DNA of 64,000 nucleotides, taken from a virus. The translations under genes were made by a program, and so were the position numbers. How positions within the stretch are numbered: the first letter of the stretch is position 1; the number at the start of each line of letters is the position of its first letter. The stretch is taken from IMG/VR virus record IMGVR_UViG_3300028412_000009. The stretch is one strand, 5' to 3'. The notes under the pieces were generated by a model that searched no databases, was not told the origin of the DNA, and worked only from the letters and a program-made list of their open reading frames with translations. Shown here one piece after another: positions 1 through 64,000 of this stretch.

Positions 1-1
1 C

Positions 2-448
2 GTTCATAAATTCGGTGGAATGTATGTAAACTGCGACATCGAACCAATTAGGCCTCTCCCCGAACTCCCTAAGAAGGCTTGGGCTTCATACGAGAATGAC
101 ATCAATGATGTGGTCAATGCTGTTATTGGAGCTCCCGCTCCCCGGAATGTCTTTTGGGGCCGTCTCCTGTCGAAGCTTCCAGCCCGCTATTTCTTGAACC
201 CCACCGATGAGATGGTTCATACCACAGGTCCTGGGCTTTTGACGGACATGGCCCGACGCTTACCAGAAAGGATTCACGTCTTCCCCAAAGAGACTTTCAA
301 TCCTGTGCACTGGTCTAAGATCTCGCCAGGAGGAGATGCTAAAAGCTTCAGAGATTCGCTCCCTCCGGAAACTATAGGGGTGCATCACTGGGGACACAAA
401 AAAGATGGAAGGACCAATTACATTGAATCCGCAACCCAGCCGAAGTAG
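2..448 (+). CDS. Glycosyltransferase, GT32 (Och1/Gly_transf_sug)-like C-terminal fragment; the gene probably starts upstream of the window
   Basis: The frame is open from the window start. FGGMYVNCDIEPIRPL resembles the GT32 GG-x-Y-x-D-x-D-(I/V)-x-x-x-(K/R)-P-L motif. A second glycosyltransferase follows immediately. Confidence 0.4.
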   Translation, partial: VHKFGGMYVNCDIEPIRPLPELPKKAWASYENDINDVVNAVIGAPAPRNVFWGRLLSKLPARYFLNPTDEMVHTTGPGLLTDMARRLPERIHVFPKETFNPVHWSKISPGGDAKSFRDSLPPETIGVHHWGHKKDGRTNYIESATQPK

Positions 449-1169
449 AGCTGTAGCCTTCACCGCCTATGACAGGCCCGGGTATCTTCGGGAATCTCTG
501 GAGTCCTGGCGGAAAGTTCGAGGGATGAATCGGTGGTACTTCTATCTCACTGTTGACCCTTCTGGGGAAACTCAGGAAGTAGTTGATCTCTTCACGCAGT
601 TTGCCCGAGACATGAGACTTCCTGATTGTGTGGTGAAAGTTAATCCTAGAAGGTATGGGGTTCTTCATCACCCCTGGGCCTCTTTTGATCATCTCTTTAG
701 TAACTTAGGAGTAGACCAGGTTCTTAGGGCGGAAGATGATCTTCTCGTTTCTGATGACATTCTAGAGATGTTTGAGTGGATTGACAACACCTACTCTGAA
801 GACACGAGAGTCGCCTCTGGGCACTCCTATTCTGGGGCACTGGAGGGGGACCCCAGAATTATTTCCAAATCTACTCGTTTCGAGTCCCTTAATTGGTGCA
901 CTTGGAGAGATAGATGGAATGACTTTATGCGGGACACATGGGATCATGATTACTCGACTTTCAATGGGGTCCCAGGAAGAGAGTCTGGGTGGGATTGGAA
1001 TTTGAACACCAGAATTTATCCCAAGTTTGGTCTTCAGGCTGTCCGACCTCAGCTCAGTAGAACTCAGAACATTGGTCTTCAGGGAACCCACTCCACGCCT
1101 CAGAACTTTTCACAGAGCCCTTCTTTCAGGGAAGAGTATGGGGTAGTTTCTTACGCAGAAGGACGATAG
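405..1169 (+). CDS. Glycosyltransferase family 2-like (GT-A fold)
   Basis: N-terminal AFTAYDRPGYLRESLESW resembles the GT2 IIPTYNRPELLxxCLESL block. An acidic DD-x-x-x-SDD stretch (EDDLLVSDD) could be the DXD motif. Confidence 0.4.
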   Translation: MEGPITLNPQPSRSRAVAFTAYDRPGYLRESLESWRKVRGMNRWYFYLTVDPSGETQEVVDLFTQFARDMRLPDCVVKVNPRRYGVLHHPWASFDHLFSNLGVDQVLRAEDDLLVSDDILEMFEWIDNTYSEDTRVASGHSYSGALEGDPRIISKSTRFESLNWCTWRDRWNDFMRDTWDHDYSTFNGVPGRESGWDWNLNTRIYPKFGLQAVRPQLSRTQNIGLQGTHSTPQNFSQSPSFREEYGVVSYAEGR

Positions 1170-1171
1170 TA
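1161..1171 (+). promoter_or_regulatory. Conserved intergenic 11-mer GGACGATAGTA
   Basis: Overlaps the stop codon of ORF 405-1169, 6 nt before the ATG at 1177. Confidence 0.3.
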
Positions 1172-1176
1172 GCACT

Positions 1177-1629
1177 ATGTCAGATAGCGCAGATCGAAGA
1201 GACCTTCAGGTTGAGGATACCCTTGACCTGGCTTTTGACCTGCCACAGGAGTTTGAGGATGACCCTTACCTGTCCTCCCTGTATCGGGAAATCATTGCTC
1301 GGTTGAGGGTTGAGGCAAACGGCCTTCCTATGAACACTGTTCAGACTCTTCTTCTAGAGCGCATTGCTTTCTTCTACATTAATCTAAAGAGGTCAGAGAG
1401 GTCTGAAGCTCTCAGCCCAACCAGACACAAGGACTTAGTCTCGTTCTGGCTTAATATGACCTCAGAGTTCAACAAGCAGTTAGCCGCAGGACATGAGCAG
1501 TTAAGAGACGCTCTTCTGTTGTCTATCTCTAAGATGGTAATGAGCAAGATTGATGAGATCGAGGACCAGGAAACCCGCCAGCAGTTGAGAATCCTTCTCT
1601 CTGAGGGATTCGCAGAGATGGGGCTCTGA
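1177..1629 (+). CDS. Hypothetical protein; possible small terminase subunit by position upstream of TerL
   Basis: Start follows a spacer after the conserved 11-mer. 150 aa, lies directly upstream of the large terminase. No diagnostic motif. Confidence 0.3.
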   Translation: MSDSADRRDLQVEDTLDLAFDLPQEFEDDPYLSSLYREIIARLRVEANGLPMNTVQTLLLERIAFFYINLKRSERSEALSPTRHKDLVSFWLNMTSEFNKQLAAGHEQLRDALLLSISKMVMSKIDEIEDQETRQQLRILLSEGFAEMGL

Positions 1630-2333
1630 TGATGGACTCTGATGACAGAGATCTGATTGTTCTTTTAGCCAGTAGCTCTGCCAGCCTTGCCGTGGCCCCG
1701 GGCAACAAGGATAATTGGGTGGAGCGTGCTGGTCCTGGAGGTCAGGGCGGCGAGCTCCCCCGCTATGTCCGAAAGATCGCCAGAGGGATAATGAAGTCAG
1801 GGAAGAGCAAGTCTCAGGCTATTGCTATTGCTATTAGCCGTATCAAGAGATGGGCCCGGGGCGGCGAGGATGTCAAGGCGGACACACGAATCAAGGCCGC
1901 AAAGGCGTTGGCAGAGTGGACCGCTCTAAAGGCCAAGAACAAGAGAAATCAGATCGTTAAAGCCTCAAACTCCGAGGGAGAGTATTTCATGCTCTCATAC
2001 TCTGGTGAGTTTAATACTGACCTTGTTCGCAGAGCCTGGAATAAGTTCCAGTCTGATCTCAGCAAGAAAACCTTTTCTGGGGACACCCCTGAAGAGGACA
2101 TTCCTGTTTTCTGGATTGTCGAGCTATGGACCTCTCATATCATTGTTGAAAAGTCTACTTATGGCGAATATGATCAGTCTGAGCACTTCAAGATCCCTTA
2201 TACAGTAGAGGGTTCTCAGGTCAACTTCGGGGTTCCAGAACCAGTGAAGTCTGCCTATGTCCCCGTTGAGTCAGACTTGACCTCGAATGAGAAGATCTTA
2301 CTTTCTGATTTGCTGACTTCTTCTAAGGAGTAG
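1629..2333 (+). CDS. Hypothetical protein with a Lys/Arg-rich central region
   Basis: Translationally coupled to the upstream ORF. Basic K/R-rich segment. No recognisable domain. Confidence 0.3.
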   Translation: MMDSDDRDLIVLLASSSASLAVAPGNKDNWVERAGPGGQGGELPRYVRKIARGIMKSGKSKSQAIAIAISRIKRWARGGEDVKADTRIKAAKALAEWTALKAKNKRNQIVKASNSEGEYFMLSYSGEFNTDLVRRAWNKFQSDLSKKTFSGDTPEEDIPVFWIVELWTSHIIVEKSTYGEYDQSEHFKIPYTVEGSQVNFGVPEPVKSAYVPVESDLTSNEKILLSDLLTSSKE

Positions 2334-2336
2334 CAT

Positions 2337-4196
2337 ATGAGAAGACTTTCGGATGAATTTCTCTTAGCTGGAGATGATCCTAACAGAAGCACTCTTAGTC
2401 AGGTCTTTGACGAGGAACCTGTCTCCCTAGACGTGTTTGTGCAGGATCAAAAGTTTCTTAATAACCCTCCCCTGTCGGACATCCAGTTTGAGCTTGTGCG
2501 TCATATTGAGCGTGTCTATCTTCCAGAGCTCTACCCTGCCATGGCTGACGAATTCGGAGGCTACTGGGAGGACACCTTAGACACCCCGATGCGGAACCTT
2601 ATCACCGCACAGTGGGGCAAGGGTGGCGGAAAGGACATGACTGTTGGAGTGGCCTCTCTGAGAGTTGCCTACTTGCTGATGTGTCTGAAGTCTCCACAAC
2701 AGCACTTTGGCATGACTTCCTCCAGCTCGATCCACCTCCTCAACATTGCCGCTAACGCTCCGCAGGCCCACCGTGCTTTCTTCGTGCCTCTAACCCGAGC
2801 CGTGAAGAGAGGATGGTTTAAGGACCGAGCTGAGCCCAAGATGAACACCATCATCTATGACAAGAACATCGAGGCTATTTCGGGACACTCTGACGCTGAG
2901 GGCCAAGAGGGTTTGAACCTGATCCTCGGGGTTGCAGATGAGATCGATGCTTTCAAGGCTCGCAATGAGCTCGTAGGCGGCGGAAGGAAGGCTCGCGAGG
3001 CCTCCACTACCGCTGAGGGTATTTTGGAGATGCTTAAGACATCTGCGTCTACTCGGTTCCCTCAGACCTATAAGCGCGTGGCCATTTCCTACCCGCGCTA
3101 CCTGGGATCCACGATCCAAAAGCTGACGGAAGAGGCCAAGGTCAATGTTGAGCGTTCTCCATCAACCTCGATCTATTTTGCCTCTGGTCCCTATGCCACC
3201 TGGGAAGTAAACCCTCTTCGTAAAGGCAAGCAAGAGTTTGCATCTGACTATGAAGAGGACCCAGTGGAAGCGGCGGCTAAGTATGAATGCAAGCCTGCCC
3301 GGGCCACTAACCCCTACTACCGAAACTTCTACATCTTCAAGCAGGCTGTAGACAGGGATACGCAACCCCTTTCTGTAGGATATAAGCGACGCATGGTGGA
3401 ATCCGAGGTTACCAAAGAGAAGACTTTGGGGTGGGAGCCGGTTTTCACTCTCTCTCCCGGCTTCAAGCCGATCCAGGGGGCTCGCTATGCTATGCACGGG
3501 GATCTCGCTATTTCAGGTGACCGTGCCGGAGTTGCGATGTCTCACATCTCTCACTATGAAGAGCGAGAAGAGGTTGTCGCTTCTGGAAAGGACGGAGAGC
3601 AAGTCACTCAGAAGACTTCAGTTCCTGTGATCCGCAATGACTTCACAGTGACGTTCGAGGCAGACTCCGGAGCTGAGCCTGCCCGAGAGATTCAAGTTCG
3701 GTGGGCCCGAGAGCTGGCTTTTGAGCTAGTTAAGCGTGGGTTCCCTATTGTGTCTTATACGTTTGACTCATTTCAATCAGCAGACAACATTCAGATCCTT
3801 CAACAGCACGGGATCCCTTCTGACAAGCTCAGTCCTGACCGAGACCAGAGCATTTGGCGGACCCTGAAAGATATTGCCTCCGAAGGAAGACTTCGAATGT
3901 CTTTTAATCAGTTGTTGCTCAACGAGCTTGAGGCCCTGTCTGTTTTCGGTAAGAAGGTAGACCACCCTCCTAACGGCAGTAAAGACGCCGCCGATGCTTT
4001 TGCTTGCTCCGTGGTGGGGGCCTTGGTCGCGGGGGGCGAAGAGGACCCTGACGGGACGATGGTAAACATGGGAGACACCATTTTTGAGGTCGGAGATGAG
4101 ATACACTTAGCTGATGGGCTGGGTTCTCTTAGCCCGATAGGAATGGAGTCTATACTCTCTCTACCTTCTGGATTTGAGGAATACAGTAATGGCTAA
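2337..4196 (+). CDS. terL: Terminase large subunit (TerL)
   Basis: 619 aa. P-loop-like GKGGGKD, Walker-B-like LILGVADEID, and C-terminal nuclease-type acidic residues (HGDLAISGDRAG; GSKDAADAF). Position immediately upstream of the portal. Confidence 0.7.
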   Translation: MRRLSDEFLLAGDDPNRSTLSQVFDEEPVSLDVFVQDQKFLNNPPLSDIQFELVRHIERVYLPELYPAMADEFGGYWEDTLDTPMRNLITAQWGKGGGKDMTVGVASLRVAYLLMCLKSPQQHFGMTSSSSIHLLNIAANAPQAHRAFFVPLTRAVKRGWFKDRAEPKMNTIIYDKNIEAISGHSDAEGQEGLNLILGVADEIDAFKARNELVGGGRKAREASTTAEGILEMLKTSASTRFPQTYKRVAISYPRYLGSTIQKLTEEAKVNVERSPSTSIYFASGPYATWEVNPLRKGKQEFASDYEEDPVEAAAKYECKPARATNPYYRNFYIFKQAVDRDTQPLSVGYKRRMVESEVTKEKTLGWEPVFTLSPGFKPIQGARYAMHGDLAISGDRAGVAMSHISHYEEREEVVASGKDGEQVTQKTSVPVIRNDFTVTFEADSGAEPAREIQVRWARELAFELVKRGFPIVSYTFDSFQSADNIQILQQHGIPSDKLSPDRDQSIWRTLKDIASEGRLRMSFNQLLLNELEALSVFGKKVDHPPNGSKDAADAFACSVVGALVAGGEEDPDGTMVNMGDTIFEVGDEIHLADGLGSLSPIGMESILSLPSGFEEYSNG

Positions 4197-5667
4197 TACC
4201 AACCGAGCTCGTGGTGGAATGAGCGAGCCTGTTAAGATTGATGAGTCTAGGTATGACATCACTTTTGGTGTTGATGCCCAGCTTCCTTTCTCTACCCCAT
4301 ACTCCCCTACCACGATCCGGCCCCCTAAGCTTCGGGACGATACCCTCTATGAGGTCTCTCCTCTTGACTATGACCATAATGGGCCAACTATTCGCGAGCT
4401 TGAAATCATGCGAATGCGTGATGGCCAGGCCCAGGCTCTTCACCGCCTTCTCACTCTTCCTATTCGGTCTTCGCTCAAGACCTCTTCTATCGTCCCCGCA
4501 GAGGGAGGAGAGAAAGAGGCGAAGTTCATTGAGGATGTCTTCTATACCTCCCCATCTAACGGGGGAATGAGCGTCCCCTTCTCCCGTGTTATGGCTCAAA
4601 TCCTTGAGGGGCTGTTCACCGGGTTCTCTGCTTTCGAGAAGGTCTTTTGGAAGCCCAAGCAGGGACCTCTGAAGGGTAAGATCGCCCTGAAGAAGTTGGC
4701 GTACCGCCCTTGCTCTACTGTTACGTTTGTGACGGACGACCATGGAGGTTTCGCAGGGTTCCGTCAGAGGGTTTGGAAGGGGCCACACCAGATTGACGTG
4801 TTCATTGAGCCCAAGTACGCGATGTACTACGCCGCCCAAGAGGAGCTTAGGAAGTTCTATGGAGTAAGCTTCTTCAACGCCGCCTTCTACCACTATGACA
4901 AGAAGTCCAAGCTCTACTACACAGGCCATCTTGCCGGTCAGCGTTCTGCTGTAGGAACTCGCCTTGGTACAGTGCCTCCGGGAGCTTCGAGGTCTCAGAA
5001 GGAAGAATTCTCTAGAGCTCTGGCTAATATGTCTCTCGCTCAGTATCTGGCAATCCCTGAGGGGTTCGAGGTTGAGGTTCTCAAGGAGGGTGGGAACTTT
5101 GATTACCTTGATCTAATTAACCACCACAATTCTCAGATGTCCAAGAGTGTGTTGGCTAACTTCTTTGACAAGGATCAGGGGAGTGGATCCTCTGGAGGCT
5201 CGGCAATAAGCTTTGCCGAACCCGGGGATGACATGTTCGTTTTGATGCTCAAGGCAATTATGGACGACATTGCCGATGCCATCAACAACTTCTTGATTCC
5301 TCAGCTAATTGAGCTCAACTTTTCTAAGGGTAGATACCCCCAGTTCACGTGGGGAACTCTTACTGACGCTCAGAAGGAGGCCATCAGTGCCACCTTTGAT
5401 AAGCTCGCCACTGCTGGCCAGTCTCTTGCCATTACCCCTGAGTTCATGCGATCTCTTGAGGAGACCATGGCAGATGAGATGGGTCTTGATGTAGACTATA
5501 CTGAGGTAGAAGCCCGGGAGCAGGAAGAGCAAGCGATGGCAGAAGCTCAGTTTGCTCTTGAGCAGGGTGAAGACCCTCAAGGGGGAGACCCTGAAGCTCC
5601 CCCCATAGACCCAGAAGCTGACGCTGAAGCTCTCGCAGAACTCGAAGCTCAAGCTCTAGCCGTTTAA
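4174..5667 (+). CDS. Portal protein
   Basis: 497 aa, directly downstream of TerL. Highly acidic, Ala/Glu-rich C-terminus typical of portals. Start may be the ATG near 4189. Confidence 0.6.
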   Translation: MRNTVMANTNRARGGMSEPVKIDESRYDITFGVDAQLPFSTPYSPTTIRPPKLRDDTLYEVSPLDYDHNGPTIRELEIMRMRDGQAQALHRLLTLPIRSSLKTSSIVPAEGGEKEAKFIEDVFYTSPSNGGMSVPFSRVMAQILEGLFTGFSAFEKVFWKPKQGPLKGKIALKKLAYRPCSTVTFVTDDHGGFAGFRQRVWKGPHQIDVFIEPKYAMYYAAQEELRKFYGVSFFNAAFYHYDKKSKLYYTGHLAGQRSAVGTRLGTVPPGASRSQKEEFSRALANMSLAQYLAIPEGFEVEVLKEGGNFDYLDLINHHNSQMSKSVLANFFDKDQGSGSSGGSAISFAEPGDDMFVLMLKAIMDDIADAINNFLIPQLIELNFSKGRYPQFTWGTLTDAQKEAISATFDKLATAGQSLAITPEFMRSLEETMADEMGLDVDYTEVEAREQEEQAMAEAQFALEQGEDPQGGDPEAPPIDPEADAEALAELEAQALAV

Positions 5668-5680
5668 GGAGAAACATCTC

Positions 5681-6073
5681 ATGGCTCTCAATTCTTCTAG
5701 TGAGCGTAAGGTAGCCACCAAGGCGGGGGCTGATTACTTCGGCAAGCCGGTGGGGTCTGTGATCACAGCCAATGATCGAATGACGGCCAAAAACCGCAGG
5801 GCTCCCGTGACCATGGACCGCCTGCGTTCTCTGCGACGTCAGTTTGTTCAGGCGAAGCGTGTCGGAAGTAAGCCCATCATGGCGGCGGTCAACAAGCAGT
5901 TCCAGGAAGAGATCCGCATCTTTTCAGATACGGGAGGCAGGGACATCAAGGGTATTCTGGACGAGATGGACGCCAATCTCACGGATGGAATGAAAGATTC
6001 TACTGAATTGAATGATACTGATGTTGAAGACGGGAACAAGGAAGAATCCCCCGAACAAGCGCCCGAAGACTAG
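5681..6073 (+). CDS. Hypothetical protein sharing an N-terminal motif with the giant downstream protein
   Basis: Good RBS (taaggagaaac). Motif FGKPVGSVITANDRMTAKNRRAP parallels FGQPVGTLITADMEAAAERR at the N-terminus of ORF 6133-11445. Confidence 0.45.
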   Translation: MALNSSSERKVATKAGADYFGKPVGSVITANDRMTAKNRRAPVTMDRLRSLRRQFVQAKRVGSKPIMAAVNKQFQEEIRIFSDTGGRDIKGILDEMDANLTDGMKDSTELNDTDVEDGNKEESPEQAPED

Positions 6074-6087
6074 GCAATTTCCCTCAG

Positions 6088-6098
6088 GGACGATAGTA
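6088..6098 (+). promoter_or_regulatory. Conserved intergenic 11-mer GGACGATAGTA
   Basis: 15 nt after the stop at 6073 and 35 nt before the GTG start at 6133. Confidence 0.3.
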
Positions 6099-6132
6099 TC
6101 CACATCAGTAGAATCTTTTAGGGAGCCCTTCC

Positions 6133-9100
6133 GTGTCAGCACCTCTTGATGATCCCCAAGAGCTCGATGAGCTCGTTGCCTTAGCCGCCCGCAGGCTGAG
6201 GAACTTGGGCGGTAGCAAGAGTCGGGGAGGCCGCTATGTTCGAACTCCCGAGGGGGCCCGACACTTCGGCCAGCCTGTAGGTACTCTCATCACCGCTGAC
6301 ATGGAAGCGGCGGCTGAGAGGCGTTCCGGTACCAAGGCCCCAAAGAATGCTCTGTCTTACGCGAAGCCCAAGCCTCAGACATCGGCACCCGGCTCTCGTC
6401 CTTTTGCAATGGGGGATCCCAAGAAGGATGGGCCTCATGTAGTCCAGCCTGTAAACAATCAGCCCGGCAACTCTTCGAAGTCTCAGAGCGTGGCTTCCAA
6501 GAAGGCGTCCACTCCTAGAGATGTTAATGCAGACAAGCCGAAGTTCGATGTTCCCACCAGGCTTAAGGAAACGCCATCTCTCCAGGGAGACAAGAAGTTT
6601 CGAGTAGGTAAGAAGGCTTACGATGCTCCAGAGGGTTCTCGCCTTATCAAGACCAAGGATGGTAAACTGGCTTATGTCATTGACCCCTCTGGTCGTCCCC
6701 ACCTCTTCAATGAGCGTGGTGAGGTAGAGCTCTCCCTGGAAAATGAGAACCGTATTGCTCGACTGTTCACTGAAGACTTCTCTGAGGACGAAAAGTACTC
6801 TGTTGAGGAGTTTGAGGAAGGAGGCACTAACCTAGGTCAGGTTGGTGACTCTGTCCCCGGCCGGGATTGGCTAAAGAATACTGACCCCGGTTCTGTCATT
6901 TCTTTTGGCGAGGGGGAAAAGGTCCGCTGGAAGAAGGGCTCTGATGGAAACTGGCGTCGTGAGGAGGATGGAGACTCTGGCCCGCATTTTGAGTCTGAGG
7001 TTATGCCCTTTGACGAGAATACGAAGATCGAAGAAGTTCCCGAAGTCAGGTCCGACCAGGCCTTCGACCCAGCCATTGATGAAGTTGATGATACTGACCT
7101 TGATGAGCTGAACGCGGAAATAGAAGAGTCCATGGAGCGACTATCTCCTGAGGACCAAGATCTTGTTCGAGCCATGACATTCCAGATGCGCAGTATGGTC
7201 GCGGGTCGTTCCCTGGGATCTCCCGAGGGTGGGGACCGATCTGAAAGCGAAGACACGCGACAGCCCTCTGTCGGGGGGCCAGTAGATCGAGAGACTCTCA
7301 GTTCATCTAAGCCGGGCACTACAGTGTCTGAGGAAGACCCTGTCGAGAACCGAAAGATTCGTTGGACGAAGAACGAGGATGGCAAGTGGTACACCCGAGG
7401 GTCTGACGAGGGGGTTGAGGATGACTACTTCGATGAGTCCTCCTCTGCAACCTTTACGTCGGTCCCCGATTCCTCCCCCGAGGGTCAGTCAGATTCTCGG
7501 CCTGCTTCCGAGAGCTCCTCTTCTGCTGGGAAAGACTCCACAGAATTCGTGCCTGGTGATTCAGAAGCCGGTACTACGGTCACTGTCCCGGAGGGGGATT
7601 CTGGCCGCGTCTTCGTGAAGGTAGGGGATAACCAGTGGGTCTCCCCCTCCCCCGATGGGTCCAATGTTGACAGCTTCACTGATGACGACATGAAGGATAG
7701 GGACGTAACTGTCCTGCCTTCCTCTGACAGGCGCGCCGCCTCCGGGAGGCGCATGGCAGAACGCCGTAGTCGTGAGGCTTCCCCTCTTCCCTCAGCTGAG
7801 TCGGTTGAAGCTAACCAGCGCGCCCGCCGCGAGGCTTCCGAAGAAGCTAGCCGTCGAGGTCGCGAGCTTATGAAGGCTGACGAGAGGCGCAGGGCTGATG
7901 AGGCTAGAAAGAACCCAGCTGAGGTCTCTGATTTGGATGGGGCTGGGGCCGGAGAATCCGTGACTGTGGTTGACCCTGACGGTTCTGTCAAGAGTTGGAA
8001 AAAGTCCGAGCAGACGGGCAATTGGCACGACTGGGACCGAGACAAGATCAGTCCTTTCTCCGAGGCGTTGAACGGCACGTCAGACAGAGAGAAGAGGGGC
8101 CTTTCTTCAGAAGAGCTTCTTGAGGAAAGTGAGGCTGTCTCCAAGCCCGCTTCCCGTCGAGGTCGGGGTACTTCGGAGGGAGAGAGTGCTCGCCCAACTC
8201 CCCAGCCTGACCCCAACAACCCCAATGATCTTTCCAACGCCGAAGAGGGCGATGTTGCCTATGCTCAGGATGAAGATGGCAACGACCGAGAGTTCTTGAA
8301 GTCTCCTAATGGATCTTGGATGTCTGCTCCTGAGGGTAAGGACACCTTTGAAGAGTGGTCTGATGATGAGTTGAGAGAGCTCGGTGGGGAGCTCGATCCT
8401 ACTCGCACTTCTGTAGACTTCCCCAACGCTTACGGATCTCACACCAATCAGGTCCAGCCTAATGAGGAGGCCGCTCCTACTAGCCCTGAAGGTGCTGAGT
8501 CTTCTCCCCGCCCTCGGAGGAGGAGAGGGCGTAGAAAGTCCGTCCCTGGATTTGATGAAATAGATACGGGGGATTCAGGGGCTAATGACGAGCTCTTCGA
8601 CCCTGACGCTGAGCCTCAGGATCTTCCTGAAGGAGAAGATGTCATCCCCAAGGCCAATGAGTTTGAAGAGGTTGACCAGCCGGGAGATGAGGCTCGTAAG
8701 CGCCCTGGAGGCAAGATGCCCCAGCGCAAGCCTTCGCCAGATCTTCCTGATACCGACACTCTCGGGAACCCTGATGGCTTCTCTCCCACTCCAGTGGGTG
8801 CCGAAAATCAGGAGTGGTCACTTCAGCCTAAGGACACCATTACCCGTGAATGGTTCCGTAACGCCCCTGCCGGTTCTCAGATCACTGCCCCCGATCCGAC
8901 CTCTGCACGCGGAGAGTCCATCTGGGAGAAGGATCTCAACGGAGAGTGGAACCGAGTTGTCGGTCGTGCCGGTCACTTCAGTCCGCGCTCAACTGGTGGG
9001 GCCGGTAACGAGGGCCCGGGTCACAACTTCAACATTTTCGAGCCCGATGGGTCCCTTTCTGAGGAGTTCGGGGATTACAAGGTTGGTAAGTCGGGAGACG

Positions 9101-17822: not shown

Positions 17823-18385
17823 GTAAGCTTTCCTTGGCCGCACGCAATATGCTGGTACAGACTCCCGAGGTTCAGAGCCTCGTCTCTAGCGGGTTGATCG
17901 CAAGTGACTCTGAATGGGACAATGGGTGGGTTTTTGACAATTACATCATTCCCAGAGCTCTTGATGACAAGTCATACACCACAGCGGTCGTTGTTTCAGA
18001 GCGTGTCTGGCAGGATCCTAATCCACACAATACGATGAAGTTTCCCCTGCTGGAGGTCGATATTTGGGCGGCTCCTACGAGAGATAGTTCTGGTTCCATC
18101 ATAGAGAGGGACGCCGACGACCTCATTGAGGAGGTAATGGCTGGGATAATGCCTTATTTCCACGCTATTGATCGAGGCGTCCCCGGCAGATCTGGAGACC
18201 CTCATATCTCCTACATGGGCTCACCCGGAGAGGTGAGATATTGGGGAACAGAAGATGAGATTCTCAATCATACAGGGGTTCCTATTTTCGACTCCACCCA
18301 TATCAGCACAGAAGACTTCAGGGATGTTGAAGGCGGTAATGGGGTAAGGTACCGATCTTACCGCTTTGGCATCGAAACAGCTTAA
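17819..18385 (+). CDS. Hypothetical protein; candidate tail terminator
   Basis: 188 aa. 4-bp overlap with the upstream gene. Confidence 0.3.
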   Translation: MSKLSLAARNMLVQTPEVQSLVSSGLIASDSEWDNGWVFDNYIIPRALDDKSYTTAVVVSERVWQDPNPHNTMKFPLLEVDIWAAPTRDSSGSIIERDADDLIEEVMAGIMPYFHAIDRGVPGRSGDPHISYMGSPGEVRYWGTEDEILNHTGVPIFDSTHISTEDFRDVEGGNGVRYRSYRFGIETA

Positions 18386-19538
18386 TCCAATAACTCACAG
18401 AGGACTTGATCCCATGAAAGTATTGCTAACAATCCCACTCTCTCGTTTTTCAGGTTATGGGAATGACGGAATTGGACTTACCCGAGCCTTAGTACGTGCG
18501 GGGGCAGATGTATATATCCGTCCGAAGGTGGTGCAGGCTCCCCTTCCTGCTGACATTGCCCAGCTTCTGACAAAGGGGCTTCGAGCCCCTTTCGATCTCA
18601 CCATCACCCACTTGGACCCAGCGGCCTTACAGCTACCCCCCGACACCCGCGCCTCCAGTAAGATCTGCATCGCCTGGAGCATGTGGGAGTACACAGACTT
18701 TAGCTTCATGAGAGGTCGATCTAAACTCCGCGAGAATCTGCGAGACTACGATGCTGTAGTTGGGTATGACGAGGTTACTAACGAGTGTTTCCGCCCTTAT
18801 TATCGGGGTCCTATCCTGAAGCAACAAGGTGGATATGAGCCGGAAGGTTGGGAGTATTTAGAGCGGAATTGGAATTCGGAAGACTTCTATTTCTCCATGG
18901 TTGGGGCTCCCCTTTCTATCAGGAAGAATCCATTGTCTGCTGTGAAGGCATTTGGCGAACTCAAGAACGAGAACTCCGAGTTTGACAAACATGCTAGGTT
19001 GATGTTGAAAACTACCCCTGACGACAAAGGACTTAGCCCCAAGATGGAGGATGTGTATCCGGGTCTGAGGGTGTTCGCGGATACTTGGACCCCTGACATT
19101 CTCAAAGAGTTCTATCGGAACACCCACGTACTTCTGGCCCCCTCCCGGGGGGAAGGGAAGCACATGCCTTCTCTGGAGATCCAAAGCACTGGAGCTCCGG
19201 TCATCGCTACCAACTGGGGTGGCATGACTGAATGGCTTAGCCCTGAGTATTCCTACCCAGTGGACTACCGGCTGTCCCTTCAAGACCCTATCAACAAGTC
19301 TATGACTAACGCTGAAGTCTCGGTCCCTCATCTCAAAGAGCTTATGCTTCATGCGTTCCAGAATCGAGATGAAGTGAGGCACAAGGGGTTCGTAGCTTCG
19401 CAGATTATCCCTCAACTTTGCTCCTGGGAGAATGTTGTAGGTAGGTTGATGGGCAAATTGAGGGATCTCGAAGGTGGAGAGGAACTGTGGGCCCGTTACC
19501 AGATAGCTCTTTCGGAGGCTGAAGATGGAGACGACTGA
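18366..19538 (+). CDS. Glycosyltransferase family 4 (GT-B fold)
   Basis: C-terminal LAPSRGEGKHMPSLEIQSTGAPVIATNWGGMTEW matches the GT4 E-x7-E nucleotide-sugar motif (PSxxEGFG..EAMAxGxPVIAT). Embedded in the structural module. Confidence 0.7.
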   Translation: MASKQLNPITHRGLDPMKVLLTIPLSRFSGYGNDGIGLTRALVRAGADVYIRPKVVQAPLPADIAQLLTKGLRAPFDLTITHLDPAALQLPPDTRASSKICIAWSMWEYTDFSFMRGRSKLRENLRDYDAVVGYDEVTNECFRPYYRGPILKQQGGYEPEGWEYLERNWNSEDFYFSMVGAPLSIRKNPLSAVKAFGELKNENSEFDKHARLMLKTTPDDKGLSPKMEDVYPGLRVFADTWTPDILKEFYRNTHVLLAPSRGEGKHMPSLEIQSTGAPVIATNWGGMTEWLSPEYSYPVDYRLSLQDPINKSMTNAEVSVPHLKELMLHAFQNRDEVRHKGFVASQIIPQLCSWENVVGRLMGKLRDLEGGEELWARYQIALSEAEDGDD

Positions 19539-19770
19539 AGTCCGCTGTCCTGTAGGCCCCCGAAGATTGTTCACTAAACTCCTTAGCGATGGAAAAAAAC
19601 CTACCATCACCGCATCCAACCTAATTGAGTTTTCTTGCCCAGAGTGTAAGAAGCTTTTTAGGACGCAACACAATATCTATTGCTCTAGAGTTTTACACCG
19701 CTATGATTTAGCCGGAGAATTGGTTGAGTCAGTTCTTGAGGATGCTCAAGTTCGACCTCGTGGCCGATAG
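19525..19770 (+). CDS. Small zinc-ribbon protein
   Basis: CPVGP...CPECKK: two Cys pairs. 81 aa. Confidence 0.35.
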   Translation: METTEVRCPVGPRRLFTKLLSDGKKPTITASNLIEFSCPECKKLFRTQHNIYCSRVLHRYDLAGELVESVLEDAQVRPRGR

Positions 19771-19772
19771 TA
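19762..19772 (+). promoter_or_regulatory. Conserved intergenic 11-mer GGCCGATAGTA
   Basis: Overlaps the stop at 19768-19770 and lies 54 nt before the GTG at 19826. Confidence 0.3.
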
Positions 19773-19825
19773 GAAATAGCCGCTGTAAAGCGCGTTTCAT
19801 TTGACCTACCCTAAGGAGAAACACT

Positions 19826-20404
19826 GTGGCTACCAAGAACGTTGAGGGGTTTTCTATCTCTCACGCCGCGATTCTCGACGGCCAGACTGGACTTGAAGAA
19901 GAGTTCGGTGATCTGTATGGTATCCGCTCCGGTTCTCTAGAGCTTGATCAGGATAGCTACGACAACACTGGTGACGACGGAATCCTCAGTACCTGGTACT
20001 GGGCTAACAAAGTGAACGTCACCATTCAGTCTGGGTACATCCCGTTCCAGACCTGGTCTCTGATTTCCGGCTCGAAGGTTACCTCTTCCGGGTCGGGAGC
20101 TAGCGAGATTCTGGAAGCCCCCCTTTGGGAGCAGAGGCAGATGAACACTCAGCCTCGACCTATGCTTGTGCGAGTCCCTTCTAAGGACTCTGCGGGTGCG
20201 GTTCGCCTTCTGGACTTTATCCTGTTCAAGGTTCAGTTCCAGCCTTTCAGCTTCGACGGACCTTCTTACAAGGAAGGTCTTCTGGTTAACTACAATGGAT
20301 CCGCCTTGTTCTCGGACACTGACCACGAAGGCAACCAAGTAGTTGACTCTCAGACTGGGGATCCAACGACTGCCATTGGAAAGCTTATTTCCAAGGGAGT
20401 TTAA
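19826..20404 (+). CDS. Major tail protein (tail tube)
   Basis: 192 aa, GTG start with a strong RBS. Lies immediately upstream of the two chaperone genes and the tape measure gene. Gly/Ser/Thr-rich. Confidence 0.5.
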   Translation: MATKNVEGFSISHAAILDGQTGLEEEFGDLYGIRSGSLELDQDSYDNTGDDGILSTWYWANKVNVTIQSGYIPFQTWSLISGSKVTSSGSGASEILEAPLWEQRQMNTQPRPMLVRVPSKDSAGAVRLLDFILFKVQFQPFSFDGPSYKEGLLVNYNGSALFSDTDHEGNQVVDSQTGDPTTAIGKLISKGV

Positions 20405-20456
20405 GTAGAACACGGAGCTAAGTTAGAGCTTCTTCAACAAATACAAGGAGAGTCGC

Positions 20457-20993
20457 GTGACGACCGCAGAAACAGATACAGATGCAATTGTAACCGAACC
20501 TCGTGCCCTCACACTAGAGAATGGCGTTGAGGTTCGAGTAGAACGAATTCGACTAAGACAGTTGATGAGGTTCTTGAAGATTCTCACTAGAGGTGCTGGA
20601 GGAGCCCTTAGCTCTCTCAGCCTTTCTGAGGACAGTTCTCAGGAAGAGTTTGCTACAAACATCTTAATGGCTACAATTCTTGCTTTCCCTGAGGCTGAGG
20701 ATGAGTCGGTTGACTTCCTCACCTCCATGGTCTCCCCTGCTGGTCTTATCGAGGGCAAGAAGCTCTCTAAGGCTGAGATGGAGATCAACGACGGGAAGTA
20801 CCAGGCTGTCATTGAGGCTCTACACAATCCAGAGTTGGATGACACTGTTGCCATCATCACAGCGATTGTTGAGGTCGAGGGGCCCCACATCCGTTCCTTG
20901 GGAAAACAACTAGCGACCCTGCTGAAGGCACAGAAGAAGTCAGAGGTCGCAAAGAAGCCCAACGCCTCCTCCAAGAAAACCTCGAACGCCTAG
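20457..20993 (+). CDS. Tail assembly chaperone (gpG-like)
   Basis: 178 aa, acidic. Second ORF after the major tail protein and before the tape measure gene. Contains the slippery site G_GGA_AAA near its 3' end. Confidence 0.55.
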   Translation: MTTAETDTDAIVTEPRALTLENGVEVRVERIRLRQLMRFLKILTRGAGGALSSLSLSEDSSQEEFATNILMATILAFPEAEDESVDFLTSMVSPAGLIEGKKLSKAEMEINDGKYQAVIEALHNPELDDTVAIITAIVEVEGPHIRSLGKQLATLLKAQKKSEVAKKPNASSKKTSNA

Positions 20994-21379
20994 ACCCCCA
21001 GGGGCTCTTAGGAGGGTTCAGTGTTGCCTATGACTTGGTTGCCGCAGAGTACGGATGGTCCGACGAGTACATCAATAACCTCCCGCTTGTTCGGCTTCAT
21101 CAGATCGTTGCGGCAATCAGGACGAGAAAGTACTTTGAGTCCAGAGAAGAGGGACAACGCTTCTCCTGGTTGGCAAGGACGCTTGCTGCGTACGTTGCCG
21201 CTGGGTACATGGTCGAGGGAGATAACCCAGCCCTAGAGAAGGCTGGGACGATTGCCTATGACGACATTGAAGCCGCACTGCTTGGAGACCTACCTGAGAA
21301 AGAGGCAGAGAACAAGCCGGGTTCCTATGAGCGCCTACACATGCTCTTAGCCGGAGGCCCTAAGAGGGCGATTCAGTAG
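20457..21379 (+). CDS. Tail assembly chaperone G-T fusion, produced by a -1 frameshift at 20900-20906
   Basis: The -1 frame (ORF 21035-21379 and its upstream extension) has no stop across the end of G. Predicted fusion is about 307 aa, arranged like lambda G/GT. Confidence 0.5.
20900..20906 (+). promoter_or_regulatory. -1 programmed ribosomal frameshift slippery heptamer G_GGA_AAA
   Basis: XXXYYYZ heptamer aligned to the G zero frame. The -1 frame is open from about 20882 through to 21379. Confidence 0.55.
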
Positions 21380-21391
21380 TAAGGGGAGAGC

Positions 21392-24300
21392 ATGGAGAGA
21401 AACGAGACGAGGGTACTCTACAAAGCCCTTGCTGACTTCTCGGCTCTTTCCAACGCCGCCCGAAAGGCCCGCAAGGAAATCGCGGACCTCAAGAAGGAAG
21501 AGCGGGATCTCAACCGAGAGTCTGCCCGAGGCTCTAATGGCGCTGATAATAGGAGGAAGAACGAAGGAAAGCTCATTCAAGAGCAGATTCATTCTCTTCG
21601 TCAGCTCAACAGAGAACTTCGTGACACCTCCACGTCTGTCAAGGGCTTCAAGTCCCGCTTGGATGAGTCAAACACATCCCTGAATAGGGTTGGTTCCTCC
21701 ACCCAACGGACCACTGAGCATCACCGCAACTACCGGCGAGAAACAGACCGGACAAGCCTTGTTGTCGCTAAGCTGAGGACTCAGCTTGATGGACTAGCCA
21801 AGGGCTTCAACGCCCTTCGTAACTGGCGTCCTCGGCTGATTCCTCCTTTCATTGCGCTAGTTCCTATCGTGGGAGGTTTGCTGGCTCTTATTAATCCTTT
21901 GGTTGCGGGTATTGGAGCTTTGGGTGTTGCTACCTTTGGCTTCGCCTCTAGTTTGGTATCCCTGTCAGGAGCCGCCCTCTCGGTGATTCCGGGCTTGACG
22001 GCTATCCTTACCTTGGTGGCCTCTCTGAAGACCGCATTCGGTGGGATTGGAACCGTCTTCCAGCGCTACAACGCTATGAAGGAAGCCTCTGGCGGCGGAG
22101 GAGGCTCGGCCCAAGCTGAGCTAACCCGGGCGGAGGAGCTGGAGCGGGCGAACATTAGGTATGCCCGAGCGCTTGAGAATGTCCGCTGGGCTCAAGAGGA
22201 CCTCAACAAAGCCCGCGAGGATTACATTCAGCTTCTTAAGGACTTAGAGAAGGCCGTCAACGACGCTTCTAAGGCCGAGGGCATAGCTCGGGACAACGCC
22301 CGATTTTCTCAGGAGTACGCCACCGAGATCGCCGGAGATCCGAACGTTTCCGAGGCTGATCAGGTTGCCGCCCAAGAGTACGCTGACTATCTCAAGGAGC
22401 AGGCGGAAGAGGCCCGCGAGATCCGCATTGAGACTGAGAAGGAGCTCAAGGAAGCCGAGAGAGGCGGAGTAGACAATAATCGCCAGGTGATTCAGGCTCA
22501 GCGTCGTCTTGAGGATGCTACCTGGGCTGTTCGCGATGCCCAGTTAGCTCTCACCAACACTCAGAATGGAACTGCGGGAGCGGCCTCTGCCGCCGCCTCA
22601 GCTGAGGCCGCGTTCCGGAAGGCACTAGACAAGCTTTCTCCTTCTGCCCGCTCAGTGGTTGAGACCCTCATTGCTCTGAAGGAGGAGTGGGAGGATGTTC
22701 AGCGAACTGTTCAGGAGTCGTTCTTCAAGGAGATTGTAGACGACGCTAAGTTGTTGTTCGATCTTCTTCCTAGCCTGACTATTCTCTTGAGTTCTGCCGC
22801 TGGAGCCGCAGGTAGAGTCACTTCTGACCTTCTTCAGCAAATCACCTCTGACGAGTGGCTCGAAGATATTGCGTCTATTGCTGGTCAGAACGTTGCCCTC
22901 ATTGAAAACTATGGGGACGCGCTTGGAAGTATTCTTGACATCTTCAGGAATATCACTGTAGCGGCTGGCCCCTTCGCTGTGGCATTGAGTGAGACCGTTG
23001 CTGATGGATTGGCTAGTCTCAGTGAGATTACGGCAACTGCTCGTGACGATGGATCCCTAGCAGAGTGGCTAGAGACCGTTGCCGATAGACTTGGCATGTG
23101 GTGGAGAATCATCAAGAATATCGGGAAGACCCTCTTCAATTATGGAGCGGCTTCCGCTGAATTTGGTGAGTGGCTCACTGGTAGTTTTGAAGAACAAACA
23201 GAGCGCTGGTTAGAGGCTTCTGAAAGAGCTCGGGAGGAAGACTCCAGGTTCAAGCAGTATCTTGAGGACCTCAAGCCTCTACTCAGTGAGCTGGCAGATC
23301 TGGCAGGAGCTTTCTTCGGCTGGTTTGCTGGGGTCTCCGCTGACGAAGACAACATTCAGAACATGAAGGATCTCTCTGAGTTGTTGCGTACTGATCTCGG
23401 CCCCGCTCTAGGTGAGCTTCTGGATCTACTCGCGGACTCAGAAATAGGCGAGAAGCTGATTGGAGCCCTTACAGACCTTGTCGAGTTGATTATTGACTTC
23501 CTAGAAAAGGGAGGCCTAGAGGGATTCGAGGAGTTCTATTCTGTCCTCTCCAGCATTTTCAATTTCTTCTCTGATCTCATTGCACTAACCCCAGAACCTG
23601 TTCTAAAGACTCTAGCCGTCACCCTAGGTGCTCTCTCAGCTATGACCTTCCTTGGTCTTGGCCGCATACTGAGTCTGCTTAGCCTTGTCCTTGGTAAGAA
23701 GCTGGCAATGGGAGCGCTCACTAAGCTCCTAGGAGCTTTTGGTTTGCTTGGAGGAGCGGCCACTCCTGTTCGTCCCCCCGGAGCCCCTCCTGTTCGTCCC
23801 CCCGGAGCCCCTCCTATTCTTCCCCCCGGAGGGGGTTTGAAGCCCGGAAAGCCTGCTGGCGGAGGCGTTGGCGGTTTCTTCGGTCGAGTAGTCAAGAGTC
23901 CTGTCGGTAAGGCTGGGTTAGTTGGCCTTATAGCGACTGCTGCTACTGAGGGTCTTGCTACGTTAATTGAAGACGGAGAGGGTACCAAGAGAGATCTAGC
24001 GGCGGCTGCAATTCGGGGCGCTCTCCTGGGTATTCCGGGGCAGATTTTCTCTATTGCTAATAGCGACATCGACTTCCAAAAGATCTGGGATGAAGCTATC
24101 GAAGGAGGGGAAGAGTTCCTTGATTGGGTAAAGGATCTCCCTCGTAGTATCGGTGTGCTTGTTGGAAATCTATGGAACGGTATCAAGTCCATAGGGTCTT
24201 GGCTTTCAGAGCAATGGGAAAAGTTCACCTCTTGGCTTTCGGAACTTCCTTTCAAGATTGGAGAATACGCCGGTAACGCCTGGAACCGTATGAAGGGCAT

Positions 24301-25207
24301 TGGCTCATGGTTAGGGGAGCAATGGGAAAAGTTCACCTCTTGGCTTTCGGAACTTCCTTTCAAGATTGGAGAATACGCCGGTAACGCCTGGAACCGTATG
24401 ATGGGCATTGGCCCATGGTTAGGGGAGCAATGGGAAAAGTTCACCTCTTGGCTTTCGAACCTCCCCAGTGATATTTCAAAAACAGCTGGGAACGTTTGGC
24501 GCTTTATTCAGGGCATCGGGGGATGGCTCTCCCAGCGGTGGGTCGAGTTTGCTGGCTGGCTCACTAGACTCCCTGGGATGGTGAAGGCGCGAGCCGGAGA
24601 CATCTGGAAGTCTATGAAGGGCATCGGGGGATGGCTGGGAGATCAGCTGGTTAGGATAAAGAACTGGTTCACAGCTCTTCCGAGAAGGATTAATGATTGG
24701 GCTAGTTCAGCCTGGGATGGTCTAAGCGGTTGGGCAAAGGAGATCTTTGGCGACTTCAAGGAAGGGTTTGACTCCACTCAACGGGGCGAGGGAAGAGGCA
24801 GTGTAAGAAACAACAGCACTGGTGGCTCAGTTCCTGGCTACGGAACCAACGATACAGTTCCTTCGATGCTTACCCCCGGAGAATTCGTCCTGAGGAAGTC
24901 GATTGTGAGGAAGATTGGAACTGATAACCTAAACAGAGTAAACGCTGGCATCATGTCTTTGTCAGAGGCCATGAACAGCTCTACTTCTTCTCGCCCAGAA
25001 TCTCAGCTCTCTTTCTTCCAGAATGGCGGAGAGGTAGGAAAGATGGTAGGATCTTCCCGGGCCTACAAGCCTACTTCCATGGGAACAACCATCGTGAACA
25101 ACTACACCATGGAGAATGTCAACATCAACAACCCAGTAGGAGAGCCCTCCGAGGAGTCCATTATTCAATCTGGACAGGAACTGGCCTTTGTAAATGGATG
25201 GGTGTAA
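21392..25207 (+). CDS. Tail tape measure protein
   Basis: 1271 aa. N-terminal coiled-coil. TM-like Gly/Ala-rich central segments. Multiple 36-aa W-rich repeats. Follows the G/GT genes. Confidence 0.8.
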   Translation: MERNETRVLYKALADFSALSNAARKARKEIADLKKEERDLNRESARGSNGADNRRKNEGKLIQEQIHSLRQLNRELRDTSTSVKGFKSRLDESNTSLNRVGSSTQRTTEHHRNYRRETDRTSLVVAKLRTQLDGLAKGFNALRNWRPRLIPPFIALVPIVGGLLALINPLVAGIGALGVATFGFASSLVSLSGAALSVIPGLTAILTLVASLKTAFGGIGTVFQRYNAMKEASGGGGGSAQAELTRAEELERANIRYARALENVRWAQEDLNKAREDYIQLLKDLEKAVNDASKAEGIARDNARFSQEYATEIAGDPNVSEADQVAAQEYADYLKEQAEEAREIRIETEKELKEAERGGVDNNRQVIQAQRRLEDATWAVRDAQLALTNTQNGTAGAASAAASAEAAFRKALDKLSPSARSVVETLIALKEEWEDVQRTVQESFFKEIVDDAKLLFDLLPSLTILLSSAAGAAGRVTSDLLQQITSDEWLEDIASIAGQNVALIENYGDALGSILDIFRNITVAAGPFAVALSETVADGLASLSEITATARDDGSLAEWLETVADRLGMWWRIIKNIGKTLFNYGAASAEFGEWLTGSFEEQTERWLEASERAREEDSRFKQYLEDLKPLLSELADLAGAFFGWFAGVSADEDNIQNMKDLSELLRTDLGPALGELLDLLADSEIGEKLIGALTDLVELIIDFLEKGGLEGFEEFYSVLSSIFNFFSDLIALTPEPVLKTLAVTLGALSAMTFLGLGRILSLLSLVLGKKLAMGALTKLLGAFGLLGGAATPVRPPGAPPVRPPGAPPILPPGGGLKPGKPAGGGVGGFFGRVVKSPVGKAGLVGLIATAATEGLATLIEDGEGTKRDLAAAAIRGALLGIPGQIFSIANSDIDFQKIWDEAIEGGEEFLDWVKDLPRSIGVLVGNLWNGIKSIGSWLSEQWEKFTSWLSELPFKIGEYAGNAWNRMKGIGSWLGEQWEKFTSWLSELPFKIGEYAGNAWNRMMGIGPWLGEQWEKFTSWLSNLPSDISKTAGNVWRFIQGIGGWLSQRWVEFAGWLTRLPGMVKARAGDIWKSMKGIGGWLGDQLVRIKNWFTALPRRINDWASSAWDGLSGWAKEIFGDFKEGFDSTQRGEGRGSVRNNSTGGSVPGYGTNDTVPSMLTPGEFVLRKSIVRKIGTDNLNRVNAGIMSLSEAMNSSTSSRPESQLSFFQNGGEVGKMVGSSRAYKPTSMGTTIVNNYTMENVNINNPVGEPSEESIIQSGQELAFVNGWV
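23761..23830 (+). repeat. In-frame direct repeat encoding PVRPPGAPP x2-3
   Basis: cctgttcgtccccccggagcccct is duplicated within the tape measure gene. Confidence 0.6.
24209..24424 (+). repeat. Two nearly identical 108-bp tandem copies within a larger array of six or more diverged 36-aa repeats in the tape measure gene
   Basis: EQWEKFTSWLSELPFKIGEYAGNAWNRM(K/M)GIG(S/P)WLG occurs twice, with only 2-3 nt differences. Flanking diverged copies span about 24100-24740. Confidence 0.85.
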
Positions 25208-25210
25208 CTC

Positions 25211-26020
25211 ATGGTAAATACTACACAGACCTATTGGGAAGTGAACGGGGTCTCCCTCAACACTTACGCACACAACATCTCAACTCTAGGTGGAGGAAGG
25301 ACGAATGTTCCTCTGACGAGAGGCTCGAATATTCTCGTCCCTTATCGCCGAGGTGAGGTCTACATTCCGAAGATCGCCACCTCTCGCGACATCACCTTGG
25401 CTATGTGGGTAGCTGGTGTTGATGCGGATGGCAAGCCTGAAGGGTCGTTTGAGGCCAGATGGCAGGACAACTTTGACACCCTCAGGAGATTGCTGTGGCG
25501 AGAGAATGAGACCGTTACGCTCACGAAGAGATTCTGGCGCAGGGTGCTGACTTCAGCCCCGGGTGACCCGGAGGTGTATGAGGACCAGATCGTGACAGCC
25601 TCCGCAGAAGCCGAATTTGTGAGGGGGTTGGAGCCTTCAATGTCAGCTCCGGGGTTGGCCCGCACTACGGTGACCTTCACACTTCCAGACCCGTTCTTCT
25701 ATGGAGCAGAGGAGACCGTGGAGTTTTCCTCAGACTCTGATACGATAGATGTGGCCGGGGACGTGCCAACGCAGAACATTGAAGTGGACCTAGGAGCCGG
25801 AGTCAGGATTGTGAACTCTTCTTATTCACCAACCCTATCGTTGAGAAGCAGTGTTGAGGCTTCTGTTGATGTTTTTAATAGAACTGTCTCTGGCCAGTCA
25901 GCGAACGCTCTCATCCAGTACTCCGGATCTGACAGCTGGTTCGAGCTCAATACCGGAGAAAATGACCTTGTTGTCACTGGTGGGGATGCCACCCTCCGCT
26001 ACCGGCCTGCATACTTCTAA
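25211..26020 (+). CDS. Distal tail protein (Dit-like), by position
   Basis: 269 aa, immediately downstream of the tape measure gene. Confidence 0.4.
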   Translation: MVNTTQTYWEVNGVSLNTYAHNISTLGGGRTNVPLTRGSNILVPYRRGEVYIPKIATSRDITLAMWVAGVDADGKPEGSFEARWQDNFDTLRRLLWRENETVTLTKRFWRRVLTSAPGDPEVYEDQIVTASAEAEFVRGLEPSMSAPGLARTTVTFTLPDPFFYGAEETVEFSSDSDTIDVAGDVPTQNIEVDLGAGVRIVNSSYSPTLSLRSSVEASVDVFNRTVSGQSANALIQYSGSDSWFELNTGENDLVVTGGDATLRYRPAYF

Positions 26021-26031
26021 GGAGAACGACA

Positions 26032-26826
26032 GTGGCTTTATTGAATGAGCTTACTAGATCAAAGATCATGCTTAAACAGTTTGGCGGGGAAGACTACACT
26101 CCCACTGCCTCGTGGAAACTTGCCGCTGTCACTAGCGCCCCTGACGAGGAGGACGGCTCTGGTCTTGAAGAGCCTCTAGCTTCATCTTACGGTCGAGTCA
26201 CTGTCCCTAACGACCTCACTACCTTTGAGCTGTCGCTAGAAGGAACTGAAGTGGTTAACTCTGAACAGTGGGTTTTCGGGCCAGCTACAGATGAATCCTG
26301 GGGTCCCATTTTGGGGATCGCCTTGTTTGATGCTTCCGATGAGTACATGGGGTACGCTCCTTTCTCTTCCCCTAGAATTGTCAACAAGAACGACCGGCTC
26401 TTAATAAAGCCAAAGTCATTTATTGTGGCTATGGAAACAACTCCCCTTTCCGTCTATGTAGAGGAAGCCCCTGTGCCTACGATCAAAACATCCCCTGACA
26501 ACACTCGTTTCATTCTCTCCGTGGACGATGCAGGAGCAACGGTATGGACTGAAACTACCGCCTTTGGGCCTCCTACTTCTCCCACCTCCCTTACAGACAC
26601 CGCTGGTGTTCTTTCTTGGACCGCATCTTCCGGCGACGGTGGCACTCCGATCAACTCATATACCGTATGGCACTACGACTCGGATAGTCTTCTTCAGAAT
26701 TATGAGGTGCTTTCCTCCTCTGAGCTCTCGTACGAGATCCCCCTAGATGAAGTAGGGACCTTCTTTGTCACCGCCGAGAACATTGTAGGGGCCAGTGATC
26801 CTAGTAATGAAGTGATCGTTTCCTAA
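26032..26826 (+). CDS. Tail protein with an FN3-like domain
   Basis: Segment TSPTSLTDTAGVLSWTASSGDGGTPINSYTVWHYD is typical of a fibronectin type III fold. Confidence 0.4.
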   Translation: MALLNELTRSKIMLKQFGGEDYTPTASWKLAAVTSAPDEEDGSGLEEPLASSYGRVTVPNDLTTFELSLEGTEVVNSEQWVFGPATDESWGPILGIALFDASDEYMGYAPFSSPRIVNKNDRLLIKPKSFIVAMETTPLSVYVEEAPVPTIKTSPDNTRFILSVDDAGATVWTETTAFGPPTSPTSLTDTAGVLSWTASSGDGGTPINSYTVWHYDSDSLLQNYEVLSSSELSYEIPLDEVGTFFVTAENIVGASDPSNEVIVS

Positions 26827-29558
26827 TGTCCTCTCTTCACTATGGCCTATCCACGGCAGAAACTCCGCCCAACCTGAAAGCCGCGTCGGCCTCAGTTCTT
26901 GGTCTCTCTTTTGGCGTTTCTGCTGAGGTTGAGTCAGCTCCGGCTTATGTTGTCAGTGCAGAGGACACCAATGGGCTTGAGTTCCGGGTCTATGACCCAA
27001 CGGGATCTACTTTCTTAGGTTCTGTTGCTAAGAGGAGTGTTGCTAAGTGGTCTGATGAGTTGAATGGCAAGGGTTCCGGTACCCTTGAAATTAACCTCAC
27101 TGACCCCGCTGTTCAGGCTAACCCTAAGATCATTGCTGATGACAATATCATCAAGGCCCGTTTTCTTGGGGAAGACAGGTTTGCTTGGAGGGTTAAGAAC
27201 GGAAGCACTACCCTCATCAGTGAAAGAGAGACAGAGGACGATAAGTCCGAGTTGAGTGGGCCCGGAATCCTTTCCGTTCTATCAGAGGGAATTCTTCGCC
27301 CTGAGTACCCAATTTCTGGGGATCCTACACGAGAATCTAGAGAACGTTACTTTGGCTACATGTCGAAGCATGACTCGGTTGAACTTACTAGTACTGTGGG
27401 CTGGATCGAAGAGGTCAATGAATTAACTTCTCCTTTGATTACGCAACTCACTGACTGGGAAATTATTCAAGGCTCTTCCGTGGTGACAAAGTCTCTGGGG
27501 CCCGCTTCGGTGGGGAGCTACTATGAATCTATGGAGTTCACATATAGCTCTTCCGGATCTACCGAAGTTGAATGTCGAGAGGCTTCCTCGGATGACATTT
27601 CTGTGAACCCGGGGGAGGTTCTTTCGGCGGGTCTTCTCTACTCTACCCTGCTAGGTGGGTCAGCTCGGGTAGGCTTGGAGTTTGATTCGGGTGGGTCTGT
27701 GTACGGGGATTGGTCGGTTACAGAAGCCGAATCCTCTTCTAATCTGAGTTTAGAGGGAGCTTTAGCTCCCGAAGGGAGTTCGTCTGCTCGCCTGGTCATT
27801 CAGCTCTCTTCAGATGAGCACGCTGATGGTAATGTTGTTTCCTTAAGTTCTCCAATTGTCAGTAGAACTGAGTCTGCTCTTTCCTTTTTCTCAGGCAATT
27901 CTGACACTACGGCCTCCTATTCACGAGAGTGGACTGGGTCGGAGAATGACTCCACCTCCATTCGATATGAGCGAATGCTGGTCACCTCTGATCGTCAAGC
28001 CAGTTGGTATGACGAAGATGACTGGACCCGAGATTTTGAGGCAATAAGGAAGCAAGACGCCAAAGGAGGGACAGGAGAGAATAGCCCTCCAGATTGGCCC
28101 GACCCCACAGCTTATTTGGTGTGGCCTTCAAAACCAACACGGCCTTCGAACCCAGGCGCTGTTTATTGGAGGAATGAGTTCTATGCCACTGAGCGGATGA
28201 GCGTGTTCGTTCAGGCGGCGGCGGACAACCGAATGCGTGTCTGGCTAGATGGAGCGGAAATTATCACGGCTGGGTTCAACGGCGACGCCACCGAAATCAC
28301 TTCTTCTTGGGATGGGGTGATTTCTGAGGGTACTCATCTTCTCGCCGCAGAGACAACCAACTTTCAAAGCCCCACCCCGGGAGATAACTATGGGTGGTTC
28401 CTTTGCACTGTTATGAAGAAGATCTTGAATAAGCCTGTTGGTGTTGTAACGCATACCGACTCCTCTTGGTATGCCTACTACAAGGGAGACGCTAACGTTC
28501 CTTACAGGGACGAAGTCACTACAGGAACGAAGACAGTCACAACCGAAAAGAAGGTCTCGGTTAAGTACAAGGTACGAAGTGGGGACACTCTAAGTGCTAT
28601 TGGTCGTAAATACGGGGTCCCTTGGCGGAAGATCTATAAAGCCAACAAGAAAAAGATTGATGATCGGGCGGCTCGGAGTGGTCTCCCTAATAATGGCCCT
28701 GGGTGGTGGATCTTCCCCGGACAGATCCTAGTTATCCCCGGAAAGTATAAGACCACAAGCTCAACGGCCTCGGTGCCCTCCACCAGCACTAAGCGTGTCT
28801 GGAGCGCGGGGGAGGCCTTGAGCACCAAGCGTCCCGGTTGGTACCCTCATCAGATTCTGGCCAAGGTTTTCTCTGAGGCGAAGAGTCGGGGAGTGCGCTC
28901 TTTAGCCTCTACCGAGTTGGGGTTCGCTTTCGGCTTTGACTCTGAAGGAGAGTCCTGGCCGACAGGACACGAAGAGGTCGTGGAGCGGTCCTTCCGCATC
29001 GCCTCCAGTGTGTATGAGGTCGCCCAGGAGCTTGTAGAGGGCGGGATTGACATTAGGATGGGCCCCGACCTTGTCTTGAGGGCCTACAACCAGCTCGGAT
29101 CTTATCGAGGTATTGGGGTAGCCAGAGAAGATAGGTTCCACCTTCTAGATGTTGGGAACAGCACTCTCAAGTATAAGATCGGGCGCAGTACTGACCTCTA
29201 CAACTCTCTTTTGATCGACACGGAACTTGGGTGGAGAAACTTTTCTACCCCCAACGGGGATGAGATCGGACTGTCTGAGGGAGGAGCCTCTCTGGGGGGG
29301 ATGAACGCTGATAGGATTGCTCACGCAATTGGAGCCGAGCTTGAAGAGCTCTCTCGAAGGACAAAGACAGTTTCCACTACATTCAGGATTGTTCCCGGAC
29401 GCCTCCCTTATGTCGATTTCGACCTAGGGGATATTGTTGTCGGTCATGATGAACAAGGCAATGTATTCGATGCTAGAATTACAGCAATAGGCATTGAAGA
29501 GAAGAGTGAATATGACATTCGGTGTGAGGTTGAGGCCTCAGGAGAAGGTTTATCATGA
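26826..29558 (+). CDS. Tail-associated (Tal/baseplate hub-like) protein containing a LysM peptidoglycan-binding domain
   Basis: 910 aa. YKVRSGDTLSAIGRKYGVPWRKIYKAN ... GQILVIP is a canonical LysM. Position after the Dit-like gene. Confidence 0.55.
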   Translation: MSSLHYGLSTAETPPNLKAASASVLGLSFGVSAEVESAPAYVVSAEDTNGLEFRVYDPTGSTFLGSVAKRSVAKWSDELNGKGSGTLEINLTDPAVQANPKIIADDNIIKARFLGEDRFAWRVKNGSTTLISERETEDDKSELSGPGILSVLSEGILRPEYPISGDPTRESRERYFGYMSKHDSVELTSTVGWIEEVNELTSPLITQLTDWEIIQGSSVVTKSLGPASVGSYYESMEFTYSSSGSTEVECREASSDDISVNPGEVLSAGLLYSTLLGGSARVGLEFDSGGSVYGDWSVTEAESSSNLSLEGALAPEGSSSARLVIQLSSDEHADGNVVSLSSPIVSRTESALSFFSGNSDTTASYSREWTGSENDSTSIRYERMLVTSDRQASWYDEDDWTRDFEAIRKQDAKGGTGENSPPDWPDPTAYLVWPSKPTRPSNPGAVYWRNEFYATERMSVFVQAAADNRMRVWLDGAEIITAGFNGDATEITSSWDGVISEGTHLLAAETTNFQSPTPGDNYGWFLCTVMKKILNKPVGVVTHTDSSWYAYYKGDANVPYRDEVTTGTKTVTTEKKVSVKYKVRSGDTLSAIGRKYGVPWRKIYKANKKKIDDRAARSGLPNNGPGWWIFPGQILVIPGKYKTTSSTASVPSTSTKRVWSAGEALSTKRPGWYPHQILAKVFSEAKSRGVRSLASTELGFAFGFDSEGESWPTGHEEVVERSFRIASSVYEVAQELVEGGIDIRMGPDLVLRAYNQLGSYRGIGVAREDRFHLLDVGNSTLKYKIGRSTDLYNSLLIDTELGWRNFSTPNGDEIGLSEGGASLGGMNADRIAHAIGAELEELSRRTKTVSTTFRIVPGRLPYVDFDLGDIVVGHDEQGNVFDARITAIGIEEKSEYDIRCEVEASGEGLS

Positions 29559-31114
29559 CAGCTAGAAGACCCCAACAGCCCACAGGAAACAGGTTAATCC
29601 GGGCCCAGCAATCTACTTTCGACGGGACCCTGGGAGGGCGGCTTAGATCCGCTCGTCCTGTGGACCGCCAGGCCCCCGCTGAGCGCCTAAGTACCTCTCA
29701 GAGTGCGGTCGGTGGAGGTCAGATCTATCACTCCGTTAATGTAGGTCGAGTAGGAGAGAACGACTTTCTCATTGACCGTAATGGAATGCCTTGGTGGCCA
29801 ACATTATCCGGATGGACTAGACTCTTCTCCCACTGGGGGAACGCCTATCCTTTAGCAGATAACCCTCCCCCTTGGTTTTCGGGTAACGATCCTATGGTTA
29901 TGTTTGGCCTAGACGTGGCGACAGTGACAGATCCGGATACGGGAGGAATGTCTACCAACTCAACCATGATTGGGTCAGGAGTCCGCATGAGCTCCTATGG
30001 GTCCATAGCGATGGGCCTTGTAGTTGAGGCGATGTGCAACGAAGGGGTGGTGGCCTTAGGAAACACTATTGGGTTGGGAGTAGAGAATCTACAGTCCTTC
30101 GACTCTAAAGGACGTCCCACCGCTACTCCGGGGAGTCGTGCAAATATTGTTGCTATCGGATCAGATCTAAAAGCTCTTAGATCGGTTAATCAAGCCATTC
30201 TGATTGGAGTAGGACACCGTTACGATGCTCTCGATGACTCAGACGCGAGCGATGGTGTCTTTAGTATAGGAATGGCCAACTCTGTGCTAGGAGTTGCGAA
30301 AAATATCTTACAGCTAGGCACGAACAATCAGTTTGATAGTTCTAGTGGTGTCGGGCCTTCTGACCTTACCCAAATTGGAACTTCTAATGAGATTACTCTA
30401 ACTGACAGCGCTATACCTAGAGATGTTCTTATGTTTGGTACGGGAAATACCTTAACCACGCAGGAAGATGACTGGAGAGAGAGCAGTCAAAGTTTTCTGA
30501 TTGGAGTGGCGAACTCTACTGACTCCGGTAACTCTCTTGCTATTGGACTAGACAACAATATATCAAATGCTCATGGGGTTGTTGCTATAGGAACTAATTC
30601 TGACGTCACTGGGGCCCCTCAGTCTGTGGCTCTGGGGTTCAGCGTACTCATTGAAGGAACTTCAGAGTTCTCTGACTATTCTTCAGCGCAGGCTAGCTCA
30701 GCCAACGGGGGAAATGCTGTTGGGTTGGGAACAGCTATTGCTCTCAATAAGTACCAGACCATTGGGATCGGAACGGCCTTAGATCTTTCCGGGATTAAGT
30801 CTCACGTTCTAGGGAATGGTGTGGGGATCACAGGAGAAAGGTCTTGGGTGATTGGCTCCGACGTCTACCCGGCCCAAGACTATCTTCCGGACGGATGGGA
30901 TCCTGTGGACGAGCTCCCTGCCAGCCCCCTGGCCGAGGACGAGTGGGGAGTCTTAGTAGGTCGAAGGGTCGAGATCAAAAGGTCTCCCCATACCATCCCT
31001 GATGTTTCTCCAGTGGGAGACGAGTCTACAGGCATCATTCTTCATTCTCCTGACGGCTCATCCTTTGTTATCACTGTAGATAATGCCGGAACTTTGGCTA
31101 CCACAGCTTTGTAG
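29555..31114 (+). CDS. Tail fibre/receptor-binding protein with Hep_Hag/YadA-head-like repeats
   Basis: Repeated xxIG(V/L/M)xNxxxGxxSxAIG motifs (LIGVGHRYDA, FSIGMANSVLG, FLIGVANSTDSGNSLAIGLDNN, VVAIGTNSDVTG). Confidence 0.5.
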   Translation: MTARRPQQPTGNRLIRAQQSTFDGTLGGRLRSARPVDRQAPAERLSTSQSAVGGGQIYHSVNVGRVGENDFLIDRNGMPWWPTLSGWTRLFSHWGNAYPLADNPPPWFSGNDPMVMFGLDVATVTDPDTGGMSTNSTMIGSGVRMSSYGSIAMGLVVEAMCNEGVVALGNTIGLGVENLQSFDSKGRPTATPGSRANIVAIGSDLKALRSVNQAILIGVGHRYDALDDSDASDGVFSIGMANSVLGVAKNILQLGTNNQFDSSSGVGPSDLTQIGTSNEITLTDSAIPRDVLMFGTGNTLTTQEDDWRESSQSFLIGVANSTDSGNSLAIGLDNNISNAHGVVAIGTNSDVTGAPQSVALGFSVLIEGTSEFSDYSSAQASSANGGNAVGLGTAIALNKYQTIGIGTALDLSGIKSHVLGNGVGITGERSWVIGSDVYPAQDYLPDGWDPVDELPASPLAEDEWGVLVGRRVEIKRSPHTIPDVSPVGDESTGIILHSPDGSSFVITVDNAGTLATTAL

Positions 31115-31122
31115 GAAATCTT

Positions 31123-32286
31123 ATGAAAAATTACCCTTTATACGCTGTTATACCCTGTCACAATGATTGTGAGCTTTCTAATTGGGCAGTAAGAGCTTTA
31201 CTTTTCTCTGAGGCAAAGTTTGAGAAAATTATTGTTGTTGCAGACAGATGTTTTAGCCATGTCAATTCTTGGAAGTATGATGAAGTCTCTGTTATTTTCC
31301 TGGAGGATAATTCCGAAGGAAAGTCCGGAGCCCTGAACAAAGCTTTAACTCTCCTCTCTCTCTCCAGTCCTTCTGGCTTTTACATTCTATTTTGCGATGC
31401 TGATACCGTCATAGATCTTAGTCAGGTTCGGTTTCTACAGTCGGAGATCTCTGCTTCAGGAGTCAAAGCAGTGATGGCTCAAGTCTCGATTCTGAGTTCT
31501 GACAGTCTTCTTGTTGGATTCCAGAGGCTAGAACTACAAAACCAAATTTTGGACCATAAAAGAAATAGCTATCGGTCTGACATAATTACAGGCCAGGCTT
31601 CTATTGTGGACATGACAGAGGGCAGTTACTTTTTTGACAGTGGCTCTCTGGTAGAAGATCAAAGGCTCACCTATCAGCTGAGGGCTGAGTTTGGGGACGC
31701 TTCTTGCTTGGTCTCTCGCCACACGGGAGCAGTTACGGATCCTATGACCTCTTGGAAAGGGTGGTGGGCCCAGCGCCGAAAATGGAACACGGGCTCTCTC
31801 AATGAGGTGCTCGCCCAGCCTTTCTCACTGACCAAGCGTTACTGGCGGCGTCTTTTTAGTACCCTCTTCGACTTGAGTTTGAGGACCTCGGTCCTTCTTG
31901 GGGTCATTCTCTTCCCAAGCTTTTGGTGGGTGGGTCTTCTCCTTGTGGCCGTTGGCATGGTAGTATCAACCCCCTGGGGCTCAGTAAGAGTTCGAAGTGA
32001 CCACAGGCCCGTACTTTTGTGGGAGCTCTACCAATGGGCTTTGTGGGCTAACCTGGGAGCCAGCTTGGTAAAACGAGGACAGCAGGGGTTATGGGAGAAG
32101 CAACGAGAAGCCGAGTCTAGGACGGGACAAAGTAGAGATCTCCTGGCCTCGATTGCGGGCTTGGGTCTGCTCTCCTTTGTTTCCTTGCTCCTGGCCCCTT
32201 TAACTATCCCTGTACTAGTTTTTAGACAGATCAATCGATTAAGGAGAAAACAAGATGAATCTGGACATAAATTTAGAAACAGCTAA
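31123..32286 (+). CDS. Membrane-anchored family 2 glycosyltransferase (processive-type)
   Basis: DAD motif in FCDADTVID. Q-R-R-K-W resembles the QxxRW motif. Three to four C-terminal hydrophobic helices. Confidence 0.55.
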   Translation: MKNYPLYAVIPCHNDCELSNWAVRALLFSEAKFEKIIVVADRCFSHVNSWKYDEVSVIFLEDNSEGKSGALNKALTLLSLSSPSGFYILFCDADTVIDLSQVRFLQSEISASGVKAVMAQVSILSSDSLLVGFQRLELQNQILDHKRNSYRSDIITGQASIVDMTEGSYFFDSGSLVEDQRLTYQLRAEFGDASCLVSRHTGAVTDPMTSWKGWWAQRRKWNTGSLNEVLAQPFSLTKRYWRRLFSTLFDLSLRTSVLLGVILFPSFWWVGLLLVAVGMVVSTPWGSVRVRSDHRPVLLWELYQWALWANLGASLVKRGQQGLWEKQREAESRTGQSRDLLASIAGLGLLSFVSLLLAPLTIPVLVFRQINRLRRKQDESGHKFRNS

Positions 32287-32515
32287 GGCAATTATTGGAG
32301 AACAGCAGATTGCCCTCTCTCTTCTCAATAGAAAACTCTCTACTGCCTATATCCCGAACGAGTTAGGTCAGTTGCTTCATGGGGCCTGCGGGGAAGTTGG
32401 TTTAACCCGATCTGGAGATGAATTTCTAAGGTGTTGCTCTTGCTTCCCTTCTTCTGATCAGGCCGATAGTAACCAAGAAGAGACTCCCGAAAAAGACACT
32501 TCTGATTTGTCCTAG
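32255..32515 (+). CDS. Doubtful ORF containing an instance of the conserved 11-mer
   Basis: 86-aa ORF with no features. ggccgatagta lies at 32461-32471, so this span may be non-coding and regulatory. Confidence 0.2.
   Translation: MNLDINLETAKAIIGEQQIALSLLNRKLSTAYIPNELGQLLHGACGEVGLTRSGDEFLRCCSCFPSSDQADSNQEETPEKDTSDLS
32461..32471 (+). promoter_or_regulatory. Conserved 11-mer GGCCGATAGTA
   Basis: Inside the doubtful ORF 32255-32515 and 90 nt before the ATG at 32561. Confidence 0.25.
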
Positions 32516-32560
32516 TGTCTGTATGGGTCACATTTTTACCGACCTTTAGGAGACAAGGAT

Positions 32561-32896
32561 ATGCAGGGATGGGACACATTTACGGCCTCAATTCCCGCAG
32601 ACCAGGTTTCCTTCGGGGCACTGATCGGTTTTGTAGTGCTCAGTATCTTCCGAGGTTGGCTCGTACCGGGAAACCTTGCCAAAGACAGAATTCGAGATAA
32701 AGACACTCAGATCGAGTTAACCGCTCAGGAAAGAGATGACTGGAAAGCCGCGTACTACTCTAAGTCAGAGGAGTGCACGGAGTTGTCTCGCCAGAACGGA
32801 GAACTCATTGATGGTGGACGAACCACAAAATCTGTCCTTGAGGCCCTTAGAGCTCAAGCTACCCAAGGCCCACATACGGGGGGTCCAGATGTTTAA
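32561..32896 (+). CDS. Small membrane protein with one N-terminal TM helix and a coiled-coil (holin- or i-spanin-like)
   Basis: FGALIGFVVLSIFRGWLV hydrophobic helix followed by a charged helical region. Position after the tail genes. Confidence 0.3.
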   Translation: MQGWDTFTASIPADQVSFGALIGFVVLSIFRGWLVPGNLAKDRIRDKDTQIELTAQERDDWKAAYYSKSEECTELSRQNGELIDGGRTTKSVLEALRAQATQGPHTGGPDV

Positions 32897-33119
32897 GAGC
32901 TTTTTCAACAGAGCTTTACCGACTCACCCCTCCTCCAGTGGTCTCTCTACCGAAGAAAGCCGCGAAGAGGCTAAAAAGGCCTCTCTGTCTTCAGCTACTT
33001 CAGCCCTTCACACTAGGAGTAAGGCTGGCGAGGTCTCCTCTCTGACAAAGGACCTAGCTGAGCTCAAGCTCCAGAATAACTTTGCCAAGATGATCAATTC
33101 TTCAATAAGGAGGACTTAG
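32893..33119 (+). CDS. Hypothetical small Ser-rich protein (the ORF track gives 32736-33119; a start near the 32893 ATG is more likely)
   Basis: The ATG near 32893 is preceded by a G-rich RBS. No lipobox, so not an o-spanin. Confidence 0.25.
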
Positions 33120-33120
33120 T

Positions 33121-33426
33121 ATGACTTGGGTGGAAATCCTCACCAGAGGGGCCGCTCTTTCAGCATTACTGGGAGCGGCCCTTTTTGTGGGGTTCTATTT
33201 CAAGAGATCCCCTTGGGACAGTAACCGGGTAGGTAGATCTCTAATGCTTTTTCTTACTTCTGTAGTGGCAATGCTCCTGGTCAGCACAGTGTCCCTGTTT
33301 ACAGGCGGAGACATCTCTGGGTATGATTACCTCAGACTAGTTACTTATGGAGCTGTCAGCTACTCCATCTGGAATCTATTCTTTACCCTTGTCTCTATTC
33401 AGAACTCTCCCACACCTAAAAGGTAA
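33121..33426 (+). CDS. Holin-like membrane protein with 3 TM helices
   Basis: 101 aa with three hydrophobic helices and a charged C-terminus. Confidence 0.4.
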   Translation: MTWVEILTRGAALSALLGAALFVGFYFKRSPWDSNRVGRSLMLFLTSVVAMLLVSTVSLFTGGDISGYDYLRLVTYGAVSYSIWNLFFTLVSIQNSPTPKR

Positions 33427-33641
33427 AAAACCCTAAATTAGTCGTTTCTCTCGTGATATACTTCTAGCATGAGTGGATTAGATCTGGAGAAGGGTCTCTC
33501 GGAATTCCTTGAAAAAGCGAAAGCATCTTTTCTGGCCGACCCCGGGTATGCGGAAAAGATTGCTCAGCAGGCGGGGGCTCTGCGAGTTAGGCGAGAGCCC
33601 GAGAATGAGGTAGACTAGGCCCTTCAAGACTTGGAGGGTAA

Positions 33642-35327
33642 GTGCCTAAATTTGACGTCCGGGGGCTGACAGACCGCCACCGTGAAGAGCTCGCTTGGAA
33701 GATCCATGAGATGGATGACTTCAATCTTCCCGAGCTAAAGGCGTGGAACTACGAGCTCTGCCGCCAACACAGAAATGGCTGGGAAGAGCCCTATTGGGAC
33801 CCAGATTCTCAGCAGGAGCGCCATCATCTGATCATCACTCGACCCAAACCTGGGTGTCGCAAGTGTGGACTCAGATTTCGCAAGCATCAGCGAGTGGGAG
33901 TGGCCTGGTTATACCTCAAGAAGAGGGCCCTTCTCGCGGACACAATGGGTGCGGGGAAGACCACTACAGTTGGTGGTCTCATCGCCCTCCTCTTGGAAAC
34001 AGGGGAACTACCCCAAAAGGGAAGAGTCATCATTGTGCCTCGGTCCCCGGCATTAATGCAGTGGTACACCGAGCTTCTCAGAATGATGCCTAATCTCAAT
34101 GTGGTGGTGGCGACAGGAACAAAAACTCAGCGTTCTAATCTGTATGTTCAGAGTTGGGATGTTCTTCTTATCGGCCCCGAGATGATTAGAAATGACCAGG
34201 ATGCCTTATCTAGATTCCCTCTAGCCGCCTTGGTAACAGACGACATCGACCCCCTACGAAATGACACCACAGACACTTCCATTTGCTTAGATTCTTTAGG
34301 TAGAAAAGCAGATAGATATGTCATTGTCTCTGGTACTCCTCTTCAAAAGCGCCTCCCTGAGATCTACAACATTCTTGATGGTGTGGGTGGTGAAATGATC
34401 TTTGGATCATTAGATCAGTTCATGAGCCGCTACGTCCGAAGCGAGCTTGTCACTGAGTACAACGTCAAGGACCATCGCCAAGAGACCAAGAGAAAGATCG
34501 TAGGTTATCGAAACCTCAATGACCTGAAAAGGCGTATGGCTCCTCTGGTCCTTCGCCGGACGGCGGCTGACCTGGATGACATCACCCTACCCACTATCAA
34601 CTCTGATGACATCTTCCTCAAGCTCTACCCCTCTCAGCAGAAGCGCTATGACGATCTCAGACGAGAAGTTGTTCGCCTCTTGAAGGAGGGAGGAGAGGAG
34701 ATTGAGAAGCACGTCAACGCCTTGTCCAAGATTCATTATGGAGCCGCGATTTGTGCAGGTCTCGCGGCTCTGGACGGGCCTGAGTTCGACGCCCCTGGAA
34801 CCTCGGTGAAGTTGGACTGGATCATGGAGAAGATCGGGGAAGACGGCGATCTCGGAGAAGAGAAGGTGGTCATCTTTGCTAACCTGAAGAACACCGTTCG
34901 GGCCTTGCAAGACCGCCTTCGCACAGAGGGTATCGGGTTTGTGACCGTGTGGGGTGAGGAGGCCAACAAGTCCAAGCGGGCAGAGTCTCAAGAGCGTTTT
35001 TGGCAGGATCCCAAGTGCCGTGTACTCATTGGAACTCGGGCTATCGAGCAGTCACTTAACCTTCAGGTAGCTCGCCACCTCATCAATGTGGATATGATTC
35101 TCAACCCCGCGAGGATGGAGCAGTTGGCTGGTAGAATCAGAAGAGACGGCTCCGCTTATCAGCACGTTTTCGTTCACAACCTTTTGGCGGCAGATACCCA
35201 AGAACAGAGATATATGGCAATGATTGAGAGAGAAGCCGCCCTCTCTTCTCACGTTTGGGATGAGAACTCTGAGCTATTCAAGGCTCTCAGCCCCCTTGAC
35301 CTTCTACATCTCATTAGTGGAGATTGA
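33642..35327 (+). CDS. SNF2/SF2-family DNA helicase
   Basis: Walker A MGAGKTTTVGG. Helicase motif VI LAGRIRRDG. SNF2-like length and motif spacing. Confidence 0.7.
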   Translation: MPKFDVRGLTDRHREELAWKIHEMDDFNLPELKAWNYELCRQHRNGWEEPYWDPDSQQERHHLIITRPKPGCRKCGLRFRKHQRVGVAWLYLKKRALLADTMGAGKTTTVGGLIALLLETGELPQKGRVIIVPRSPALMQWYTELLRMMPNLNVVVATGTKTQRSNLYVQSWDVLLIGPEMIRNDQDALSRFPLAALVTDDIDPLRNDTTDTSICLDSLGRKADRYVIVSGTPLQKRLPEIYNILDGVGGEMIFGSLDQFMSRYVRSELVTEYNVKDHRQETKRKIVGYRNLNDLKRRMAPLVLRRTAADLDDITLPTINSDDIFLKLYPSQQKRYDDLRREVVRLLKEGGEEIEKHVNALSKIHYGAAICAGLAALDGPEFDAPGTSVKLDWIMEKIGEDGDLGEEKVVIFANLKNTVRALQDRLRTEGIGFVTVWGEEANKSKRAESQERFWQDPKCRVLIGTRAIEQSLNLQVARHLINVDMILNPARMEQLAGRIRRDGSAYQHVFVHNLLAADTQEQRYMAMIEREAALSSHVWDENSELFKALSPLDLLHLISGD

Positions 35328-35328
35328 C

Positions 35329-36063
35329 ATGAACCCACCCTTGAATGACACGCAGAGAAAACTTGTCGAAGATAACATCGACCTAGCCCGTCATCTTGCC
35401 CACACTTCGTGGAGGCGAATGACAGCTGGAGTGGAACTAGACGAAGTCCTCTCTGCCGCCTACCATGGGCTGACTATTGCCGCCCGTAACTACGACCCCA
35501 TGGCCTTTGATAGATCCCAGGAGTCTATTGACAGCGGGGTGGCGTTCTCTTCCTACGCCAGGAGAAGGATTCTAGGGTCAATCCTGGACTGGCAAAGGTC
35601 TCAAGACCATGTCCCTAGAAGACAGCGCAAGGTCTATAAAGAGATTCAGGAACTTGGATACGAGTCGGGCGTGCCTTTAGAGACTATTTCTTCGAAGCTG
35701 GATCTTCCTCTAGAGAAAGTTAAGTCTATCATTTCTCGTGTGGAGAGTTCCCCGGTTTCTTTTGACAACCATATTCCTAATTCAGACGAGAACTCAGGAG
35801 GGGACTTAGGGTTCCAGGTCGAGGACCAGAATGACCTGGAATCTTCTTCGTTGGTTAAGTTGATCTCTAAGACTATGACTGAGGCATGGGAATCTCTTCC
35901 TCATGAGCAAAGATTGATTGTGGCCCTTCGCTACTATGCGGAAATTGACCTCTCTGCTATTGCCAGCCTGCTTGACTCCTCGTTGGAGTCCGTGCGCTCT
36001 TCCCATGCCCTGGCCGTGGAAGCCTTGCACCAAGCCATGCTGTCTGAAGTCTCGGGAGAATAG
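35329..36063 (+). CDS. Phage-encoded sigma-70 family RNA polymerase sigma factor
   Basis: Region 2-like DLARHLAHTSWRR...YHGLTIAARNYDP and region 4-like LPHEQRLIVALRYYAEIDLSAIASLL. Start set at the ATG at 35329, right after the helicase stop. Confidence 0.65.
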   Translation: MNPPLNDTQRKLVEDNIDLARHLAHTSWRRMTAGVELDEVLSAAYHGLTIAARNYDPMAFDRSQESIDSGVAFSSYARRRILGSILDWQRSQDHVPRRQRKVYKEIQELGYESGVPLETISSKLDLPLEKVKSIISRVESSPVSFDNHIPNSDENSGGDLGFQVEDQNDLESSSLVKLISKTMTEAWESLPHEQRLIVALRYYAEIDLSAIASLLDSSLESVRSSHALAVEALHQAMLSEVSGE

Positions 36064-36065
36064 CT

Positions 36066-37520
36066 ATGGCTGACCCTGTCGAGCACGCAGAGATTGTTCT
36101 CTCAGCCATCATCCCTGGACGTCAAGATCTTCTGGAGAAGGCTCTCACTCGCCTATCAGGTGAGCACTTTGTTGATCAAACTCACCGGACCCTGTTCCTC
36201 GTTTTGGAGAGGTACTATCACAGCACCGCGCAGGTCATTCCTCTCCACTATCTGGACGATCAGGTCTCGGGGAAGGGGGACCCCGCTAAGAGGGCTCTCT
36301 TCTTAGAGACCTATCAGACCCTTGAGTCTCGCTCGGTCTCCGATGCCGAGTTCATTTGGTCCACAGAGCAACTCCGTGAACTCGCGGCTCACCGGGCTAC
36401 TGGTAACAGTCTGACGGAGGCAATGGGGATCCTCCGTCAAGGCAAGACTCTTTCTAACGGTGATACTCTCCGAGGGGCTGAAGATGCCCGCGATTTTCTG
36501 TTGTCTTCTCTGTCTCAAATCGATAAGGAGCTGAAGCTTCAGTCTGCCCCTGAGGGGGACATCAGAACTGAGACAGACGCATTGCTCGATGAGTATGCAG
36601 AGCGCAAACGTTCCTTGAAGGAGGGACGCTCCGAGGGAATCAGGTTCGGGATCCCCGAGCTAGACGCCAAGGTGGGCGGGATGCAGAATGGAGAGCTGAT
36701 TCTTCTAGCGGGGTACTCCAGTGATGGAAAAACGAGCCTTGCGGTGCAGGCGGCTTGGAGTGCGGCCATTGAGCAGAAGAAGAACGTCGTTTTTCTGACG
36801 ACTGAGACTCTCCGTCCTCAGGTGGCCCGCAAGGTTATCGCCCGCCACTCGAAGATGAGTCTTTTTGACCTCCCGATGGGTCTTAACACTCGTGACCTGA
36901 AGGCAGGAACTCTCTCTCCAGCCCATGAGGAGAAGTACACAGAGGTGGTCAGGGAGTTTGGGTCGAACCCAGAGTACGGGAAGGTGTATGTGGCTCAAGT
37001 TCCCCGAGGATCCTCCATTGCTTCCATTGAGCAGACCCTCTACCGGGTCCAGCGTCAATTTCACATTGACTTTGTGGTTATGGACTACCTTGCCCTTCTC
37101 CGCTCGGATAGCAAGCGTCCGACGACTCGGGAAGAGCTGGCGGCGATCATGAAGGAAGCCAAACAGGTATCTACCACGTTTGATGATGGGCGCGGGGTTC
37201 CTTTCCTCTCCCCCTGGCAGGTCTCTCGGCTGTCTCGGGAGAACGCTGAGAAAATTGGAATGTACACCAGTGCGAGTCTTTCTGAGACTGCTGAGGCCAC
37301 CAACTCAGCTGACGTGATCGTTTCTTTGTTGGCTCCTACCGACAACACTGATAGGCACGCTGAAGTGACGATGCAGGTGCTGAAGAACCGAGACGGGGAG
37401 ACAGCTAACGGCATCATCGTTGAGGTAGATTACGCCACCAGCAGTTTCCGGGGGAGGAACTCCGTCCCCACCTCGTTTGGTGGGGGGTCCTCCCAAGGCG
37501 GTCTGGGGAGCCTACTTTAG
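36066..37520 (+). CDS. dnaB: DnaB-family replicative helicase
   Basis: N-terminal DnaB-N-like domain. Walker A GYSSDGKTSLAVQ. Walker B IDFVVMDYL. Gly-rich C-terminus. Confidence 0.8.
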   Translation: MADPVEHAEIVLSAIIPGRQDLLEKALTRLSGEHFVDQTHRTLFLVLERYYHSTAQVIPLHYLDDQVSGKGDPAKRALFLETYQTLESRSVSDAEFIWSTEQLRELAAHRATGNSLTEAMGILRQGKTLSNGDTLRGAEDARDFLLSSLSQIDKELKLQSAPEGDIRTETDALLDEYAERKRSLKEGRSEGIRFGIPELDAKVGGMQNGELILLAGYSSDGKTSLAVQAAWSAAIEQKKNVVFLTTETLRPQVARKVIARHSKMSLFDLPMGLNTRDLKAGTLSPAHEEKYTEVVREFGSNPEYGKVYVAQVPRGSSIASIEQTLYRVQRQFHIDFVVMDYLALLRSDSKRPTTREELAAIMKEAKQVSTTFDDGRGVPFLSPWQVSRLSRENAEKIGMYTSASLSETAEATNSADVIVSLLAPTDNTDRHAEVTMQVLKNRDGETANGIIVEVDYATSSFRGRNSVPTSFGGGSSQGGLGSLL

Positions 37521-37660
37521 CTTGACCCTTGGGGGTCTTGGTGGTAGAGTGGCCAGACACCGATAAGGAGATCACATGTCTAAGTTCTATGACAATTTCG
37601 ACAAGATGTTCGTTACAGCCTGGGTTATATCTGTAATAGCTAGTCTCACGATGCTGGGAG

Positions 37661-38266
37661 TTGTTGTGTGAGACATTGTCACTCTCGTCACCCATTTCAC
37701 AGGATAGTTCGATGTCTAAAAAAGTGAAGCACGAGTCCTTTGAGGCCTGGGAACAGGAAGATGACGAGGGGTGCTTGATTTGCCCCCTTTGTCTGAAGAA
37801 TAGGAATCACCCAGGTGATTGTGACTGCGGGTGTGAGCTCGCTCGAACCTATTGGTTTTCCAAAGACTTGGGTATTAAGGACGAACCCATCATCCCTTCT
37901 CTCTTCCGATACAGGCAAAGTGAGAATAGGGAGCAGGTTAGCCGGATAGCTGATGGAGCTAATCTTGTATCTAGTAAGACTCGCGGAGGGAAGCACCTTC
38001 CAATCATCGATCTTGACTTCCCTCACAGATACTTTCCTTCATCTACCCCTGGGCATGGGCATCTTTACCTCAATCGTCCTATCTCAAAGTGGCGTTGGTT
38101 GGTGCTGATGTGGGCCCTTCGCTACGCCAAGGTTCTCAACCGAGGGGGCTTCCTTTGGTCTCTGCGTAGAGGATCTAACTTTGCCCGTCTTCCCGGGTAC
38201 TCCAAGGGTGAGTCGGAAGAAGTATTCCATTACACATATGGGTGGTTCTTCAAGAGAAAGAGGTAG
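37661..38266 (+). CDS. Hypothetical Cys-rich (zinc-binding) protein
   Basis: CLICPLC...CDCGC cluster. The true start may be the internal ATG encoding MSKKVK at about 37711. Confidence 0.3.
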   Translation: MLCETLSLSSPISQDSSMSKKVKHESFEAWEQEDDEGCLICPLCLKNRNHPGDCDCGCELARTYWFSKDLGIKDEPIIPSLFRYRQSENREQVSRIADGANLVSSKTRGGKHLPIIDLDFPHRYFPSSTPGHGHLYLNRPISKWRWLVLMWALRYAKVLNRGGFLWSLRRGSNFARLPGYSKGESEEVFHYTYGWFFKRKR

Positions 38267-38269
38267 GCA

Positions 38270-38836
38270 ATGGCTGACATGAAGTTCTCTGAAAAGAGAG
38301 AGATCGCCAATAAGCTTATGTCTATCTTTGAGGCCTACACATTATCCTCTGGAATTTATGTGGGGGAGTTTGAATACGGGTCCCCTAAGATGTCCTGCCC
38401 GTTCACTGGAATCTATCATAATGACGCTCGTTCTTTTAGGATCTACCCACAGTCTAATAGTGCCTATTGTTTTGCTTGCTCCATCTACTATACCCCTGTC
38501 AAGCTCATCTCGATGTCTAAGGACCTATCTGACTCTGAGGCTGTAGAGTGGATTCTCGAACACAAAGGGTATGTTGAGCCGAACTTCGAAGATGTCTGGG
38601 ACTCCATCACTTCTGATGACGACGAGGAGATGACAACTTCTTATCTAGCAGAAGCTCTCAAAACTGCGTGTGCTAGGATGGATAATGACTGGAACCAAAA
38701 GCAATTTGAACCTGAAGTGTCTGGAATGCTGAATCGTTGTTTATCGCTTCTTCCAAGGGTCCAGAATGCGCAGGACAGTGAGAAATGGTTAGGGGCCTCA
38801 AAGGTCGCCATGTCAAGAACCCTGAGAGGAGGTTAA
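38270..38836 (+). CDS. Stand-alone DnaG-type primase zinc-finger (zf-CHC2) protein
   Basis: CPFTGIYHNDARSFRIYPQSNSAYCFACS matches the CHC2 zinc finger (CPFHxExTPSF...YHCFGCG). No TOPRIM domain in this ORF. Confidence 0.5.
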   Translation: MADMKFSEKREIANKLMSIFEAYTLSSGIYVGEFEYGSPKMSCPFTGIYHNDARSFRIYPQSNSAYCFACSIYYTPVKLISMSKDLSDSEAVEWILEHKGYVEPNFEDVWDSITSDDDEEMTTSYLAEALKTACARMDNDWNQKQFEPEVSGMLNRCLSLLPRVQNAQDSEKWLGASKVAMSRTLRGG

Positions 38837-39627
38837 CCTTGGTTATTGGTCATTCTGTTGTGGTTTCTGAACTTGAGGTAGACCTTCCTAGGGTGTCCCT
38901 TTTCTTGGGGCCGAAGTCTGTGGGAAAAACTACTGTCGCTCAACACCTCAAAGGATTCTACGGGGTCTCGGGCTCTGACTACCTCCATGTAGAACATCTT
39001 GATGCTGAGTCAGTGCAGAGAGTAGTAGGATTTGCTCGGACCCACCCCTCTAGAGATAAGAAGCTGATCGTCTTACAGATGGACGGCTCTTCGAGGATTA
39101 CTCAAGATGCCCTACTCCTCACTTTAGAAGAGACCCCGCCAGACGTTCACTTTATCTTGGTTTCCTCTGAGTCTCTTGTTCCTACCTTGAGCTCTAGAGC
39201 AAAGGTCTTTCATTTTCCCTTCCTTCAGGAGGAGGAAGTAGAAGAGGTGCTTCGAGAGGTTCTTTCTGATGCGGCAAATGTGTCCCGCTTGGCCAAAGCT
39301 TCTGGCGGGCAGATCTTTCGAGCCTTCACGGCTTCTAAGCTTTCAGAGAAGAGGTCTGAAGTTCTAAGAGCCCTGCACGCCTTCTACGCGAGGGATGCTA
39401 CGATCTTGGAGAAGATAGCCCCCTCGTGGACTGCTGACCATACTTCCTTGCTGGAGATTTGGTGCCAGGAGCTCATCACAGGGAGATGGCGACTGTTCGA
39501 GCCAGCCGAAGCAGGACTATCTGACCGCAAGCTGGCGATCCGCCTCCTCATTGCCATTAGGTCGGGGATTCGACCCCGCTTAGTGGTGAGGTCTAGTATC
39601 ATGGATGTATGGAGAGATTACATATGA
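38785..39627 (+). CDS. AAA+ clamp-loader subunit (DnaX/HolB-like)
   Basis: P-loop LFLGPKSVGKTT. Sensor/box VII-like DGSSRITQDALLLTLEETPPDVHFILVS, matching DEAHxLxxxAxNALLKTLEEPP...FIL. Confidence 0.6.
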   Translation: MVRGLKGRHVKNPERRLTLVIGHSVVVSELEVDLPRVSLFLGPKSVGKTTVAQHLKGFYGVSGSDYLHVEHLDAESVQRVVGFARTHPSRDKKLIVLQMDGSSRITQDALLLTLEETPPDVHFILVSSESLVPTLSSRAKVFHFPFLQEEEVEEVLREVLSDAANVSRLAKASGGQIFRAFTASKLSEKRSEVLRALHAFYARDATILEKIAPSWTADHTSLLEIWCQELITGRWRLFEPAEAGLSDRKLAIRLLIAIRSGIRPRLVVRSSIMDVWRDYI

Positions 39628-39812
39628 GAACCTACGAAGACTATGAACGAAATGGTCCTAGATTTGAAGCAAAATTTTCTAGCACCTGTACTATAGACCG
39701 GAGCCATAAGATCAGGAAGAAAGATACAGTGTCTCATGTGAGATTGAAGGAGAACCCTTTGATTCCTATTCAGGGTATTGCCTGTTCCTCCTGCATTATG
39801 TTCATGGACTGA
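39609..39812 (+). CDS. Hypothetical small protein
   Basis: 67-aa ORF. Confidence 0.2.
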   Translation: MERLHMRTYEDYERNGPRFEAKFSSTCTIDRSHKIRKKDTVSHVRLKENPLIPIQGIACSSCIMFMD

Positions 39813-40780
39813 TGGCAACCTTCAGTCAGTGGTGGAAGAGTTTCTCCATTAAGGGAGAGGTGCGCCAACTCACGTGGGTATGTGGCTCAGAGTTGGTTCT
39901 AGTGGACGAGGTAGTGCGGTCTATACGAGAGTCTTTAGACCCTGACCCCTGGGATTACGTTCCTTTGAACGCCGAAGAGATGTCAGAGGATGAGATTTGG
40001 TCCAACATCCTTCAGTATCCAATCAGCGCAAGCCCTAGACTCGTTGTTGTGCGTGAGGCCCAATCCTTGAAAGACACGTCACGGATTACTGACCTTGTCA
40101 AGAAGAGACGACTCCTCCCTAACACTTATGTGATCTTTGTCTCTTCAGACTCTTCCCTGCCGAAGGGAGAGGATGGAAAGGAAAGGGCGTCTCACGTCAA
40201 GGCATTCTCTGGTAAGGGTTATGTGATTGAATGCAAGCCCTTCACCCAAGCCACCGCTAAGTATGCCGTTTCTTGGGTTCAAGGAAAGAAGCAAATGCGA
40301 TCCGGGGTGGCGGCCCACCTTTTGAGTCGAGCCAATGGGGATCTCCGCCTCACTAGGGATCTTTGTCACAAGCTGGCTTTGTTCCCTCAGGAGCCCACAA
40401 TGACCATGGTGAACGAACTGTTACGCGAGCACCCCCGGGACTCTCTCACCAACGCACTCCTGGCGCTGGATCGGAAGACTGCCCTCTTGGCTCTTGAGGT
40501 CCTGGATCCCGGCGACTACAGTGCGGTAATAGGCTCTCTTGATGCTAACTTGGAGTTGGCCGGTCTGGTCCATGATATGCTGGTAGCTCACAAGCCTACG
40601 GCGGAAATATCTAAGGCGGCGGGGAGTCGGAGATTCCTTGTTCCGGACCTCCTTCCGGTGGCCCGCCACTATGGACCTAAGAGGCGAGCTTCGATCAGAC
40701 GCTCGCTGGCAGAGGCTGATGAGGCTCTCCAGCGAGGAGAAAAAACAGCAATCCTGGAAAGTGTCATCACTTTCTGGTAA
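39812..40780 (+). CDS. Putative clamp-loader delta (HolA-like) subunit
   Basis: N-terminal GSELVLVDEVVRSIRESL and the later PRLVVVREAQ resemble HolA family blocks. Adjacent to the AAA+ clamp-loader gene. Confidence 0.4.
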   Translation: MATFSQWWKSFSIKGEVRQLTWVCGSELVLVDEVVRSIRESLDPDPWDYVPLNAEEMSEDEIWSNILQYPISASPRLVVVREAQSLKDTSRITDLVKKRRLLPNTYVIFVSSDSSLPKGEDGKERASHVKAFSGKGYVIECKPFTQATAKYAVSWVQGKKQMRSGVAAHLLSRANGDLRLTRDLCHKLALFPQEPTMTMVNELLREHPRDSLTNALLALDRKTALLALEVLDPGDYSAVIGSLDANLELAGLVHDMLVAHKPTAEISKAAGSRRFLVPDLLPVARHYGPKRRASIRRSLAEADEALQRGEKTAILESVITFW

Positions 40781-40953
40781 GGAGTAATTATGGAATGGCC
40801 ACTCTTTTGGACAATCATCAGTCAGATTGTTCTTTCGCTATTGATTTTAGGATTTCCGGTGTCGATTATTCTATTCTTGTGCGCTTCGGCAATTAAGACA
40901 GGGTCTCAGTCCGGAAAGGACAAATTATCTTCCCAGGGGAACAGGATCGGTCG

Positions 40954-43434
40954 ATGACAGATTTCAACTATGGAGCTCTCCGAAGCGCGGCAGAGTTCGA
41001 AGAGTTCGTAGAAAGAATCCTTGAGGCAAAAAAGCCGTTCGGGTTTGACGTAGAGGCGGGGTATTTTGGGGACCCCCCAGAAAAAGACGTGGCTTTGAAG
41101 CCTTACCACCCCAACTGGCTCCTTGCCGGGTTCTCTTTTACCAACTCCGTTGAATGGGCACGCTATGTTCCGGTGGCTCACGATGCGGGGGACAATGTCG
41201 ATGACCCCGTGAGGACAGCCAAAGCTCTGTGGAGGCTGTTAAATTCTGGACTTGGGGTTGCGCACAATGCCATGTACGAGCTCAATGCTTTGGGCCGATG
41301 GTTCCGAGAGACCCTTTCAAATGACCCCGAAGTCGGGGAAGATGTCATCGCCTCAAAAGGGTTCTTCCCTATCTTCTCGGATTCTATGATCGAGTCCTTC
41401 CTTGTGGCAGTCTACGACCCAATTCGAGTAGGGCAGAACTTGAAAGGGCTAACCAAGCACATCTTCAACCACCAGATGATCACTTTTGACGAGCTTTTTG
41501 AGGAGCTTGTTGCTTCTAAGAAGATCAAGACCTCTCAGAAGAGATTCAACATTCTTCCTCTCGACCTGAAAGTCGTCACATATGCCTGTGAGGACGCTCT
41601 CTGGTGTTTGGCTCTCCACCGTAAGCACCACCCCATGCTGAAGGCAATGCCCGTTTATAACACGGTCTATCGAGCAGAAATCGCTCTTCTCCGGGTCGTG
41701 GCTGAGATGGAAAAGGAGGGGATTCTACTCAACTGGGGCGCTATATCCTCGAAAGCCCGTGAAGTCGAAGAGTTGAAGACTCTCATGAACGAAGAGATTC
41801 AGCAAGAGCTTTCAGACAGGCTTGGGGAGCTAGTCAATATCAACCTTGCATCAGTCCCTCAACTTTCAGAAATTCTGTTCAACCGCTTGGGATTGACTGT
41901 GACAGAGCGTAGCGAAAAGACCGGGAAGCCCAGTACATCTGAGCCAGCCCTTCGGGCCATTGCTAAGGAAGATGTCATTGTTCAGAAGATCCTCCGCTAC
42001 CGAGAGGTAAACAAACTTCTTGGAAGTTACTTGAAGAAATATGAGGAACAGCTCAACTACGCTGGAGATGGGAGAGCTTATCCCAACCATAAGCAGACTG
42101 GAACTGTCACCGGACGTTTCTCTGTTGACGGGGTGAGCTACCAGCAATGGCCTAAGCCCTATCACTATGAACTGAACTCGGGTAAGGTATTCGACTTAAA
42201 CTTTCGAGACCTGCTTATTTCTCCTCCAGAGTATCGAATTGTCGGGTTCGACTTTTCCCAAGTTGAGCTGAGAGTCCTCGCCGGGGTGGCCCAGGAGAGT
42301 GTGATGATTCGCGCCTTTGAGGAGGGAGAAGACATTCACAAGGCTACGGCCTCCAAAATGCTTGGGCTCCCCCTAGAGGAGGTCGGACCCAAAGAGCGTC
42401 AGTTGGGTAAGACCATTAACTTCGCAGTGGTCTATGGAAGTGGTTCCGATGGGCTCGCCAACCTCATTGGAAGTACAAAGGATGAGGCTCAGGAGAAGTT
42501 GAAGCAGTACTTTGAGGCTTTCCCTGGGATCCGGGGCTGGATGGACGAGCAAATCAGACTAGGTCATGAAAACGGCTACATCGAGAACTTCTTTGGACGC
42601 CGGATTAAGGTCTGGGAGTTCCTGGACAACCGATCCTGGGTGGTAGCTAAGGGTGAGCGCTTCTGCGGTAACGCTCCCATCCAAGGTGGAGCCGGTGACT
42701 ATTTGAAAATTGGCATGGTGCGCGTCCATAAGGCCATCCGGGACGCTGGGCTAGAAGATAAGGTCCGCATGATCGTAACTTTCCATGACGCCTTAGAGTT
42801 CTATGTCCATGACTCTGTCACTACCCAGGAAGTCATCGACGTTGTGGGGCCCGCTGTGAGTTTCCCTCTCCCCGGAATGCCGGAAATTACGGCAGATTGG
42901 CACGAAGGGTATCAGTGGGGGACTCTCGCAGAGATCTCCCTGGAGGATGGTGTCATTTCTCGATATGAGATCGGAACTACCCTCCCAGACGGGGAAAAGT
43001 TTGAATGGTCAGGGAGTGACCTTCACGATGTCCTGAACCCTTATTATTTCTGGAACCGAGAGTACTACGGTGAGACGTATCTTGATCGGGATTACTACCT
43101 GAGCAAGTATCCGCAAGGTAGGAATTTTCAGCCGAAGCCTCAGGAAGAGACAGTAGAGGAAGCCACTGAAGACGTTGAAGCCCCAGATAAGGCCGTTGTC
43201 ACTATGCCGGACATGCCTCTCAGGAGTGCATGGGACAAATTCAAGGGGTTCCTGTCTGAACGTCCCGGACAGACCGAGCTTACGGTGGTCACCCCAGAAG
43301 GGCCCGTGACCTTTGACGAGCGGTATGAGATCTCTCCTCAGGATCAGGGGAAGATCAATCTCATCCTGGGAGGAGCCTCTCTTTCGTTCCCTTCAGGCTC
43401 CACTGAAGACCTGTTTGAGGGGATGGAGCTGTGA
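40954..43434 (+). CDS. polA: Family A DNA polymerase (Pol I-like) with 3'-5' exonuclease domain
   Basis: Exo I FGFDVEAG. Motif A IVGFDFSQVELRVLA. Motif B RQLGKTINFAVVYG. Motif C VHDALEFYV. No 5'-3' exonuclease domain. Confidence 0.85.
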   Translation: MTDFNYGALRSAAEFEEFVERILEAKKPFGFDVEAGYFGDPPEKDVALKPYHPNWLLAGFSFTNSVEWARYVPVAHDAGDNVDDPVRTAKALWRLLNSGLGVAHNAMYELNALGRWFRETLSNDPEVGEDVIASKGFFPIFSDSMIESFLVAVYDPIRVGQNLKGLTKHIFNHQMITFDELFEELVASKKIKTSQKRFNILPLDLKVVTYACEDALWCLALHRKHHPMLKAMPVYNTVYRAEIALLRVVAEMEKEGILLNWGAISSKAREVEELKTLMNEEIQQELSDRLGELVNINLASVPQLSEILFNRLGLTVTERSEKTGKPSTSEPALRAIAKEDVIVQKILRYREVNKLLGSYLKKYEEQLNYAGDGRAYPNHKQTGTVTGRFSVDGVSYQQWPKPYHYELNSGKVFDLNFRDLLISPPEYRIVGFDFSQVELRVLAGVAQESVMIRAFEEGEDIHKATASKMLGLPLEEVGPKERQLGKTINFAVVYGSGSDGLANLIGSTKDEAQEKLKQYFEAFPGIRGWMDEQIRLGHENGYIENFFGRRIKVWEFLDNRSWVVAKGERFCGNAPIQGGAGDYLKIGMVRVHKAIRDAGLEDKVRMIVTFHDALEFYVHDSVTTQEVIDVVGPAVSFPLPGMPEITADWHEGYQWGTLAEISLEDGVISRYEIGTTLPDGEKFEWSGSDLHDVLNPYYFWNREYYGETYLDRDYYLSKYPQGRNFQPKPQEETVEEATEDVEAPDKAVVTMPDMPLRSAWDKFKGFLSERPGQTELTVVTPEGPVTFDERYEISPQDQGKINLILGGASLSFPSGSTEDLFEGMEL

Positions 43435-43964
43435 GTCTTTCCGCCTATGATCTCCCGTTTACGGAGCTTGAGTCAAAAGTCATTGACTGGGCCCAGGAGT
43501 GCCTAGAGCTTAGGCACGGGGAAGCCGGGGATCCCGAGGGGAAGCTACGAGAGCCTGACCCCTCTTCAGGAATATCCGGAGTCATGACCACACTTCGCCG
43601 GGTGCGCAGTCGCTCGGATCGAGTAGAAGAGTTTCTGGCTAAGGCAACTCAGGCCCGGGCCCGTGCCAGACGAGCCCGCGACGAGGCCGCGTTTGCATCA
43701 GAGATTGCTTATGATGAAGCGGCCCTCATTCGAGCGGCGCGTCGGCACCCCGACTTATTTTCTTCGGGCAAAGAGCGCCACGCGGAGGCTTCTACAGACT
43801 CTCTCAATGAGCGGAGAGATGCCCACCAGGCAAGGCGTCTCGTGTCTGTGACTGAGGAAGCCTATGACGTGATCACGCAAGTCCACTGGCAGTTGGACGC
43901 TATTCGCAAGGACCTGCGCGCCTCACTCCACGCCCTACAATTTGAGTCCGGATTGGAAAGATAG
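43431..43964 (+). CDS. Hypothetical protein
   Basis: 177-aa Arg/Ala-rich ORF. Confidence 0.3.
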   Translation: MSLSAYDLPFTELESKVIDWAQECLELRHGEAGDPEGKLREPDPSSGISGVMTTLRRVRSRSDRVEEFLAKATQARARARRARDEAAFASEIAYDEAALIRAARRHPDLFSSGKERHAEASTDSLNERRDAHQARRLVSVTEEAYDVITQVHWQLDAIRKDLRASLHALQFESGLER

Positions 43965-44051
43965 CCCTGGGTATGCTAGAATAGAGGGGTAGCCAAGCTA
44001 CGCCGACACTATACAAAAAATCAAGCACTGAGAGAATAAGAGAGCGCAACT

Positions 44052-44948
44052 ATGCCAAGAGTAGAATTTGATGAAGCGAACAAGGTAGAAAAGGTCAGTT
44101 ACGATTTTGAGCGTTTGAAGCTCGCCAAGGATGAGAAGGCCCGTCTGGCCGTTGTCGAGTCCCCACAGATGGAGTACCGACACACTATTGATGCTCCTAA
44201 GATTGTCAATGGTCAACCCGAGACTCACATGGTGGAGAACCCACGCACAAAGGAGAAGGTTGAAGACTACGCCCGTAGCTTCATCTCATCCCCTCTTTGC
44301 TCCGGGGATCCTGTCAAGCTCGCTGACACAGGAATCGATGCAGAAAACTGTAGGGTATGCGCTTACGCCATGGAGCACTCTGATCGAGTGAAGCCGCCAA
44401 TGCGGCGATATGCCATGCACGTCATTCGCTACAAGACGAAGCCTGGTTCATTTGAGATTGCTTCCCCTTTCTCCATTGAGCTTGTCGTGTGGGCTTTCAC
44501 TGACAGGGTCTTCAACAAGCTCACTGACCTGAAGAAGGAGTGGGCAGACAACGGTGGGTTCAAGGCTCACGATCTCACCATCACCTGCACCAACGGAACG
44601 TTCCAGAACTATGAGTTCGGGATGTCTCCGGACGCCGCTTTTGCTAAGGATAACGAAACCAAGGCTCTGACCAAGGAAACCTATGAGAACAATCAGATTC
44701 CTGACTTGGCTCTCGCGTGTGGTTCCCGTAAGGAAGAGAACTGGATTGTTGATGATCTCAAGAAGGTCACCGAGGCTTGGGACGCTGTCAACGGCTCGCA
44801 GGATGTAGACAGCAGTGACTCAGCCTCCCTAGATGAGGGAATCTCGGGTCTCATGGGAGACGATGAGGCACCAGCTGTGGCCGAGGAGTCTGAGACAAAG
44901 AAGGATTCTTCCGGAGAGACGACTAGCTTTGATGATCTCTTCAGTTAA
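44052..44948 (+). CDS. Putative gp32-like single-stranded DNA-binding protein
   Basis: 298 aa. Cys/His cluster (CSGD...CRVCAYAMEH). Strongly acidic C-terminal tail ending SFDDLFS. Located in the replication module. Confidence 0.4.
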   Translation: MPRVEFDEANKVEKVSYDFERLKLAKDEKARLAVVESPQMEYRHTIDAPKIVNGQPETHMVENPRTKEKVEDYARSFISSPLCSGDPVKLADTGIDAENCRVCAYAMEHSDRVKPPMRRYAMHVIRYKTKPGSFEIASPFSIELVVWAFTDRVFNKLTDLKKEWADNGGFKAHDLTITCTNGTFQNYEFGMSPDAAFAKDNETKALTKETYENNQIPDLALACGSRKEENWIVDDLKKVTEAWDAVNGSQDVDSSDSASLDEGISGLMGDDEAPAVAEESETKKDSSGETTSFDDLFS

Positions 44949-44951
44949 TTC

Positions 44952-45527
44952 ATGATTCTCGGAATCGACCTGGCCGCTAGATTTTCGGCGGCAGTTGCTG
45001 TTGATGCTAGCGGCCAGGCCGTTTATCAGTTTGATTCGTGGGGAATAGATTCTGACCAGTTTGCCCAAGTAACAGCGGCTTTCTGTGCGGTTCACAACCC
45101 TTCTGTTATTGCCATTGAGGATCTTCCTTATGGCCTATCCCGACAAGCTCAGATTAAGGCCCCACTTAGGGCTCAAGGGATGATGATTTCCCACCTAAGA
45201 CTGGCGAAGGTCCTTGACCGGGCCTTTTTTATCGCTCCCGCTTCGTGGCAACGCGGCTTTGAAGGAGTTTGGAAAGGGAAAGCCCCTGGAGCCACCGAGG
45301 CGGCGGTCTCCCTAGGCTTTGTTGCTCCTGACCTACTTGGGGAGTATGCTGACGATGTACCCCCTCTGGGCAAGGAGCACGCGAAGGAGAGGGCTAAAAT
45401 CCGAGGTCAGCTAAAGAAGGCCTCTACTGACTATAACGATGCGTTCTTGATAGCTGAGTGGGTAAGACGGGGCGTAGAAGCAGGAGACTTCCCCCGCTTG
45501 CAGGGCGTTCAGCCGGTGAACCTTTAA
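44952..45527 (+). CDS. RuvC-like Holliday junction resolvase
   Basis: N-terminal MILGIDLAARFSAAVAVD matches the RuvC/YqgF ILGIDPG-xxxG-xAv block. 191 aa. Confidence 0.55.
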   Translation: MILGIDLAARFSAAVAVDASGQAVYQFDSWGIDSDQFAQVTAAFCAVHNPSVIAIEDLPYGLSRQAQIKAPLRAQGMMISHLRLAKVLDRAFFIAPASWQRGFEGVWKGKAPGATEAAVSLGFVAPDLLGEYADDVPPLGKEHAKERAKIRGQLKKASTDYNDAFLIAEWVRRGVEAGDFPRLQGVQPVNL

Positions 45528-45537
45528 GGAGTAAGAG

Positions 45538-46773
45538 ATGGCTACAACAAAAAAGCCTAGTTTGGCTCAAGTTCTAGCAGGAGCCCAGAAGAAATACGAC
45601 ATCAAGGCAGGAGCTATGAGCTCCATTGCCGAGGATGTTCAGGTCATTCCTTCCAATGTGATTGCCCTCGATGCCGCTACTGGCGTGTGGGGATTGCCGC
45701 TTGGGCGTTCCGTTGAGCTCTATGGTCCCCCTAGCTGTGGGAAGACTACAGTTGCCCTACACACTGCCGCTGAGCTTCAGCGGATTATCAAGGAGGGGGG
45801 AGATCCTGAGCGAGGGATCAGCCCCACCGATAAGATTGCCTACTTCGATTATGAGTACGCAATGGATCCTTCGTATTCCAGGACTTTAGGATTTGATCCT
45901 GACGATGAAGAGACTTGTGTCTTCGCTCAGCCGGACTTCCTGGAGACCGGAGCTGATCTCATGATTGAGATGATCGAGAGTGGCGAAGTACGCTTGGTGA
46001 TCATTGATTCAATTGCCGGTATGACGCCAAAGTCCATAGAAGAGAACTCGGTAGGTAAGAGTCTGCCCGCTGTTCAGGCAAAGCTCCTGACTACGCTTGG
46101 ACAGAAGCTCAACCCGATTCTTGCCAAGAACAATTGCCTTTTGATCTACCTGAACCACTCCAAGGAAGTCATGGCTATGGGGGGTTATGGGCCTCCCCAA
46201 ACCTCCACTCCGGGCGGTAAGGCCGTCAAGTACTTTGCTTCTATGAGAGTTGAGTTCACTCCCCTGAAGAAGCATAAGAGTAAGTTCAAAGACCCTGTGA
46301 CTCAGGAAGAGGTCGAGCTTCCGACCTCCACGGACGTGAAGATCAACATCACTAAGAACAAGGTGGGCCCTCCGTTCAAGCGCGGGGTTGCCCGGGTTCG
46401 GTACGGTCGGGGCTTTGACAACTTCTGGACAGCTCTTCAGGCACTTCTCGCGGCCAAGAAGATTGTCTACAGCGCGGGGAGCTATTACTTTGACCGCTTC
46501 GATGAAGAGGACGCTGAGCAGGCCGCGCCCGCCTGGATGAACCGGGCCAAAACAGGCAAGAACTCAGAGCGTCCGGCTATTCGCGGAGAGGACAACGTCT
46601 TCAAGATGGGAGATGCCCACCCCGAGTGGCGAGCTTTCCTGATCGAGAGGGCGCGAGAGATCATCCACGCCAACCTGGAGGTCCTTGAGGAAGTTCAGGA
46701 AAATGAGGATGAAGAGGCTTCAGGACTTGACATTGAACCGGCGAGCGGGCAGACTAAGCGAGTCAGCCTTTAA
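45538..46773 (+). CDS. RecA-family recombinase
   Basis: Walker A VELYGPPSCGKTTVAL. RecA-like LVIIDSIAGMTPK. 411 aa with a C-terminal extension. Confidence 0.7.
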   Translation: MATTKKPSLAQVLAGAQKKYDIKAGAMSSIAEDVQVIPSNVIALDAATGVWGLPLGRSVELYGPPSCGKTTVALHTAAELQRIIKEGGDPERGISPTDKIAYFDYEYAMDPSYSRTLGFDPDDEETCVFAQPDFLETGADLMIEMIESGEVRLVIIDSIAGMTPKSIEENSVGKSLPAVQAKLLTTLGQKLNPILAKNNCLLIYLNHSKEVMAMGGYGPPQTSTPGGKAVKYFASMRVEFTPLKKHKSKFKDPVTQEEVELPTSTDVKINITKNKVGPPFKRGVARVRYGRGFDNFWTALQALLAAKKIVYSAGSYYFDRFDEEDAEQAAPAWMNRAKTGKNSERPAIRGEDNVFKMGDAHPEWRAFLIERAREIIHANLEVLEEVQENEDEEASGLDIEPASGQTKRVSL

Positions 46774-46792
46774 CATCGACTAGGAGGCCCCT

Positions 46793-47026
46793 GTGGCTCA
46801 ATCTTCAAGCTCAGCCCGTTCTAGCTCATCCGGAGGTATCGGATTTGCGGGGCTTCTGACTATTGCTTTTATCGTGCTCAAGCTTACAGGGGTTATCTCC
46901 TGGTCATGGTTGTGGGTACTTTCCCCTCTTTGGATCAGCTTCGCTCTTGGCTTGCTTATCCTGACCATCTTTCTTATTTGCGTGTTGTTTTCGGCCATAT
47001 TCTTGGGAGGTAGTAAGAAGTGGTAA
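46793..47026 (+). CDS. Small membrane protein (2 TM)
   Basis: 77 aa with two hydrophobic helices. Confidence 0.3.
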   Translation: MAQSSSSARSSSSGGIGFAGLLTIAFIVLKLTGVISWSWLWVLSPLWISFALGLLILTIFLICVLFSAIFLGGSKKW

Positions 47027-48264
47027 CCCTAGAGCAAGTAAAAGAAAACCTCATCACTGAGAATGAGGTAATGGAGCGTCTGGGAAAGTTAGAACCCTTA
47101 GGCTCCGTGGCTCTCACCAAAGACAGTAAGGTCAAGTTTGAAATCGACCCCGAGTGGAGCCTTGACGTAGACACGTTGGAAGACTCCGATCCCGTCAAGG
47201 TGCATCTCACTATCGACGGTCAAGAACGCCAGCTTTCGAAGGAAGCTTTCTTCCAGTCGGCTGTTAACATGGGTCTCCCGATGTCCACTGTGAAGCGCGT
47301 TCCTCACGACGCTGTACAGGGGTTCCTCAACAGGACTTACAGAGACTCCGGGAAAGAGTACAACGTTCTCTCCGTAGATGGGCTCGCCTCTGCGTTCACT
47401 CCCCCCACCATCATCCCCTTCTCAAATCTTGAGCTGATGGAGCGTGTGCTGGGGTCTATTCGGTCAACCTACGGTTCAGACTCTGAGGTCTATGCTGATT
47501 TCAAGTTCAATCACTCGCTGACTCGAACCGATGTCCGCCTCATTGTTCCAGCCGAGTTCCGCAGAATGCAGGACACCCACATGGATGATGTTCCTCATGG
47601 GCAGGAAGATGATTGGGCCGCAGGGATCCACCTGTCCAACTCTCTCATTGGGAAGTCTCAGACGACTCTCCAGGCCTACATGTTCCGCTGGTGGTGCTCC
47701 AACGGGTGCACTACTAAGCTGGAGTCCGTAGGGAAGTGGGATCGACGCAGTAATGTTCACCGCACGGACGAGGTCTATCGGTGGGCCGCAGAGGCTGTCA
47801 ATGAAGTTCTGGGTGGGATGGAAGAGCGCTTTGACCAGGTTCAAGCCCTGACCTCTCTTGAGGTGCAGGACCCGGCCACTGCCCTGAATGAGGTCTTCGG
47901 TCACTACTCGTTACCTGCTCGTCAGCGCAACCGGATCCTTGACACGGTCGTTTCCACGTCAGATCTGACAATGTATACGCTCATGCAGGCAGTGACAGAG
48001 GCGGCTAATGATCCTGCCCTATCTCCAGGGGACGTTAACCGACTCCTTCATGTAGGTGGAGACTTTGCAGGAGAGGGAGTCCTCGACCCTATCAAGGCTC
48101 GTGTCTTCCGTTCTGGTCAAATGGCTGGCCCTGACGCTCCCAACCCCTTTGAGATCTCTACTAGGATCGAAGTAGGCAATCTTATCGGTGGGGCTGATCT
48201 CTCGCTCAGGATCTCCCCCCTCCTTGATAATCCGCTGAAGCTCAGCGGCAGTGTGAGGGACTGA
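47020..48264 (+). CDS. Hypothetical protein
   Basis: 414-aa ORF with no recognisable motif. Confidence 0.3.
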   Translation: MVTLEQVKENLITENEVMERLGKLEPLGSVALTKDSKVKFEIDPEWSLDVDTLEDSDPVKVHLTIDGQERQLSKEAFFQSAVNMGLPMSTVKRVPHDAVQGFLNRTYRDSGKEYNVLSVDGLASAFTPPTIIPFSNLELMERVLGSIRSTYGSDSEVYADFKFNHSLTRTDVRLIVPAEFRRMQDTHMDDVPHGQEDDWAAGIHLSNSLIGKSQTTLQAYMFRWWCSNGCTTKLESVGKWDRRSNVHRTDEVYRWAAEAVNEVLGGMEERFDQVQALTSLEVQDPATALNEVFGHYSLPARQRNRILDTVVSTSDLTMYTLMQAVTEAANDPALSPGDVNRLLHVGGDFAGEGVLDPIKARVFRSGQMAGPDAPNPFEISTRIEVGNLIGGADLSLRISPLLDNPLKLSGSVRD

Positions 48265-48863
48265 TGAAATTCAAGCAGGTGAGACACCTCCTTTGGTGTG
48301 ATTTGGAGACATCAAGCCTCCCAAAAAAGAATGACTACTCCGGTGTTCATATTTTGGAAGTTGGAGTTATTCTTACTGATATGTCTCTCAATAAGTTGGG
48401 AGGATACAGTGAAGTAATCAAGATGACCGACGAGGCCGCTGACTCTCTGCGCAAAACCCCTGGAGTTTTGGAGATGCACAAGAGTAGCGGCCTCTTGAAG
48501 GACTGCGTCAATGCGACGATGACAGTCCCGGATGTTGAGTCTGAGATCCTGGCGTTGCTTGATGACAACAACGTCGAGGTCCAAGCGGTAGCCCTTGCAG
48601 GCTCGGGAGTGACAGCGTTCGATCATCCCGTGATCAAGGAGCATATGCCTCTCCTTGCAGAGGCTCTGACGTACTTCAGTTATGACATTGGCTCTTTCCG
48701 CAGAATGTTCAAGCTTGTCAGTGGGGGAACGCCTATCGTCAATCCCTCCAACCACAGTTATGGGCCGACCAAGAAGCATCGAGCTATGGAGGACATCAAG
48801 GCTCATCTGGAGGAGGCTGAGGAATACATGGAGGCTGTCAAAAAGCTCCTTCCTCCCTTCTAG
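48264..48863 (+). CDS. DEDDh-family 3'-5' exonuclease (DnaQ-like)
   Basis: Exo I WCDLETSSL. Exo II VTAFDHPV. Exo III HRAMEDI (H-x4-D). Confidence 0.55.
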   Translation: MKFKQVRHLLWCDLETSSLPKKNDYSGVHILEVGVILTDMSLNKLGGYSEVIKMTDEAADSLRKTPGVLEMHKSSGLLKDCVNATMTVPDVESEILALLDDNNVEVQAVALAGSGVTAFDHPVIKEHMPLLAEALTYFSYDIGSFRRMFKLVSGGTPIVNPSNHSYGPTKKHRAMEDIKAHLEEAEEYMEAVKKLLPPF

Positions 48864-49037
48864 CCAGCAGAGGCTTGACAGGGGCTCACGGGGCGGGTAG
48901 AGTCAAGGGAACTGACTACAAAGAAAGGAACCTCATGGCGCATAACCGAACGGATGTGGGTGGCATGTTTGAATGCACCACCCACGATTGTTTGGGACTG
49001 AACTGTTGGCATCACCTCGGAGACTCTGAGGAAACAG

Positions 49038-49688
49038 ATGAGGAAGGGCCCCTTCTTGATTGAAGCAAAAGAGAGCCTTGCGAGGATCTCACGTTGGGCT
49101 AACGGAGATGTAGTGATCCCTGTTCCTTACATCCCTATCCCTCACTCCTTTAAGAGGAAGCGGAGATTGATGAAGGCGCGTGCTACAGCTAGGGACCGCC
49201 TTTCTTTGATGCAACAGCGAGAAGCCCGATACCAGGAAAGCCTGGCTGTTAATCCTGAGTTTAAGGACTGGTTCGCCTCTTTGAAGAAAAGGGAGCGAAG
49301 GGCCCTTTCGGTTGAGCCTCTAGGGGACTTCTATGTGGGCCAGGCGCGAGCCTCTTACGATATAAGGATCCGCCAGTCCCGTTGGGCCCGGGCTAAAAGG
49401 AATGCCACAAACAGGTATGCTCAGCTCACTTCTTTCAGGAGTAATCAGGATCATGTCCTCTCTCAATTAAGGAGTGGTGCTTTCACCAACGAGAACTCCG
49501 AACTTGCTGTTGGTCAAACCTGGCACTCTAAGAGAGATAATAGAACTGTGCAGATTGTCTCTCTTGGAGAGAAAGTTCATGCGGTCTCCTCGGCTGGAAG
49601 AGGGACAACCATGTCTTATGACGGATTGAAGAAAAACTATCTACCCGAGGCCCAGACTCTGTCCGTGCCTCAAGTTTGGAGAAACTGA
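49038..49688 (+). CDS. Hypothetical protein
   Basis: 216-aa basic ORF. Confidence 0.3.
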   Translation: MRKGPFLIEAKESLARISRWANGDVVIPVPYIPIPHSFKRKRRLMKARATARDRLSLMQQREARYQESLAVNPEFKDWFASLKKRERRALSVEPLGDFYVGQARASYDIRIRQSRWARAKRNATNRYAQLTSFRSNQDHVLSQLRSGAFTNENSELAVGQTWHSKRDNRTVQIVSLGEKVHAVSSAGRGTTMSYDGLKKNYLPEAQTLSVPQVWRN

Positions 49689-49957
49689 TGGCCATGAAAG
49701 CTTATGTGGATAAAGTCATTATCAGCCCCATTGACCCAGAAGATGTCACTCCTTCAGGGCTTGTTCTGGCCCCAGCCAAAAAGCCCGTCCCAACCAGTGG
49801 AAGGGTCGTGTCCGTAGGTCCTAAGGGGGAGTGCCCAATGGACATTGAAGAGGGTCAAGTGGCGTTCTTCAAAGAATTCGCAGGAGCTGAAGTGGAGCGT
49901 GAAGGAGAGAAGTACTATATCCTTCACTACACGGACCTGTTGGCGGTGGAGGCATGA
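49676..49957 (+). CDS. groES: GroES/Cpn10 co-chaperonin homologue
   Basis: KAYVDKVIISP...PSGLVLA...SGRVVSVGPKG...YYILHYTDLLAVEA aligns along the full GroES length, including the mobile-loop and roof regions. The start could be the ATG at 49691. Confidence 0.7.
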   Translation: MEKLMAMKAYVDKVIISPIDPEDVTPSGLVLAPAKKPVPTSGRVVSVGPKGECPMDIEEGQVAFFKEFAGAEVEREGEKYYILHYTDLLAVEA

Positions 49958-50178
49958 GCAGAACAGACTTGGCCCAACAGTATGGACTTCCTGATGTCAT
50001 GGAGGCCCAAGTGGAACTCCGCTTCCTCGGAGGGAGAAGAAATGAATGGGAAGTGGGGATCCATCAAGAATCTGACGAGCTAGAAGAAGTTCTACTGCGC
50101 GCCTATGCCACTGGAGGCACTCCAGAAGAAGCCTTCAAGAAAGCGCTCGTAGAGTATAAGGGTCTCCTCGACTTATGA
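49954..50178 (+). CDS. Hypothetical small protein
   Basis: 74-aa ORF. Confidence 0.25.
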   Translation: MSRTDLAQQYGLPDVMEAQVELRFLGGRRNEWEVGIHQESDELEEVLLRAYATGGTPEEAFKKALVEYKGLLDL

Positions 50179-50441
50179 CCGAGAAGCTGTCCTTCACTCT
50201 TGCCCTCAGAGCTATCGAGGAGGTTGCGGAGGAAATAGATCAGAAGCAAGATGTCATCTTAGATCTCAAAGAGAAGAGAGATGACATGATTCGTGATGCC
50301 CTGAAGGCGGAGATGCCCAAGACAGTCGTATCCCGCGCGGCGGGCCTGTCGGTGGAGCAGATCCGAAACATTGAAGGATACCGTTACTCCCGAGAGTCTC
50401 GCCGTAAGAAGCCAAAGAAGACAGGACCTGAACGTGATTGA
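50175..50441 (+). CDS. Hypothetical small protein
   Basis: 88-aa ORF. Confidence 0.25.
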   Translation: MTEKLSFTLALRAIEEVAEEIDQKQDVILDLKEKRDDMIRDALKAEMPKTVVSRAAGLSVEQIRNIEGYRYSRESRRKKPKKTGPERD

Positions 50442-51369
50442 ACAGATTGAGATCAAGAATTTCCAGTCCCTTCAGTCTGTGTCGCTAGAGCTATCTCCCT
50501 TCACAGTTATTGTGGGACAGTCTTCTTCTGGTAAATCCGCTTTCATTAGGTCCTTGTCTACCTTGATCTCCAATCGTCGGGGGACAGACTTCATTTCACA
50601 CGGGACCACTACCTCCGTGATCACTGCTTCCCTTCCCCAAGGCAAAGTTTCGCTTTCCCGCTCCACTACTGCCTCAAAGAACAAGTACACGGTCATTCCT
50701 CCAGGAAAGGATCCAATAGCTTTCACTAAGTTGGGGGGAGACACACCCCCGGAAGTTTCATCCTTCATGAGGATGTCCCCCAAGGACAGCGTCACTCTGG
50801 CTCAACAGTTCGATAAGCCTTACCTTCTCGCAGAGCCTCCGGGCCAAGCGGCTCAAGCTCTGGGCTCGTTGACCAATGTCCACGTCATCTTTGACTCTGC
50901 TCGTGAGGCCAACCGACAGAGACTGTCAGCCTCACAGAAACTCAAGACCCGCAGAGAAGACTTAGAGGGAGTAGAAGAAAAACTCACTCTTTTCACTGAC
51001 CTTGATGGGTTGTTGGCTCACATTGATGTGGCCGAGGAATGGATCTCTAAGGCCACACGAGCTGAACAGAGGCTTTCTTCCCTCAATGGTCACATTGACA
51101 CGCTCCGCTCTACTAAAGCCGCTCTTGTCCAGGCGCAGGCTGTTCTGGATAGGCATGTTCCTGATGACACTCGCATTGTAGAGCTGTCGTCGCGAAGGCA
51201 AGAACTGAACCGGCTGATCGGGGATCTTCGTCAGGCTTCTGCTCAAGTAAAGACCGCCGTCAGCGACCTCAAATCGGCTGAGGCTGAGATAGAATCTCTA
51301 GAGGTGGAGTACACCCGGGCCCTGCAAGACATGGGAACTTGCCCCACCTGCCTTCAAAAAGTCTCTTGA
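50437..51369 (+). CDS. SbcC/Rad50-like ATPase, N-terminal half, ending at a CxxC zinc hook
   Basis: IEIKNFQSLQSVSLELSPFTVIVGQSSSGKS is the classic SMC/SbcC N-terminal Walker A block. A long coiled-coil follows, and the ORF ends ...GTCPTCLQKVS. The ORF track begins at 50371; a GTG/TTG start near 50437 is likely. Confidence 0.5.
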   Translation: MEQIEIKNFQSLQSVSLELSPFTVIVGQSSSGKSAFIRSLSTLISNRRGTDFISHGTTTSVITASLPQGKVSLSRSTTASKNKYTVIPPGKDPIAFTKLGGDTPPEVSSFMRMSPKDSVTLAQQFDKPYLLAEPPGQAAQALGSLTNVHVIFDSAREANRQRLSASQKLKTRREDLEGVEEKLTLFTDLDGLLAHIDVAEEWISKATRAEQRLSSLNGHIDTLRSTKAALVQAQAVLDRHVPDDTRIVELSSRRQELNRLIGDLRQASAQVKTAVSDLKSAEAEIESLEVEYTRALQDMGTCPTCLQKVS

Positions 51370-51424
51370 CAGGAGACGACTCTGCCACTGGGCTTCAGGC
51401 ACCTACTATAGAAAGGATTCACCC

Positions 51425-52427
51425 ATGTTCGTATTGGCATTGATTCTGATCCTTCTGGGAATTGCTGGGCTTTTTGTCTCCCTGGTGCTCCACAAGAAGG
51501 TCAAGAATATGATGAGCGCGGAGTCTTCGCGCTACTTCAACTCCGATCTGGCAGACGCCAAGTTCGCTAAGAAAACGACTCTGGTCATCTCTTGCATCTT
51601 GGGGGCTGTTGGGCCCGTCGTCTTGTTCTTCAGCTCGTTTTATGTTCAGGATGCTGGTGAGGCAAAGGTTCAGGTTTCGTGGACTGGTGAGCTCATCGGA
51701 CAGACTACTGAGGAGGGACTGCACTTCAAGGCCCCTTGGGTCAGTGTCCGTACCTTCGATGTCCGCAACAACATTGCTTCCTTCATTGATGGCGGGGGAG
51801 ACCACTTATACGGGAGGCAAGGCCACCGGCCCTCAGATCACCTTCCAGGACCGTGATGGTGTGACGGGTAACCTCGATGTTGTCGTTCGATACTCAGTGG
51901 ATCCCACCGCTGTATTGGAGATCTATCGAGAGTTTCAGACCCAGGAAGCCTTTGTTGATCGAGTGATTCTCCAGGGGGTCCGCGAAGAGGCCAGAAATGC
52001 TCCTGCTACTCGTGGGACTCTAGAGGTCTACAACTCCCGAGCTCAGGTAGCTTTCGAGATCTCGGAGTCCTTGCGCGAGCGCTGGGCTGAGGAAGGTGTC
52101 ATCGTTGAAGAGGTCACACTCCAGGAGATTCGCTACAGCTCCGAAGTGACTGCCCGTTTTGATGACGCACAAGCGGCTCGGATTGCTGTGGACCGGGCTG
52201 AGGCTGAGCAGGAAGCGGCTTCGGTTGTTGCTGACACCTTGGTGATTGAAGCACAGGGTGTGGCTGATGCGGCTGTGGTTGAGGCCCAGGGGCGGTCTGA
52301 GGCAAACGAGATCCTCTCCAGCTCCCTGACTGAGGAAATTCTTCTCCAACGCTACATCGACGCACTGAATGATGGTACAATCTATGTAGTCCCGGAGGGA
52401 TCCACTCCCTTCATTGGGACCCGATAG
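51425..52427 (+). pseudogene. SPFH/band-7 (prohibitin/HflKC-like) gene interrupted by a +1 frame change in a G5 run near 51793-51797
   Basis: N-terminal TM helix plus the start of the SPFH domain sit in one frame (51425-51856). The continuation is in another frame (VVRYSVDP...VIEAQGVADAAVVEAQGRSEANEIL...YIDAL...IYVVP, to 52427). The junction lies at ggcgggggag. Confidence 0.5.
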
Positions 52428-52445
52428 GTTCTTAACCGACGCACG

Positions 52446-52481
52446 GAAAGGGAGGGGTTCCACTTCGGGACCCTCCCTTTC
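52446..52481 (+). terminator. Hairpin (terminator-like) downstream of the SPFH gene
   Basis: gaaagggaggg-N14-ccctccctttc is an 11-bp perfect stem. No strong T-tract follows. Confidence 0.35.
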
Positions 52482-52495
52482 TCATAGGAGATCAC

Positions 52496-52702
52496 GTGAT
52501 GACACCCCAAGAGCGCTTTGATGCTTTGCTCAGTATTCAAGCTCAGATGACTTCCCTCAGAGGAGAGATAGATTCCCTTTCGGACTCCGTCTCCGCTCTC
52601 TTATCAGAGAACGTCCCTCAGGCAGAGATTCCTGAGCCTACTGAGGCCACCCCAGACTGGGCTGAACATCCACTTGACGCGCAGGACCAGCACGACGGAT
52701 GA
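52496..52702 (+). CDS. Hypothetical small acidic protein
   Basis: 68-aa ORF. Confidence 0.25.
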   Translation: MMTPQERFDALLSIQAQMTSLRGEIDSLSDSVSALLSENVPQAEIPEPTEATPDWAEHPLDAQDQHDG

Positions 52703-52992
52703 CTAAGACAGCTCAAGACTCCGAAGAGCCGGAAGACCCACGGATGGCCGCTTACCAGGCAATCCAGGACAACCTTACCACTTTGGGTAATATGTCTTCC
52801 TTGGCCATCGCTCGCCAGCTTCTGGACGCGGCCACGTCTAAGCTTTCCAACACTGAGAAAGATGTGATCAGGCAGATACAGTTAGCTTCTATTTATGCTA
52901 ATGTTGCCCAAGCGGAAATCCTCGGAAAGTCAATTGACAATTTATCTGAGGCTATTTTTAAAAAGAGCTTAGACGAGGAAAAGACAGAATGA
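52699..52992 (+). CDS. Hypothetical small protein
   Basis: 97-aa ORF. Confidence 0.25.
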   Translation: MTKTAQDSEEPEDPRMAAYQAIQDNLTTLGNMSSLAIARQLLDAATSKLSNTEKDVIRQIQLASIYANVAQAEILGKSIDNLSEAIFKKSLDEEKTE

Positions 52993-53109
52993 AAACATTG
53001 AAAATCCTCTCATTTACTCTATTAGCTTTAGCCTCTTTTGGGGCTTTATCTGTCTTTCTCTTTTTACACTTGTTGGACCAGCAAATTAGAATGGAAGAAA
53101 GGCAAAAGC

Positions 53110-53709
53110 ATGAATATAGATACCAGCAATAGTCTAATTGGTCTCGGGGGTAGACTTCGATCAGGCAAAGACACTGTGGCTGACTACTTGGTGGAGAGCT
53201 ATGGGTACCGGAAGATTGGTTTTTCGGATGCTCTCCATGAGATGCTTTTGGTGCTCAACCCCACGGTCAACCTCTCTTTCACCAAATCTTCTTACGCTGA
53301 TCTCACAACCAAGCTGGGGTACACGGGCGCTAAGAAGATCCCCGAGGTCCGGAGACTACTTCAAGTGCTGGGCACCGAGGTGGGAAGGAACATGATTGAT
53401 GAAGATCTGTGGGTCAATCAGGCCGAGAAGAAGATTCGAGCTTCTTGGGATGAAGGGTTTCCGGTAGTCATTACTGGAGTTAGATTCCCTAATGAACTCA
53501 AGATGATCAGACTTCTGGAAGGCCGATCTGTCTGGGTCTCTCGTCCTTCTGTGGATGCTCAGACTTCTGCACATTCGTCAGAAAATACATTGCAGCCTGT
53601 TTACTTCAATTCCGTAATTCAGAATTCTGGGTCTCTAGATGATCTTTACGAAAACGTTGACGCCCTTCTTTACCAAAATAACCCCGAACTAAGAAAGTTA
53701 GACAATTGA
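53110..53709 (+). CDS. Deoxynucleoside monophosphate kinase (T4 gp1-like)
   Basis: IGLGGRLRSGKDTVADYLV resembles the T4 dNMP kinase P-loop (LSGVKRSGKDTTADF). The ORF track begins at 53038; the ATG at 53110 is the likelier start. Confidence 0.55.
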   Translation: MNIDTSNSLIGLGGRLRSGKDTVADYLVESYGYRKIGFSDALHEMLLVLNPTVNLSFTKSSYADLTTKLGYTGAKKIPEVRRLLQVLGTEVGRNMIDEDLWVNQAEKKIRASWDEGFPVVITGVRFPNELKMIRLLEGRSVWVSRPSVDAQTSAHSSENTLQPVYFNSVIQNSGSLDDLYENVDALLYQNNPELRKLDN

Positions 53710-54410
53710 CAGAAATTCAGTTCTCAGATATTGCCGTAAATCTCATTGGCTCTATGGGATCTGACGCTTCTATTGTGCAGGCGGCTCGTGTTTCTCTTTC
53801 CGGAGAAAACGAGGTTGAAATGACCTCAAAGGAAGAGGGTCTTATCAATTATTTGATGAGAAATAAGCACGGGTCTCCCTTTGAACACACTACTCTCAAG
53901 TTCTATGTCAAAGCCCCCATCTTTGTGTTCCGTGAATTCCATAGACACAGGATCGGATTCAGTTACAATGAGATGAGTGGCCGATACACCAAGCTGAAAC
54001 CAGAGTTCTATCTTCCTTCTTGGGATAGGCCTTTGATCAATGTGGGGACTAGTGCCTCCCCTGATTTTGCTCCTGGGGATGAGTACCTCGTCACCAAACT
54101 TCGAGAGACTCTCGCTTCTCAGTATCGAAGTGCTTGGAATGATTATGAAGAGCTTATTGCTATGGGGGTTGCCAACGAGGTAGCCAGGGTGCTCCTTCCT
54201 GTGGGAATCATGAGCCAGATGTATGTCACGTGTAATGTTCGGTCCATGATGAGCTTCCTGTCTCTGCGCACCCAGGATGACCGCGCGGCTCATGTCTCGA
54301 AGCCTCAGCTGGAGATCCAGATGGTGGCTCGTCAGATGGAGGAGGCTTTTGCTGGGCTCTTCCCTGTCACCTACGCCAGCTACAACACCAACCAGCGTGT
54401 GGCTCCGTAG
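53706..54410 (+). CDS. thyX: Flavin-dependent thymidylate synthase ThyX
   Basis: ThyX signature REFHRHRIGFSYNEMSGRY (RHRxxxxxxxS-x-R). Confidence 0.85.
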   Translation: MTEIQFSDIAVNLIGSMGSDASIVQAARVSLSGENEVEMTSKEEGLINYLMRNKHGSPFEHTTLKFYVKAPIFVFREFHRHRIGFSYNEMSGRYTKLKPEFYLPSWDRPLINVGTSASPDFAPGDEYLVTKLRETLASQYRSAWNDYEELIAMGVANEVARVLLPVGIMSQMYVTCNVRSMMSFLSLRTQDDRAAHVSKPQLEIQMVARQMEEAFAGLFPVTYASYNTNQRVAP

Positions 54411-54411
54411 A

Positions 54412-54422
54412 GGCCGATAGTA
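54412..54422 (+). promoter_or_regulatory. Conserved intergenic 11-mer GGCCGATAGTA
   Basis: 2 nt after the thyX stop, just upstream of the Y RNA promoter. Confidence 0.3.
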
Positions 54423-54450
54423 GAAAGTTCAAAATTTTTGCCCTCTGAGC

Positions 54451-54480
54451 TTGACAAGGGCCCGGAGGGTCTGTAGTGTC
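54451..54480 (+). promoter_or_regulatory. Sigma-70-like promoter upstream of the Y RNA array
   Basis: TTGACA at 54451-54456, an 18-nt spacer, and TAGTGT at 54475-54480. Lies just downstream of an instance of the conserved 11-mer. Confidence 0.35.
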
Positions 54481-54506
54481 ATCAACATAACTTAACAGCG
54501 CGAGAT

Positions 54507-54592
54507 TTACACGAGCCGAAGAGGCAGTCGGTTATCATTCAAACTGAAATTATGCCCTCGGGCTATCCGACCCTCACCCCATGTTCGTGTGT
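54507..54592 (+). ncRNA. Y RNA-like element 1 (Ro60-binding-type stem with bulged C; internal GC hairpin gccctcgggc)
   Basis: 5' ttaCACGAGC-C-GAAGagg pairs with 3' cCTC-ACCCCAT-GTTCGTGtg. The architecture matches units 2 and 3. A GGTTATC box is shared by all three units. Confidence 0.4.
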
Positions 54593-54598
54593 TTCTTA

Positions 54599-54709
54599 GA
54601 ATGAGCCGAAGAGGCATCGGTTATCCCACTGAAAATGAGAACCTGGCGGTTCGATTCCGTCATTAGTTGGAACAGGTTATTTTTCCGATCTTCACCCCCA
54701 TGCTCATTC
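54599..54709 (+). ncRNA. Y RNA-like element 2 with tRNA-like T-arm
   Basis: 5' GAATGAGC-C-GAAG (54599-54611) pairs with 3' CTTC-ACCCCCAT-GCTCATTC (54690-54709). Internal T-arm GGCGG-TTCGATT-CCGTC at 54645-54661. Confidence 0.5.
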
Positions 54710-54713
54710 ACTC

Positions 54714-54755
54714 GCCTCTCTTGGAGGTTCATCGGGTTCGACTCCCGATGGAGGC
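54714..54755 (+). ncRNA. tRNA top-half-like minihelix (acceptor-like stem GCCTC/GAGGC enclosing a perfect T-arm)
   Basis: TCGGG-TTCGACT-CCCGA (54732-54748) flanked by gcctc...gaggc. No D-arm or anticodon arm is present. Confidence 0.3.
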
Positions 54756-54758
54756 ACA

Positions 54759-54892
54759 AAAACTGAACCGAAGAAGTATTGGTTATCCATGCTAAGGAAG
54801 AGGTCACGGGTTCGAATCCCGTCATCAGACCTAGTCTGATGTAGCTCAGAGGCAGAGCGCTTAAACCCAATCTTCACCCCATGTTCAGTTTT
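54759..54892 (+). ncRNA. Y RNA-like element 3 (YrlA-like) with a complete tRNA-mimic module
   Basis: Terminal stem AAAACTGAAC-C-GAAG (54759-54773) pairs with CTTC-ACCCCAT-GTTCAGTTTT (54872-54892). Inside are a T-arm ACGGG-TTCGAAT-CCCGT (54806-54822), an acceptor-like hairpin CATCAGAC-cta-GTCTGATG (54823-54841), a U8-A9-like TA, and a D-arm GCTC-AGAGGCA-GAGC (54844-54858). Confidence 0.55.
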
Positions 54893-54937
54893 ACCACATG
54901 TTCAGAAATACTGAACCGAGAGAAAGGATGAACACCT

Positions 54938-56557
54938 ATGGCTAACAATAGCCTCAAGTCCGTCACAACCCGACCCGGAATGACGGCCACTCCTCAGACG
55001 CAGAAGGCGGCTAAGGGGCAGAAGGAGAACAACGCAGGCGGCTACACGTTCACTGTCTCAGACATGGACCGAGCCAAGCGTTTCTTGATCCTTGGATCTG
55101 ACTCGTCGTTCTACCAGAGCGGCCAGGAGCTCTCCAAGGACAACGCCAAGAACCTGATCAAGCTTGCGAAGTCTGACCGTGCCCAGGAGCTCACTGACCT
55201 GATTGTGGAGATCTCCACTCAGGGTCGTGCGGCCAAGCAGGACCCCGGTCTGTTTGCACTGGCCGTCGTGGCTTCCCATGGCGCGACTGAGGACAAGCAG
55301 TACGCTCTGTCCAAGCTCTCTCAGGTAGCCCGTACCGGATCCTCGCTGTTCACGTTCATCACTTACGTGGAGCAGTTCCGAGGGTGGGGGCGTGCCCTGA
55401 CCAAGGCGGTTTCTTCTTGGTACACGGAGAAGTCTGTGGACAAGCTCGCCTACCAGACGGTGAAGTACCGTCAGCGTGATGGCTGGACTCACCGGGACGT
55501 GTTCCGCAAGGCGCACCCTCAGAAGGGCAAGAACGGAATCTCCGAAGGAGAGGATGCTCGTGCTTTTGAGGCGCTGGGTGAGTGGATTCTCCGAGGTGAG
55601 TTGTTGGAGAACACTCCTAAGCTTGTTCGCGGCTTCACGATGGCCCAGACTGCTTCTAAGTCTGAGCTTCCTGCTCTGATCAGGGAGTACGGACTGTCGT
55701 GGGAGATGCTTCCTACCGAGGCTCTGAACGACAAGAAGGTCTGGGAGACGTTGCTTCAGGGCAATGTTCCTCTCGGGGCCCTGTTGCGTCAGCTTCCTCG
55801 TTTGACGAAGCTCGGCATCGTCGCGCCTATGGGTGGAAAGACTGCTGAGATCGCCAAGAGGATCACTGATCCTGAGGAGCTCAAGCGTGCCCGTATCCAC
55901 CCCTTGAACCTTCTGGTTGCCCAGAAGACCTACGGGGCGGGGCACAGCCTCCGGGGCAATTCCTCCTGGGCCCCCAACCAGAAGATCGTGGACGCTCTTG
56001 ACAAGGCCTTCTACCTGTCCTTCAAGACGGTCGAGCCCGCTGGCAAGCGCACTCTGATTGGGTTGGATGTCTCCGGCTCGATGGGCTGGGCTTCAGTGGC
56101 CGGGGTTCCTCTCATGCCTTCCGAGGCAGGAGCGGCCCTTGCGTTGGTCATTGCCAACACGGAGCCTGAGGCGCACATCTTCGGATTTGCGGACACCTTC
56201 CGTGAGTTGGGCCTCTCCCCAGGGATGCGACTTGACCAGGCCCTGCGGCAGACAAGTTTAAGGACGTTCGGAGGCACGGACTGTGCTCAGGCCATCGAGT
56301 ACGCTCGTACTCACAAGTTGGAAGTGGACACGTTCCTTGTGATCACAGACAACGAAACCTACGGGGGTCGGAGTCACCCACACGAGGCCTTGCAGAGGTA
56401 CCGTCGAGAGACTGGCATCGATGCGAAGCTCATCGTGCTGGCGACTACTGCTTCCGAGTTCAGCCTCGCGGATCCCAGTGATGGTGGGATGCTGGACATC
56501 GCTGGGTTCGACTCAGCAGTTCCTCAGCTGATCAACGAGTTCTCTCGGGGACTCTGA
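54938..56557 (+). CDS. rsr: Ro60 orthologue (Rsr): TROVE domain plus C-terminal vWA domain
   Basis: 539 aa. The N-terminal and central region resembles TROVE. The vWA MIDAS motif LIGLDVSGSMGW (DxSGS) is followed by conserved vWA blocks. GC content and codon usage are higher than in the flanking phage genes. Confidence 0.8.
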   Translation: MANNSLKSVTTRPGMTATPQTQKAAKGQKENNAGGYTFTVSDMDRAKRFLILGSDSSFYQSGQELSKDNAKNLIKLAKSDRAQELTDLIVEISTQGRAAKQDPGLFALAVVASHGATEDKQYALSKLSQVARTGSSLFTFITYVEQFRGWGRALTKAVSSWYTEKSVDKLAYQTVKYRQRDGWTHRDVFRKAHPQKGKNGISEGEDARAFEALGEWILRGELLENTPKLVRGFTMAQTASKSELPALIREYGLSWEMLPTEALNDKKVWETLLQGNVPLGALLRQLPRLTKLGIVAPMGGKTAEIAKRITDPEELKRARIHPLNLLVAQKTYGAGHSLRGNSSWAPNQKIVDALDKAFYLSFKTVEPAGKRTLIGLDVSGSMGWASVAGVPLMPSEAGAALALVIANTEPEAHIFGFADTFRELGLSPGMRLDQALRQTSLRTFGGTDCAQAIEYARTHKLEVDTFLVITDNETYGGRSHPHEALQRYRRETGIDAKLIVLATTASEFSLADPSDGGMLDIAGFDSAVPQLINEFSRGL

Positions 56558-56575
56558 GCTCAGCTTCTCCTAGCC

Positions 56576-56622
56576 AAGGCCGGGCGACAACAACTTCAGG
56601 GTTGCTTTTGTCGCCCGGCCTT
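56576..56622 (+). terminator. Strong hairpin terminator after rsr
   Basis: 15-bp perfect inverted repeat aaggccgggcgacaa / ttgtcgcccggcctt, with a structured 17-nt loop containing ttttg. Confidence 0.55.
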
Positions 56623-56666
56623 GCTACGCTAGGGCCACGACTTACTAAAAAGAAAGGAAATTCACA

Positions 56667-57044
56667 ATGACTAAGACACTTCGAAAAGCACTCCAAGAGG
56701 CTGTCGCTGAGCGTGAAGCTGATTACCGTTACAAGGAACACTTTGCCAATTGCAGGTATCAAGACCAGGGAGAGCCTTCCTGTATTGTAGGTCTTGCTCT
56801 ATCGAAGATGGGGGTATCTATCGATAAGCTGGCTGAAATGGATAATAACTGTGACGTTTTCTCAACCTCTGTTGATGCGTTGTGTTCTGCGGAATTGTTC
56901 CCAGTGGGGCTGAGCGGGGCTGAGGTACAAGCTTTGAGTGAGGCGCAAGCTTGCCAGGACCAAGGAGGGACCTGGGGCGAGGCCCTGAAGGCGTATGACC
57001 AATCTCTCAAGGCGTCGGAGGCCCTGGGGGCGGTGACCTCATGA
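56667..57044 (+). CDS. Hypothetical Cys-containing protein
   Basis: 125-aa ORF with a good RBS (aaaggaaattcacaATG). Confidence 0.3.
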   Translation: MTKTLRKALQEAVAEREADYRYKEHFANCRYQDQGEPSCIVGLALSKMGVSIDKLAEMDNNCDVFSTSVDALCSAELFPVGLSGAEVQALSEAQACQDQGGTWGEALKAYDQSLKASEALGAVTS

Positions 57045-57673
57045 CCAACGACGAACAGGTGAAGAATGCAATTCATCGGACGCTTGAGGACGAGGCTGGT
57101 CCACTGCTTACCGTCACGGTAAATACAGACTTCGCAACACGGACCATCGACGCTTGGACATCCAGCATCATCGCCGCCATGCCCACACCCGTTGCGGGGC
57201 CTCAACAGGTGGAGACAGTGGAGCAGTTGGAAGCGTTGCCCTCAGGAACGTCAATCCAGAGCGGTGCGGGGGGTACCTACCAGGGCTTCGATCACCCCTG
57301 CGGTCGTCGGCTGTGGTTCATGTGCGGCGCTGACACTGGTGTCGAATCAGCGCGGCTAGTGTCGTGGAGTCCCGCGCCGTTCACCGTCCTGCTCCCCGCA
57401 CTTCGCCCCGAGCCGACTGCTGACGAGTACACGCCCAGCATTCGGGACATTCGACGCGCCTGCATTCTTGACGGGTCAGCGATATGCGATGAGGCCGAGT
57501 TCGACCGCGCCATTGCCCGTATCAAGGCCGATGCCCTCCAAGCCTATGCCGACACTCTGGGCGTCAACGTGAACGACGAGGGCACCGAGTGGTGGCGGGG
57601 CTATCGACAGGCCCAGCGTGAGTTCATTCACAAGACAATCGCCGAGGCTCAGAAGGAGAACCCCGATGGCTAA
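57041..57673 (+). CDS. Hypothetical protein (GC-rich island)
   Basis: 210-aa ORF. GC content and codon usage are clearly higher than the phage backbone. Confidence 0.3.
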   Translation: MTNDEQVKNAIHRTLEDEAGPLLTVTVNTDFATRTIDAWTSSIIAAMPTPVAGPQQVETVEQLEALPSGTSIQSGAGGTYQGFDHPCGRRLWFMCGADTGVESARLVSWSPAPFTVLLPALRPEPTADEYTPSIRDIRRACILDGSAICDEAEFDRAIARIKADALQAYADTLGVNVNDEGTEWWRGYRQAQREFIHKTIAEAQKENPDG

Positions 57674-57821
57674 TAACAAACTGACATGTCCCGGATGCGG
57701 TGCGCACCTGAGCGCTGTGTGGCAAGCGTTCACGGAGGGCCATCCCTGCCCCAGCTGTGGTGATGACCTGAATGGCGTCCAGATCACGACATCCACTTGG
57801 CGACCCATGAGGCAATGGTAG
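57618..57821 (+). CDS. Small zinc-ribbon protein
   Basis: CPGCGAHL...CPSCGD: two CxxC pairs. Confidence 0.3.
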   Translation: MSSFTRQSPRLRRRTPMANNKLTCPGCGAHLSAVWQAFTEGHPCPSCGDDLNGVQITTSTWRPMRQW

Positions 57822-57839
57822 CGAAGCGAACGTCACAAG

Positions 57840-58865
57840 GTGCTAGAATTGCCTACGAGGCAAGACAACCCGAAGGGCTTATACGTGAGCGTTGATATGC
57901 AGGACGTCGTTGCAGGTGGCGGTCTCTCCCTCAATACGACACACACCGGCGACAACAGGGTGTTGCTTAAGCAACTCGACGAATCCTCGGTCGCTTTGAG
58001 CGTGTGGTCGCCGCCTTACTTCGTGGGCAAGTCGTACGAGGCAGATTGGACACTCGAAGATTGGAAGTCCCTGCTTCGTGCGGTCATCCATGAGCACGCT
58101 CGCGTCCTTAAGCCTGGCGGCTTCCTTGCGATTAACGTTGCAGACATATTGGCCTTTGCGGATGCCAGTATTCCGCGATTTCAGGCTGACGTCGTTTCGA
58201 CGAAACGGAGCGGAATATCCCGCGCTCAAGTTCTCGAAGCCAAAATGTCCAACCCGGAGATGACCCGCTACCAACTGGCGGATCTTCTGGGATGTAGCGA
58301 GCAGACGATTCAACGCCGACTCGATCACAACAATGTCCGTGGAGGAAAGTACAAGGCTCAGACACGTGTCATGCCAGTAGCCGGTCTGATCGATGAACTC
58401 GCGCTAGAAGTTGGACTGACCCTTTACGACCGGCGTATTTGGGCAAAGGATCCAGCATGGACAAATAGCCGATGGCACTCTCTGTCTTATCGAGCCGTCG
58501 ATGATTTCGAGCACATCTTCATTTTCTGGAAGCCGGGAATCACCACCGTGGATCGCAAGCGCCTCGCGCCCGAGGAGTGGACCGAATGGGGATCGCGGGG
58601 CATCTGGAGTTTCGCTTCTGTCCGCTCCAACAATGACCACGAGGCGAAGTTTCCGGTGGAACTGCCATCGCGCCTAATTCGGCTTCTAACAGAGCCCGGC
58701 GATCTTGTTCTGGACCCGTTCATGGGGAGCGGCACCACAGGCATAGCGGCAATGCGCGCCGGTCGCCCTTTCATTGGGATGGAACTCCTGCCACACTATG
58801 CACAGTTAGCTAACAAAAACTGTGCACTGGAAGCGGAGCGTATCCATGAAACAGAAAAGGATTAG
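57840..58865 (+). CDS. DNA N6-adenine/N4-cytosine methyltransferase (beta class) with an inserted HTH-like segment
   Basis: Motif IV SVWSPPYFVG (SPPY) precedes motif I LDPFMGSGTTGIAA (FxGxG). HTH-like YQLADLLGCSEQTIQRRL. GC-rich. Confidence 0.75.
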   Translation: MLELPTRQDNPKGLYVSVDMQDVVAGGGLSLNTTHTGDNRVLLKQLDESSVALSVWSPPYFVGKSYEADWTLEDWKSLLRAVIHEHARVLKPGGFLAINVADILAFADASIPRFQADVVSTKRSGISRAQVLEAKMSNPEMTRYQLADLLGCSEQTIQRRLDHNNVRGGKYKAQTRVMPVAGLIDELALEVGLTLYDRRIWAKDPAWTNSRWHSLSYRAVDDFEHIFIFWKPGITTVDRKRLAPEEWTEWGSRGIWSFASVRSNNDHEAKFPVELPSRLIRLLTEPGDLVLDPFMGSGTTGIAAMRAGRPFIGMELLPHYAQLANKNCALEAERIHETEKD

Positions 58866-58868
58866 AAC

Positions 58869-59459
58869 ATGCCCACAGGATATACTGCCAAGCTTCATGA
58901 CGGCCCGCAAGAGTTCAATGACTTTGTGCTGAGTTGCTCCCGCGCCCTTGGAGCAACTGTTCATCAAAGGGATGAGTCTCCGGAGTTGAAGCCCAAGCTT
59001 CGTGAACCCCACACTAGCTACTTAGAAGAAAGACTGAACAAAGCCGCTACTCGCCTGAGGGAGGCTGAAAGTTGGTCTGAGGAGGAAGCACAGAGCCAGG
59101 CTGAAGAGCAGAACATCAAGAACCGGGAGTATTGGCTTGGTGTGAAAGAAAGAGCCATTGCCAGGAGAGAGCGTTATGAAGACATGCTCACTCAGGTACG
59201 TGCTTGGACGCCTCCGACAGATGGCCACGTGGGGTTGAAAGAGTACATGATCGATCAGCTAGAGGAGTCTATCCGTTTCGACTGTCATGACAGAGGCGAG
59301 CCAATTCCTTTGACAGGAGAAGAGTACCGAGCTCAGCAGATCGCTTCCACTGAGAGAGAACTTGAGTATTACCCCAAGGAGATTGAGGCAGAGATCGAGA
59401 GGTCTAATGAGGCGAACAAGTGGATTCTGGATCTGTTCGCTTCCCTTGGAATTGAGTAA
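58869..59459 (+). CDS. Hypothetical protein
   Basis: 196-aa ORF rich in charged residues and coiled-coil-like. Confidence 0.3.
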   Translation: MPTGYTAKLHDGPQEFNDFVLSCSRALGATVHQRDESPELKPKLREPHTSYLEERLNKAATRLREAESWSEEEAQSQAEEQNIKNREYWLGVKERAIARRERYEDMLTQVRAWTPPTDGHVGLKEYMIDQLEESIRFDCHDRGEPIPLTGEEYRAQQIASTERELEYYPKEIEAEIERSNEANKWILDLFASLGIE

Positions 59460-59643
59460 GATCCAGAGAAAGAGGATGCGCTACCCTGACAGGCCCCGTG
59501 CTCAACTGTGGCCTGTCACAGGGGGGAGACACCTAGTTTCTAGAAAGTACCAACCGAAGTCTGGGGCGAAACCCCACCAACCTGGTACACTAGAACGAGG
59601 CCAACACACTACCGACTGACCTACTTTTCAGAAAGGATCTCTT

Positions 59644-59841
59644 ATGGCTGACGTAGGCTGGACTAAGCTTTCACGTACCAATCATTCATGTCCTCTGCCC
59701 AATGAAAAAGAGATCTCTCTCCGAGGGGCTGGACACGGTTCCCAATGGACATGCTCCCAGTGCTACAGGGTCTACCGCCTAGAGCGGGTCTCCTTCTCTT
59801 CTGACACTGAGGTGCACTGCGTATGGAAAGAGATCCACTGA
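59644..59841 (+). CDS. Small zinc-ribbon protein
   Basis: CPLP...CSQC...C: Cys pairs in 65 aa. Confidence 0.25.
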   Translation: MADVGWTKLSRTNHSCPLPNEKEISLRGAGHGSQWTCSQCYRVYRLERVSFSSDTEVHCVWKEIH

Positions 59842-60004
59842 TGAGGGACTACAGGAGAAGTGCATGATCGCTGACTGCTGTTGCTATTGGGGCTGTGCGG
59901 TGTCAGGAGAGCACCCAGAGTTCGAGTGCTATCGTTGTCCTGTCCATGGAGGCCCTTTGGCCCAGCCATGGGAACTATGCAAACGCCATAAGAGGGAGAG
60001 CCAG

Positions 60005-60953
60005 AGTGACTAGAATCCTGTGTGTGGGGGACATCCATGCGAGAGACCGAGCTCCTCGTGGGGCCAATGAGCCTTACCTAGAGGATCTGCTCGACCTCTT
60101 GCGCCAGACAATCCAACTTGAGAGTAAGTACGATTGTGATGCCGTGGTCTGGGCTGGGGATGTCTTCCACGAAAAGGCCCCATCGAAGACTTCACACTCC
60201 ACCGTACTGCGCATGATCGAGATCGTGCAGGGCTACAAGAACCTGTGGATCGTGCCAGGGAACCATGATGTCTCGAATGATGTACTGGATAGCATCTACG
60301 ATAAGCAACCTCTGGGCATCCTGTACCGAGCTGGGGCCAAGGAACTATCCGGCTGGCACCCTGAGTTGCCCCTGTATGGCATCCCCTGGCAACAGGACTG
60401 GCATGAGGAGGGCACTCTGGATCGAGTGGCTTCACTCTGGCTGGAGGCCTCACGGCACCAGGAATCGCTGATTGTCACCCATGCGCCTCTGTACGCCCCT
60501 CAGGAGGCCGCTAAGGTGCCGTTCGACACAATCCCCCTAGAGGAGCTCTCCAAGGCTCTGGGAGGCTCAGGGAGCCTGTACTACGGCCATATCCATGAGG
60601 ATCACGGCATCTACGCTGTCGGGGGCGTGACCTACTGCAATATGGGCGCACTGTCTCGCGGATCTCTGCATGAGTACAACATCGAGCGGGACATCAAGGT
60701 CGCTCTGTGGGAAGACGGTGAATTCACTGAGATCAAACTGGATGCCAAGCCCGCTGAGCAAGTGCTGAGGGTGGAGGCACACCTGGAGGCCAAGGAAGGT
60801 AAGTTGAATCTAGAAAGTTTCCTGGATTCCATCGGGGCCAAGACACTGGAGATCAGCTCAACATCAGCTGTTGTCGATTACATCAGAGGCCGGGATGACC
60901 TAGATCGCACTGTCAAGGATCGAGCAATCAAGATCCTAGAGGATGCAGAGTGA
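60005..60953 (+). CDS. Calcineurin-like metallophosphoesterase (SbcD/Mre11-like nuclease)
   Basis: ILCVGDIHAR (motif I), VVWAGDVFHE (motif II GD), LWIVPGNHDVS (motif III GNHD), plus later GH motifs. The ORF track begins at 59895; a GTG start near 60005 is likely. Confidence 0.7.
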
Positions 60954-61230
60954 TCTAGGTCATCCTGCTCTATCTCGCAGTGCTGGGGCTGGGAAGTCAT
61001 CTTGGGTTCATGGTAGTAGTTATCCGAGATACAAGACGGAGGATCAGGTACAAGGAAGCGAGACTGAGAGAAAGAAGAAGCACAAGATTGTCCGTCAGAG
61101 TTATGGGGAGATTGAGTGCTCTTGTGGGGTCGGGTTCATCTTTCCCGTCAGTATCCCCATGTCAGAGTTGCTGACAGAGCTCTCTAGGCACTTCGGACCC
61201 TTGAGGATCGAGCTGAAGAAGGCCAGATGA
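60943..61230 (+). CDS. Hypothetical small protein
   Basis: 95 aa. Last + strand ORF before the orientation switch. Confidence 0.25.
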   Translation: MQSDLGHPALSRSAGAGKSSWVHGSSYPRYKTEDQVQGSETERKKKHKIVRQSYGEIECSCGVGFIFPVSIPMSELLTELSRHFGPLRIELKKAR

Positions 61231-61386
61231 GTGAACACTATATCTATGAGGTGGATTGCACCCTCATAGGCGAGGGAGGCAGTCAGAAGACGGTCGTCTG
61301 TAGGTGTGGAGCTCTCTACACCTTCCCCTTGATTCACTACACCGTGCCTGAGATCAAACAGGGGCAGGGAAGATACTGCATATAGT

Positions 61387-61397
61387 GGCCGATAGTA
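61387..61397 (+). promoter_or_regulatory. Conserved intergenic 11-mer GGCCGATAGTA
   Basis: At the orientation-switch region, abutting the 9-bp hairpin. Confidence 0.3.
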
Positions 61398-61413
61398 CAA
61401 GCGTAAGCTTGTA
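61392..61413. terminator. Hairpin at the convergent transcription boundary
   Basis: agtacaagc-gtaa-gcttgtact is a 9-bp perfect inverted repeat. It sits between the last + strand gene and the first - strand gene, immediately after an instance of the conserved 11-mer. Confidence 0.4.
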
Positions 61414-61764
61414 CTACTTCAGAGGATCTACCTGAATCCAGACCTTCCGTGTGTCAGTGCAGGTGGCTCCACACCCTATACATCGAAGCTTGTCAAAGCG
61501 CCTTTTTTGAATCTCCTCGGCCAACCTCAAGTCTCTGTCTTTGTGTGGAGTGCACACAAAAGCCACACACGAGCATAGAGCTGGGAATCGGGTGGTCCAC
61601 TCAGCCTCACACTGACACCCTTGATCATCCCAGGGAATGGAGAACTCAACTGATTCTAGTAAGTCTTGCTCAGGAGCTACGATAGTCATTAGGGTGTAGT
61701 CACCTCCCACCAGATCCACAGGATGTGAGTGCAACTCCTCCCCAGCAATTGTTCCGAGCTCCAC
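61414..61764 (-). CDS. Hypothetical Cys-rich protein
   Basis: 116-aa ORF on the minus strand. Confidence 0.3.
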   Translation of the reverse strand: MELGTIAGEELHSHPVDLVGGDYTLMTIVAPEQDLLESVEFSIPWDDQGCQCEAEWTTRFPALCSCVAFVCTPHKDRDLRLAEEIQKRRFDKLRCIGCGATCTDTRKVWIQVDPLK

Positions 61765-62144
61765 TCCATTCTTGCCTGCTCAGGAACCTTGGTAGGCACT
61801 GGCCCTCAGCCACTTCTCAGCGTCCTTGGGGGCTCGCACAGAGTGATTCTTCCTCTGGACAGCGGGGGTCTTTTCAGTGAAGACCTCCATCTGCGTAGTC
61901 TGGATCAGCCACCCTTCGGGGACTCGCCGGATCTTTGGGCTCTCATCTAGTATCAAGAGGAAATTGCTCATGACTCCTCCTTCGGTTGATTCTCAGAATA
62001 CCGTGAGGTGCAGGTGGAGAGCAAGCCCTACACCGATGATGGACAGGACCAGAGTGACTGCCAGAGCCCAGGTGAGTTCGCCACGGATTCGAGCCGCCAA
62101 ACCGGCGAAGACGCAGGACAGAATTAGCAGGAAATAGATTGCCG

Positions 62145-62906
62145 TCATGTCTCCATCCAAATCATCCGTTCGACATCGAAGTAGTAGCCACGCTCGATCA
62201 TCATCTCACGCCAATGATCATTGGTCTGCCAGTTCTTCAGGACAGGCAGAAGATCATCCGGGCACCTGTAGGCCGCGTCAATGGCCTCTCCTGCCTTCTG
62301 GGCCTCCGCGATGAGGGCCTCCATGATTGCCTCATACTTCCACGGGGGGATGGACTCGGGGTGCCTCTCGCGCACTACCTCAAGATCAGCTTCACGGAGA
62401 ATGCTTTGTCGGAGCATCCGGCCCCAGTGAGCCTCAATCTGTCCTAGTAGGAAGTACCTACCATTGGGATCGATGCCACTCATGAGATCTCCCGGACTGC
62501 TTTGGCCTGCACAGGGCTGAGCACGTTCCCTTTGGTTGAAGGTCGCGTGGCAGTTGAGGCACCCACGTATGTAGACCTTGTGTTGGGTGCAATGCAGGAT
62601 GTCGTTACCGTCATCATCAAGCCCGTTTGAGATACGATCCGCCCAGACTGTGACACATTTCAGACACTCAGGCTTGGTGGAATTTTTTTTGAAGGCTCCA
62701 GGAGACCTTGAAGCTCCACACAGTGTATCGACCCACTCGTTCGTGTCATAACTCAGGGTGATGTGACTGAAGGGAGCCACTGCTGGGTTTGTGTCCCAAG
62801 AACATGACACCCACTTCATGAGGCACCCCGACCAGGAAAGCGCTCGGGATCCTCCCACGTGGTGAGAGTAGCAGGGGTCCCTGGGGGGCCAGCCACCACC
62901 CGCCAC
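62145..62906 (-). CDS. Hypothetical protein with a possible HNH-like Cys/His nuclease motif
   Basis: CLKC...DDDGNDILHCTQH...CLNCH resembles HNH zinc-finger spacing. The true start is probably an internal Met. Confidence 0.3.
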   Translation of the reverse strand: MAGGGWPPRDPCYSHHVGGSRALSWSGCLMKWVSCSWDTNPAVAPFSHITLSYDTNEWVDTLCGASRSPGAFKKNSTKPECLKCVTVWADRISNGLDDDGNDILHCTQHKVYIRGCLNCHATFNQRERAQPCAGQSSPGDLMSGIDPNGRYFLLGQIEAHWGRMLRQSILREADLEVVRERHPESIPPWKYEAIMEALIAEAQKAGEAIDAAYRCPDDLLPVLKNWQTNDHWREMMIERGYYFDVERMIWMET

Positions 62907-62990
62907 GTGACCTGCTTCAGGCGCTTGGCGAGAGCCGCCGACTCCTGCCGCATCTGCTCTGTGGTGCGGGTGGATTCCACACTCTTGCGC

Positions 62991-64000: not shown

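Follow-up and report, generated by a model that had tools for sequence, protein, structure and literature searches.

The 64,000-nucleotide window analysed here (the whole stretch examined, from IMG/VR record IMGVR_UViG_3300028412_000009) encodes four glycosyltransferases (GTs), all on the plus strand. Three of these are soluble enzymes that belong to the core genes of a Magritte-like phage clade and are common to hundreds of related phages; the fourth, a membrane-embedded GT2, is a rare accessory gene. It is proposed, with a probability of about one half, that the three soluble, clade-core GTs glycosylate virion proteins and that the rare membrane GT2 alters the envelope.

The original prediction of four GTs from different families was upheld, each by independent evidence. 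The four ORFs are not chance ORFs, because they are either conserved with hundreds of homologs or modelled with a confident fold. Judged by sequence, all four are catalytically plausible and carry largely intact catalytic signatures: EDD, EX7E and DAD/ED/QRRKW motifs are present in the GT13-like, GT4 and GT2 enzymes, respectively, but the DXD site of the GT32-like enzyme reads N-C-D.

Proteins encoded in the window are 30–75% identical to those of Microbacterium phage Magritte (OR553905, 133 kb), the sole close isolate, and gene order is shared. The window therefore represents roughly the left half of a Magritte-like, probably lytic, ~130-kb siphovirus of Actinomycetota, although genome GC content is 64% in Magritte versus 52% in the window. 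Magritte gp6, gp8 and gp31, already annotated 'glycosyltransferase', are orthologs of three of the four window GTs (64%, 48% and 50% identity) at equal positions, with an HNH gene between gp6 and gp8 in Magritte.

A GT4 enzyme linked to the tail tube protein

The GT4 gene lies within the following group:
17819–18385, + strand: tail terminator-like protein, immediately 5′ of GT4; homologous to Magritte gp30 and Kitkat gp28, each annotated as tail terminator
18414–19538, + strand: GT4 (GT-B, retaining type), 374 aa; assigned by Pfam, phrog and homologs
19152–19178, + strand: E-x7-E signature of GT4, EGKHMPSLE; translation checked
19525–19770, + strand: 81-aa CCCH mini-protein between GT4 and the major tail protein
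19826–20404, + strand: major tail (tube) protein (MTP), ending in ISKGV

ORF 18366–19538 matches Pfam Glyco_trans_1_4 at 32.8 bits (cut-off 27) and phrog_2170 at 5e-25. The true start is most likely ATG 18414 rather than TTG 18366, which opens the ORF, because an AGGA site lies upstream of the former and homologs begin there. Signature residues E263 and E271 are conserved without exception in 28 sequences, including those of just 30% identity. The sequence-closest solved structure to the GT4 profile is the chlorovirus GT4 B736L (PDB 3oy2; E=1.1e-6), which is also virus-encoded; the match is weak and confined to the C-terminal, nucleotide-sugar-binding half, and host and virion are unrelated.

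The MTP is 75% identical to Magritte gp33, annotated 'major tail protein', and matches phrog_36442 at 8e-41. In all 70 IMG/VR loci carrying an MTP homolog, GT4 lies upstream, and the mini-protein, in which Cys8, Cys38, Cys41 and His58 are conserved across a six-lineage alignment, was detected in 69 of the 70. Furthermore, of 50,697 phage records, 7 contain an MTP homolog, and the same 7, with no others, contain a GT4 homolog. The location of GT4 between head–tail genes and the MTP, as first proposed, is therefore a tight linkage, and the MTP is the likeliest candidate for an acceptor or partner of this enzyme.

The order terminator, GT4, mini-protein, MTP and chaperone is kept in Magritte, two metagenomic relatives and the Arthrobacter cluster AT phages, and holds even where GT4 identity is just 30%. 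Cluster AT phages (KellEzio and Kitkat, gp28/29) and DanielleIgnace (gp21) share this tail module, with GT4 between terminator and tube protein, at 30% identity for GT4 and 41–44% for the MTP. They differ in genome size (~58–61 kb) and head module, and a search of these phages for a GT13-like homolog found none. The odd position of GT4 in Arthrobacter phages was pointed out by Klyczek et al. 2017 (PMC5513430).

GT32-like and GT13-like enzymes near the terminase

Two further soluble GTs are encoded side by side, just 5′ of the terminase:
2–448, + strand: GT32-like retaining GT-A enzyme (Och1/A4GALT/toxin-type), C-terminal 148 aa
29–37, + strand: N-C-D at the DXD position of the GT32-like enzyme (YVNCD aligned to TcdA YLDVD(M)); translation checked
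405–1169, + strand: GT13-like inverting GT-A enzyme with a GnT-I/POMGnT1 fold; start codon ATG 405 or else TTG 423
732–740, + strand: E-D-D metal/nucleotide-sugar motif of the GT13-like enzyme; translation checked

The GT32-like gene is truncated by the window edge, with the N-terminal ~85 aa lying upstream. ORF 2–448 itself scores 20.1 bits against Pfam Gb3_synth (PF04572), under the 22.3 cut-off. It represents the last 148 aa of a GT32-like enzyme of ~232 aa, since it aligns with residues 84–231 of Magritte gp6 (64% identity) and gp6 passes Pfam Gly_transf_sug (PF04488) at 36.5 bits (cut-off 23); PF04572 also appears for gp6. The N-C-D sequence is invariant in the three clade members compared. 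Changes of this kind to the DXD motif cripple clostridial toxin GTs; conservation of N-C-D, however, argues for selection rather than decay.

ORF 405–1169 had been called GT2-like, which is the wrong family. Its top Pfam match is GNT-I at 25.1 bits, just under the 25.4 gathering threshold, and its family profile hits POMGnT1 (E=2.6e-9) along almost the full length. Correspondingly, the AF2 model (pLDDT 89.6) best matches GnT-I (1foa, TM 0.73) and POMGnT1 (5ggi, TM 0.74). Residues E110-D111-D112 are unchanged across 30 homologs and align with VEDDLEVAPDF in GnT-I and EEDL in POMGnT1. Profile, fold and invariant EDD together identify a GT13-like enzyme. GnT-I and POMGnT1 are eukaryotic β-1,2-GlcNAc transferases of CAZy family GT13 with a mannose acceptor, and share fold, EDD and catalytic-domain profile with the phage protein. 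At ~240 aa, the latter is only 17–18% identical to them and lacks both stem and membrane anchor. A high-GC actinobacterium carries a homolog (48% identity) on its chromosome without phage context, so the family is not intrinsically virion-modifying.

In relatives, a nucleotide-sugar enzyme gene directly precedes the GT pair; in the window phage, this place falls outside the window. The recurring cassette runs sugar-nucleotide enzyme, GT32-like, GT13-like, two small genes, terminase and portal, and its first two positions differ in relative L013. Searches found 255 GT13-like and 635 GT4 homolog clusters, many on 110–137-kb contigs, some of which carry both.

A membrane-embedded GT2 behind the tail fibre gene

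The fourth GT and its neighbours are as follows:
29555–31114, + strand: tail fibre/minor tail protein directly 5′ of GT2; follows a LysM-containing tail protein
31123–32286, + strand: membrane-embedded synthase-type GT2, 387 aa, with an N-terminal cytoplasmic GT-A domain; assigned by motifs, profile and AF2 model
31396–31404, + strand: GT2 DAD motif (residues 92–94)
31654–31659, + strand: GT2 ED motif (residues 178–179)
31771–31785, + strand: GT2 QRRKW motif (residues 217–221)
32561–32896, + strand: 111-aa protein with one N-terminal TM helix, conserved 3′ of tail genes (phrog_4565)
33121–33426, + strand: holin-like membrane protein with 2–3 TM segments (PF23778 Phage_holin_2, 1e-17)

Across 40 homologs, residues D92, D94, E178, D179, Q217 and W221 do not vary. 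Profile matches include BcsA, at 1.4e-17, hyaluronan synthases (HAS) and chitin synthases, and the top match of the AF2 model (pLDDT 86.9) is Chlorella virus HAS (TM 0.65). Hydrophobic helices are encoded at nt 31852–31986 and 32134–32235, with none before residue 244. The protein is a minimal GT2 of the BcsA/HAS/chitin-synthase type, held in the membrane by C-terminal helices alone; a membrane-embedded GT2 with DAD and QRRKW motifs was anticipated correctly.

The motifs D, DxD, ED and Q(R)xxW are shared with HAS, BcsA, chitin synthase and PgaC/NodC-type synthases, as is the order of a GT-A domain followed by interface and TM helices, and these enzymes provide the best fold and profile matches. 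In contrast, the window GT2 is much shorter (387 aa versus ~500–570 aa for hyaluronan synthases and more for BcsA and chitin synthases), is 12–14% identical to them, has Lys in place of Arg in QxxRW and falls far under the curated cut-offs of PgaC/IcaA, NodC and CelA. As it lacks the N-terminal TM helices that help form the HAS/BcsA channel, processive secretion is uncertain.

Only 8 nt separate the tail fibre gene from GT2, and promoter- or terminator-like sites are no commoner than in shuffled sequence. The C-terminus of the tail fibre protein is 51% identical to the product of the gene 5′ of the GT2 homolog in relative L002, and the GT2 position is shared with the 36%-identical homolog in relative L008. 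Homologs of the 111-aa protein are Magritte gp41 and the gene after GT2 in both L002 and L008. Magritte lacks GT2, with none behind its tail fibre genes, and just three homologs were found in the database that yielded the GT13-like and GT4 clusters.

The predicted placement right after the tail fibre gene therefore holds in the window, but is not general: distant actinophage homologs lie among non-structural genes. These homologs, from Brevibacterium phage Cantare (gp95) and Microbacterium phages TinyMiny (gp65), RobsFeet (gp86), Merry and Ajin, are 23–27% identical to the window GT2 over the GT domain and first membrane helices, and share QR(x)(K/R)W and a conserved W-x-K-Q stretch. They differ in being ~350 aa long, lacking the last helix, and in being followed by a ~50-aa membrane mini-protein not seen at the window GT2.

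Precedents for virion glycosylation

Actinophage precedents for virion glycosylation by soluble GTs in structural operons, cited in the original prediction, do exist. Between portal and protease, Corndog carries genes for two GTs, a putative GlcNAc-transferase and an O-methyltransferase, and none of its GTs occurs in virions (PMC4351075). Modification of capsid and tail tube is reported for these enzymes (PMC11600133). In Che8, gp108–110 lie at the right genome end and would adjoin the left-end terminase if the ends were joined. Corndog (gp35–38) and Che8 (gp108–110), mycobacteriophages with virion glycosylation systems (Freeman et al. 2023), thus resemble the window phage as actinobacterial siphoviruses with several soluble GTs inside or adjoining structural and packaging genes. 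Their GTs are made in infected cells, absent from virions and reported to glycosylate capsid and tail tube.

BLAST and HMM searches detected no homology between the four window GTs and these experimentally validated enzymes. The families differ, being GT2-type/GT25-like GT-A enzymes with a methyltransferase in Corndog and Che8 versus GT32-like, GT13-like and GT4 in the window, where no O-methyltransferase was seen adjoining the GTs. Little evidence for virion glycosylation outside phages of Mycobacterium, Gordonia and Streptomyces is reportedly noted in the Freeman et al. 2023 abstract.

Besides the MTP, one further structural protein is a candidate acceptor:
13407–14459, + strand: major capsid protein, candidate glycan acceptor, ending in ADVTA (phrog_29, 1e-30; 60% identical to Magritte gp21)

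[quoted passage not shown] Those of the window phage and Magritte end in VTA/SVV (capsid) and KGV/RGI (MTP), with no Ser/Thr-rich tail. Any acceptor site must therefore differ from that of Che8 and Corndog, because the C-terminal Ser is missing here.

Alternative roles for the glycosyltransferases

The soluble GTs might instead act on precursors of host envelope glycopolymers (teichoic/teichuronic-type polymers, lipoglycans or glycolipids), remodelling the infected-cell surface or diverting nucleotide sugars during lytic growth. JGI annotates the GT4 homologs as 'glycosyltransferase involved in cell wall biosynthesis', the GT13-like family has its chromosomal actinobacterial homolog, and the same genome encodes the membrane GT2. 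In one relative, moreover, a cytidylyltransferase-like protein (PF01467) replaces the sugar-nucleotide enzyme beside the GTs; the PF01467 family includes CDP-glycerol-forming enzymes of teichoic acid synthesis. However, such a role leaves unexplained both the locking of GT4 between terminator and MTP, with perfect MTP co-occurrence, and the position of the GT32-like/GT13-like pair at the head of the packaging/structural operon in the relatives examined, and no soluble GT (0/3) has a membrane segment; it is considered unlikely. Far less probable is glycosylation of hydroxymethylated or hypermodified bases in phage DNA against restriction, although phage GTs are classically DNA-modifying and use diverse GT folds (PMC12619734). 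Genes in the window include those for a dNMP kinase, ThyX and a DNA methylase, Magritte encodes MazG and thymidylate synthase, and the GT32-like/GT13-like pair adjoins replication genes in relatives. Against this, the window, which covers about half of the genome, yielded no ThyA-type hydroxymethylase, and the fixed tail-module place of GT4 is unexpected for a DNA enzyme. The Magritte thymidylate synthase has no homolog at the syntenic place; ThyX is encoded elsewhere in the window in its stead, which fits ordinary dTMP synthesis.

Least probable of all is that at least one soluble GT is catalytically dead and instead assists assembly or binds carbohydrate, for example GT4 as a tail tube chaperone or an inactive N-C-D GT32-like protein. 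GT4 does occupy the usual place of an assembly factor, and N-C-D replaces DXD in three clade members. Nevertheless, the EX7E of GT4 and EDD of the GT13-like enzyme are invariant over 28–30 diverse sequences, which argues for retained catalysis in both, and the corresponding Corndog GTs are absent from virions. For the membrane GT2, a doubtful alternative on a par with action of the soluble GTs on the host envelope is a non-processive lipid GT rather than a polymer synthase. By analogy with ceramide and diacylglycerol glucosyltransferases, which bear the same D,D,D,QxxRW signature, its product would be a glycolipid or polyprenyl-phosphate-sugar, used either to modify the membrane or to donate sugar in extracytoplasmic glycosylation. 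The short sequence, with ~3 C-terminal helices and no N-terminal TM helix, is consistent with this, as are the score of 27.4 bits against a cut-off of 422 (PgaC/IcaA and other synthase equivalogs) and matches of the aligned homologs to HpnB, HpnI and CruG-type lipid/carotenoid GT models. Conversely, the fold is closest to that of processive synthases, namely Chlorella virus HAS, chitin synthases and Xenopus HAS1. In addition, the profile alignment with BcsA extends through the transmembrane region, and neither a flippase nor a periplasmic GT-C enzyme was seen as a partner adjoining GT2.

Proposed roles in the virion and at the cell surface

With enzyme families, motifs, folds, gene order, conservation and co-occurrence observed as above, we infer acceptors, donors, timing and biological benefit for the four GTs. 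The three soluble GTs probably put sugars on virion proteins. Produced together with the late proteins, they would build a short O-linked glycan on virion proteins in the cytoplasm, before or during assembly. GT4 would work on the tail tube protein, in either initiation or a tail-specific step, and the GT32-like and GT13-like GT-A enzymes would add or extend sugars.

The membrane GT2 would share a transcript with the genes for the tail fibre and the lysis-associated membrane proteins. Using a UDP-sugar from the cytoplasm as donor, it would glycosylate an acceptor associated with the membrane, either a lipid or a growing polysaccharide. Classical or lysogenic seroconversion, suggested originally, is unlikely, because neither an integrase nor a repressor was found in the window and the first 100 kb of Magritte, and no GtrA/GtrC-type partner lies beside GT2. 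The idea that a virus encodes a synthase to coat the infected cell is already familiar from chloroviruses. The membrane GT2 probably alters the surface of the infected cell; its product may change the envelope by, for example, masking receptors against superinfection or progeny re-adsorption, and superinfection exclusion or receptor masking by this enzyme is possible.

Setting of the glycosyltransferase genes

The four glycosyltransferase (GT) genes lie in a siphovirus late region that is followed by replication genes. Nearly all long open reading frames (ORFs) of the window are on the + strand. They begin with terminase, portal, a giant 1770-aa protein, protease/scaffold and major capsid protein. 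After the capsid gene come head–tail proteins, tail terminator, major tail tube protein (MTP), chaperones, tape measure and distal tail protein, and then a LysM-containing tail protein, fibre, holin-like protein, helicases and polymerase. The genes of main concern are:

2–448, + strand: GT32-like ORF
405–1169, + strand: GT13-like ORF
18366–19538, + strand: GT4 ORF
19525–19770, + strand: 81-aa mini-protein
31123–32286, + strand: membrane GT2 ORF

At the nucleotide level, no relative came up when 20 kb was searched by megablast against 50,697 phage records. The sole close isolate is Microbacterium phage Magritte (OR553905, 133 kb), whose proteins are 30–75% identical and in the same order, and in which three of the four GTs are already annotated as glycosyltransferases. 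The two differ in GC content (52% in the window, 64% in Magritte) and in tRNA genes, of which a tRNA scan found none in the window, whereas Magritte has about 30. An Rfam scan of the whole window at gathering thresholds gave no Y RNA and no other RNA family. Several other genes of the window deserve mention:

6133–11445, + strand: giant 1770-aa ORF, just after the portal gene with one small ORF between
14863–16149, + strand: 428-aa ORF between the major capsid protein and head–tail genes
26826–29558, + strand: 910-aa tail protein with a LysM domain and an endolysin/transglycosylase-like region (phrog_380, phrog_4602)
53038–54410 and 57840–58865, + strand: T4-type dNMP kinase (PF21448) and adjoining ThyX (PF02511), with an N6/N4 DNA methylase further on
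54938–56557, + strand: homolog of Magritte gp118 ('Ro-like RNA binding protein'), 48% identity

Most of the giant protein is charged and seems to be disordered. A Pro/Thr repeat of the (PTPEPTPTPESA) type lies around aa 1500–1535, and a zincin-like motif, HEMGH, around aa 1683. Its counterparts in relatives (Magritte gp17 and the phage loci L011 and L013) have 1991–2553 aa, and a PDB sequence search with its C-terminus gave no match; the protein possibly resides inside the virion or is ejected from it. The 428-aa ORF gave a phrog_284 'exonuclease' match (8e-33) and none in Pfam or the PDB. A search of the first 100 kb of Magritte showed no counterpart, and the ORF has the appearance of a gene inserted among the structural genes. 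The 910-aa tail protein is likely, from its sequence, to be a tail-associated cell-wall hydrolase. A separate endolysin gene was not recognised in the window, whereas that of Magritte is at 73.7 kb.

A GT13-like enzyme and its GT32-like neighbour

The GT13 family, whose enzymes move GlcNAc from UDP-GlcNAc to mannose in beta-1,2 linkage, is known mainly from eukaryotes. ORF 405–1169, which the original prediction called GT2-like, is instead GT13-like, as its profile and fold point to GnT-I/POMGnT1. Its sole Pfam match is GNT-I (PF03071), at 25.1 bits against a cut-off of 25.4, and the same match is precomputed for several homologs. A 30-homolog profile matched rabbit GnT-I and, over nearly its full length, human POMGnT1 (E=2.6e-9). 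The AF2 model is confident (pLDDT 89.6) and has a GT-A fold; its best Foldseek matches are GnT-I (1foa; TM 0.73, rmsd 2.9) and POMGnT1 (5ggi; TM 0.74), and the BFVD viral fold library returned generic GT-A matches only, weaker than GnT-I. Residues E110-D111-D112, which align with the EDD motif of GnT-I, are invariant in 30 homologs.

A chromosomal homolog with 48% identity occurs as a stand-alone gene on a 426-kb actinobacterial contig of 74% GC (comparison locus L023, 10001–10789), between an Rdx-family gene and a methyltransferase gene and about 9 kb from mraZ.

ORF 2–448 crosses the left window edge, and the part within the window is the C-terminal 148 aa only, 64% identical to residues 84–231 of Magritte gp6. 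The label 'GT32-like' appears reasonable on sequence grounds, because this full-length ortholog passes the cut-off of Gly_transf_sug (PF04488; 36.5 bits, cut-off 23); with Gb3_synth (PF04572) it scores 18.6 bits. The fragment itself scores 20.1 bits with PF04572 against a cut-off of 22.3, its N-terminal part being beyond the window. The expected catalytic DXD motif did not appear: where the TcdA glucosyltransferase has YLDVD (D-V-D), ORF 2–448 has YVNCD, which places N-C-D (nt 29–37) at the motif position. This variant is kept in 3 of the 3 clade members compared.

Both genes belong to a recurring cassette of clamp-loader-like ATPase, nucleotide-sugar enzyme, GT32-like protein, GT13-like protein, two small genes, terminase and portal; in this phage the ATPase and nucleotide-sugar enzyme genes fall outside the window, left of its edge. 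Magritte gp5, annotated as 'UDP-glucose dehydrogenase', is rather an SDR epimerase/dehydratase-family protein. In the phage relative L013, a cytidylyltransferase-like protein (PF01467) and an unrelated 230-aa protein (8891–10004) replace the SDR and GT32-like genes upstream of the GT13-like gene, and this exchange suggests that the glycosylation cassette is modular. A cassette of GT, UDP-glucose dehydrogenase and ATPase in phage RobsFeet resembles Magritte gp4–6 and has no homology to it.

Homologs form 255 clusters for the GT13-like protein and 635 for GT4, and many are encoded on contigs of 110–137 kb, some of which carry both (for example a 133,495-bp ENA contig). Both thus belong to the core gene set of a large Magritte-like clade, most of which is uncultured.

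GT4 is coupled to the tail tube protein

ORF 18366–19538 is a GT4-type GT-B enzyme, as had been predicted. It passes PF13692 (32.8 bits, cut-off 27) and scores 25.2 bits against 26.4 for PF00534, both families being present in most homologs, and it matches phrog_2170 (5e-25). The E-x7-E motif is EGKHMPSLE (nt 19152–19178), and its E263 and E271 are invariant in 28 sequences with identity down to 30%. The most likely start is 18414, giving a predicted 374 aa, because homologs begin at Met17 of the ORF and an AGGA site precedes that ATG.

The gene stands in a fixed order of tail terminator, GT4, a 70–80-aa Cys-Cys-Cys-His mini-protein, MTP and chaperone. This order, with its trio of GT4, mini-protein and MTP, is kept in Magritte, two metagenomic relatives, Arthrobacter cluster AT phages and phage DanielleIgnace, and GT4 identity to the Arthrobacter phage counterparts is only 30%. 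The odd position of a GT in cluster AT phages was pointed out in 2017 (PMC5513430). Among the 50,697 phage records, the phages with an MTP homolog are the same 7 as those with a GT4 homolog. Furthermore, in IMG/VR loci with an MTP homolog (identity down to 40%) and enough upstream sequence, GT4 was upstream on the same strand in 70 of 70, and the mini-protein was found in 69 of these. An IMG/VR related-locus search seeded with the single GT4 protein found nothing. Together, the 7/7 co-occurrence and the 70 IMG/VR loci argue strongly that GT4 is functionally linked to the tail tube module.

The mini-protein of this phage has a zinc-ribbon-like pattern of invariant Cys8, Cys38, Cys41 and His58; at its position the Magritte annotation calls a shorter ORF.

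A rare membrane GT2 after the tail fibre gene

The DAD and QRRKW motifs predicted for ORF 31123–32286 are both present, as is ED, so that the protein carries the processive GT2 motifs D, DxD, (T)ED and QxxRW. Residues D92, D94, E178, D179, Q217 and W221 are invariant in 40 homologs and R218 is nearly so; position 220 is Lys in the window and Arg or Lys in relatives. Its profile matched BcsA at 1.4e-17, through the BcsA membrane region, as well as hyaluronan and chitin synthases, and the best match of the AF2 model (pLDDT 86.9) was the Chlorella virus hyaluronan synthase (HAS; TM 0.65). Curated equivalog models (PgaC_IcaA, NodC, CelA) did not recognise the protein, with PgaC_IcaA at 27.4 bits against a cut-off of 422; the other models were matched by the distant GT2 homologs only, at E no better than 1e-13 to 1e-15.

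The predicted membrane helices are likewise present, in the C-terminal part only: hydrophobic helices span about residues 244–288 and 338–371, with an amphipathic helix at 295–317. No hydrophobic segment precedes residue 244, and there is no N-terminal membrane helix. In processive synthases, by contrast, transmembrane helices flank the GT domain on both sides and form a channel. A full translocation channel is doubtful here because the N-terminal helices are lacking. From the fold and motifs, the enzyme would transfer sugar from a cytoplasmic UDP-sugar to a membrane-associated acceptor, and the product would be a polymer or a lipid.

The gene begins 8 nt past the end of the tail fibre gene. 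Promoter- or terminator-like sites near it are no more frequent than in shuffled sequence, and its GC fraction (0.473; mean 0.507, sd 0.027) is no clear outlier. Downstream are an 86-aa ORF, a 111-aa single-pass membrane protein, a 76-aa ORF and the holin-like protein. A 36%-identical GT2 occupies the equivalent place in another phage (L008), in the order tape measure, distal tail protein, Gp80-like protein, LysM tail protein, fibre, GT2, ORFs of 103 and 74 aa, and holin, whereas Magritte is without it. The membrane GT2 is a rare accessory gene, as judged from homolog searches: only 3 homologs were found in a 5.8-billion-protein database, and an exhaustive HMMER scan gave 2 proteins below E=1e-30, the rest being 28–30% identical, against 255 clusters for the GT13-like protein and 635 for GT4. 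IMG/VR related-locus searches returned only 7 distant loci for the 111-aa membrane protein and 1 irrelevant locus for a helicase alignment.

More distant homologs (23–27% identity, about 350 aa) occur in Brevibacterium phage Cantare and several Microbacterium phages, and have the QR(x)(K/R)W motif and one membrane region in common with the window GT2. They are located among non-structural genes, each followed by a membrane mini-protein of about 50 aa (4574–4738 in the Cantare locus L020, 4569–4721 in the RobsFeet locus L021 and 4568–4720 in the TinyMiny locus L022). These mini-proteins start with MYGTEAS.. or MYNDATS.. and have one transmembrane helix and a basic tail. The pair of GT2 and mini-protein is absent from the window.

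The membrane GT2 most plausibly serves to alter the envelope of the infected cell. The original prediction had named seroconversion as an example, and in its classical lysogenic form this is implausible, because searches of the window and of the first 100 kb of Magritte turned up neither integrase nor repressor, and no Gtr partners were found. In the Gtr cassettes of temperate phages a GtrA flippase and GtrC accompany the bactoprenol GT GtrB; the neighbours of the window GT2 gave no GtrA or GT-C match. The ED and QRRKW motifs are shared with synthase-type GT2s.

Virion glycosylation and its alternatives

Phage virion glycosylation has so far been shown in few mycobacteriophages only. There, as PMC11256854 and PMC11600133 summarise, it shields particles from antibodies. 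Mycobacteriophage Corndog encodes an O-methyltransferase, two GTs and a putative GlcNAc-transferase between portal and protease; these enzymes are present in infected cells and not in virions (PMC4351075), and are reported to modify its capsid and tail tube (PMC11600133, PMC12619734). In mycobacteriophage Che8, gp108–110 are at the right genome end, and adjoin the left-end terminase when the ends are joined. By analogy with this precedent of GTs in or near structural genes, the best reading of the three soluble GTs is that they would glycosylate virion proteins in the cytoplasm. The coupling of GT4 to MTP makes the tail tube the most likely GT4 acceptor. The set of two retaining enzymes and one inverting enzyme could build a short heteroglycan. 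The Pro/Thr repeat of the giant protein is a speculative candidate for an alternative O-glycosylation site.

The likeness to Che8 and Corndog lies in GT genes inside or adjoining structural genes. The enzymes differ: Che8 gp108–110 and Corndog gp36–38 have no detectable homology to any of the four window GTs (no BLASTP match below E=0.005 and no HMM match at E<=10). [quoted passage not shown] We infer that the terminal Ser is the glycan acceptor in Che8 and Corndog. Neither capsid nor MTP of the window phage has a Ser/Thr-rich C-terminal tail. Stretches flagged in comparison loci L016 (5051–5872 and 7613–8422) and L025 (6048–7280 and 9817–10632) could mark a simple sequence signature of the Che8/Corndog system.

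It is possible that the soluble GTs remodel the host envelope instead, and the chromosomal actinobacterial homolog of the GT13-like protein speaks for this, but such a role leaves the fixed gene positions unexplained. Glycosylation of phage DNA is a weak alternative: although ThyX, dNMP kinase and a DNA methylase are encoded in the window, this half or so of the genome has no ThyA-type hydroxymethylase, and the different 'thymidylate synthase' that Magritte carries instead (gp52, adjoining its DnaB gene) has no syntenic homolog at that place. Loss of catalysis is possible for the N-C-D variant of the GT32-like protein, while the invariant EX7E of GT4 and EDD of the GT13-like protein argue against it.

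Virion glycosylation can be extended to a more elaborate scheme, which in its entirety is unlikely. GT4, the Cys-Cys-Cys-His mini-protein and the tail tube would form an obligate tail-glycosylation module, needed for the tube to assemble or to function. Together with the other two soluble enzymes, GT32-like and GT13-like, they would make a eukaryote-like O-mannose/beta-1,2-GlcNAc (POMGnT1-type) virion glycan throughout the widespread clade of ~130-kb actinophages, and a few lineages would also possess a minimal, single-sided HAS-like synthase that coats the infected cell with a phage-made polysaccharide.

Implications

Actinophage papers now routinely infer virion glycosylation from GT genes. 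What is new here is the GT13-like assignment, the N-C-D variant, the clade-wide conservation, the exclusive coupling of GT4, mini-protein and tail tube, the absence of the mycobacteriophage acceptor signature, and a minimal HAS-like synthase recognised as a rare accessory gene. This synthase would serve as a compact model for membrane GT2 enzymes, and the GT13-like enzyme would carry a mainly eukaryotic family over to phages. A non-homologous enzyme set (GT32-like, GT13-like and GT4) is a core feature of a large, mostly metagenomic clade, and in all cases examined one of its enzymes, GT4, goes with one particular tail tube family. Magritte, isolated and with a culturable host, Microbacterium foliorum NRRL B-24224, would be a ready experimental system in which the idea is directly testable. 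If virion glycosylation is true of this clade, phage glycosylation would be much commoner than supposed, with more than one independent origin and different acceptor sites.

What the first reader, a model, noticed from the sequence alone, without database searches (positions are those of the whole stretch)
1161..61397. Recurrent intergenic motif cAGG[C/A]CGATAGTA (nine or more copies, all + strand)
Exact or near-exact copies occur at 1161, 6088, 11677, 14573 (variant GGCCGATGGTA), 16157, 19762, 32461, 54412 and 61387. A weaker aGGATAGTT lies at 37701. An 11-mer is expected less than once by chance in 64 kb. All copies are co-oriented with the genes. Most sit within 0-15 nt of the stop codon of the upstream gene, and two overlap the TAG stop. 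Their distance to the next start codon varies from 6 to 54 nt. Candidate roles are a phage-specific promoter element (the phage encodes its own sigma factor at 35329-36063), an RNA processing or stability site, or an operator for a phage regulator. The pattern resembles the start-associated or stop-associated conserved sequences described in some actinophage clusters.
Basis: seen in the sequence. Interest (0 to 1): 0.7.

Follow-up and report, generated by a model that had tools for sequence, protein, structure and literature searches.

The report
Sigma-28-type late promoters of a phage
The repeated 11-base motif is most likely the -10 element of promoters read by the phage's own FliA/WhiG-like sigma factor to switch on virion genes. 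This is an ordinary kind of phage regulation, seen here in a little-studied actinophage lineage where it had not been described.

Summary
GGNCGATRGTA occurs 11 times in the window, all on the + strand, against 0.12 expected.

The core GCCGATA matches the published -10 consensus of sigma-28 (FliA/SigD/WhiG) promoters, GCCGATAA. The phage sigma factor (35329-36063) is closest to FliA/WhiG and keeps the residues that read this element.

With sigma-28 numbering, the predicted start site is the A of the ATG at 1177 and 11693, so those mRNAs would be leaderless. The same spacing holds at the scaffold gene of the related phages. No -35 element is present.

Twelve related genomes, including Microbacterium phage Magritte, carry the motif at syntenic sites. 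The GGnCGAT part is constant and the 3' part differs by lineage.

One copy inside the protease/scaffold gene is conserved in all 12 genomes. In the 11 examined in detail it lies 42-51 nt upstream of a conserved internal AAGGAG-ATG.

In a 96.8%-identical strain, the only minus-strand genes are preceded by a minus-strand copy.

Verdict: phage sigma-dependent, -35-less, sigma-28-type promoters, mostly for late genes. This is a new member of a known kind. There are no transcript data.

The parts
1161..1171 (+). Motif copy GGACGATAGTA. Predicted +1 is 1177, the A of the ATG of ORF 1177-1629, so the mRNA would be leaderless. The motif's TAG is the stop codon of ORF 405-1169.
4054..4064 (+). Motif copy GGACGATGGTA inside the 3' end of the terminase gene (2337-4196). 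Predicted +1 is 4070, about 119 nt upstream of the portal gene start (4189 by the gene call in L011). It is identical in strain L011 but absent at this site in Magritte, so this is the least certain copy.
6088..6098 (+). Motif copy GGACGATAGTA, 34 nt before the GTG of the 1770-aa ORF (6133-11445). A syntenic copy is present in L005, L006, L010, L012, L015 and Magritte.
11677..11687 (+). Motif copy GGCCGATAGTA. Predicted +1 is 11693, the ATG of the protease/scaffold gene (11693-12787). The start codon falls at +1 or +2 in all 12 related genomes.
12193..12203 (+). Intragenic copy GGCCGATGGTA inside the protease/scaffold gene. Predicted +1 is 12209. It is conserved at the same place in every related genome and follows each lineage's own motif variant.
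12251..12787 (+). Inferred nested in-frame ORF (178 aa, the C-terminal half of the protease/scaffold gene). Its ATG is preceded by AAGGAG and lies 42 nt after the predicted internal +1.
14481..14516 (+). Strong intrinsic-terminator-like hairpin (16-bp stem) just after the major capsid gene, followed by the next motif copy.
14573..14583 (+). Motif copy GGCCGATGGTA after the capsid gene and its terminator. Predicted +1 is 14589. Syntenic copies occur in all relatives.
16157..16167 (+). Motif copy GGACGATAGTA. Predicted +1 is 16173, upstream of ORF 16196-16507 and the ORFs that follow (probably head-tail connector genes). Syntenic in L005, L006 and L007.
19762..19772 (+). Motif copy GGCCGATAGTA. 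Predicted +1 is 19778, upstream of the major tail protein gene (19826-20404). The motif's TAG is the stop codon of ORF 19525-19770. Syntenic in all relatives where that region was fetched.
32461..32471 (+). Motif copy GGCCGATAGTA after the tail-fibre block. Predicted +1 is 32477. Magritte has a syntenic copy at 43606.
54412..54422 (+). Motif copy GGCCGATAGTA at the start of a 527-nt non-coding stretch that holds Y RNA-like modules, upstream of the Ro60 gene. Predicted +1 is 54428, which is a T and so atypical.
61387..61397 (+). Motif copy GGCCGATAGTA. Predicted +1 is 61403, upstream of small ORFs of unknown function.
35329..36063 (+). Phage sigma factor, 244 aa, FliA/WhiG-like (group 3). This is the proposed reader of the motif.

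Best explanation
Each copy is the core of a promoter. G(-16)G(-15)n C(-13)G(-12)A(-11)T(-10)A/G(-9)G(-8)T(-7)A(-6) is a composite extended -10/-10 element of the sigma-28 class, whose consensus is GCCGATAA. It is read by host core RNA polymerase carrying the phage-encoded FliA/WhiG-like sigma factor (35329-36063). That gene sits in the replication module, so it is presumably made earlier in infection. The sigma then redirects transcription to the virion genes, to a nested scaffold-like gene, and to a few other units, including the Y RNA-like/Ro60 region. No -35 element is used. Transcription starts 11 nt downstream of A(-11). At two genes in the window this is the A of the ATG, which gives leaderless mRNAs. 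What is shown: the motif, its enrichment and strand bias, its match to the sigma-28 -10 consensus, the sigma's family and its conserved contact residues, the spacing to start codons, and conservation across related phages. What is inferred: that transcription actually starts there, that the phage sigma rather than a host sigma reads the motif, and the late timing.
For: (1) Enrichment and strand bias: 11 copies, all on the + strand, against 0.12 expected.

(2) Match to the sigma-28 -10 element. The published consensus is (-15)GCCGATAA(-8), with GC as the extended -10, A(-11) flipped out and -7 not conserved (PMC12784957). For WhiG the consensus is T(A/C)AA-N16-GCCGATAA, with the central CGA most conserved and the last 3 nt variable (PMC12871210). 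In 51 pooled instances, C(-13), G(-12), A(-11) and T(-10) are invariant, but the search patterns required them. G(-16), which the patterns left free, is G in 49 of 51. The last positions vary by lineage.

(3) The sigma's best family and PDB matches are FliA/WhiG: TIGR02479 at 1e-21 and 6pmi_F at 1.8e-14. Its most conserved block, ILDWQRSQDHVPRRQR, aligns with the FliA residues that contact the -12/-13 bases and the extended -10 (Pa D87, D93, R97, R101). Y76 and D66 of the A(-11) pocket are also kept.

(4) Geometry. A(-11)+11 falls on the A of an ATG in 11 of 51 instances, where about 0.8 is expected. The predicted +1 is a purine in 43 of 51, and -1 is a pyrimidine in 35 of 51.

(5) Conservation. 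Twelve related genomes with 52-66% GC carry the motif at syntenic sites, always on the gene strand.

(6) Orientation follows transcription. In strain L011 the only minus-strand genes, one of them a collagen-like fibre gene, are preceded by a minus-strand copy.

(7) The intragenic copy in the protease/scaffold gene changes with each lineage's motif, at the cost of changing the encoded amino acids. In the 11 genomes analysed, it lies 42-51 nt upstream of a conserved in-frame AAGGAG-ATG.

(8) A strong terminator after the capsid gene is followed by a copy.

(9) The sigma gene lies on the same contig as the motif in 9 of the 12 related genomes; for L008, L009 and L011 it was not recovered.
Against: There are no transcript 5' ends, expression timing or binding data for any of these phages. 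The sigma scores below NCBIfam's curated cut-offs for FliA/WhiG (78 bits against 190), so it is a divergent relative and not a certified member. It keeps a region 4 domain (PF04545, 2e-11), yet no -35 element is detectable, so the role of region 4 is unexplained. Two copies in the window (54412, 61387), and three in Magritte (68582, 70407, 121538), lie outside the virion module, so 'late only' is an over-simplification. The ATG-at-+1 statistic rests on only 4-5 independent sites, because the scaffold-gene site is counted once per genome. I could not map which sigma residues track the lineage-specific 3' half of the motif.
Confidence: 0.8

Rival explanations
1. The sites are promoters, but they are read by a host sigma factor (host WhiG/FliA, or the primary sigma using GATAGT as a -10 hexamer). 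The phage sigma would then have other targets.
For: The core equals the WhiG/FliA consensus, and WhiG homologues are widespread in Actinomycetota (PMC12871210). GATAGT has A at position 2 and T at position 6, as a sigma-70-type -10 hexamer does (one search lists one such match by the simple scan).
Against: Host WhiG/FliA promoters have a well-conserved -35 (T(A/C)AA or CTCA at N16-17), which is absent here (at most 1 of 51 at any spacer length from 14 to 18 nt). The 3' half of the motif differs between phage lineages (GTA, CTAC, CTC, TCCCTG), alongside sigma proteins that are only 33-55% identical. That is what a phage-specific reader would produce. Magritte's variant GATATC lacks T(-7), which a primary sigma needs. 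The phage sigma has no other candidate target motif in the window.
Confidence: 0.1
2. The sites are binding sites for a phage DNA-binding regulator. They would work like the asymmetric 'stoperators' of cluster A mycobacteriophages, which sit in short intergenic gaps, are co-oriented with transcription, and block elongation.
For: The motif is an asymmetric 11-mer with many copies. It lies in short intergenic gaps, often next to stop codons, and is strictly co-oriented with the genes.
Against: The match to the sigma-28 -10 element, the presence of a sigma-28-like sigma, and the exact 11-nt spacing from A(-11) to start codons are all unexplained by a roadblock model. The purine at the predicted +1 and the copy placed just after a terminator are also unexplained. 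No relative of the phage sigma was found in 185,579 bacterial species genomes, which gives no sign of a prophage state. I did not search systematically for a repressor or an integrase.
Confidence: 0.04
3. The motif acts at the RNA level, as an endonuclease processing site or a stability element that cuts polycistronic late mRNA between genes.
For: The position between genes and the strict strand specificity would also fit an RNA signal. Cleavage could in principle create 5' ends at the ATG.
Against: There is no conserved secondary structure around the copies (0 pairs). No Rfam family matches them. The sequence coincides with a known DNA promoter element whose cognate type of sigma is encoded by the phage. 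An RNA site would not need to follow the terminator after the capsid gene.
Confidence: 0.04
4. The motif is a translation-linked signal, like the start-associated sequences of cluster K mycobacteriophages, or a by-product of coding and stop-codon usage.
For: The motif contains TAG and often abuts or supplies the upstream stop codon.
Against: The distance to the next start codon ranges from 0 to more than 50 nt, with ordinary Shine-Dalgarno sequences in between. Copies inside genes are read in frame as ordinary codons. The enrichment is about 90-fold over dinucleotide shuffles.
Confidence: 0.02

Closest known systems
Sigma-28 (FliA / SigD / WhiG) promoters of bacteria: TAAA-N15-16-GCCGATAA
   Same: Same -10 core (GCCGATA, invariant CGA, A at -11). 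Same tolerance at -14 and variability after -9. Same class of sigma (group 3, domains sigma-2, -3 and -4), with the contact residues conserved.
   Different: No -35 element. There is an extra conserved G at -16. In several lineages a conserved block runs from -8 to -1. The element is encoded by and used in a phage for virion genes, not for flagellar or sporulation genes. The sigma is divergent and scores below the family cut-offs.
T4 late promoters (TATAAATA at -10, no -35) read by the phage sigma gp55 (from my own knowledge)
   Same: A phage-encoded sigma-family protein directs host core RNAP to late genes through a -10-only element.
   Different: gp55 is a minimal sigma (region 2 only) that needs gp33 and the sliding clamp. 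Here the sigma is full length with region 4, and no co-activator is known.
phiEco32 / phage 7-11 type phages, in which a phage sigma reads middle and late promoters predicted from the genome sequence (PMC4331800, seen and not read in detail)
   Same: The strategy is inferred in the same way: a phage-encoded sigma plus a repeated promoter motif upstream of late genes.
   Different: Different sigma family (ECF-like), different motif, and enterobacterial hosts.
Stoperators of cluster A mycobacteriophages (L5 gp71 sites; from my own knowledge)
   Same: An asymmetric 11-13-bp site with many copies, in short intergenic gaps, co-oriented with transcription.
   Different: Stoperators bind a repressor in temperate phages and have no fixed relation to start codons or to a sigma consensus.
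Nested scaffold genes (Mu I/Z, lambda C/Nu3; from my own knowledge)
   Same: A C-terminal product is made from an in-frame internal start inside the protease/scaffold gene. Pfam Mu-like_Pro hits this gene, and a conserved internal AAGGAG-ATG is present.
   Different: Here a dedicated internal promoter copy sits 42-51 nt upstream of the internal start.

Membership tests
Sigma-28-class promoter | -10 region GCCGATAA, with the central CGA conserved and A at -11 | tested here: met
   51 of 51 pooled instances have CGAT (required by the search patterns). G(-15) is present in 50 of 51 and G(-16), which the patterns left free, in 49 of 51. Consensus taken from PMC12784957 and PMC12871210.
Sigma-28-class promoter | -35 element TAAA / T(A/C)AA (or CTCA), 15-17 nt upstream of the -10 region | tested here: not met
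   At most 1 of 51 instances has T[AC]AA at any spacer length from 14 to 18 nt. Information content stays below 0.25 bit at every position upstream of -16, and no 4-mer occurs in more than 12 of 51.
Sigma-28-class promoter | Transcription start about 7-8 nt after the -10 region (A(-11)+11) | tested here: inconclusive
   Only indirect evidence: ATG exactly at the predicted +1 in 11 of 51 instances, purine at +1 in 43 of 51. No 5'-end data exist.
Sigma-28-class promoter | Dependence on a sigma-28-family sigma factor | not testable with these tools
   The sigma gene lies on the same contig as the motif in 9 of the 12 related genomes; for L008, L009 and L011 it was not recovered. Proof needs in vitro transcription or genetics.
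FliA/WhiG sigma factor family (for the protein 35329-36063) | Score above the curated family cut-off (NCBIfam TIGR02479, 189.6 bits) | tested here: not met
   77.6 bits, E 1.1e-21. It is the best-matching subfamily but far below the cut-off.
FliA/WhiG sigma factor family (for the protein 35329-36063) | [quoted passage not shown] | tested here: met
   Aligns to E. coli FliA residues 18-233 (6pmi_F). Pa numbering D66, Y76, R80, D87, D93, R97 and R101 are kept; R82 is not.
Stoperator-type repressor sites | A temperate phage with a cognate repressor that binds the sites | not tested
   No systematic search for a repressor or integrase was made. No prophage relatives were found in GTDB genomes using the sigma as probe.
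Start-associated sequences (cluster K mycobacteriophages) | Fixed position immediately upstream of the translation start of the associated genes | tested here: not met
   The gap between the motif end and the next start codon varies from 5 to 53 nt in the window.

The most novel reading that the evidence does not exclude
This phage lineage has about 100 sigma homologues and more than 550 capsid homologues in metagenomes. It may have turned a captured sigma-28 into a -35-independent late sigma whose specificity extends through the discriminator, as far as -1 in some lineages, and has diverged together with the promoters. If so, nature has produced a series of mutually orthogonal sigma/promoter pairs: GATAGTA, GATAGTACATAG, GATACTACATAG, GATACTCC, GATATCCCTG. 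These pairs would start leaderless mRNAs precisely and drive a nested scaffold gene from a promoter written into coding sequence.
Probability: 0.3. Interest if true: 0.6.

Novelty: new member of a known kind. Interest (0 to 1): 0.45.

Why it matters
The result gives a concrete, testable transcription map for a widespread but almost unstudied group of large siphophages of Actinobacteria. The only isolate in the phage collection searched here, Magritte, annotates the sigma simply as 'DNA binding protein'.

It shows that the sigma-28 -10 element can work, or at least is conserved, without the -35 element that bacterial sigma-28 promoters need.

It corrects gene starts, for example in L008, where the leaderless ATG lies 18 nt inside the called gene. 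It also predicts a nested scaffold gene.

The lineage-specific variants could become orthogonal expression parts for Actinobacteria. Conceptually, however, this is the familiar scheme in which a phage sigma switches on late genes.

Tried and rejected
- A megablast of the window against 50,697 phage records found nothing. A tblastn with the sigma found only Magritte.
- One IMG/VR relative (L004, 42% scaffold identity, 67% GC) has no CGATA at all and no clear motif, so it was uninformative.
- A literal search of the literature for CGATAGTA or GATATCCCTG returned only primers. Searches for phage FliA-like sigma factors or actinophage late promoters found no prior description.
- Rfam at gathering threshold and ARAGORN found nothing in the window.
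- RNAalifold on 11 copies gave no structure.
- A search for a -35 element, using fixed and variable spacing and 4-mer enrichment, was negative.
- Other over-represented 8-mers in the window (ACATTGAA and others) are codon-usage words inside genes, not motifs.
- I tried to relate sigma residues to the variable 3' half of the motif across 10 sigma/motif pairs and saw no interpretable pattern.
- Walking past the 3' end of the window failed, because the ORF 62139-62447 is not on record.
- A scan of GTDB genomes for prophage copies found none.
- The Magritte minus-strand genes are preceded by a sigma-70-like promoter, not by the motif. The minus-strand copy is therefore seen only in the window's own lineage (L011).
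Full report
**Observation.** The motif is real. CGATAGTA occurs 8 times against 0.52 expected. It is the most over-represented 8-mer in the window, at 33-fold.

A position-weight scan adds two intragenic copies that carry the GATGGTA variant already seen at 14573. The refined pattern GGNCGATRGTA has 11 matches, all on the + strand, against 0.12 expected.

The site at 37701 lacks the invariant CGA and I do not count it.

**Context.** The window is part of a siphophage-like genome in which all genes lie on the + strand.
- The virion module, up to about 32.5 kb, holds glycosyltransferases, terminase, portal, a 1770-aa protein, a Mu-like protease/scaffold gene, the major capsid protein, tail genes and the tape measure.
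- A replication module follows, with a helicase, a sigma factor at 35329-36063, DnaB, DNA polymerase and a RecA-like protein.
- A Ro60 homologue lies at 54938-56557.

There is no close DNA relative among 50,697 phage records. The nearest isolate is Microbacterium phage Magritte (133 kb), which is syntenic, with about 50% amino-acid identity in the DNA polymerase.

**What the motif matches.** The phage sigma (true start 35329, 244 aa) is closest to the FliA/WhiG (sigma-28, group 3) family. NCBIfam TIGR02479 scores 1.1e-21, below the curated cut-off. The best PDB matches are all FliA, led by 6pmi_F at 1.8e-14 over residues 14-234.

The published -10 region of sigma-28 promoters is (-15)GCCGATAA(-8). 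GC acts as an extended -10, A(-11) is flipped out, -12G and -13C are contacted by D87, the extended -10 is read by R97, and position -7 is not conserved (PMC12784957). For actinobacterial WhiG the consensus is T(A/C)AA-N16-GCCGATAA. Its central CGA is the most conserved part and its last three bases vary (PMC12871210).

The window motif, G-G-(C/A)-C-G-A-T-(A/G)-G-T-A, is this element. The sigma's most conserved block across about 100 homologues, ILDWQRSQDHVPRRQR, aligns with the FliA segment that carries those contact residues. The aromatic residue and the aspartate of the A(-11) pocket are also kept.

**Geometry.** With the sigma-28 numbering, +1 lies 11 nt downstream of the A of GATA. In the window this is the A of the ATG at 1177 and at 11693.

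I pooled 51 instances from eight genomes:
- ATG sits exactly at the predicted +1 in 11 instances, where about 0.8 is expected. The naive p-value is 4e-10, but these represent only 4-5 independent sites.
- The predicted +1 is a purine in 43 of 51.
- Position -1 is a pyrimidine in 35 of 51.

In four further genomes the scaffold-gene ATG is at +1 or +2. Leaderless mRNAs are common in Actinobacteria (my own knowledge) and need a start site placed exactly on the start codon. That requirement explains the rigid spacing.

Upstream of -16 nothing is conserved. At most 1 of 51 instances has T(A/C)AA at any spacer length from 14 to 18 nt. These are therefore -35-less promoters.

**Comparative evidence.** The capsid protein has 558 homologues, many on 100-138-kb contigs. 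I examined 12 related genomes: L005-L010, L012-L015, the 96.8%-identical strain L011, and Magritte.

In every one, a motif with the constant part GGnCGAT lies on the gene strand at syntenic places:
- before the giant protein gene;
- before the protease/scaffold gene;
- inside that gene;
- after the capsid gene;
- before the major tail gene.

The part 3' of -9 is specific to each lineage:

| Genomes | Motif variant |
|---|---|
| window, L005, L006, L007 | GTA(r) |
| L009 | GTACATAG |
| L008 | CTACATAG |
| L012 | GTAAGAsCsA |
| L014 | GTACAGG |
| L015 | CTC(C/A) |
| L010 and Magritte | TCCCTGr |

The cognate sigma lies on the same contig in the nine cases where both could be paired, and these sigmas are 33-55% identical to the window's.

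In L011, the only minus-strand genes are a 136-aa gene and a collagen-like fibre gene. They are preceded by a minus-strand copy 34 nt upstream of the start codon. Orientation therefore follows transcription.

**The intragenic copy.** The copy inside the protease/scaffold gene is especially informative. It is present in all genomes, 498-516 nt after the gene start in the five measured. It follows the lineage's own motif variant even though this changes the encoded residues (A-D-S-N, D-D-S-S, A-D-T-T, V-D-I-P). In the 11 genomes analysed, its predicted +1 is always 42-51 nt upstream of a conserved in-frame ATG preceded by AAGGAG. In the window that ATG is at 12251.

This is what a promoter for a nested C-terminal scaffold-like product would look like, as in Mu I/Z (my own knowledge for Mu).

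In addition, a 16-bp-stem terminator follows the capsid gene at 14481-14516, and a motif copy comes directly after it at 14573.

**Mechanism proposed.** The sigma gene lies in the replication module and has no motif copy in front of it, so it is probably expressed from other promoters. Candidate sigma-70-like sites TTGAC(A/C)-N17-TAG(A/T)GT lie at 37522, 48875 and 54451. The sigma then binds host core RNAP and starts transcription at the GGnCGATAGTA sites.

Nine of the eleven copies in the window serve the virion module. The other two lie before the Y RNA-like/Ro60 region and before small ORFs at 61.4 kb. The timing, the dependence on the sigma and the start sites are inferred, not shown.

**Rivals.**
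- A host WhiG or primary sigma could read the sites. The missing -35 and the lineage-specific 3' halves argue against this.
- A stoperator-like regulator site fits the asymmetry and co-orientation but not the sigma-28 match or the start-codon geometry.
- An RNA processing site has no structural support.
- A start- or stop-associated translation signal is excluded by the variable spacing.

**Novelty.** I found no description of this motif, or of phage FliA/WhiG-like sigmas with such promoters, in the searchable literature. Magritte's annotation calls the sigma a 'DNA binding protein'.

The principle, a phage sigma plus a -10-type late promoter, is well known from T4 gp55, SPO1 and phiEco32-like phages. 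I therefore rate this a new member of a known kind. It has three variant features: no -35, an extended downstream block, and leaderless starts. Interest is moderate.

Noticed in passing
window 54428-54937 (upstream of the Ro60/TROVE gene 54938-56557): A 527-nt non-coding stretch holds a sub-threshold Rfam YrlA (Y RNA-like) hit at 54798-54864 (34.9 bits, E 7.5e-6; gathering score 69). It also holds what look like three repeated modules, starting near 54514, 54605 and 54764: the first two begin gagccgaagaggca, the third ctgaaccgaagaag; each contains ggttatc, two have tRNA T-arm-like hairpins, and a cttcaccccatg box recurs. This is probably a phage Y RNA array next to its Ro60 partner. Magritte also has a Ro-like gene (gp118) with a 450-nt gap upstream.
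   Followed up: partly
window 37522-37550, 48875-48903, 54451-54479: Three intergenic sigma-70-like sites, TTGAC(A/C)-N17-TAG(A/T)GT, are candidate host-sigma (early or middle) promoters. The pattern as a whole is not enriched (4 on the + strand against 2.4 in shuffles).
   Followed up: partly
Magritte, L002/L003 (record 87,300-133,100): Magritte carries two other repeated promoter-like families outside the region syntenic with the window. One is cTTGTGCGTTAGCGCGT(g)ACGTG..TAAT, with sigma-70-like -35/-10 spacing, in 7 or more copies. The other is TTAG(C/T)GCGTATCAC..ATG, placed directly before start codons. They may be early and middle promoter classes.
   Followed up: no
window 6133-11445 (homologues in L008, L009, L013 and L014 exceed 2,800 aa): A giant ORF in the head module (1770 aa here, up to at least 3,688 aa in relatives) has no Pfam or PHROG match. 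It is always preceded by a copy of the promoter motif.
   Followed up: no
L011 1-1642 (8 kb upstream of the window start, minus strand): A collagen-like (GPQGPxG repeat) fibre protein and a 136-aa protein are the only minus-strand genes in this phage. They are driven by a flipped copy of the motif.
   Followed up: partly
window 405-1169 and 18366-19538, and homologues in all relatives: Glycosyltransferase genes sit inside the virion module (GNT-I-like before the terminase; Glyco_trans_1_4-like before the major tail gene in relatives). This suggests glycosylated virion proteins.
   Followed up: no
L008 8263 against 8281; Magritte gp9 5332 against 5353: Called gene starts lie upstream of the predicted leaderless ATG. 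The promoter geometry suggests that the true starts are 8281 and 5353.
   Followed up: no
window 14863-16149: A 428-aa ORF between the capsid gene and the connector genes hits a PHROG annotated 'exonuclease' (phrog_284, 8e-33). That is an odd function for this position in a head module.
   Followed up: no

What the first reader, a model, noticed from the sequence alone, without database searches (positions are those of the whole stretch)
54507..54892. Array of three Y-RNA-like elements immediately upstream of rsr, each closed by the same bulged-C helix
Three tandem units (about 54507-54592, 54599-54709 and 54759-54892) share the same architecture: a 5' strand STEM-C-GAAG and a 3' strand CTTC-ACCCC(C)AT-STEM. 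In each unit the outer stems are complementary (CACGAGC/GTTCGTG, GAATGAGC/GCTCATTC, AAAACTGAAC/GTTCAGTTTT). The GAAG/CTTC box, the single bulged C and the 7-8-nt 3' bulge are invariant. The outer stem sequences co-vary, which marks a structured RNA and a repeated protein-binding site. Ro60 binds a conserved bulged helix formed by the 5' and 3' ends of Y RNAs, and bacterial Y RNAs are typically encoded next to rsr, often in multiple copies. A TTGACA-N18-TAGTGT promoter lies at 54451-54480. A GGTTATC box follows the 5' stem half in all three units.
Basis: seen in the sequence. Interest (0 to 1): 0.9.

Follow-up and report, generated by a model that had tools for sequence, protein, structure and literature searches.

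The report
Three phage Y RNAs upstream of rsr
A bacteriophage of an actinobacterium carries three small structured RNA genes (Y RNAs) directly in front of the gene for their partner protein Ro60/Rsr; this arrangement is already known and turns out to be the usual one in such phages, so it is a clean but ordinary example.

Summary
The three units are real. They lie at 54508-54591, 54599-54709 and 54759-54892 on the + strand, upstream of a full-length Ro60/Rsr gene (54938-56557). Their 5' and 3' boxes each occur exactly three times in 64 kb (0.01 and 0.18 expected).

A covariance model built only from Y-type units of other actinophages matches all three:
- Unit 3: 95.5 bits, end to end. It is YrlA-type, with T arm, acceptor-like hairpin and D arm.
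- Unit 2: 39.4 bits, with a T arm only, like M. smegmatis YrlB.
- Unit 1: 39.2 bits, closing module only.

All three carry the published Rsr-binding motif GNCGAAN0-1G.

Covariation over 30 units shows CGAA sits unpaired in a 4 x 7-8 nt internal loop opposite ACCCC(C)AU. The next four bases, GA(G/A)G, pair with C(C/U)UC. There is no bulged-C GAAG:CTTC helix.

Arrays like this are the norm. There were 175 units in 65 of 80 phage rsr loci, all on the rsr strand, most often three per locus. Phage Y RNAs upstream of Ro60 are published (Chen 2014; Thermus phage phiLo 2025). So this is a new member of a known kind.

Two side observations remain untested: a Y-like hairpin fused to the rsr ribosome-binding site, and a T-arm element in the unit 2-unit 3 spacer.

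The parts
54451..54479 (+). Promoter-like site TTGACA-N17-TAGTGT, about 28 nt upstream of unit 1
   Evidence: Read directly from the sequence. The pattern TTGACA-N16-18-TANNNT has 3 hits in the window against 0.66 expected. The other + strand hit (48875-48903, -10 TAGAGT) is also intergenic. Related phages have TTGACA-N17-TA(A/G)G(C/T)T next to their Y units or rsr leader. The site is not found by the strict sigma-70 scan. Activity is inferred.
54508..54591 (+). Unit 1, a short Y RNA (84 nt) with no T arm. Parts: outer stem S1 54508-16/54583-91; CGAA 54517-20; H2 GAGG 54521-24 with CCUC 54572-75; H3 GUCGG 54527-31 with CCGAC 54567-71; UUAUC 54532-36; 3' loop ACCCCAU 54576-82
   Evidence: Fold -25.8 kcal/mol, z -2.46. 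Model R1 gives 39.2 bits, E 1.2e-9 over the 601 nt searched with filters off; the closing module matches end to end. It is 75% identical to a unit upstream of Ro in Microbacterium phage Cece.
54599..54709 (+). Unit 2, a 111-nt Y RNA with a T arm only (like M. smegmatis YrlB). Parts: S1 54599-606/54702-09; CGAA 54607-10; H2 GAGG 54611-14 with CUUC 54690-93; H3 AUCGG 54616-20 with CCGAU 54685-89; T arm 54645-61; 3' loop ACCCCCAU 54694-701
   Evidence: R1 gives 39.4 bits, E 1.2e-7 over the whole window, end to end. The acceptor-like hairpin and D stem are missing, and a UA..GUUGGAA D-loop remnant is kept. The same subtype (105-117 nt, T arm only) recurs in Cece L001 803-913, L021 and L020.
54711..54757 (+). 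Spacer element: small hairpin GCCUCU-CUU-GGAGGU (54714-28) followed by a canonical T-arm hairpin AUCGGG-UUCGACU-CCCGAU (54731-49)
   Evidence: T-arm motif found. R1 matches the T arm only, 12.3 bits. MFE is -19.4 kcal/mol as two hairpins; an acceptor/T minihelix drawing scores only -1.8. It lies 4 nt after unit 2 and 1 nt before unit 3's stem. Real tRNAs keep the same spacing to Y units in other phages. Function is unknown; a role as a processing signal is inferred.
54759..54892 (+). Unit 3, a YrlA-type Y RNA (134 nt). Parts: S1 54759-68/54883-92; CGAA 54769-72; H2 GAAG 54773-76 with CUUC 54872-75; H3 AUUGG 54778-82 with CCAAU 54867-71; UUAUC 54783-87; T arm 54806-22; acceptor-like hairpin (8 bp) 54823-41; UA 54842-43; D arm 54844-58; 3' loop ACCCCAU 54876-82
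   Evidence: R1 gives 95.5 bits, E 3.7e-21, model positions 1-131 of 131. Rfam YrlA RF02553 gives 34.9 bits, E 7.5e-6, model 23-87, below the gathering score of 69. Fold -40.2 kcal/mol, z -3.2.
54893..54928 (+). rsr leader: ACCACAU, then hairpin GUUCAG-AAAUA-CUGAAC (54900-16), then CGAG (54917-20), then Shine-Dalgarno AAAGGA (54923-28). It is a joined copy of unit 3's 3' and 5' closing strands
   Evidence: Read from the sequence. The same hairpin + CGAA/CGGA + SD layout occurs in 8 other independent phage rsr leaders. Across the 9 leaders 98% of cells pair and 4 of 6 pairs show compensatory change, but the rows were selected for having a hairpin. Any operator function is inferred.
54938..56557 (+). 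rsr, the Ro60 orthologue (539 aa)
   Evidence: Pfam TROVE 5.4e-46 and vWA_Ro60 4.7e-55. PDB 2NVO 1.2e-114, 1YVP 7e-110, 9NEN 4e-106, all over the full length. The best phage relatives are 53-56% identical.

Best explanation
The 527-nt gap between thyX and rsr encodes three Y RNAs, the non-coding partners of the Ro60/Rsr protein encoded directly downstream.

Shared module. Each RNA is closed by the same Rsr-binding module:
- an outer stem formed by the 5' and 3' ends;
- an asymmetric internal loop with invariant CGAA on the 5' side and ACCCC(C)AU on the 3' side;
- two short helices (4 bp and 5 bp) that end in GG of the GGUUAUC box.

Variable interior. Unit 3 has a circularly permuted tRNA-like domain (T arm, acceptor-like hairpin, D arm), which makes it YrlA-type. 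Unit 2 keeps only the T arm, like M. smegmatis YrlB. Unit 1 has a small hairpin domain.

Inferred mechanism.
- The array and rsr are transcribed together from the promoter-like site at 54451-54479. No terminator-like site lies between them.
- The precursor is cut into RNAs of about 84, 111 and 134 nt.
- Rsr binds the CGAA loop and outer stem of each RNA.
- The variable domain tethers Rsr to an effector, which may be host PNPase or a tRNA-binding enzyme, or it gates access of other RNAs to the Rsr ring. This would redirect structured-RNA decay or quality control during infection.

Shown here: gene identity, motif, covariation-supported structure and family membership by covariance model. Inferred: transcription, processing, Rsr binding and the effector.
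For: - The rsr orthologue is full length.
- The 5' and 3' boxes each occur exactly three times in 64 kb, against 0.01 and 0.18 expected.
- GNCGAAN0-1G is present in all three units (GCCGAAG, GCCGAAG, ACCGAAG). The motif is defined in PMC4201824.
- Closing module in 30 units from 11 phage loci, an alignment fitted to this structure (helix 2 and 3 register chosen to maximise pairing, outer stem required by the unit finder): outer stem 100% paired with 6 of 7 pairs compensatory; helix 2 86.7% paired with 4 of 4 compensatory; helix 3 99.3% paired with 3 of 5 compensatory. 0 of 500 shuffles reach these values, and slid controls give 23-42% pairing.
- True 5'/3' halves pair better than mismatched halves, 8.43 against 6.62 of 9 pairs.
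- An independent RNAalifold consensus of 10 non-window units gives the same architecture, with 22 of 31 pairs showing compensatory change.
- Model R1, built from those 10 units only, hits unit 3 at 95.5 bits (E 3.7e-21), unit 2 at 39.4 bits (E 1.2e-7) and unit 1 at 39.2 bits with filters off. Nothing else of note in the window matches (next hit 8 bits, E 4.4).
- R1 finds 175 units in 65 of 80 IMG/VR phage rsr loci. All are on the rsr strand and 165 are upstream. The commonest number per locus is three. Actinobacterial chromosomes carry 2-4 tandem units upstream of rsr.
- Rfam gives a partial YrlA hit on unit 3.
- No Pfam family matches the small ORFs that overlap the array.
- Literature: M. 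smegmatis YrlA and YrlB lie upstream of rsr, come from one precursor and are bound by Rsr; YrlB has a T arm. Thermus phage phiLo Ro60 binds two upstream Yrl RNAs that have CGAA in an internal bulge.
Against: - No unit reaches Rfam's YrlA gathering score (34.9 against 69). This is weakened by the fact that every actinophage rsr locus tested also scores only 31-45 bits.
- Unit 1 has no tRNA-like feature and is recognised only through the closing module.
- Unit 2's fold energy is not unusual (z -0.84).
- No expression, processing or binding data exist for this phage.
- No close relative exists in any collection searched (best Rsr 53-56% identical). The covariation therefore comes from paralogous and distantly homologous units, not from orthologous arrays.
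- The promoter is a consensus match only.
Confidence: 0.88

Rival explanations
1. The array is not released as separate small RNAs. It acts in cis as a long structured 5' UTR of the rsr mRNA, for example as a set of Rsr operator sites that feed back on rsr translation or stability.
For: There is only one promoter-like site, upstream of the array, and no terminator-like site between the array and rsr. The last 45 nt before the start codon contain a further Y-like hairpin fused to the Shine-Dalgarno sequence.
Against: In L021, A3Wally and Zooman a TTGACA-N17-TAnnnT promoter sits between the last Y unit and the rsr leader, so Y units and the rsr mRNA can be separate transcripts. In other phages homologous units lie among tRNA genes or downstream of rsr. 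In M. smegmatis the upstream YrlA and YrlB are processed from a precursor and bound in trans. The two roles are not mutually exclusive.
Confidence: 0.07
2. Each unit is closed by a metazoan-type Ro-binding helix in which a single C is bulged and GAAG pairs with CTTC.
For: Units 2 and 3 can be drawn this way. Metazoan Y RNAs do have a bulged helix contacted by Ro60 (citing Stein 2005 and Green 1998).
Against: Unit 1 has CCTC, which gives an A.C mismatch. Across 30 units this register pairs only 56.7% of cells with no compensatory change, against 86.7% and 4 of 4 pairs for the alternative register, although alignment A2 was fitted to the alternative register. RNAfold and RNAalifold both leave CGAA unpaired. 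Rfam's YrlA consensus also has a 5 x 8 internal loop at this place.
Confidence: 0.05
3. The units are decayed tRNA genes or tRNA-derived repeats with no functional link to Rsr.
For: T-arm sequences occur in units 2 and 3 and in the spacer. There are weak tRNA and tmRNA model hits. ARAGORN calls 'tRNAs' that overlap homologous units in other loci.
Against: ARAGORN finds no tRNA in the window, and the Rfam tRNA score is 14 bits against a threshold of 29. The part conserved in all three units, and supported by covariation, is the non-tRNA closing module with CGAA. All 175 homologous units in the 80 IMG/VR rsr loci lie on the rsr strand.
Confidence: 0.02

Closest known systems
Mycobacterium smegmatis YrlA and YrlB (Chen et al. 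2014, RNA 20:1715, PMC4201824)
   Same: It is also an actinobacterial-type locus. Several Y RNAs are encoded upstream of rsr on the same strand and are made from one precursor. One has the full tRNA-like domain (YrlA, like unit 3) and one has only a T arm (YrlB, like unit 2). The GNCGAAN0-1G motif lies near the 5' end. The acceptor-like stem is at least 7 bp (8 bp in unit 3), the feature those authors link to RNase P cleavage.
   Different: This locus has three units rather than two, including a short unit with no tRNA-like feature. The T-arm-only unit lies upstream of the YrlA-type unit here, whereas YrlB lies between YrlA and rsr in M. smegmatis. This locus is phage-borne. No expression or binding data exist here.
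Thermus phage phiLo Yrl1 and Yrl2 with phage Ro60 (NAR 2025, PMC12135203)
   Same: A phage-encoded Ro60 has several Y RNA-like genes directly upstream. They were found through the CGAA motif, which sits in a large internal bulge flanked by a 5'-3' stem. Binding to the phage Ro60, and formation of a complex with host PNPase, were shown experimentally.
   Different: The host phylum differs and the number of RNAs is two rather than three. Those RNAs were not searched here, so sequence similarity to the window's units is unknown.
Salmonella Typhimurium YrlA (Rfam RF02553; structure 6CU1; bioRxiv 10.1101/312249)
   Same: The modular plan is the same. A closing stem with an asymmetric internal loop carries the Rsr site. 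It is followed by an anticodon-stem-like helix, a YUAY box (here UUAU in GGUUAUC), T arm, acceptor-like hairpin and D arm. Unit 3 aligns to model positions 23-87.
   Different: Unit 3 scores only 34.9 bits against the gathering score of 69, and the closing module does not align to the Rfam model. In Salmonella the RNAs lie 3' of rsr and are under RtcR control. [quoted passage not shown] Here the 3' loop strand ACCCC(C)AU is identical in all three units and A/C-rich across the clade.
Metazoan Y RNAs (Ro60-binding bulged helix)
   Same: The 5' and 3' ends pair to form the Ro60 site. The sequence resembles the metazoan one (GGUCCGA against GNCGAA).
   Different: The bulged-C helix register is not supported here. 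The effector domain is tRNA-like rather than a pyrimidine-rich loop.

Membership tests
Bacterial/phage Y RNA, YrlA type (Chen 2014 criteria; Rfam RF02553) | Encoded within 4 kb of a Ro60 orthologue and on the same strand | tested here: met
   All three units lie 46-430 nt upstream of rsr (54938-56557) on the + strand.
Bacterial/phage Y RNA, YrlA type (Chen 2014 criteria; Rfam RF02553) | GNCGAAN0-1G motif near the 5' end | tested here: met
   GCCGAAG (units 1 and 2) and ACCGAAG (unit 3), directly after the outer stem.
Bacterial/phage Y RNA, YrlA type (Chen 2014 criteria; Rfam RF02553) | The 5' and 3' ends pair into a long stem that holds the Ro60 site | tested here: met
   Outer stems of 8-10 bp plus two inner helices are predicted for each unit. 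They are supported by covariation in 30 homologous units and by an independent RNAalifold consensus.
Bacterial/phage Y RNA, YrlA type (Chen 2014 criteria; Rfam RF02553) | tRNA-like domain with T arm, acceptor-like hairpin and D arm | tested here: met
   Met for unit 3 only: T arm 54806-22, acceptor-like hairpin 54823-41, D arm 54844-58. Unit 2 has the T arm and a D-loop remnant only. Unit 1 has none. Units 1 and 2 are therefore Y RNAs but not YrlA in the strict sense.
Bacterial/phage Y RNA, YrlA type (Chen 2014 criteria; Rfam RF02553) | Reaches the Rfam gathering score for YrlA (69 bits) | tested here: not met
   Best score is 34.9 bits, a partial match on unit 3. All 12 other actinophage rsr loci tested also score at most 45.4 bits. 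The threshold therefore excludes the whole clade, not just this locus.
Bacterial/phage Y RNA, YrlA type (Chen 2014 criteria; Rfam RF02553) | Significant covariance-model match (Chen 2014 used Infernal E < 5e-5) | tested here: met
   A custom model built without window sequences gives E 3.7e-21 for unit 3, 1.2e-7 for unit 2 (whole window) and 1.2e-9 for unit 1 (601 nt, filters off). This is a different model from Chen's, and its calibration is shortened.
Bacterial/phage Y RNA, YrlA type (Chen 2014 criteria; Rfam RF02553) | Discrete stable transcript bound by Rsr in vivo | not testable with these tools
   This needs northern blots or small-RNA sequencing and Rsr immunoprecipitation.
Metazoan-type Y RNA Ro-binding helix | Conserved helix with a single bulged C, in which the bases after the C are Watson-Crick paired | tested here: not met
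In the alternative register 86.7% pair with 4 of 4 compensatory. Alignment A2 was fitted to the alternative register, which favours it.
tRNA gene | Cloverleaf recognised by ARAGORN, or the Rfam tRNA model at 29 bits or more | tested here: not met
   ARAGORN finds 0 genes in the window. The Rfam tRNA model gives 14 bits on unit 2.

The most novel reading that the evidence does not exclude
The rsr leader (54893-54928) may be an Rsr operator. It is a circularly permuted copy of the Y RNA closing module, laid out as 3'-loop strand ACCACAU, then stem GUUCAG, a 5-nt loop, stem CUGAAC, then CGAG, running directly into the Shine-Dalgarno sequence. Free Rsr, meaning Rsr not occupied by Y RNA, would bind its own mRNA there and block translation. 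A related possibility is that the T-arm element in the unit 2-unit 3 spacer is a stripped-down tRNA kept as a cleavage signal for RNase P or RNase Z, doing the job that real tRNA genes do next to Y units in related phages. The hairpin + CGAA/CGGA + SD layout recurs in 8 other independent phage rsr leaders with covarying stems. tRNAs abut Y units at 1-5 nt and 3-9 nt. I found no paper that describes either idea.
Probability: 0.25. Interest if true: 0.55.

Novelty: new member of a known kind. Interest (0 to 1): 0.3.

Why it matters
As a Y RNA locus this adds little. Phage-encoded Ro60 with upstream Y RNAs has been known since 2014, and binding was shown for phage phiLo in 2025.

The comparative work gives three practical results:
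- The published Rfam YrlA model misses the whole actinophage and actinobacterial clade at its gathering score, and some of these RNAs are annotated as tRNA genes. A clade-specific model finds 2-6 units at most rsr loci.
- The Rsr-binding module of this clade is now defined with covariation support: CGAA sits in a 4 x 7-8 internal loop opposite an A/C-rich strand. This is the construct to use for binding or structural work.
- Arrays repeatedly combine three unit types: short, T-arm-only and full tRNA-like. This suggests that one Rsr is paired with different effector modules.

If the leader hairpin proves to be an Rsr operator, it would, as far as I could find, be the first feedback loop described for a Ro60 protein.

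Tried and rejected
- The Rfam gathering search of the whole window found nothing. Only the permissive search gave the partial YrlA hit. The other permissive hits (tmRNA, Plastid-ycf2, sR55, isrK) are explained by T-arm-like sequence or by chance.
- Megablast of 24 kb against 50,697 phage records gave no match. Protein-guided scans of viral, metagenome and genome collections found no Rsr more than 56% identical over its length. Orthologous arrays for unit-by-unit covariation could therefore not be obtained. I used homologous units from other phages instead.
- Plain MAFFT alignment of the 5'/3' half constructs left the 3' halves out of register. I replaced it with an N-padded structural alignment.
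- The drawing of the spacer element as an acceptor/T minihelix is rejected as the preferred fold. It scores -1.8 against -19.4 kcal/mol for two hairpins.
- The permuted-module fold of the leader that includes a UUUU:AGAA helix is weak: -3.9 against -11.7 kcal/mol for the isolated fragment. Only the central hairpin is retained.
- Enrichment of the leader hairpin over all 96 rsr loci is modest, 14 loci against about 5.5 expected. It is a feature of one subclade. CGAA next to the SD also occurs without a hairpin in bacterial loci.
- Protein coding for the overlapping small ORFs is rejected. There is no Pfam match and the conservation pattern is RNA-like.
- The supplementary tables of Chen 2014 and the 2020 Annual Review were not available.
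Full report
**What is there.** The window comes from a tailed phage with almost all genes on the + strand. It has a tape-measure protein, DNA polymerase, exonuclease, dNMP kinase and ThyX. Its DNA polymerase is closest to Microbacterium phage Magritte at 50% identity. No DNA-level relative exists in 50,697 phage records. The ORF at 54938-56557 is a full-length Ro60/Rsr orthologue. Pfam gives TROVE 5e-46 and vWA_Ro60 5e-55. It matches D. radiodurans Rsr 2NVO at 1e-114 and X. laevis Ro60 1YVP at 7e-110. Between thyX (ending at 54410) and rsr lies a 527-nt non-coding gap that holds the finding.

**Check of the observation.**
- The 5' box CCGAAGA-N5-8-GGTTATC occurs exactly three times in 64 kb, only here, against 0.01 expected.
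- The 3' box TCACCCC(N)ATG also occurs exactly three times, only here, against 0.18 expected.
- The outer stems are complementary as stated.
- Each unit folds alone into the same closing architecture, and does so again when the whole 474-nt region is folded.

Three details are wrong:
- Unit 1 has CCTC, not CTTC.
- The promoter spacer is 17 nt, so the site is 54451-54479.
- The proposed pairing register does not hold (see below).

**Family membership.** Rfam at its gathering thresholds finds nothing. A permissive search gives one meaningful hit: YrlA, 34.9 bits, E 7.5e-6, on the T arm, acceptor-like hairpin and D arm of unit 3. The score is below the gathering score of 69. The same is true of every actinophage rsr locus I fetched, which score 31-45 bits, so the threshold excludes the clade rather than this locus.

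I then built a test that does not depend on the window.
- Ten YrlA-type units from other phages (Cece, Magritte, Mareelih and four IMG/VR contigs) were aligned.
- RNAalifold predicted an outer stem, a 4-nt 5' loop, two inner helices, T arm, acceptor-like hairpin, D arm and a 7-nt 3' loop. Of 31 pairs, 22 show compensatory change.
- The resulting covariance model R1 was run on the whole window. It hits unit 3 end to end at 95.5 bits (E 3.7e-21) and unit 2 end to end at 39.4 bits (E 1.2e-7). Nothing else of note matches.
- With filters off it also finds unit 1 at 39.2 bits through the closing module alone.
- All three units carry GNCGAAN0-1G, the motif Chen et al. 2014 associated with Rsr recognition.

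**Structure of the shared module.** A motif-plus-pairing scan found 30 homologous units in 11 phage loci. I parsed them into fixed fields and aligned them.
- In the structure where CGAA is unpaired, the outer stem is 100% paired with 6 of 7 pairs compensatory. Note that the finder required this stem.
- The 4-bp helix directly after CGAA is 86.7% paired with 4 of 4 pairs compensatory.
- The 5-bp helix that ends in GG of GGUUAUC is 99.3% paired with 3 of 5 pairs compensatory.
- No shuffle out of 500 reaches these values, and slid controls give 23-42% pairing.
- True 5'/3' halves pair better than mismatched halves, 8.43 against 6.62 of 9 pairs.
- The parse chose 3'-loop and bulge lengths that maximise pairing in helices 2 and 3, so alignment A2 leans toward my register. 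The RNAalifold consensus, which was not fitted this way, gives the same register.
- Within the window the diagnostic pair runs G-C, G-U, A-U in units 1, 2 and 3.

So CGAA lies in a 4 x 7-8 internal loop opposite ACCCC(C)AU. This agrees with the Rfam YrlA consensus and with the description of the phiLo Yrl RNAs. The GGTTATC box is the end of the inner helix plus UUAU, which fits the conserved YUAY reported for YrlA RNAs.

**How typical it is.** Model R1 finds 52 units in 16 of 18 loci fetched early. In 80 further phage rsr loci from IMG/VR it finds 175 units in 65 loci. All are on the rsr strand and 165 are upstream. The counts per locus are:

| Units per locus | Loci |
|---|---|
| 1 | 11 |
| 2 | 18 |
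| 3 | 22 |
| 4 | 11 |
| 6 | 3 |

. Actinobacterial chromosomes such as Micropruina, Nocardia and Nocardioides carry 2-4 tandem units upstream of rsr as well. Three unit types recur: short without a T arm (like unit 1), about 105-117 nt with a T arm only (like unit 2), and about 130-136 nt with the full tRNA-like domain (like unit 3). A three-unit array upstream of rsr is therefore the commonest arrangement, not an oddity.

**What is already published.**
- Chen et al. 2014 reported YrlA-like RNAs near Ro60 in 254 bacteria and 22 phages.
- They showed that M. smegmatis YrlA and YrlB lie upstream of rsr, are processed from one precursor and are bound by Rsr, and that YrlB has a T arm.
- The 2025 phiLo study found two Yrl RNAs upstream of a phage Ro60 through the CGAA motif. 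It showed binding and a complex with host PNPase.
- The window's locus is a new member of this known kind.

**Likely mechanism (inferred).**
- Transcription starts at the promoter-like site at 54451-54479. The pattern has 3 hits against 0.66 expected, both + strand hits are intergenic, and related phages have similar sites.
- No terminator-like site lies before rsr on the + strand, so the array and rsr are probably co-transcribed and the RNAs cut out afterwards.
- Rsr would bind the CGAA loop and outer stem. The variable domains would tether or gate Rsr, by analogy with D. radiodurans RYPER and phiLo.
- None of this is shown for this phage.

**Side observations.**
1. The 45 nt before the rsr start codon read ACCACAU-GUUCAG-AAAUA-CUGAAC-CGAG-AGAAAGGA. 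This is a copy of unit 3's 3' strand joined to a copy of its 5' strand, running into the Shine-Dalgarno sequence.
   - The same hairpin + CGAA/CGGA + SD layout is found in Cece, A3Wally, Zooman and five IMG/VR loci, with covarying stems.
   - In three of these loci a promoter sits directly upstream of the hairpin.
   - It could be an Rsr operator.
   - Enrichment over all loci is modest (14 of 96 against about 5.5 expected), the rows in the covariation count were selected for a hairpin, and CGAA next to the SD also occurs without a hairpin in bacterial loci.
2. The spacer between units 2 and 3 holds a small hairpin plus a canonical T-arm hairpin (54711-54757).
   - It sits 4 nt after unit 2 and 1 nt before unit 3's stem.
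   - In other phages real tRNAs flank Y units at 1-5 nt (7 of 8 cases) and 3-9 nt (9 of 12 cases).
   - L002 has a comparable orphan acceptor+T element between two units.
   - A processing role is plausible, but the minihelix fold is not energetically favoured.
3. ARAGORN makes 15 tRNA calls that overlap Y units (by more than 20 nt; 12 are listed in the output), several on the 5' half of a YrlA-type unit. The same applies to the GenBank annotation of Magritte gene 117, 'tRNA-Arg(tct)'.

**Verdict.** The Y RNA interpretation is supported. The bulged-C helix is not. The finding is a new member of a known kind, with modest interest.

Noticed in passing
window 54893-54928: The rsr leader is a hairpin (GUUCAG-AAAUA-CUGAAC). 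It is flanked by ACCACAU and CGAG, which copy unit 3's 3' and 5' closing strands, and it runs straight into the Shine-Dalgarno sequence AAAGGA 9 nt before the ATG. The same hairpin + CGAA/CGGA + SD layout, with covarying stems, occurs in 8 other independent phage rsr leaders. It may be an Rsr operator.
   Followed up: partly
window 54711-54757: The spacer between units 2 and 3 holds a small hairpin plus a canonical T-arm hairpin (AUCGGG-UUCGACU-CCCGAU). It sits at the spacing that real tRNA genes keep to Y units in other phages (1-5 nt and 3-9 nt). Its fold as an acceptor/T minihelix is energetically poor (-1.8 against -19.4 kcal/mol).
   Followed up: partly
L010 976-1052 (Microbacterium phage Magritte, OR553905.1 76028-76104): The annotated gene 117, 'tRNA-Arg(tct)', lies inside a YrlA-type unit (L010 982-1110, 121.8 bits with model R1). 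The Rfam tRNA model gives no hit there. ARAGORN makes 15 tRNA calls that overlap Y units by more than 20 nt across the loci scanned (12 are listed in the output). These are likely misannotations.
   Followed up: partly
L001-L014 and window: Rfam's YrlA model (gathering score 69 bits) scores all actinophage Y RNA units tested at only 31-45 bits. Standard annotation will therefore miss the whole clade.
   Followed up: yes
window 48875-48903: A second promoter-like site, TTGACA-N17-TAGAGT, lies in the intergenic gap between the ORFs ending at 48863 and starting at 49038. It has the same -10 type and a G-rich spacer like the site at 54451-54479.
   Followed up: no
L014 3888-4520 (Gordonia phage Mareelih); L001 727-914 (Cece): Y RNA units are interleaved with tRNA and tmRNA genes, with gaps of only 2-8 nt. 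Some lie downstream of rsr. This implies co-processing with tRNAs.
   Followed up: partly
L116-L135 (Micropruina, Nocardia, Nocardioides and other actinobacterial chromosomes): Chromosomal rsr loci of Actinomycetota carry 2-4 tandem units upstream of rsr that match the phage-derived model at up to 102 bits. The last unit ends 20-35 nt before the start codon.
   Followed up: partly
window 1-64000: ARAGORN finds no tRNA gene anywhere in the 64-kb window, although many related rsr loci sit inside tRNA clusters.
   Followed up: no

What the first reader, a model, noticed from the sequence alone, without database searches (positions are those of the whole stretch)
54714..54860. tRNA-mimic modules inside the Y RNA units
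The region contains three T-arms with canonical TΨC-type loops. Two are perfect stems and one includes a G-U pair: GGCGG-TTCGATT-CCGTC at 54645-54661 (inside unit 2), TCGGG-TTCGACT-CCCGA at 54732-54748 (the orphan T-arm, inside feature 54714-54755), and ACGGG-TTCGAAT-CCCGT at 54806-54822 (inside unit 3). None has an acceptor partner in the tRNA position. In unit 3 the T-arm is followed by an 8-bp acceptor-like stem closed by a CTA loop (CATCAGAC-cta-GTCTGATG). This is followed by TA and a perfect D-arm (GCTC-AGAGGCA-GAGC). The Ro-binding stem occupies the anticodon-stem position. This is the architecture of YrlA-type bacterial Y RNAs, which mimic the tRNA elbow. The element at 54714-54755 is a tRNA top-half-like minihelix (GCCTC/GAGGC stem plus T-arm). 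Such mimics may recruit tRNA-binding enzymes such as modification enzymes, RNase P or the CCA-adding enzyme. They could also act as decoys for tRNA-targeting nucleases.
Basis: partly seen in the sequence, partly recalled or inferred. Interest (0 to 1): 0.85.

Follow-up and report, generated by a model that had tools for sequence, protein, structure and literature searches.

The report
Phage Y RNAs that mimic tRNA
Just upstream of a phage's Ro60 gene sit three small Y RNA genes, two of which carry tRNA look-alike parts; this kind of RNA (YrlA) was described in bacteria and mycobacteriophages in 2014, so the finding is real but mostly ordinary.

Summary
GGTTCGANTCC occurs three times in 64 kb, all on the + strand within 175 nt (0.19 expected). 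ARAGORN finds no tRNA or tmRNA.

The stretch lies between thyX and a full-length Ro60 gene (54938-56557) and holds three Y RNA units.
- Unit 3 (54759-54892) is a complete YrlA-type Y RNA. A covariance model built from 22 relatives, without the window, scores it 106.7 bits (E 2.5e-26). The family structure covaries strongly, including the tRNA 15:48 pair.
- Unit 2 (54599-54709) is a decayed YrlA copy (44.9 bits). It keeps the T-arm and a GUUGG D-loop remnant.
- Unit 1 has no tRNA part.

This is the architecture published by Chen et al. 2014 and Wang et al. 2018, so it is a new member of a known kind.

The orphan element (54714-54756) has a solid T hairpin. Its acceptor stem is not above chance (p about 0.1) and is not the favoured fold. 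It does sit exactly where real tRNAs sit between Y RNAs in other actinophages, so it is probably an anticodon-less tRNA relic.

Separately, the Ro mRNA leader carries a permuted copy of the Ro-binding stem running into the ribosome-binding site. That hints at autoregulation.

The parts
54451..54479 (+). Promoter-like site: TTGACA (54451-54456), 17-nt spacer, TAGTGT (54474-54479). It would start a transcript about 20 nt before unit 1.
   Evidence: Read from the sequence. It fits the actinobacterial TANNNT -10 form. The consensus scan did not report it because only 3 of 6 positions match TATAAT. This is an inference.
54508..54591 (+). Y RNA unit 1: Ro-binding stem (GAGCCGAAG...GGTTATC with ...CACCCCATGTTCGTG) and no tRNA-like module.
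   Evidence: Fold -25.8 kcal/mol, z -2.8. The 5'-strand HMM hits 54510-54536 (E 7e-4) and the 3'-strand HMM hits 54566-54590. Repeat families D1, D2 and D3.
54599..54709 (+). Y RNA unit 2: Ro-binding stem plus a T-arm (54645-54661). The acceptor-like hairpin is missing and the D stem is lost, but a GUUGG D-loop remnant remains (54666-54670). It is a decayed YrlA copy, comparable to T-arm-bearing YrlB.
   Evidence: Leave-one-out model R1 gives 44.9 bits, E 6.4e-10, with the acceptor-like-hairpin positions deleted. 5'-strand HMM E 1.2e-4. T-arm-only units are common in related loci.
54714..54756 (+). Orphan tRNA-like element between units 2 and 3. Its parts are a possible acceptor 5' strand GCCUCUC (54714-54720), an 11-nt connector, the T-arm (54732-54748, extendable to 8 bp at 54729-54751), a possible acceptor 3' strand UGGAGGC (54749-54755), and a discriminator-like A at 54756.
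   Evidence: T stem probability about 0.99 and acceptor pairs about 0.001. The acceptor stem is not above chance. Its spacing to the flanking Y stems matches real tRNA/Y RNA junctions in phages Forza and GMA2. Locus L001 has an analogue at 2683-2749.
54759..54892 (+). Y RNA unit 3, a full YrlA-type RNA. Terminal stem 54759-54768 with 54883-54892; ACCGAAG motif at 54767-54773; variable hairpin; T-arm 54806-54822; closed acceptor-like hairpin 54823-54841 (8 bp, CUA loop); U8-A9 at 54842-54843; D-arm 54844-54858.
   Evidence: R1 gives 106.7 bits, E 2.5e-26, full length. Rfam YrlA core gives 34.9 bits. Fold -39.4 kcal/mol, z -3.0, 0 of 200 shuffles as good. Covariation on alignment A1.
54890..54928 (+). 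Ro mRNA leader: a circularly permuted copy of the Y stem. The order is the 3'-type strand UUUACCACAUGUUCAG, loop AAAUA, then the 5'-type strand CUGAACCGAGAG, which runs into the Shine-Dalgarno AAAGGA (54923-54928).
   Evidence: Repeat families D2, D3 and D6 and inverted repeat I3. Hairpin 54900-54916. The same arrangement, with each phage's own stem sequence, occurs in Cece, A3Wally, Zooman, Magritte and L001-L004.
54938..56557 (+). Ro60 orthologue (539 aa), the protein partner of the Y RNAs.
   Evidence: Pfam TROVE 5e-46 and vWA_Ro60 5e-55. Full-length match to D. radiodurans Rsr 2NVO (E 1e-114) and Xenopus Ro60 1YVP (E 7e-110).

Best explanation
The intergenic stretch 54.45-54.94 kb is a same-strand array of three Y RNA genes in front of a phage Ro60 gene.

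Unit 3 is a complete YrlA-type Y RNA. Its two ends pair into the bulged Ro-binding stem. The interior is a circularly permuted tRNA: variable hairpin, T-arm, an 8-bp acceptor-like hairpin closed by a loop, U8-A9, and a D-arm. It carries every nucleotide needed for the D-loop/T-loop elbow. Unit 2 is a decayed copy that keeps the stem, the T-arm and a GUUGG piece of the D loop. Unit 1 is a plain Y RNA. The T hairpin between units 2 and 3 lies outside any unit and is most likely what is left of a tRNA that once separated them.

How it works is inferred from characterised homologues, not shown here. The array is transcribed with or just ahead of Ro and cut into units. Ro binds each stem. The tRNA-like domain is handled by tRNA enzymes: TruB on U55 at 54651, 54738 and 54812, and possibly RNase P plus the CCA-adding enzyme on the tRNA-length hairpin of unit 3. 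That domain serves as the handle that ties the Ro ring to an elbow-binding effector or exoribonuclease, steering structured-RNA decay or repair in the infected cell.
For: Shown here:
- Three canonical T-arm motifs cluster here and occur nowhere else in 64 kb.
- ARAGORN finds no tRNA or tmRNA.
- A Ro60 gene starts 45 nt downstream of unit 3.
- Three repeated 5' strands and four repeated 3' strands define the units.
- Model R1, built without the window, scores unit 3 at 106.7 bits (E 2.5e-26) and unit 2 at 44.9 bits; the next hit in the window is 8.8 bits.
- On 23 sequences, 94.6% of cells pair against 71.8% in shuffles and 35-48% when partners are slid. 27 of 35 pairs show double changes.
- The tertiary 15:48 pair covaries: C-G 15, U-A 7, U-G 1. 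U8 and A14 are invariant.
- Unit 3 has U8, A14, G15:C48, a GG pair in the D loop that can serve as G18-G19, and U54-U55-C56-G57-A58.

From the literature:
- YrlA RNAs lie within 4 kb of Ro on the same strand in 254 bacteria and 22 phages. They are modified by TruB and DusA. M. smegmatis YrlA, with a 7-bp stem, is cut by RNase P and receives CCA. YrlA and YrlB come from one precursor upstream of rsr (PMC4201824).
- The crystal structure shows a tRNA-like L shape with the Ro module in the anticodon-stem position (10.1101/312249).
- A Thermus phage Ro60 binds two upstream Y-like RNAs and host PNPase (PMC12135203).
Against: - Rfam's YrlA gathering score (69 bits) is not reached; unit 3 scores 34.9 bits on the core only. 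None of the 20 related phage and actinobacterial loci scanned reaches it either, and the one scored at relaxed threshold, L001, gets 44.4 bits over the full model length.
- Unit 3 has ACCGAAG, not the published GNCGAAG. The A pairs with a U.
- Its D loop (AGAGGCA) is short and has no uridine, so it cannot carry dihydrouridine as Salmonella YrlA does.
- There are no expression, binding or modification data for this phage.
- No close relative exists in any collection searched, so nothing in this particular locus is supported by its own covariation.
- The effector of YrlA-type domains is unknown even in the model organisms.
Confidence: 0.87

Rival explanations
1. The orphan element (54714-54756) is a working processing signal. 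It would be an anticodon-less tRNA top half kept because RNase P cuts at its 5' end, making the 3' end of unit 2 at 54713, and a tRNA 3' enzyme cuts after A54756, freeing the 5' end of unit 3. This is how mascRNA defines the MALAT1 3' end.
For: - The geometry matches real junctions. In phage Forza, tRNAs and Y RNAs alternate with 0-3 nt between calls (tmRNA-Y-tRNAArg-Y-tRNAGln-YrlA-tRNAIle-Y-tRNAMet). GMA2, Tomas and L003 have tight tRNA/Y junctions too.
- In the window, unit 2's stem ends 4 nt before G54714, and unit 3's stem starts 2 nt after the discriminator-like A54756.
- L001 has a perfect 7-bp acceptor plus T-arm without a normal anticodon arm in the same position between two Y units. 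ARAGORN does not call it a tRNA, and the mascRNA model scores it 23 bits, E 0.035.
Against: - The acceptor stem is not above chance (p 0.09-0.16).
- It is 4 kcal/mol worse than the two-hairpin fold, with pair probability about 0.001.
- The unit 1/unit 2 junction, and the three tandem YrlA units of Magritte, have no tRNA-like spacer. Such an element is therefore not required.
- No homologue is available for covariation.
Confidence: 0.25
2. The orphan element is a decaying leftover with no role of its own. It could come from a tRNA or from the variable-hairpin plus T-arm part of a lost YrlA copy. At most it is one more free-standing T hairpin that TruB can bind.
For: - Only the T hairpin is structurally robust.
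- The flanks pair no better than chance.
- The sequence CGGGTTCGACTCCCG is 93% identical to the unit 3 T-arm (repeat family D7).
- The layout hairpin-GGAGGUUCA-T-arm resembles the variable hairpin-AGAGGUC-T-arm of YrlA.
- Unit 2 shows that decay of tRNA-like parts happens in this very array.
Against: - The 5-bp T stem and the 7-nt T loop are perfect.
- The element sits at exact junction distances from both neighbouring units.
- A similar element recurs in L001.
Confidence: 0.45
3. The T-arms belong to real tRNA genes or tRNA pseudogenes, or to a tmRNA.
For: - Weak Rfam alignments: tRNA at 54600-54664 (14 bits, E 9) and tmRNA at 54723-54827 (18.9 bits).
- ARAGORN and GenBank annotators have called the 5' halves of related Y units tRNA-Arg or tRNA-Gln.
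Against: - ARAGORN finds nothing in the window, and nothing reaches any Rfam gathering score.
- The tmRNA alignment has six non-standard acceptor pairs and 55 nt where 318 are expected, with no tag reading frame.
- The same bases are fully explained by the Y RNA model at 45-107 bits.
Confidence: 0.02
4. The orphan T-arm plus 3' strand is an attP core, that is, a copy of the 3' end of a host tRNA gene used for integration.
For: Gordonia phage BearBQ has such a fragment (L043:1537-1570...GCGGGTTCGATTCCCGTCATCGGCTCCA). It lies between its integrase and its Y RNA/Ro locus.
Against: - No integrase was found among 25 window ORFs scanned against Pfam. The window looks like a lytic siphovirus: capsid, DNA polymerase A, DnaB, RecA, nearly all genes on one strand.
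- The element is wedged between two Y units.
- It is followed by CAA, not CCA.
Confidence: 0.03
5. The tRNA-like modules act mainly as decoys that soak up host tRNA-targeting defence nucleases, rather than as handles for Ro partners.
For: Only context supports this. Phages often carry tRNA arrays and tRNA repair enzymes. In Salmonella, rsr and yrlA sit in an RNA repair operon that responds to damaged tRNAs (PMC7790460).
Against: - None of the modules has an anticodon loop, which is the usual target of such nucleases.
- The same modules occur in free-living actinobacteria.
Confidence: 0.07

Closest known systems
YrlA (Rfam RF02553; Chen et al. 2014, PMC4201824; structure in Wang et al. 2018, 10.1101/312249)
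   Same: - Lies next to Ro60 and on the same strand.
- Has a 5' CGAAG-type motif in a bulged terminal stem.
- Has the same interior order: variable hairpin, T-arm, closed acceptor-like hairpin, UA, D-arm.
- Has a near-invariant GGTTCGANTCC and TAGCTCA...GAGC, and the Levitt pair.
   Different: - Below Rfam's gathering score, as is every related phage and actinobacterial locus scanned.
- The first base of the motif is A, not G.
- The acceptor-like hairpin is 8 bp (Salmonella has 6, M. smegmatis has 7).
- The D loop has 7 nt and no uridine.
- It is phage-borne and the last of three tandem units.
M. smegmatis YrlA/YrlB pair (PMC4201824)
   Same: - Several Y RNAs lie upstream of rsr; in M. smegmatis they come from one precursor.
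- One unit is a full tRNA mimic with a tRNA-length acceptor-like stem, and another has only a T-arm. This matches unit 3 and unit 2.
   Different: - There are three units plus an extra T hairpin here.
[quoted passage not shown]
- The loop after the stem reads C-CUA-G, with a G-C pair at the -1:73 position.
mascRNA / MEN-beta tRNA-like elements (Rfam RF01684)
   Same: An acceptor plus T-arm element without a working anticodon arm, placed at the end of another RNA, where RNase P cleavage makes that RNA's 3' end. This is a functional analogy for the orphan element and for L001:2683-2749.
   Different: - These are eukaryotic nuclear RNAs and are not homologous.
- The window element did not score with this model.
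- Its acceptor stem is doubtful.
Thermus phage phiLo Yrl1/Yrl2 with phage Ro60 (PMC12135203)
   Same: A phage Ro60 gene with Y-like RNAs immediately upstream that carry a CGAA motif in a stem-bulge-stem.
   Different: The paper describes the phiLo RNAs by their stem-bulge-stem shape; the passages retrieved do not mention a tRNA-like domain. The host phylum is different.
D. radiodurans Yrn1
   Same: A Ro-bound Y RNA with a T-arm-like stem-loop. It tethers Ro to an exoribonuclease (PNPase).
   Different: The T and D elements are in a different order, and the stem between them sits in the anticodon position. It lacks a full D-arm (PMC4201824).

Membership tests
YrlA-type Y RNA | Encoded within 4 kb of a Ro60 (TROVE) gene and on the same strand | tested here: met
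   Unit 3 ends at 54892. The Ro60 gene starts at 54938 on the + strand.
YrlA-type Y RNA | GNCGAAN0-1G motif near the 5' end, inside a terminal stem formed with the 3' end | tested here: inconclusive
   Units 1 and 2 have GCCGAAG. Unit 3 has ACCGAAG, and the A pairs with a U. In alignment A1 that position forms G-C 12, G-U 6 and A-U 2. The stem itself covaries.
YrlA-type Y RNA | Interior order T-arm, closed acceptor-like hairpin, two bases, D-arm, with near-invariant T and D sequences | tested here: met
   Unit 3 coordinates are 54806-54858. The T stem and acceptor-like hairpin covary, and the D stem is invariant in 23 of 23 sequences. Unit 2 meets only the T-arm part.
YrlA-type Y RNA | Nucleotides for tRNA tertiary contacts (U8-A14, G15:C48 or A15:U48, G18-G19 with U55-C56, U54-A58) | tested here: met
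   All are present in unit 3 by sequence. The 15:48 pair covaries across relatives: C-G 15, U-A 7, U-G 1. Actual formation of these contacts was not tested.
YrlA-type Y RNA | Score at or above Rfam RF02553 gathering threshold (69 bits) | tested here: not met
   Unit 3 scores 34.9 bits, on model positions 23-87 only. None of 20 related phage and actinobacterial loci reaches it, and L001's YrlA scores 44.4 bits. The threshold therefore does not recover any of the related phage and actinobacterial loci scanned. The independent model R1 gives 106.7 bits.
YrlA-type Y RNA | Bound by Ro60, and modified by TruB or cleaved by RNase P | not testable with these tools
   This needs immunoprecipitation, CMC mapping of U54812 and RNase P assays.
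tRNA | Cloverleaf with an open 7-bp acceptor stem and an anticodon arm | tested here: not met
   ARAGORN finds 0 genes. The Rfam tRNA model's best score is 14 bits, E 9. The T-arms of units 2 and 3 have no acceptor partner.
tmRNA | tRNA-like acceptor/T domain enclosing a tag reading frame and pseudoknots | tested here: not met
   Score is 18.9 bits against a gathering score of 47. All six outer acceptor pairs are non-standard, and 55 nt stand in place of 318. ARAGORN finds no tmRNA.
tRNA-like processing element (minihelix, mascRNA-like) | Acceptor stem stacked on a T-arm (about 12 bp) that is cleaved by RNase P | tested here: inconclusive
   The T-arm is perfect. The acceptor has 6 of 7 pairs, but that is at chance level and is outcompeted in folding. 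The position fits tRNA/Y junctions in other phages. Cleavage was not testable.

The most novel reading that the evidence does not exclude
The orphan element is an anticodon-less tRNA kept only as punctuation. In actinophages, Y RNAs are released from long precursors by the tRNA-processing enzymes: tRNAs and Y RNAs alternate base-to-base in Forza and GMA2. In phages that have lost the tRNAs, a stripped acceptor/T-arm stub survives between Y units to keep the RNase P and 3'-end cuts (this window, and L001). In the same operon, the Ro mRNA leader is a permuted Ro-binding stem over the ribosome-binding site, so free Ro would shut off its own translation when Y RNAs are scarce.
Probability: 0.2. 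Interest if true: 0.55.

Novelty: new member of a known kind. Interest (0 to 1): 0.3.

Why it matters
For the finding itself the gain is modest. It adds an unannotated Y RNA array from a previously unsampled phage to a family that is already defined biochemically and structurally.

It also shows that Rfam's YrlA threshold recovers none of the related phage and actinobacterial loci scanned here. Annotators sometimes record these RNAs as tRNAs.

The side observations could matter more. If tRNA stubs and alternating tRNA/Y RNA arrays really define Y RNA ends, that would explain how bacterial and phage Y RNAs are matured, and it would support their proposed descent from tRNAs. A Ro-binding stem mimic over the Ro ribosome-binding site would be a simple, testable autoregulatory loop for a protein whose regulation in bacteria is little understood.

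Tried and rejected
- Rfam at gathering thresholds over the whole window gave nothing.
- The relaxed scan gave tmRNA, tRNA, plastid and snoRNA hits. I judged these to be by-products of the T-arm sequence.
- Searches for close relatives of this phage failed. Megablast of 24 kb against phages found no match. Ro-based scans of viral, metagenome and genome collections found nothing above about 55% protein identity. Exact-pattern scans for unit 3 and for the orphan element gave 0 hits.
- Blastn of the orphan element alone found only 18-21 nt T-arm matches to unrelated tRNAs. No parent tRNA could be named and no covariation test of the orphan was possible.
- The attP idea was rejected: no integrase was found, and the element lies in the wrong context.
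- The promoter/terminator scan found no consensus promoter and no terminator on the + strand. The promoter I list was read by eye.
- My first test of the acceptor stem allowed unlimited G-U pairs and its controls were contaminated with real tRNAs. I replaced it.
- Two reviews on bacterial Y RNAs are not held in the library, and the supplementary phage table of Chen et al. is not held. I therefore cannot say which phage arrays were already listed there.

Full report
**Setting.** The finding lies in a 527-nt non-coding stretch between a thyX gene (53706-54410) and a 539-aa ORF (54938-56557). That ORF carries the TROVE and Ro60-vWA domains. It matches D. radiodurans Rsr (2NVO, E 1e-114) and Xenopus Ro60 (1YVP, E 7e-110) over its full length. 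The window is a phage genome with nearly all genes on one strand: major capsid protein, DNA polymerase A, DnaB, RecA, SNF2 helicase, methylase. No integrase was found among the ORFs scanned. No close relative exists in the phage, viral, metagenome or genome collections; the best Ro identity is about 55%.

**Checking the observation.** GGTTCGANTCC occurs three times in the 64 kb, all on the + strand at 54648, 54735 and 54809. Chance predicts 0.19, and no shuffle reached three. ARAGORN reports no tRNA or tmRNA in the window, and nothing reaches any Rfam gathering score. With relaxed thresholds the best hit is Rfam YrlA on 54798-54864, covering model positions 23-87, at 34.9 bits and E 8e-6. This aligns exactly the T-arm, the closed hairpin, UA and the D-arm.

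**The units.** Repeat analysis shows three copies of the 5' strand (GAGCCGAAGAGGCA..GGTTATC at 54512 and 54602; GAACCGAAGAAGTATTGGTTATC at 54764). It shows four copies of the 3' strand (CACCCCATGTTC-type at 54573, 54696 and 54873, plus one in the Ro leader at 54890). Profile HMMs of the two strands, built from relatives, find the same three units. Each unit folds with its two ends paired around a CGAA bulge.

**Unit 3 is a YrlA-type RNA.**
- I collected Ro loci from phages, viral contigs, metagenomes and actinobacterial genomes. I aligned 23 units that have a T-arm followed by TAGCTCA.
- The consensus structure has the terminal stem, the second helix, the T stem, the closed acceptor-like hairpin and the D stem.
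- On that structure 94.6% of cells pair, against 71.8% in column shuffles and 35-48% when partners are slid. 27 of 35 pairs show double changes.
- The tertiary 15:48 pair covaries (C-G 15, U-A 7, U-G 1). U8 and A14 are invariant.
- A covariance model built from the 22 relatives without the window scores unit 3 at 106.7 bits, E 2.5e-26, over its full length. It scores unit 2 at 44.9 bits, E 6.4e-10. The next hit in the 64 kb is 8.8 bits.
- In unit 2 the model deletes the acceptor-like hairpin and the D stem but aligns GUUGG to the D loop. Unit 2 is therefore a decayed YrlA copy with an intact T-arm.
- Unit 1 has no tRNA-like part.

**Comparison with what is known.** Chen et al. 2014 (PMC4201824) reported the following:
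- YrlA RNAs lie within 4 kb of Ro on the same strand in 254 bacteria and 22 phages, including mycobacteriophages.
- They carry the GNCGAAN0-1G motif, the T, AS, D and V elements, and a covarying Levitt pair.
- Salmonella YrlA is modified by TruB and DusA.
- M. smegmatis YrlA, with a 7-bp stem, is cleaved by RNase P and receives CCA.
- YrlB also has a T-arm, and both RNAs come from one precursor upstream of rsr.

The crystal structure paper (10.1101/312249) shows the L shape, the elbow contacts, and the Ro module extending from the anticodon-stem position. A 2025 paper describes a Thermus phage Ro60 with two upstream Y-like RNAs and binding of host PNPase (PMC12135203).

The differences are minor:
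- The Rfam gathering score is not met. None of the 20 related loci scanned reaches it either, and L001's YrlA scores 44.4 bits when scanned at relaxed threshold.
- The motif starts with A.
- The D loop is 7 nt without uridine.
- The acceptor-like hairpin is 8 bp.

Phage copies generally have 6-9 bp in this hairpin (11 in the L011 metagenomic contig), while most copies on bacterial genome contigs have 4-5 bp. Cleavage of the M. smegmatis type is therefore conceivable here but remains an inference.

**Arrays are the rule.** Two to four or more Y units upstream of Ro are found in almost every related locus. L004 has at least eight. T-arm-only units like unit 2 are common.

**The orphan element.**
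- The T hairpin at 54732-54748, extendable to 8 bp, is robust, with pair probability about 0.99 in a fold of the whole precursor.
- The proposed acceptor stem is not robust. The minihelix scores -14.6 kcal/mol against -18.8 for two adjacent hairpins, with pair probability about 0.001.
- Six consecutive pairs with at most one G-U arise in 9% of random windows and in 16% of shuffles.
- No homologue could be found.

Context speaks for a tRNA origin:
- In Gordonia phage Forza the order downstream of Ro is tmRNA, Y, tRNA-Arg, Y, tRNA-Gln, YrlA (90 bits), tRNA-Ile, Y, tRNA-Met, with 0-3 nt between calls.
- GMA2, Tomas and L003 have similar tight junctions.
- In L001 a perfect 7-bp acceptor plus T-arm without a normal anticodon arm lies between two Y units. 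ARAGORN does not call it, and the mascRNA model scores it 23 bits.
- The window element has the same spacing: 4 nt after unit 2's stem, and 2 nt between its discriminator-like A and unit 3's stem.

I conclude that it is most likely the stub of a tRNA that once separated the units. Whether it still directs RNase P and 3'-end cuts is open; I put that at about 0.25. The unit 1/unit 2 junction, and Magritte's three tandem YrlAs, manage without such an element. An attP origin, which fits a similar fragment in BearBQ next to its integrase, is unlikely here.

**Mechanism.** Shown here: the sequence and structural family, the synteny, and the covariation. Inferred from the characterised homologues: co-transcription from a promoter-like site at 54451-54479, processing into units, Ro binding to each stem, recognition of the T loops by TruB, and use of the tRNA-like domain as a handle for an elbow-binding effector or exoribonuclease. 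Nothing here tests the decoy idea. The modules lack anticodon loops, which argues against decoying anticodon nucleases.

**Seen in passing.** The Ro leader (54890-54928) repeats both strands of the Y stem in permuted order. The 3'-type strand comes first, then a 5-nt loop, then CUGAACCGAGAG, which runs into the AAAGGA ribosome-binding site 9 nt before the ATG. The same layout, each time with that phage's own stem sequence, precedes Ro in Cece, A3Wally, Zooman, Magritte and L001-L004. The CCGAA-type motif lies 16-26 nt before the start codon. In A3Wally and Zooman a promoter-like TTGACA sits just upstream, so the leader may be little more than this hairpin. Bacterial loci often have CCGAAAGGAGG but no clear hairpin. 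I found no paper describing this. It suggests that Ro represses its own translation.

**Verdict.** The object is a new, unannotated member of the known YrlA/Y RNA family in a novel phage. Interest in the finding as stated is low to moderate. The orphan stub, the alternating tRNA/Y RNA arrays and the leader mimic are the parts worth following up.

Noticed in passing
window 54890-54928 (hairpin 54900-54905 with 54911-54916; Shine-Dalgarno 54923-54928; ATG 54938): The Ro mRNA leader is a circularly permuted copy of the Ro-binding Y stem. The 3'-type strand comes first, then a loop, then the 5'-type strand CUGAACCGAGAG, which runs into the ribosome-binding site. The same layout, with phage-specific stems, precedes Ro in Cece, A3Wally, Zooman, Magritte and L001-L004. 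This suggests possible translational autoregulation by Ro. No paper on it was found.
   Followed up: partly
L049 (Gordonia phage Forza) 4383-5101; L050 (GMA2) 4180-4481; L052 (Tomas) 1351-1537; L003 2142-2355: Y RNA units and tRNA genes alternate almost base-to-base in several actinophages. In Forza and GMA2 this happens downstream of Ro, inside the tRNA/tmRNA array. It implies that tRNA-processing enzymes release the Y RNAs.
   Followed up: partly
L046 (Microbacterium phage Magritte) 1476-1552; L049 (Forza) 4534-4601; L015, L031 and L038 around 2440-2516: GenBank 'tRNA-Arg(tct)' of Magritte and 'tRNA-Gln' of Forza, and ARAGORN 'tRNA-Arg' calls in three Micropruina loci, overlap the 5' half of Y units (5' strand plus T-arm). 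The Magritte call scores 104.9 bits with the YrlA model. These are probably misannotated Y RNAs.
   Followed up: partly
L004 (IMG/VR contig) 1981-2950: At least eight Y-like units lie in a row before Ro (AGATCCAAG...GTTATC...CCTGTCT repeats). Several have different tRNA-like inserts, including one with a class II-like D-arm (TGGCTGAGCGGCCTAAAGCG).
   Followed up: no
alignment A1, acceptor-like hairpin (window 54823-54841): Phage YrlA copies have tRNA-length closed hairpins of 6-9 bp (11 in the L011 metagenomic contig); the window has 8. Most copies on bacterial genome contigs (Micropruina and relatives) have 4-5 bp. Only the long form was an RNase P substrate in M. smegmatis (PMC4201824).
   Followed up: no
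window 54844-54858: The D loop of unit 3 (AGAGGCA) contains no uridine, so it cannot carry the dihydrouridine found in Salmonella YrlA.
   Followed up: no
window 54515-54532, 54605-54621, 54767-54783: In all three units the 5' strand can also fold locally as NCCGA-loop-UYGGU, a D-arm-like hairpin, with a G-to-A / C-to-U double change in unit 3. This probably explains why tRNA finders and the Rfam tRNA model (14 bits at 54600-54664) half-recognise Y units.
   Followed up: no
window 54442-54451 and 54843-54852: A perfect 10-nt inverted repeat (CCTCTGAGCT / AGCTCAGAGG) links the promoter-like region to the D-arm of unit 3, 391 nt away. It is probably chance.
   Followed up: no
L043 (Gordonia phage BearBQ) 1537-1570: A lone T-arm followed by CATCGGCTCCA lies between the integrase side and the Y RNA/Ro locus. 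It looks like the 3' end of a host tRNA, that is, an attP core.
   Followed up: no
window 51425-52427 and L039 (Microbacterium phage Cece) 164-1183: A Band-7/SPFH membrane protein gene lies a few genes upstream of the Y RNA/Ro locus both in the window and in Cece. This may be conserved neighbourhood.
   Followed up: no
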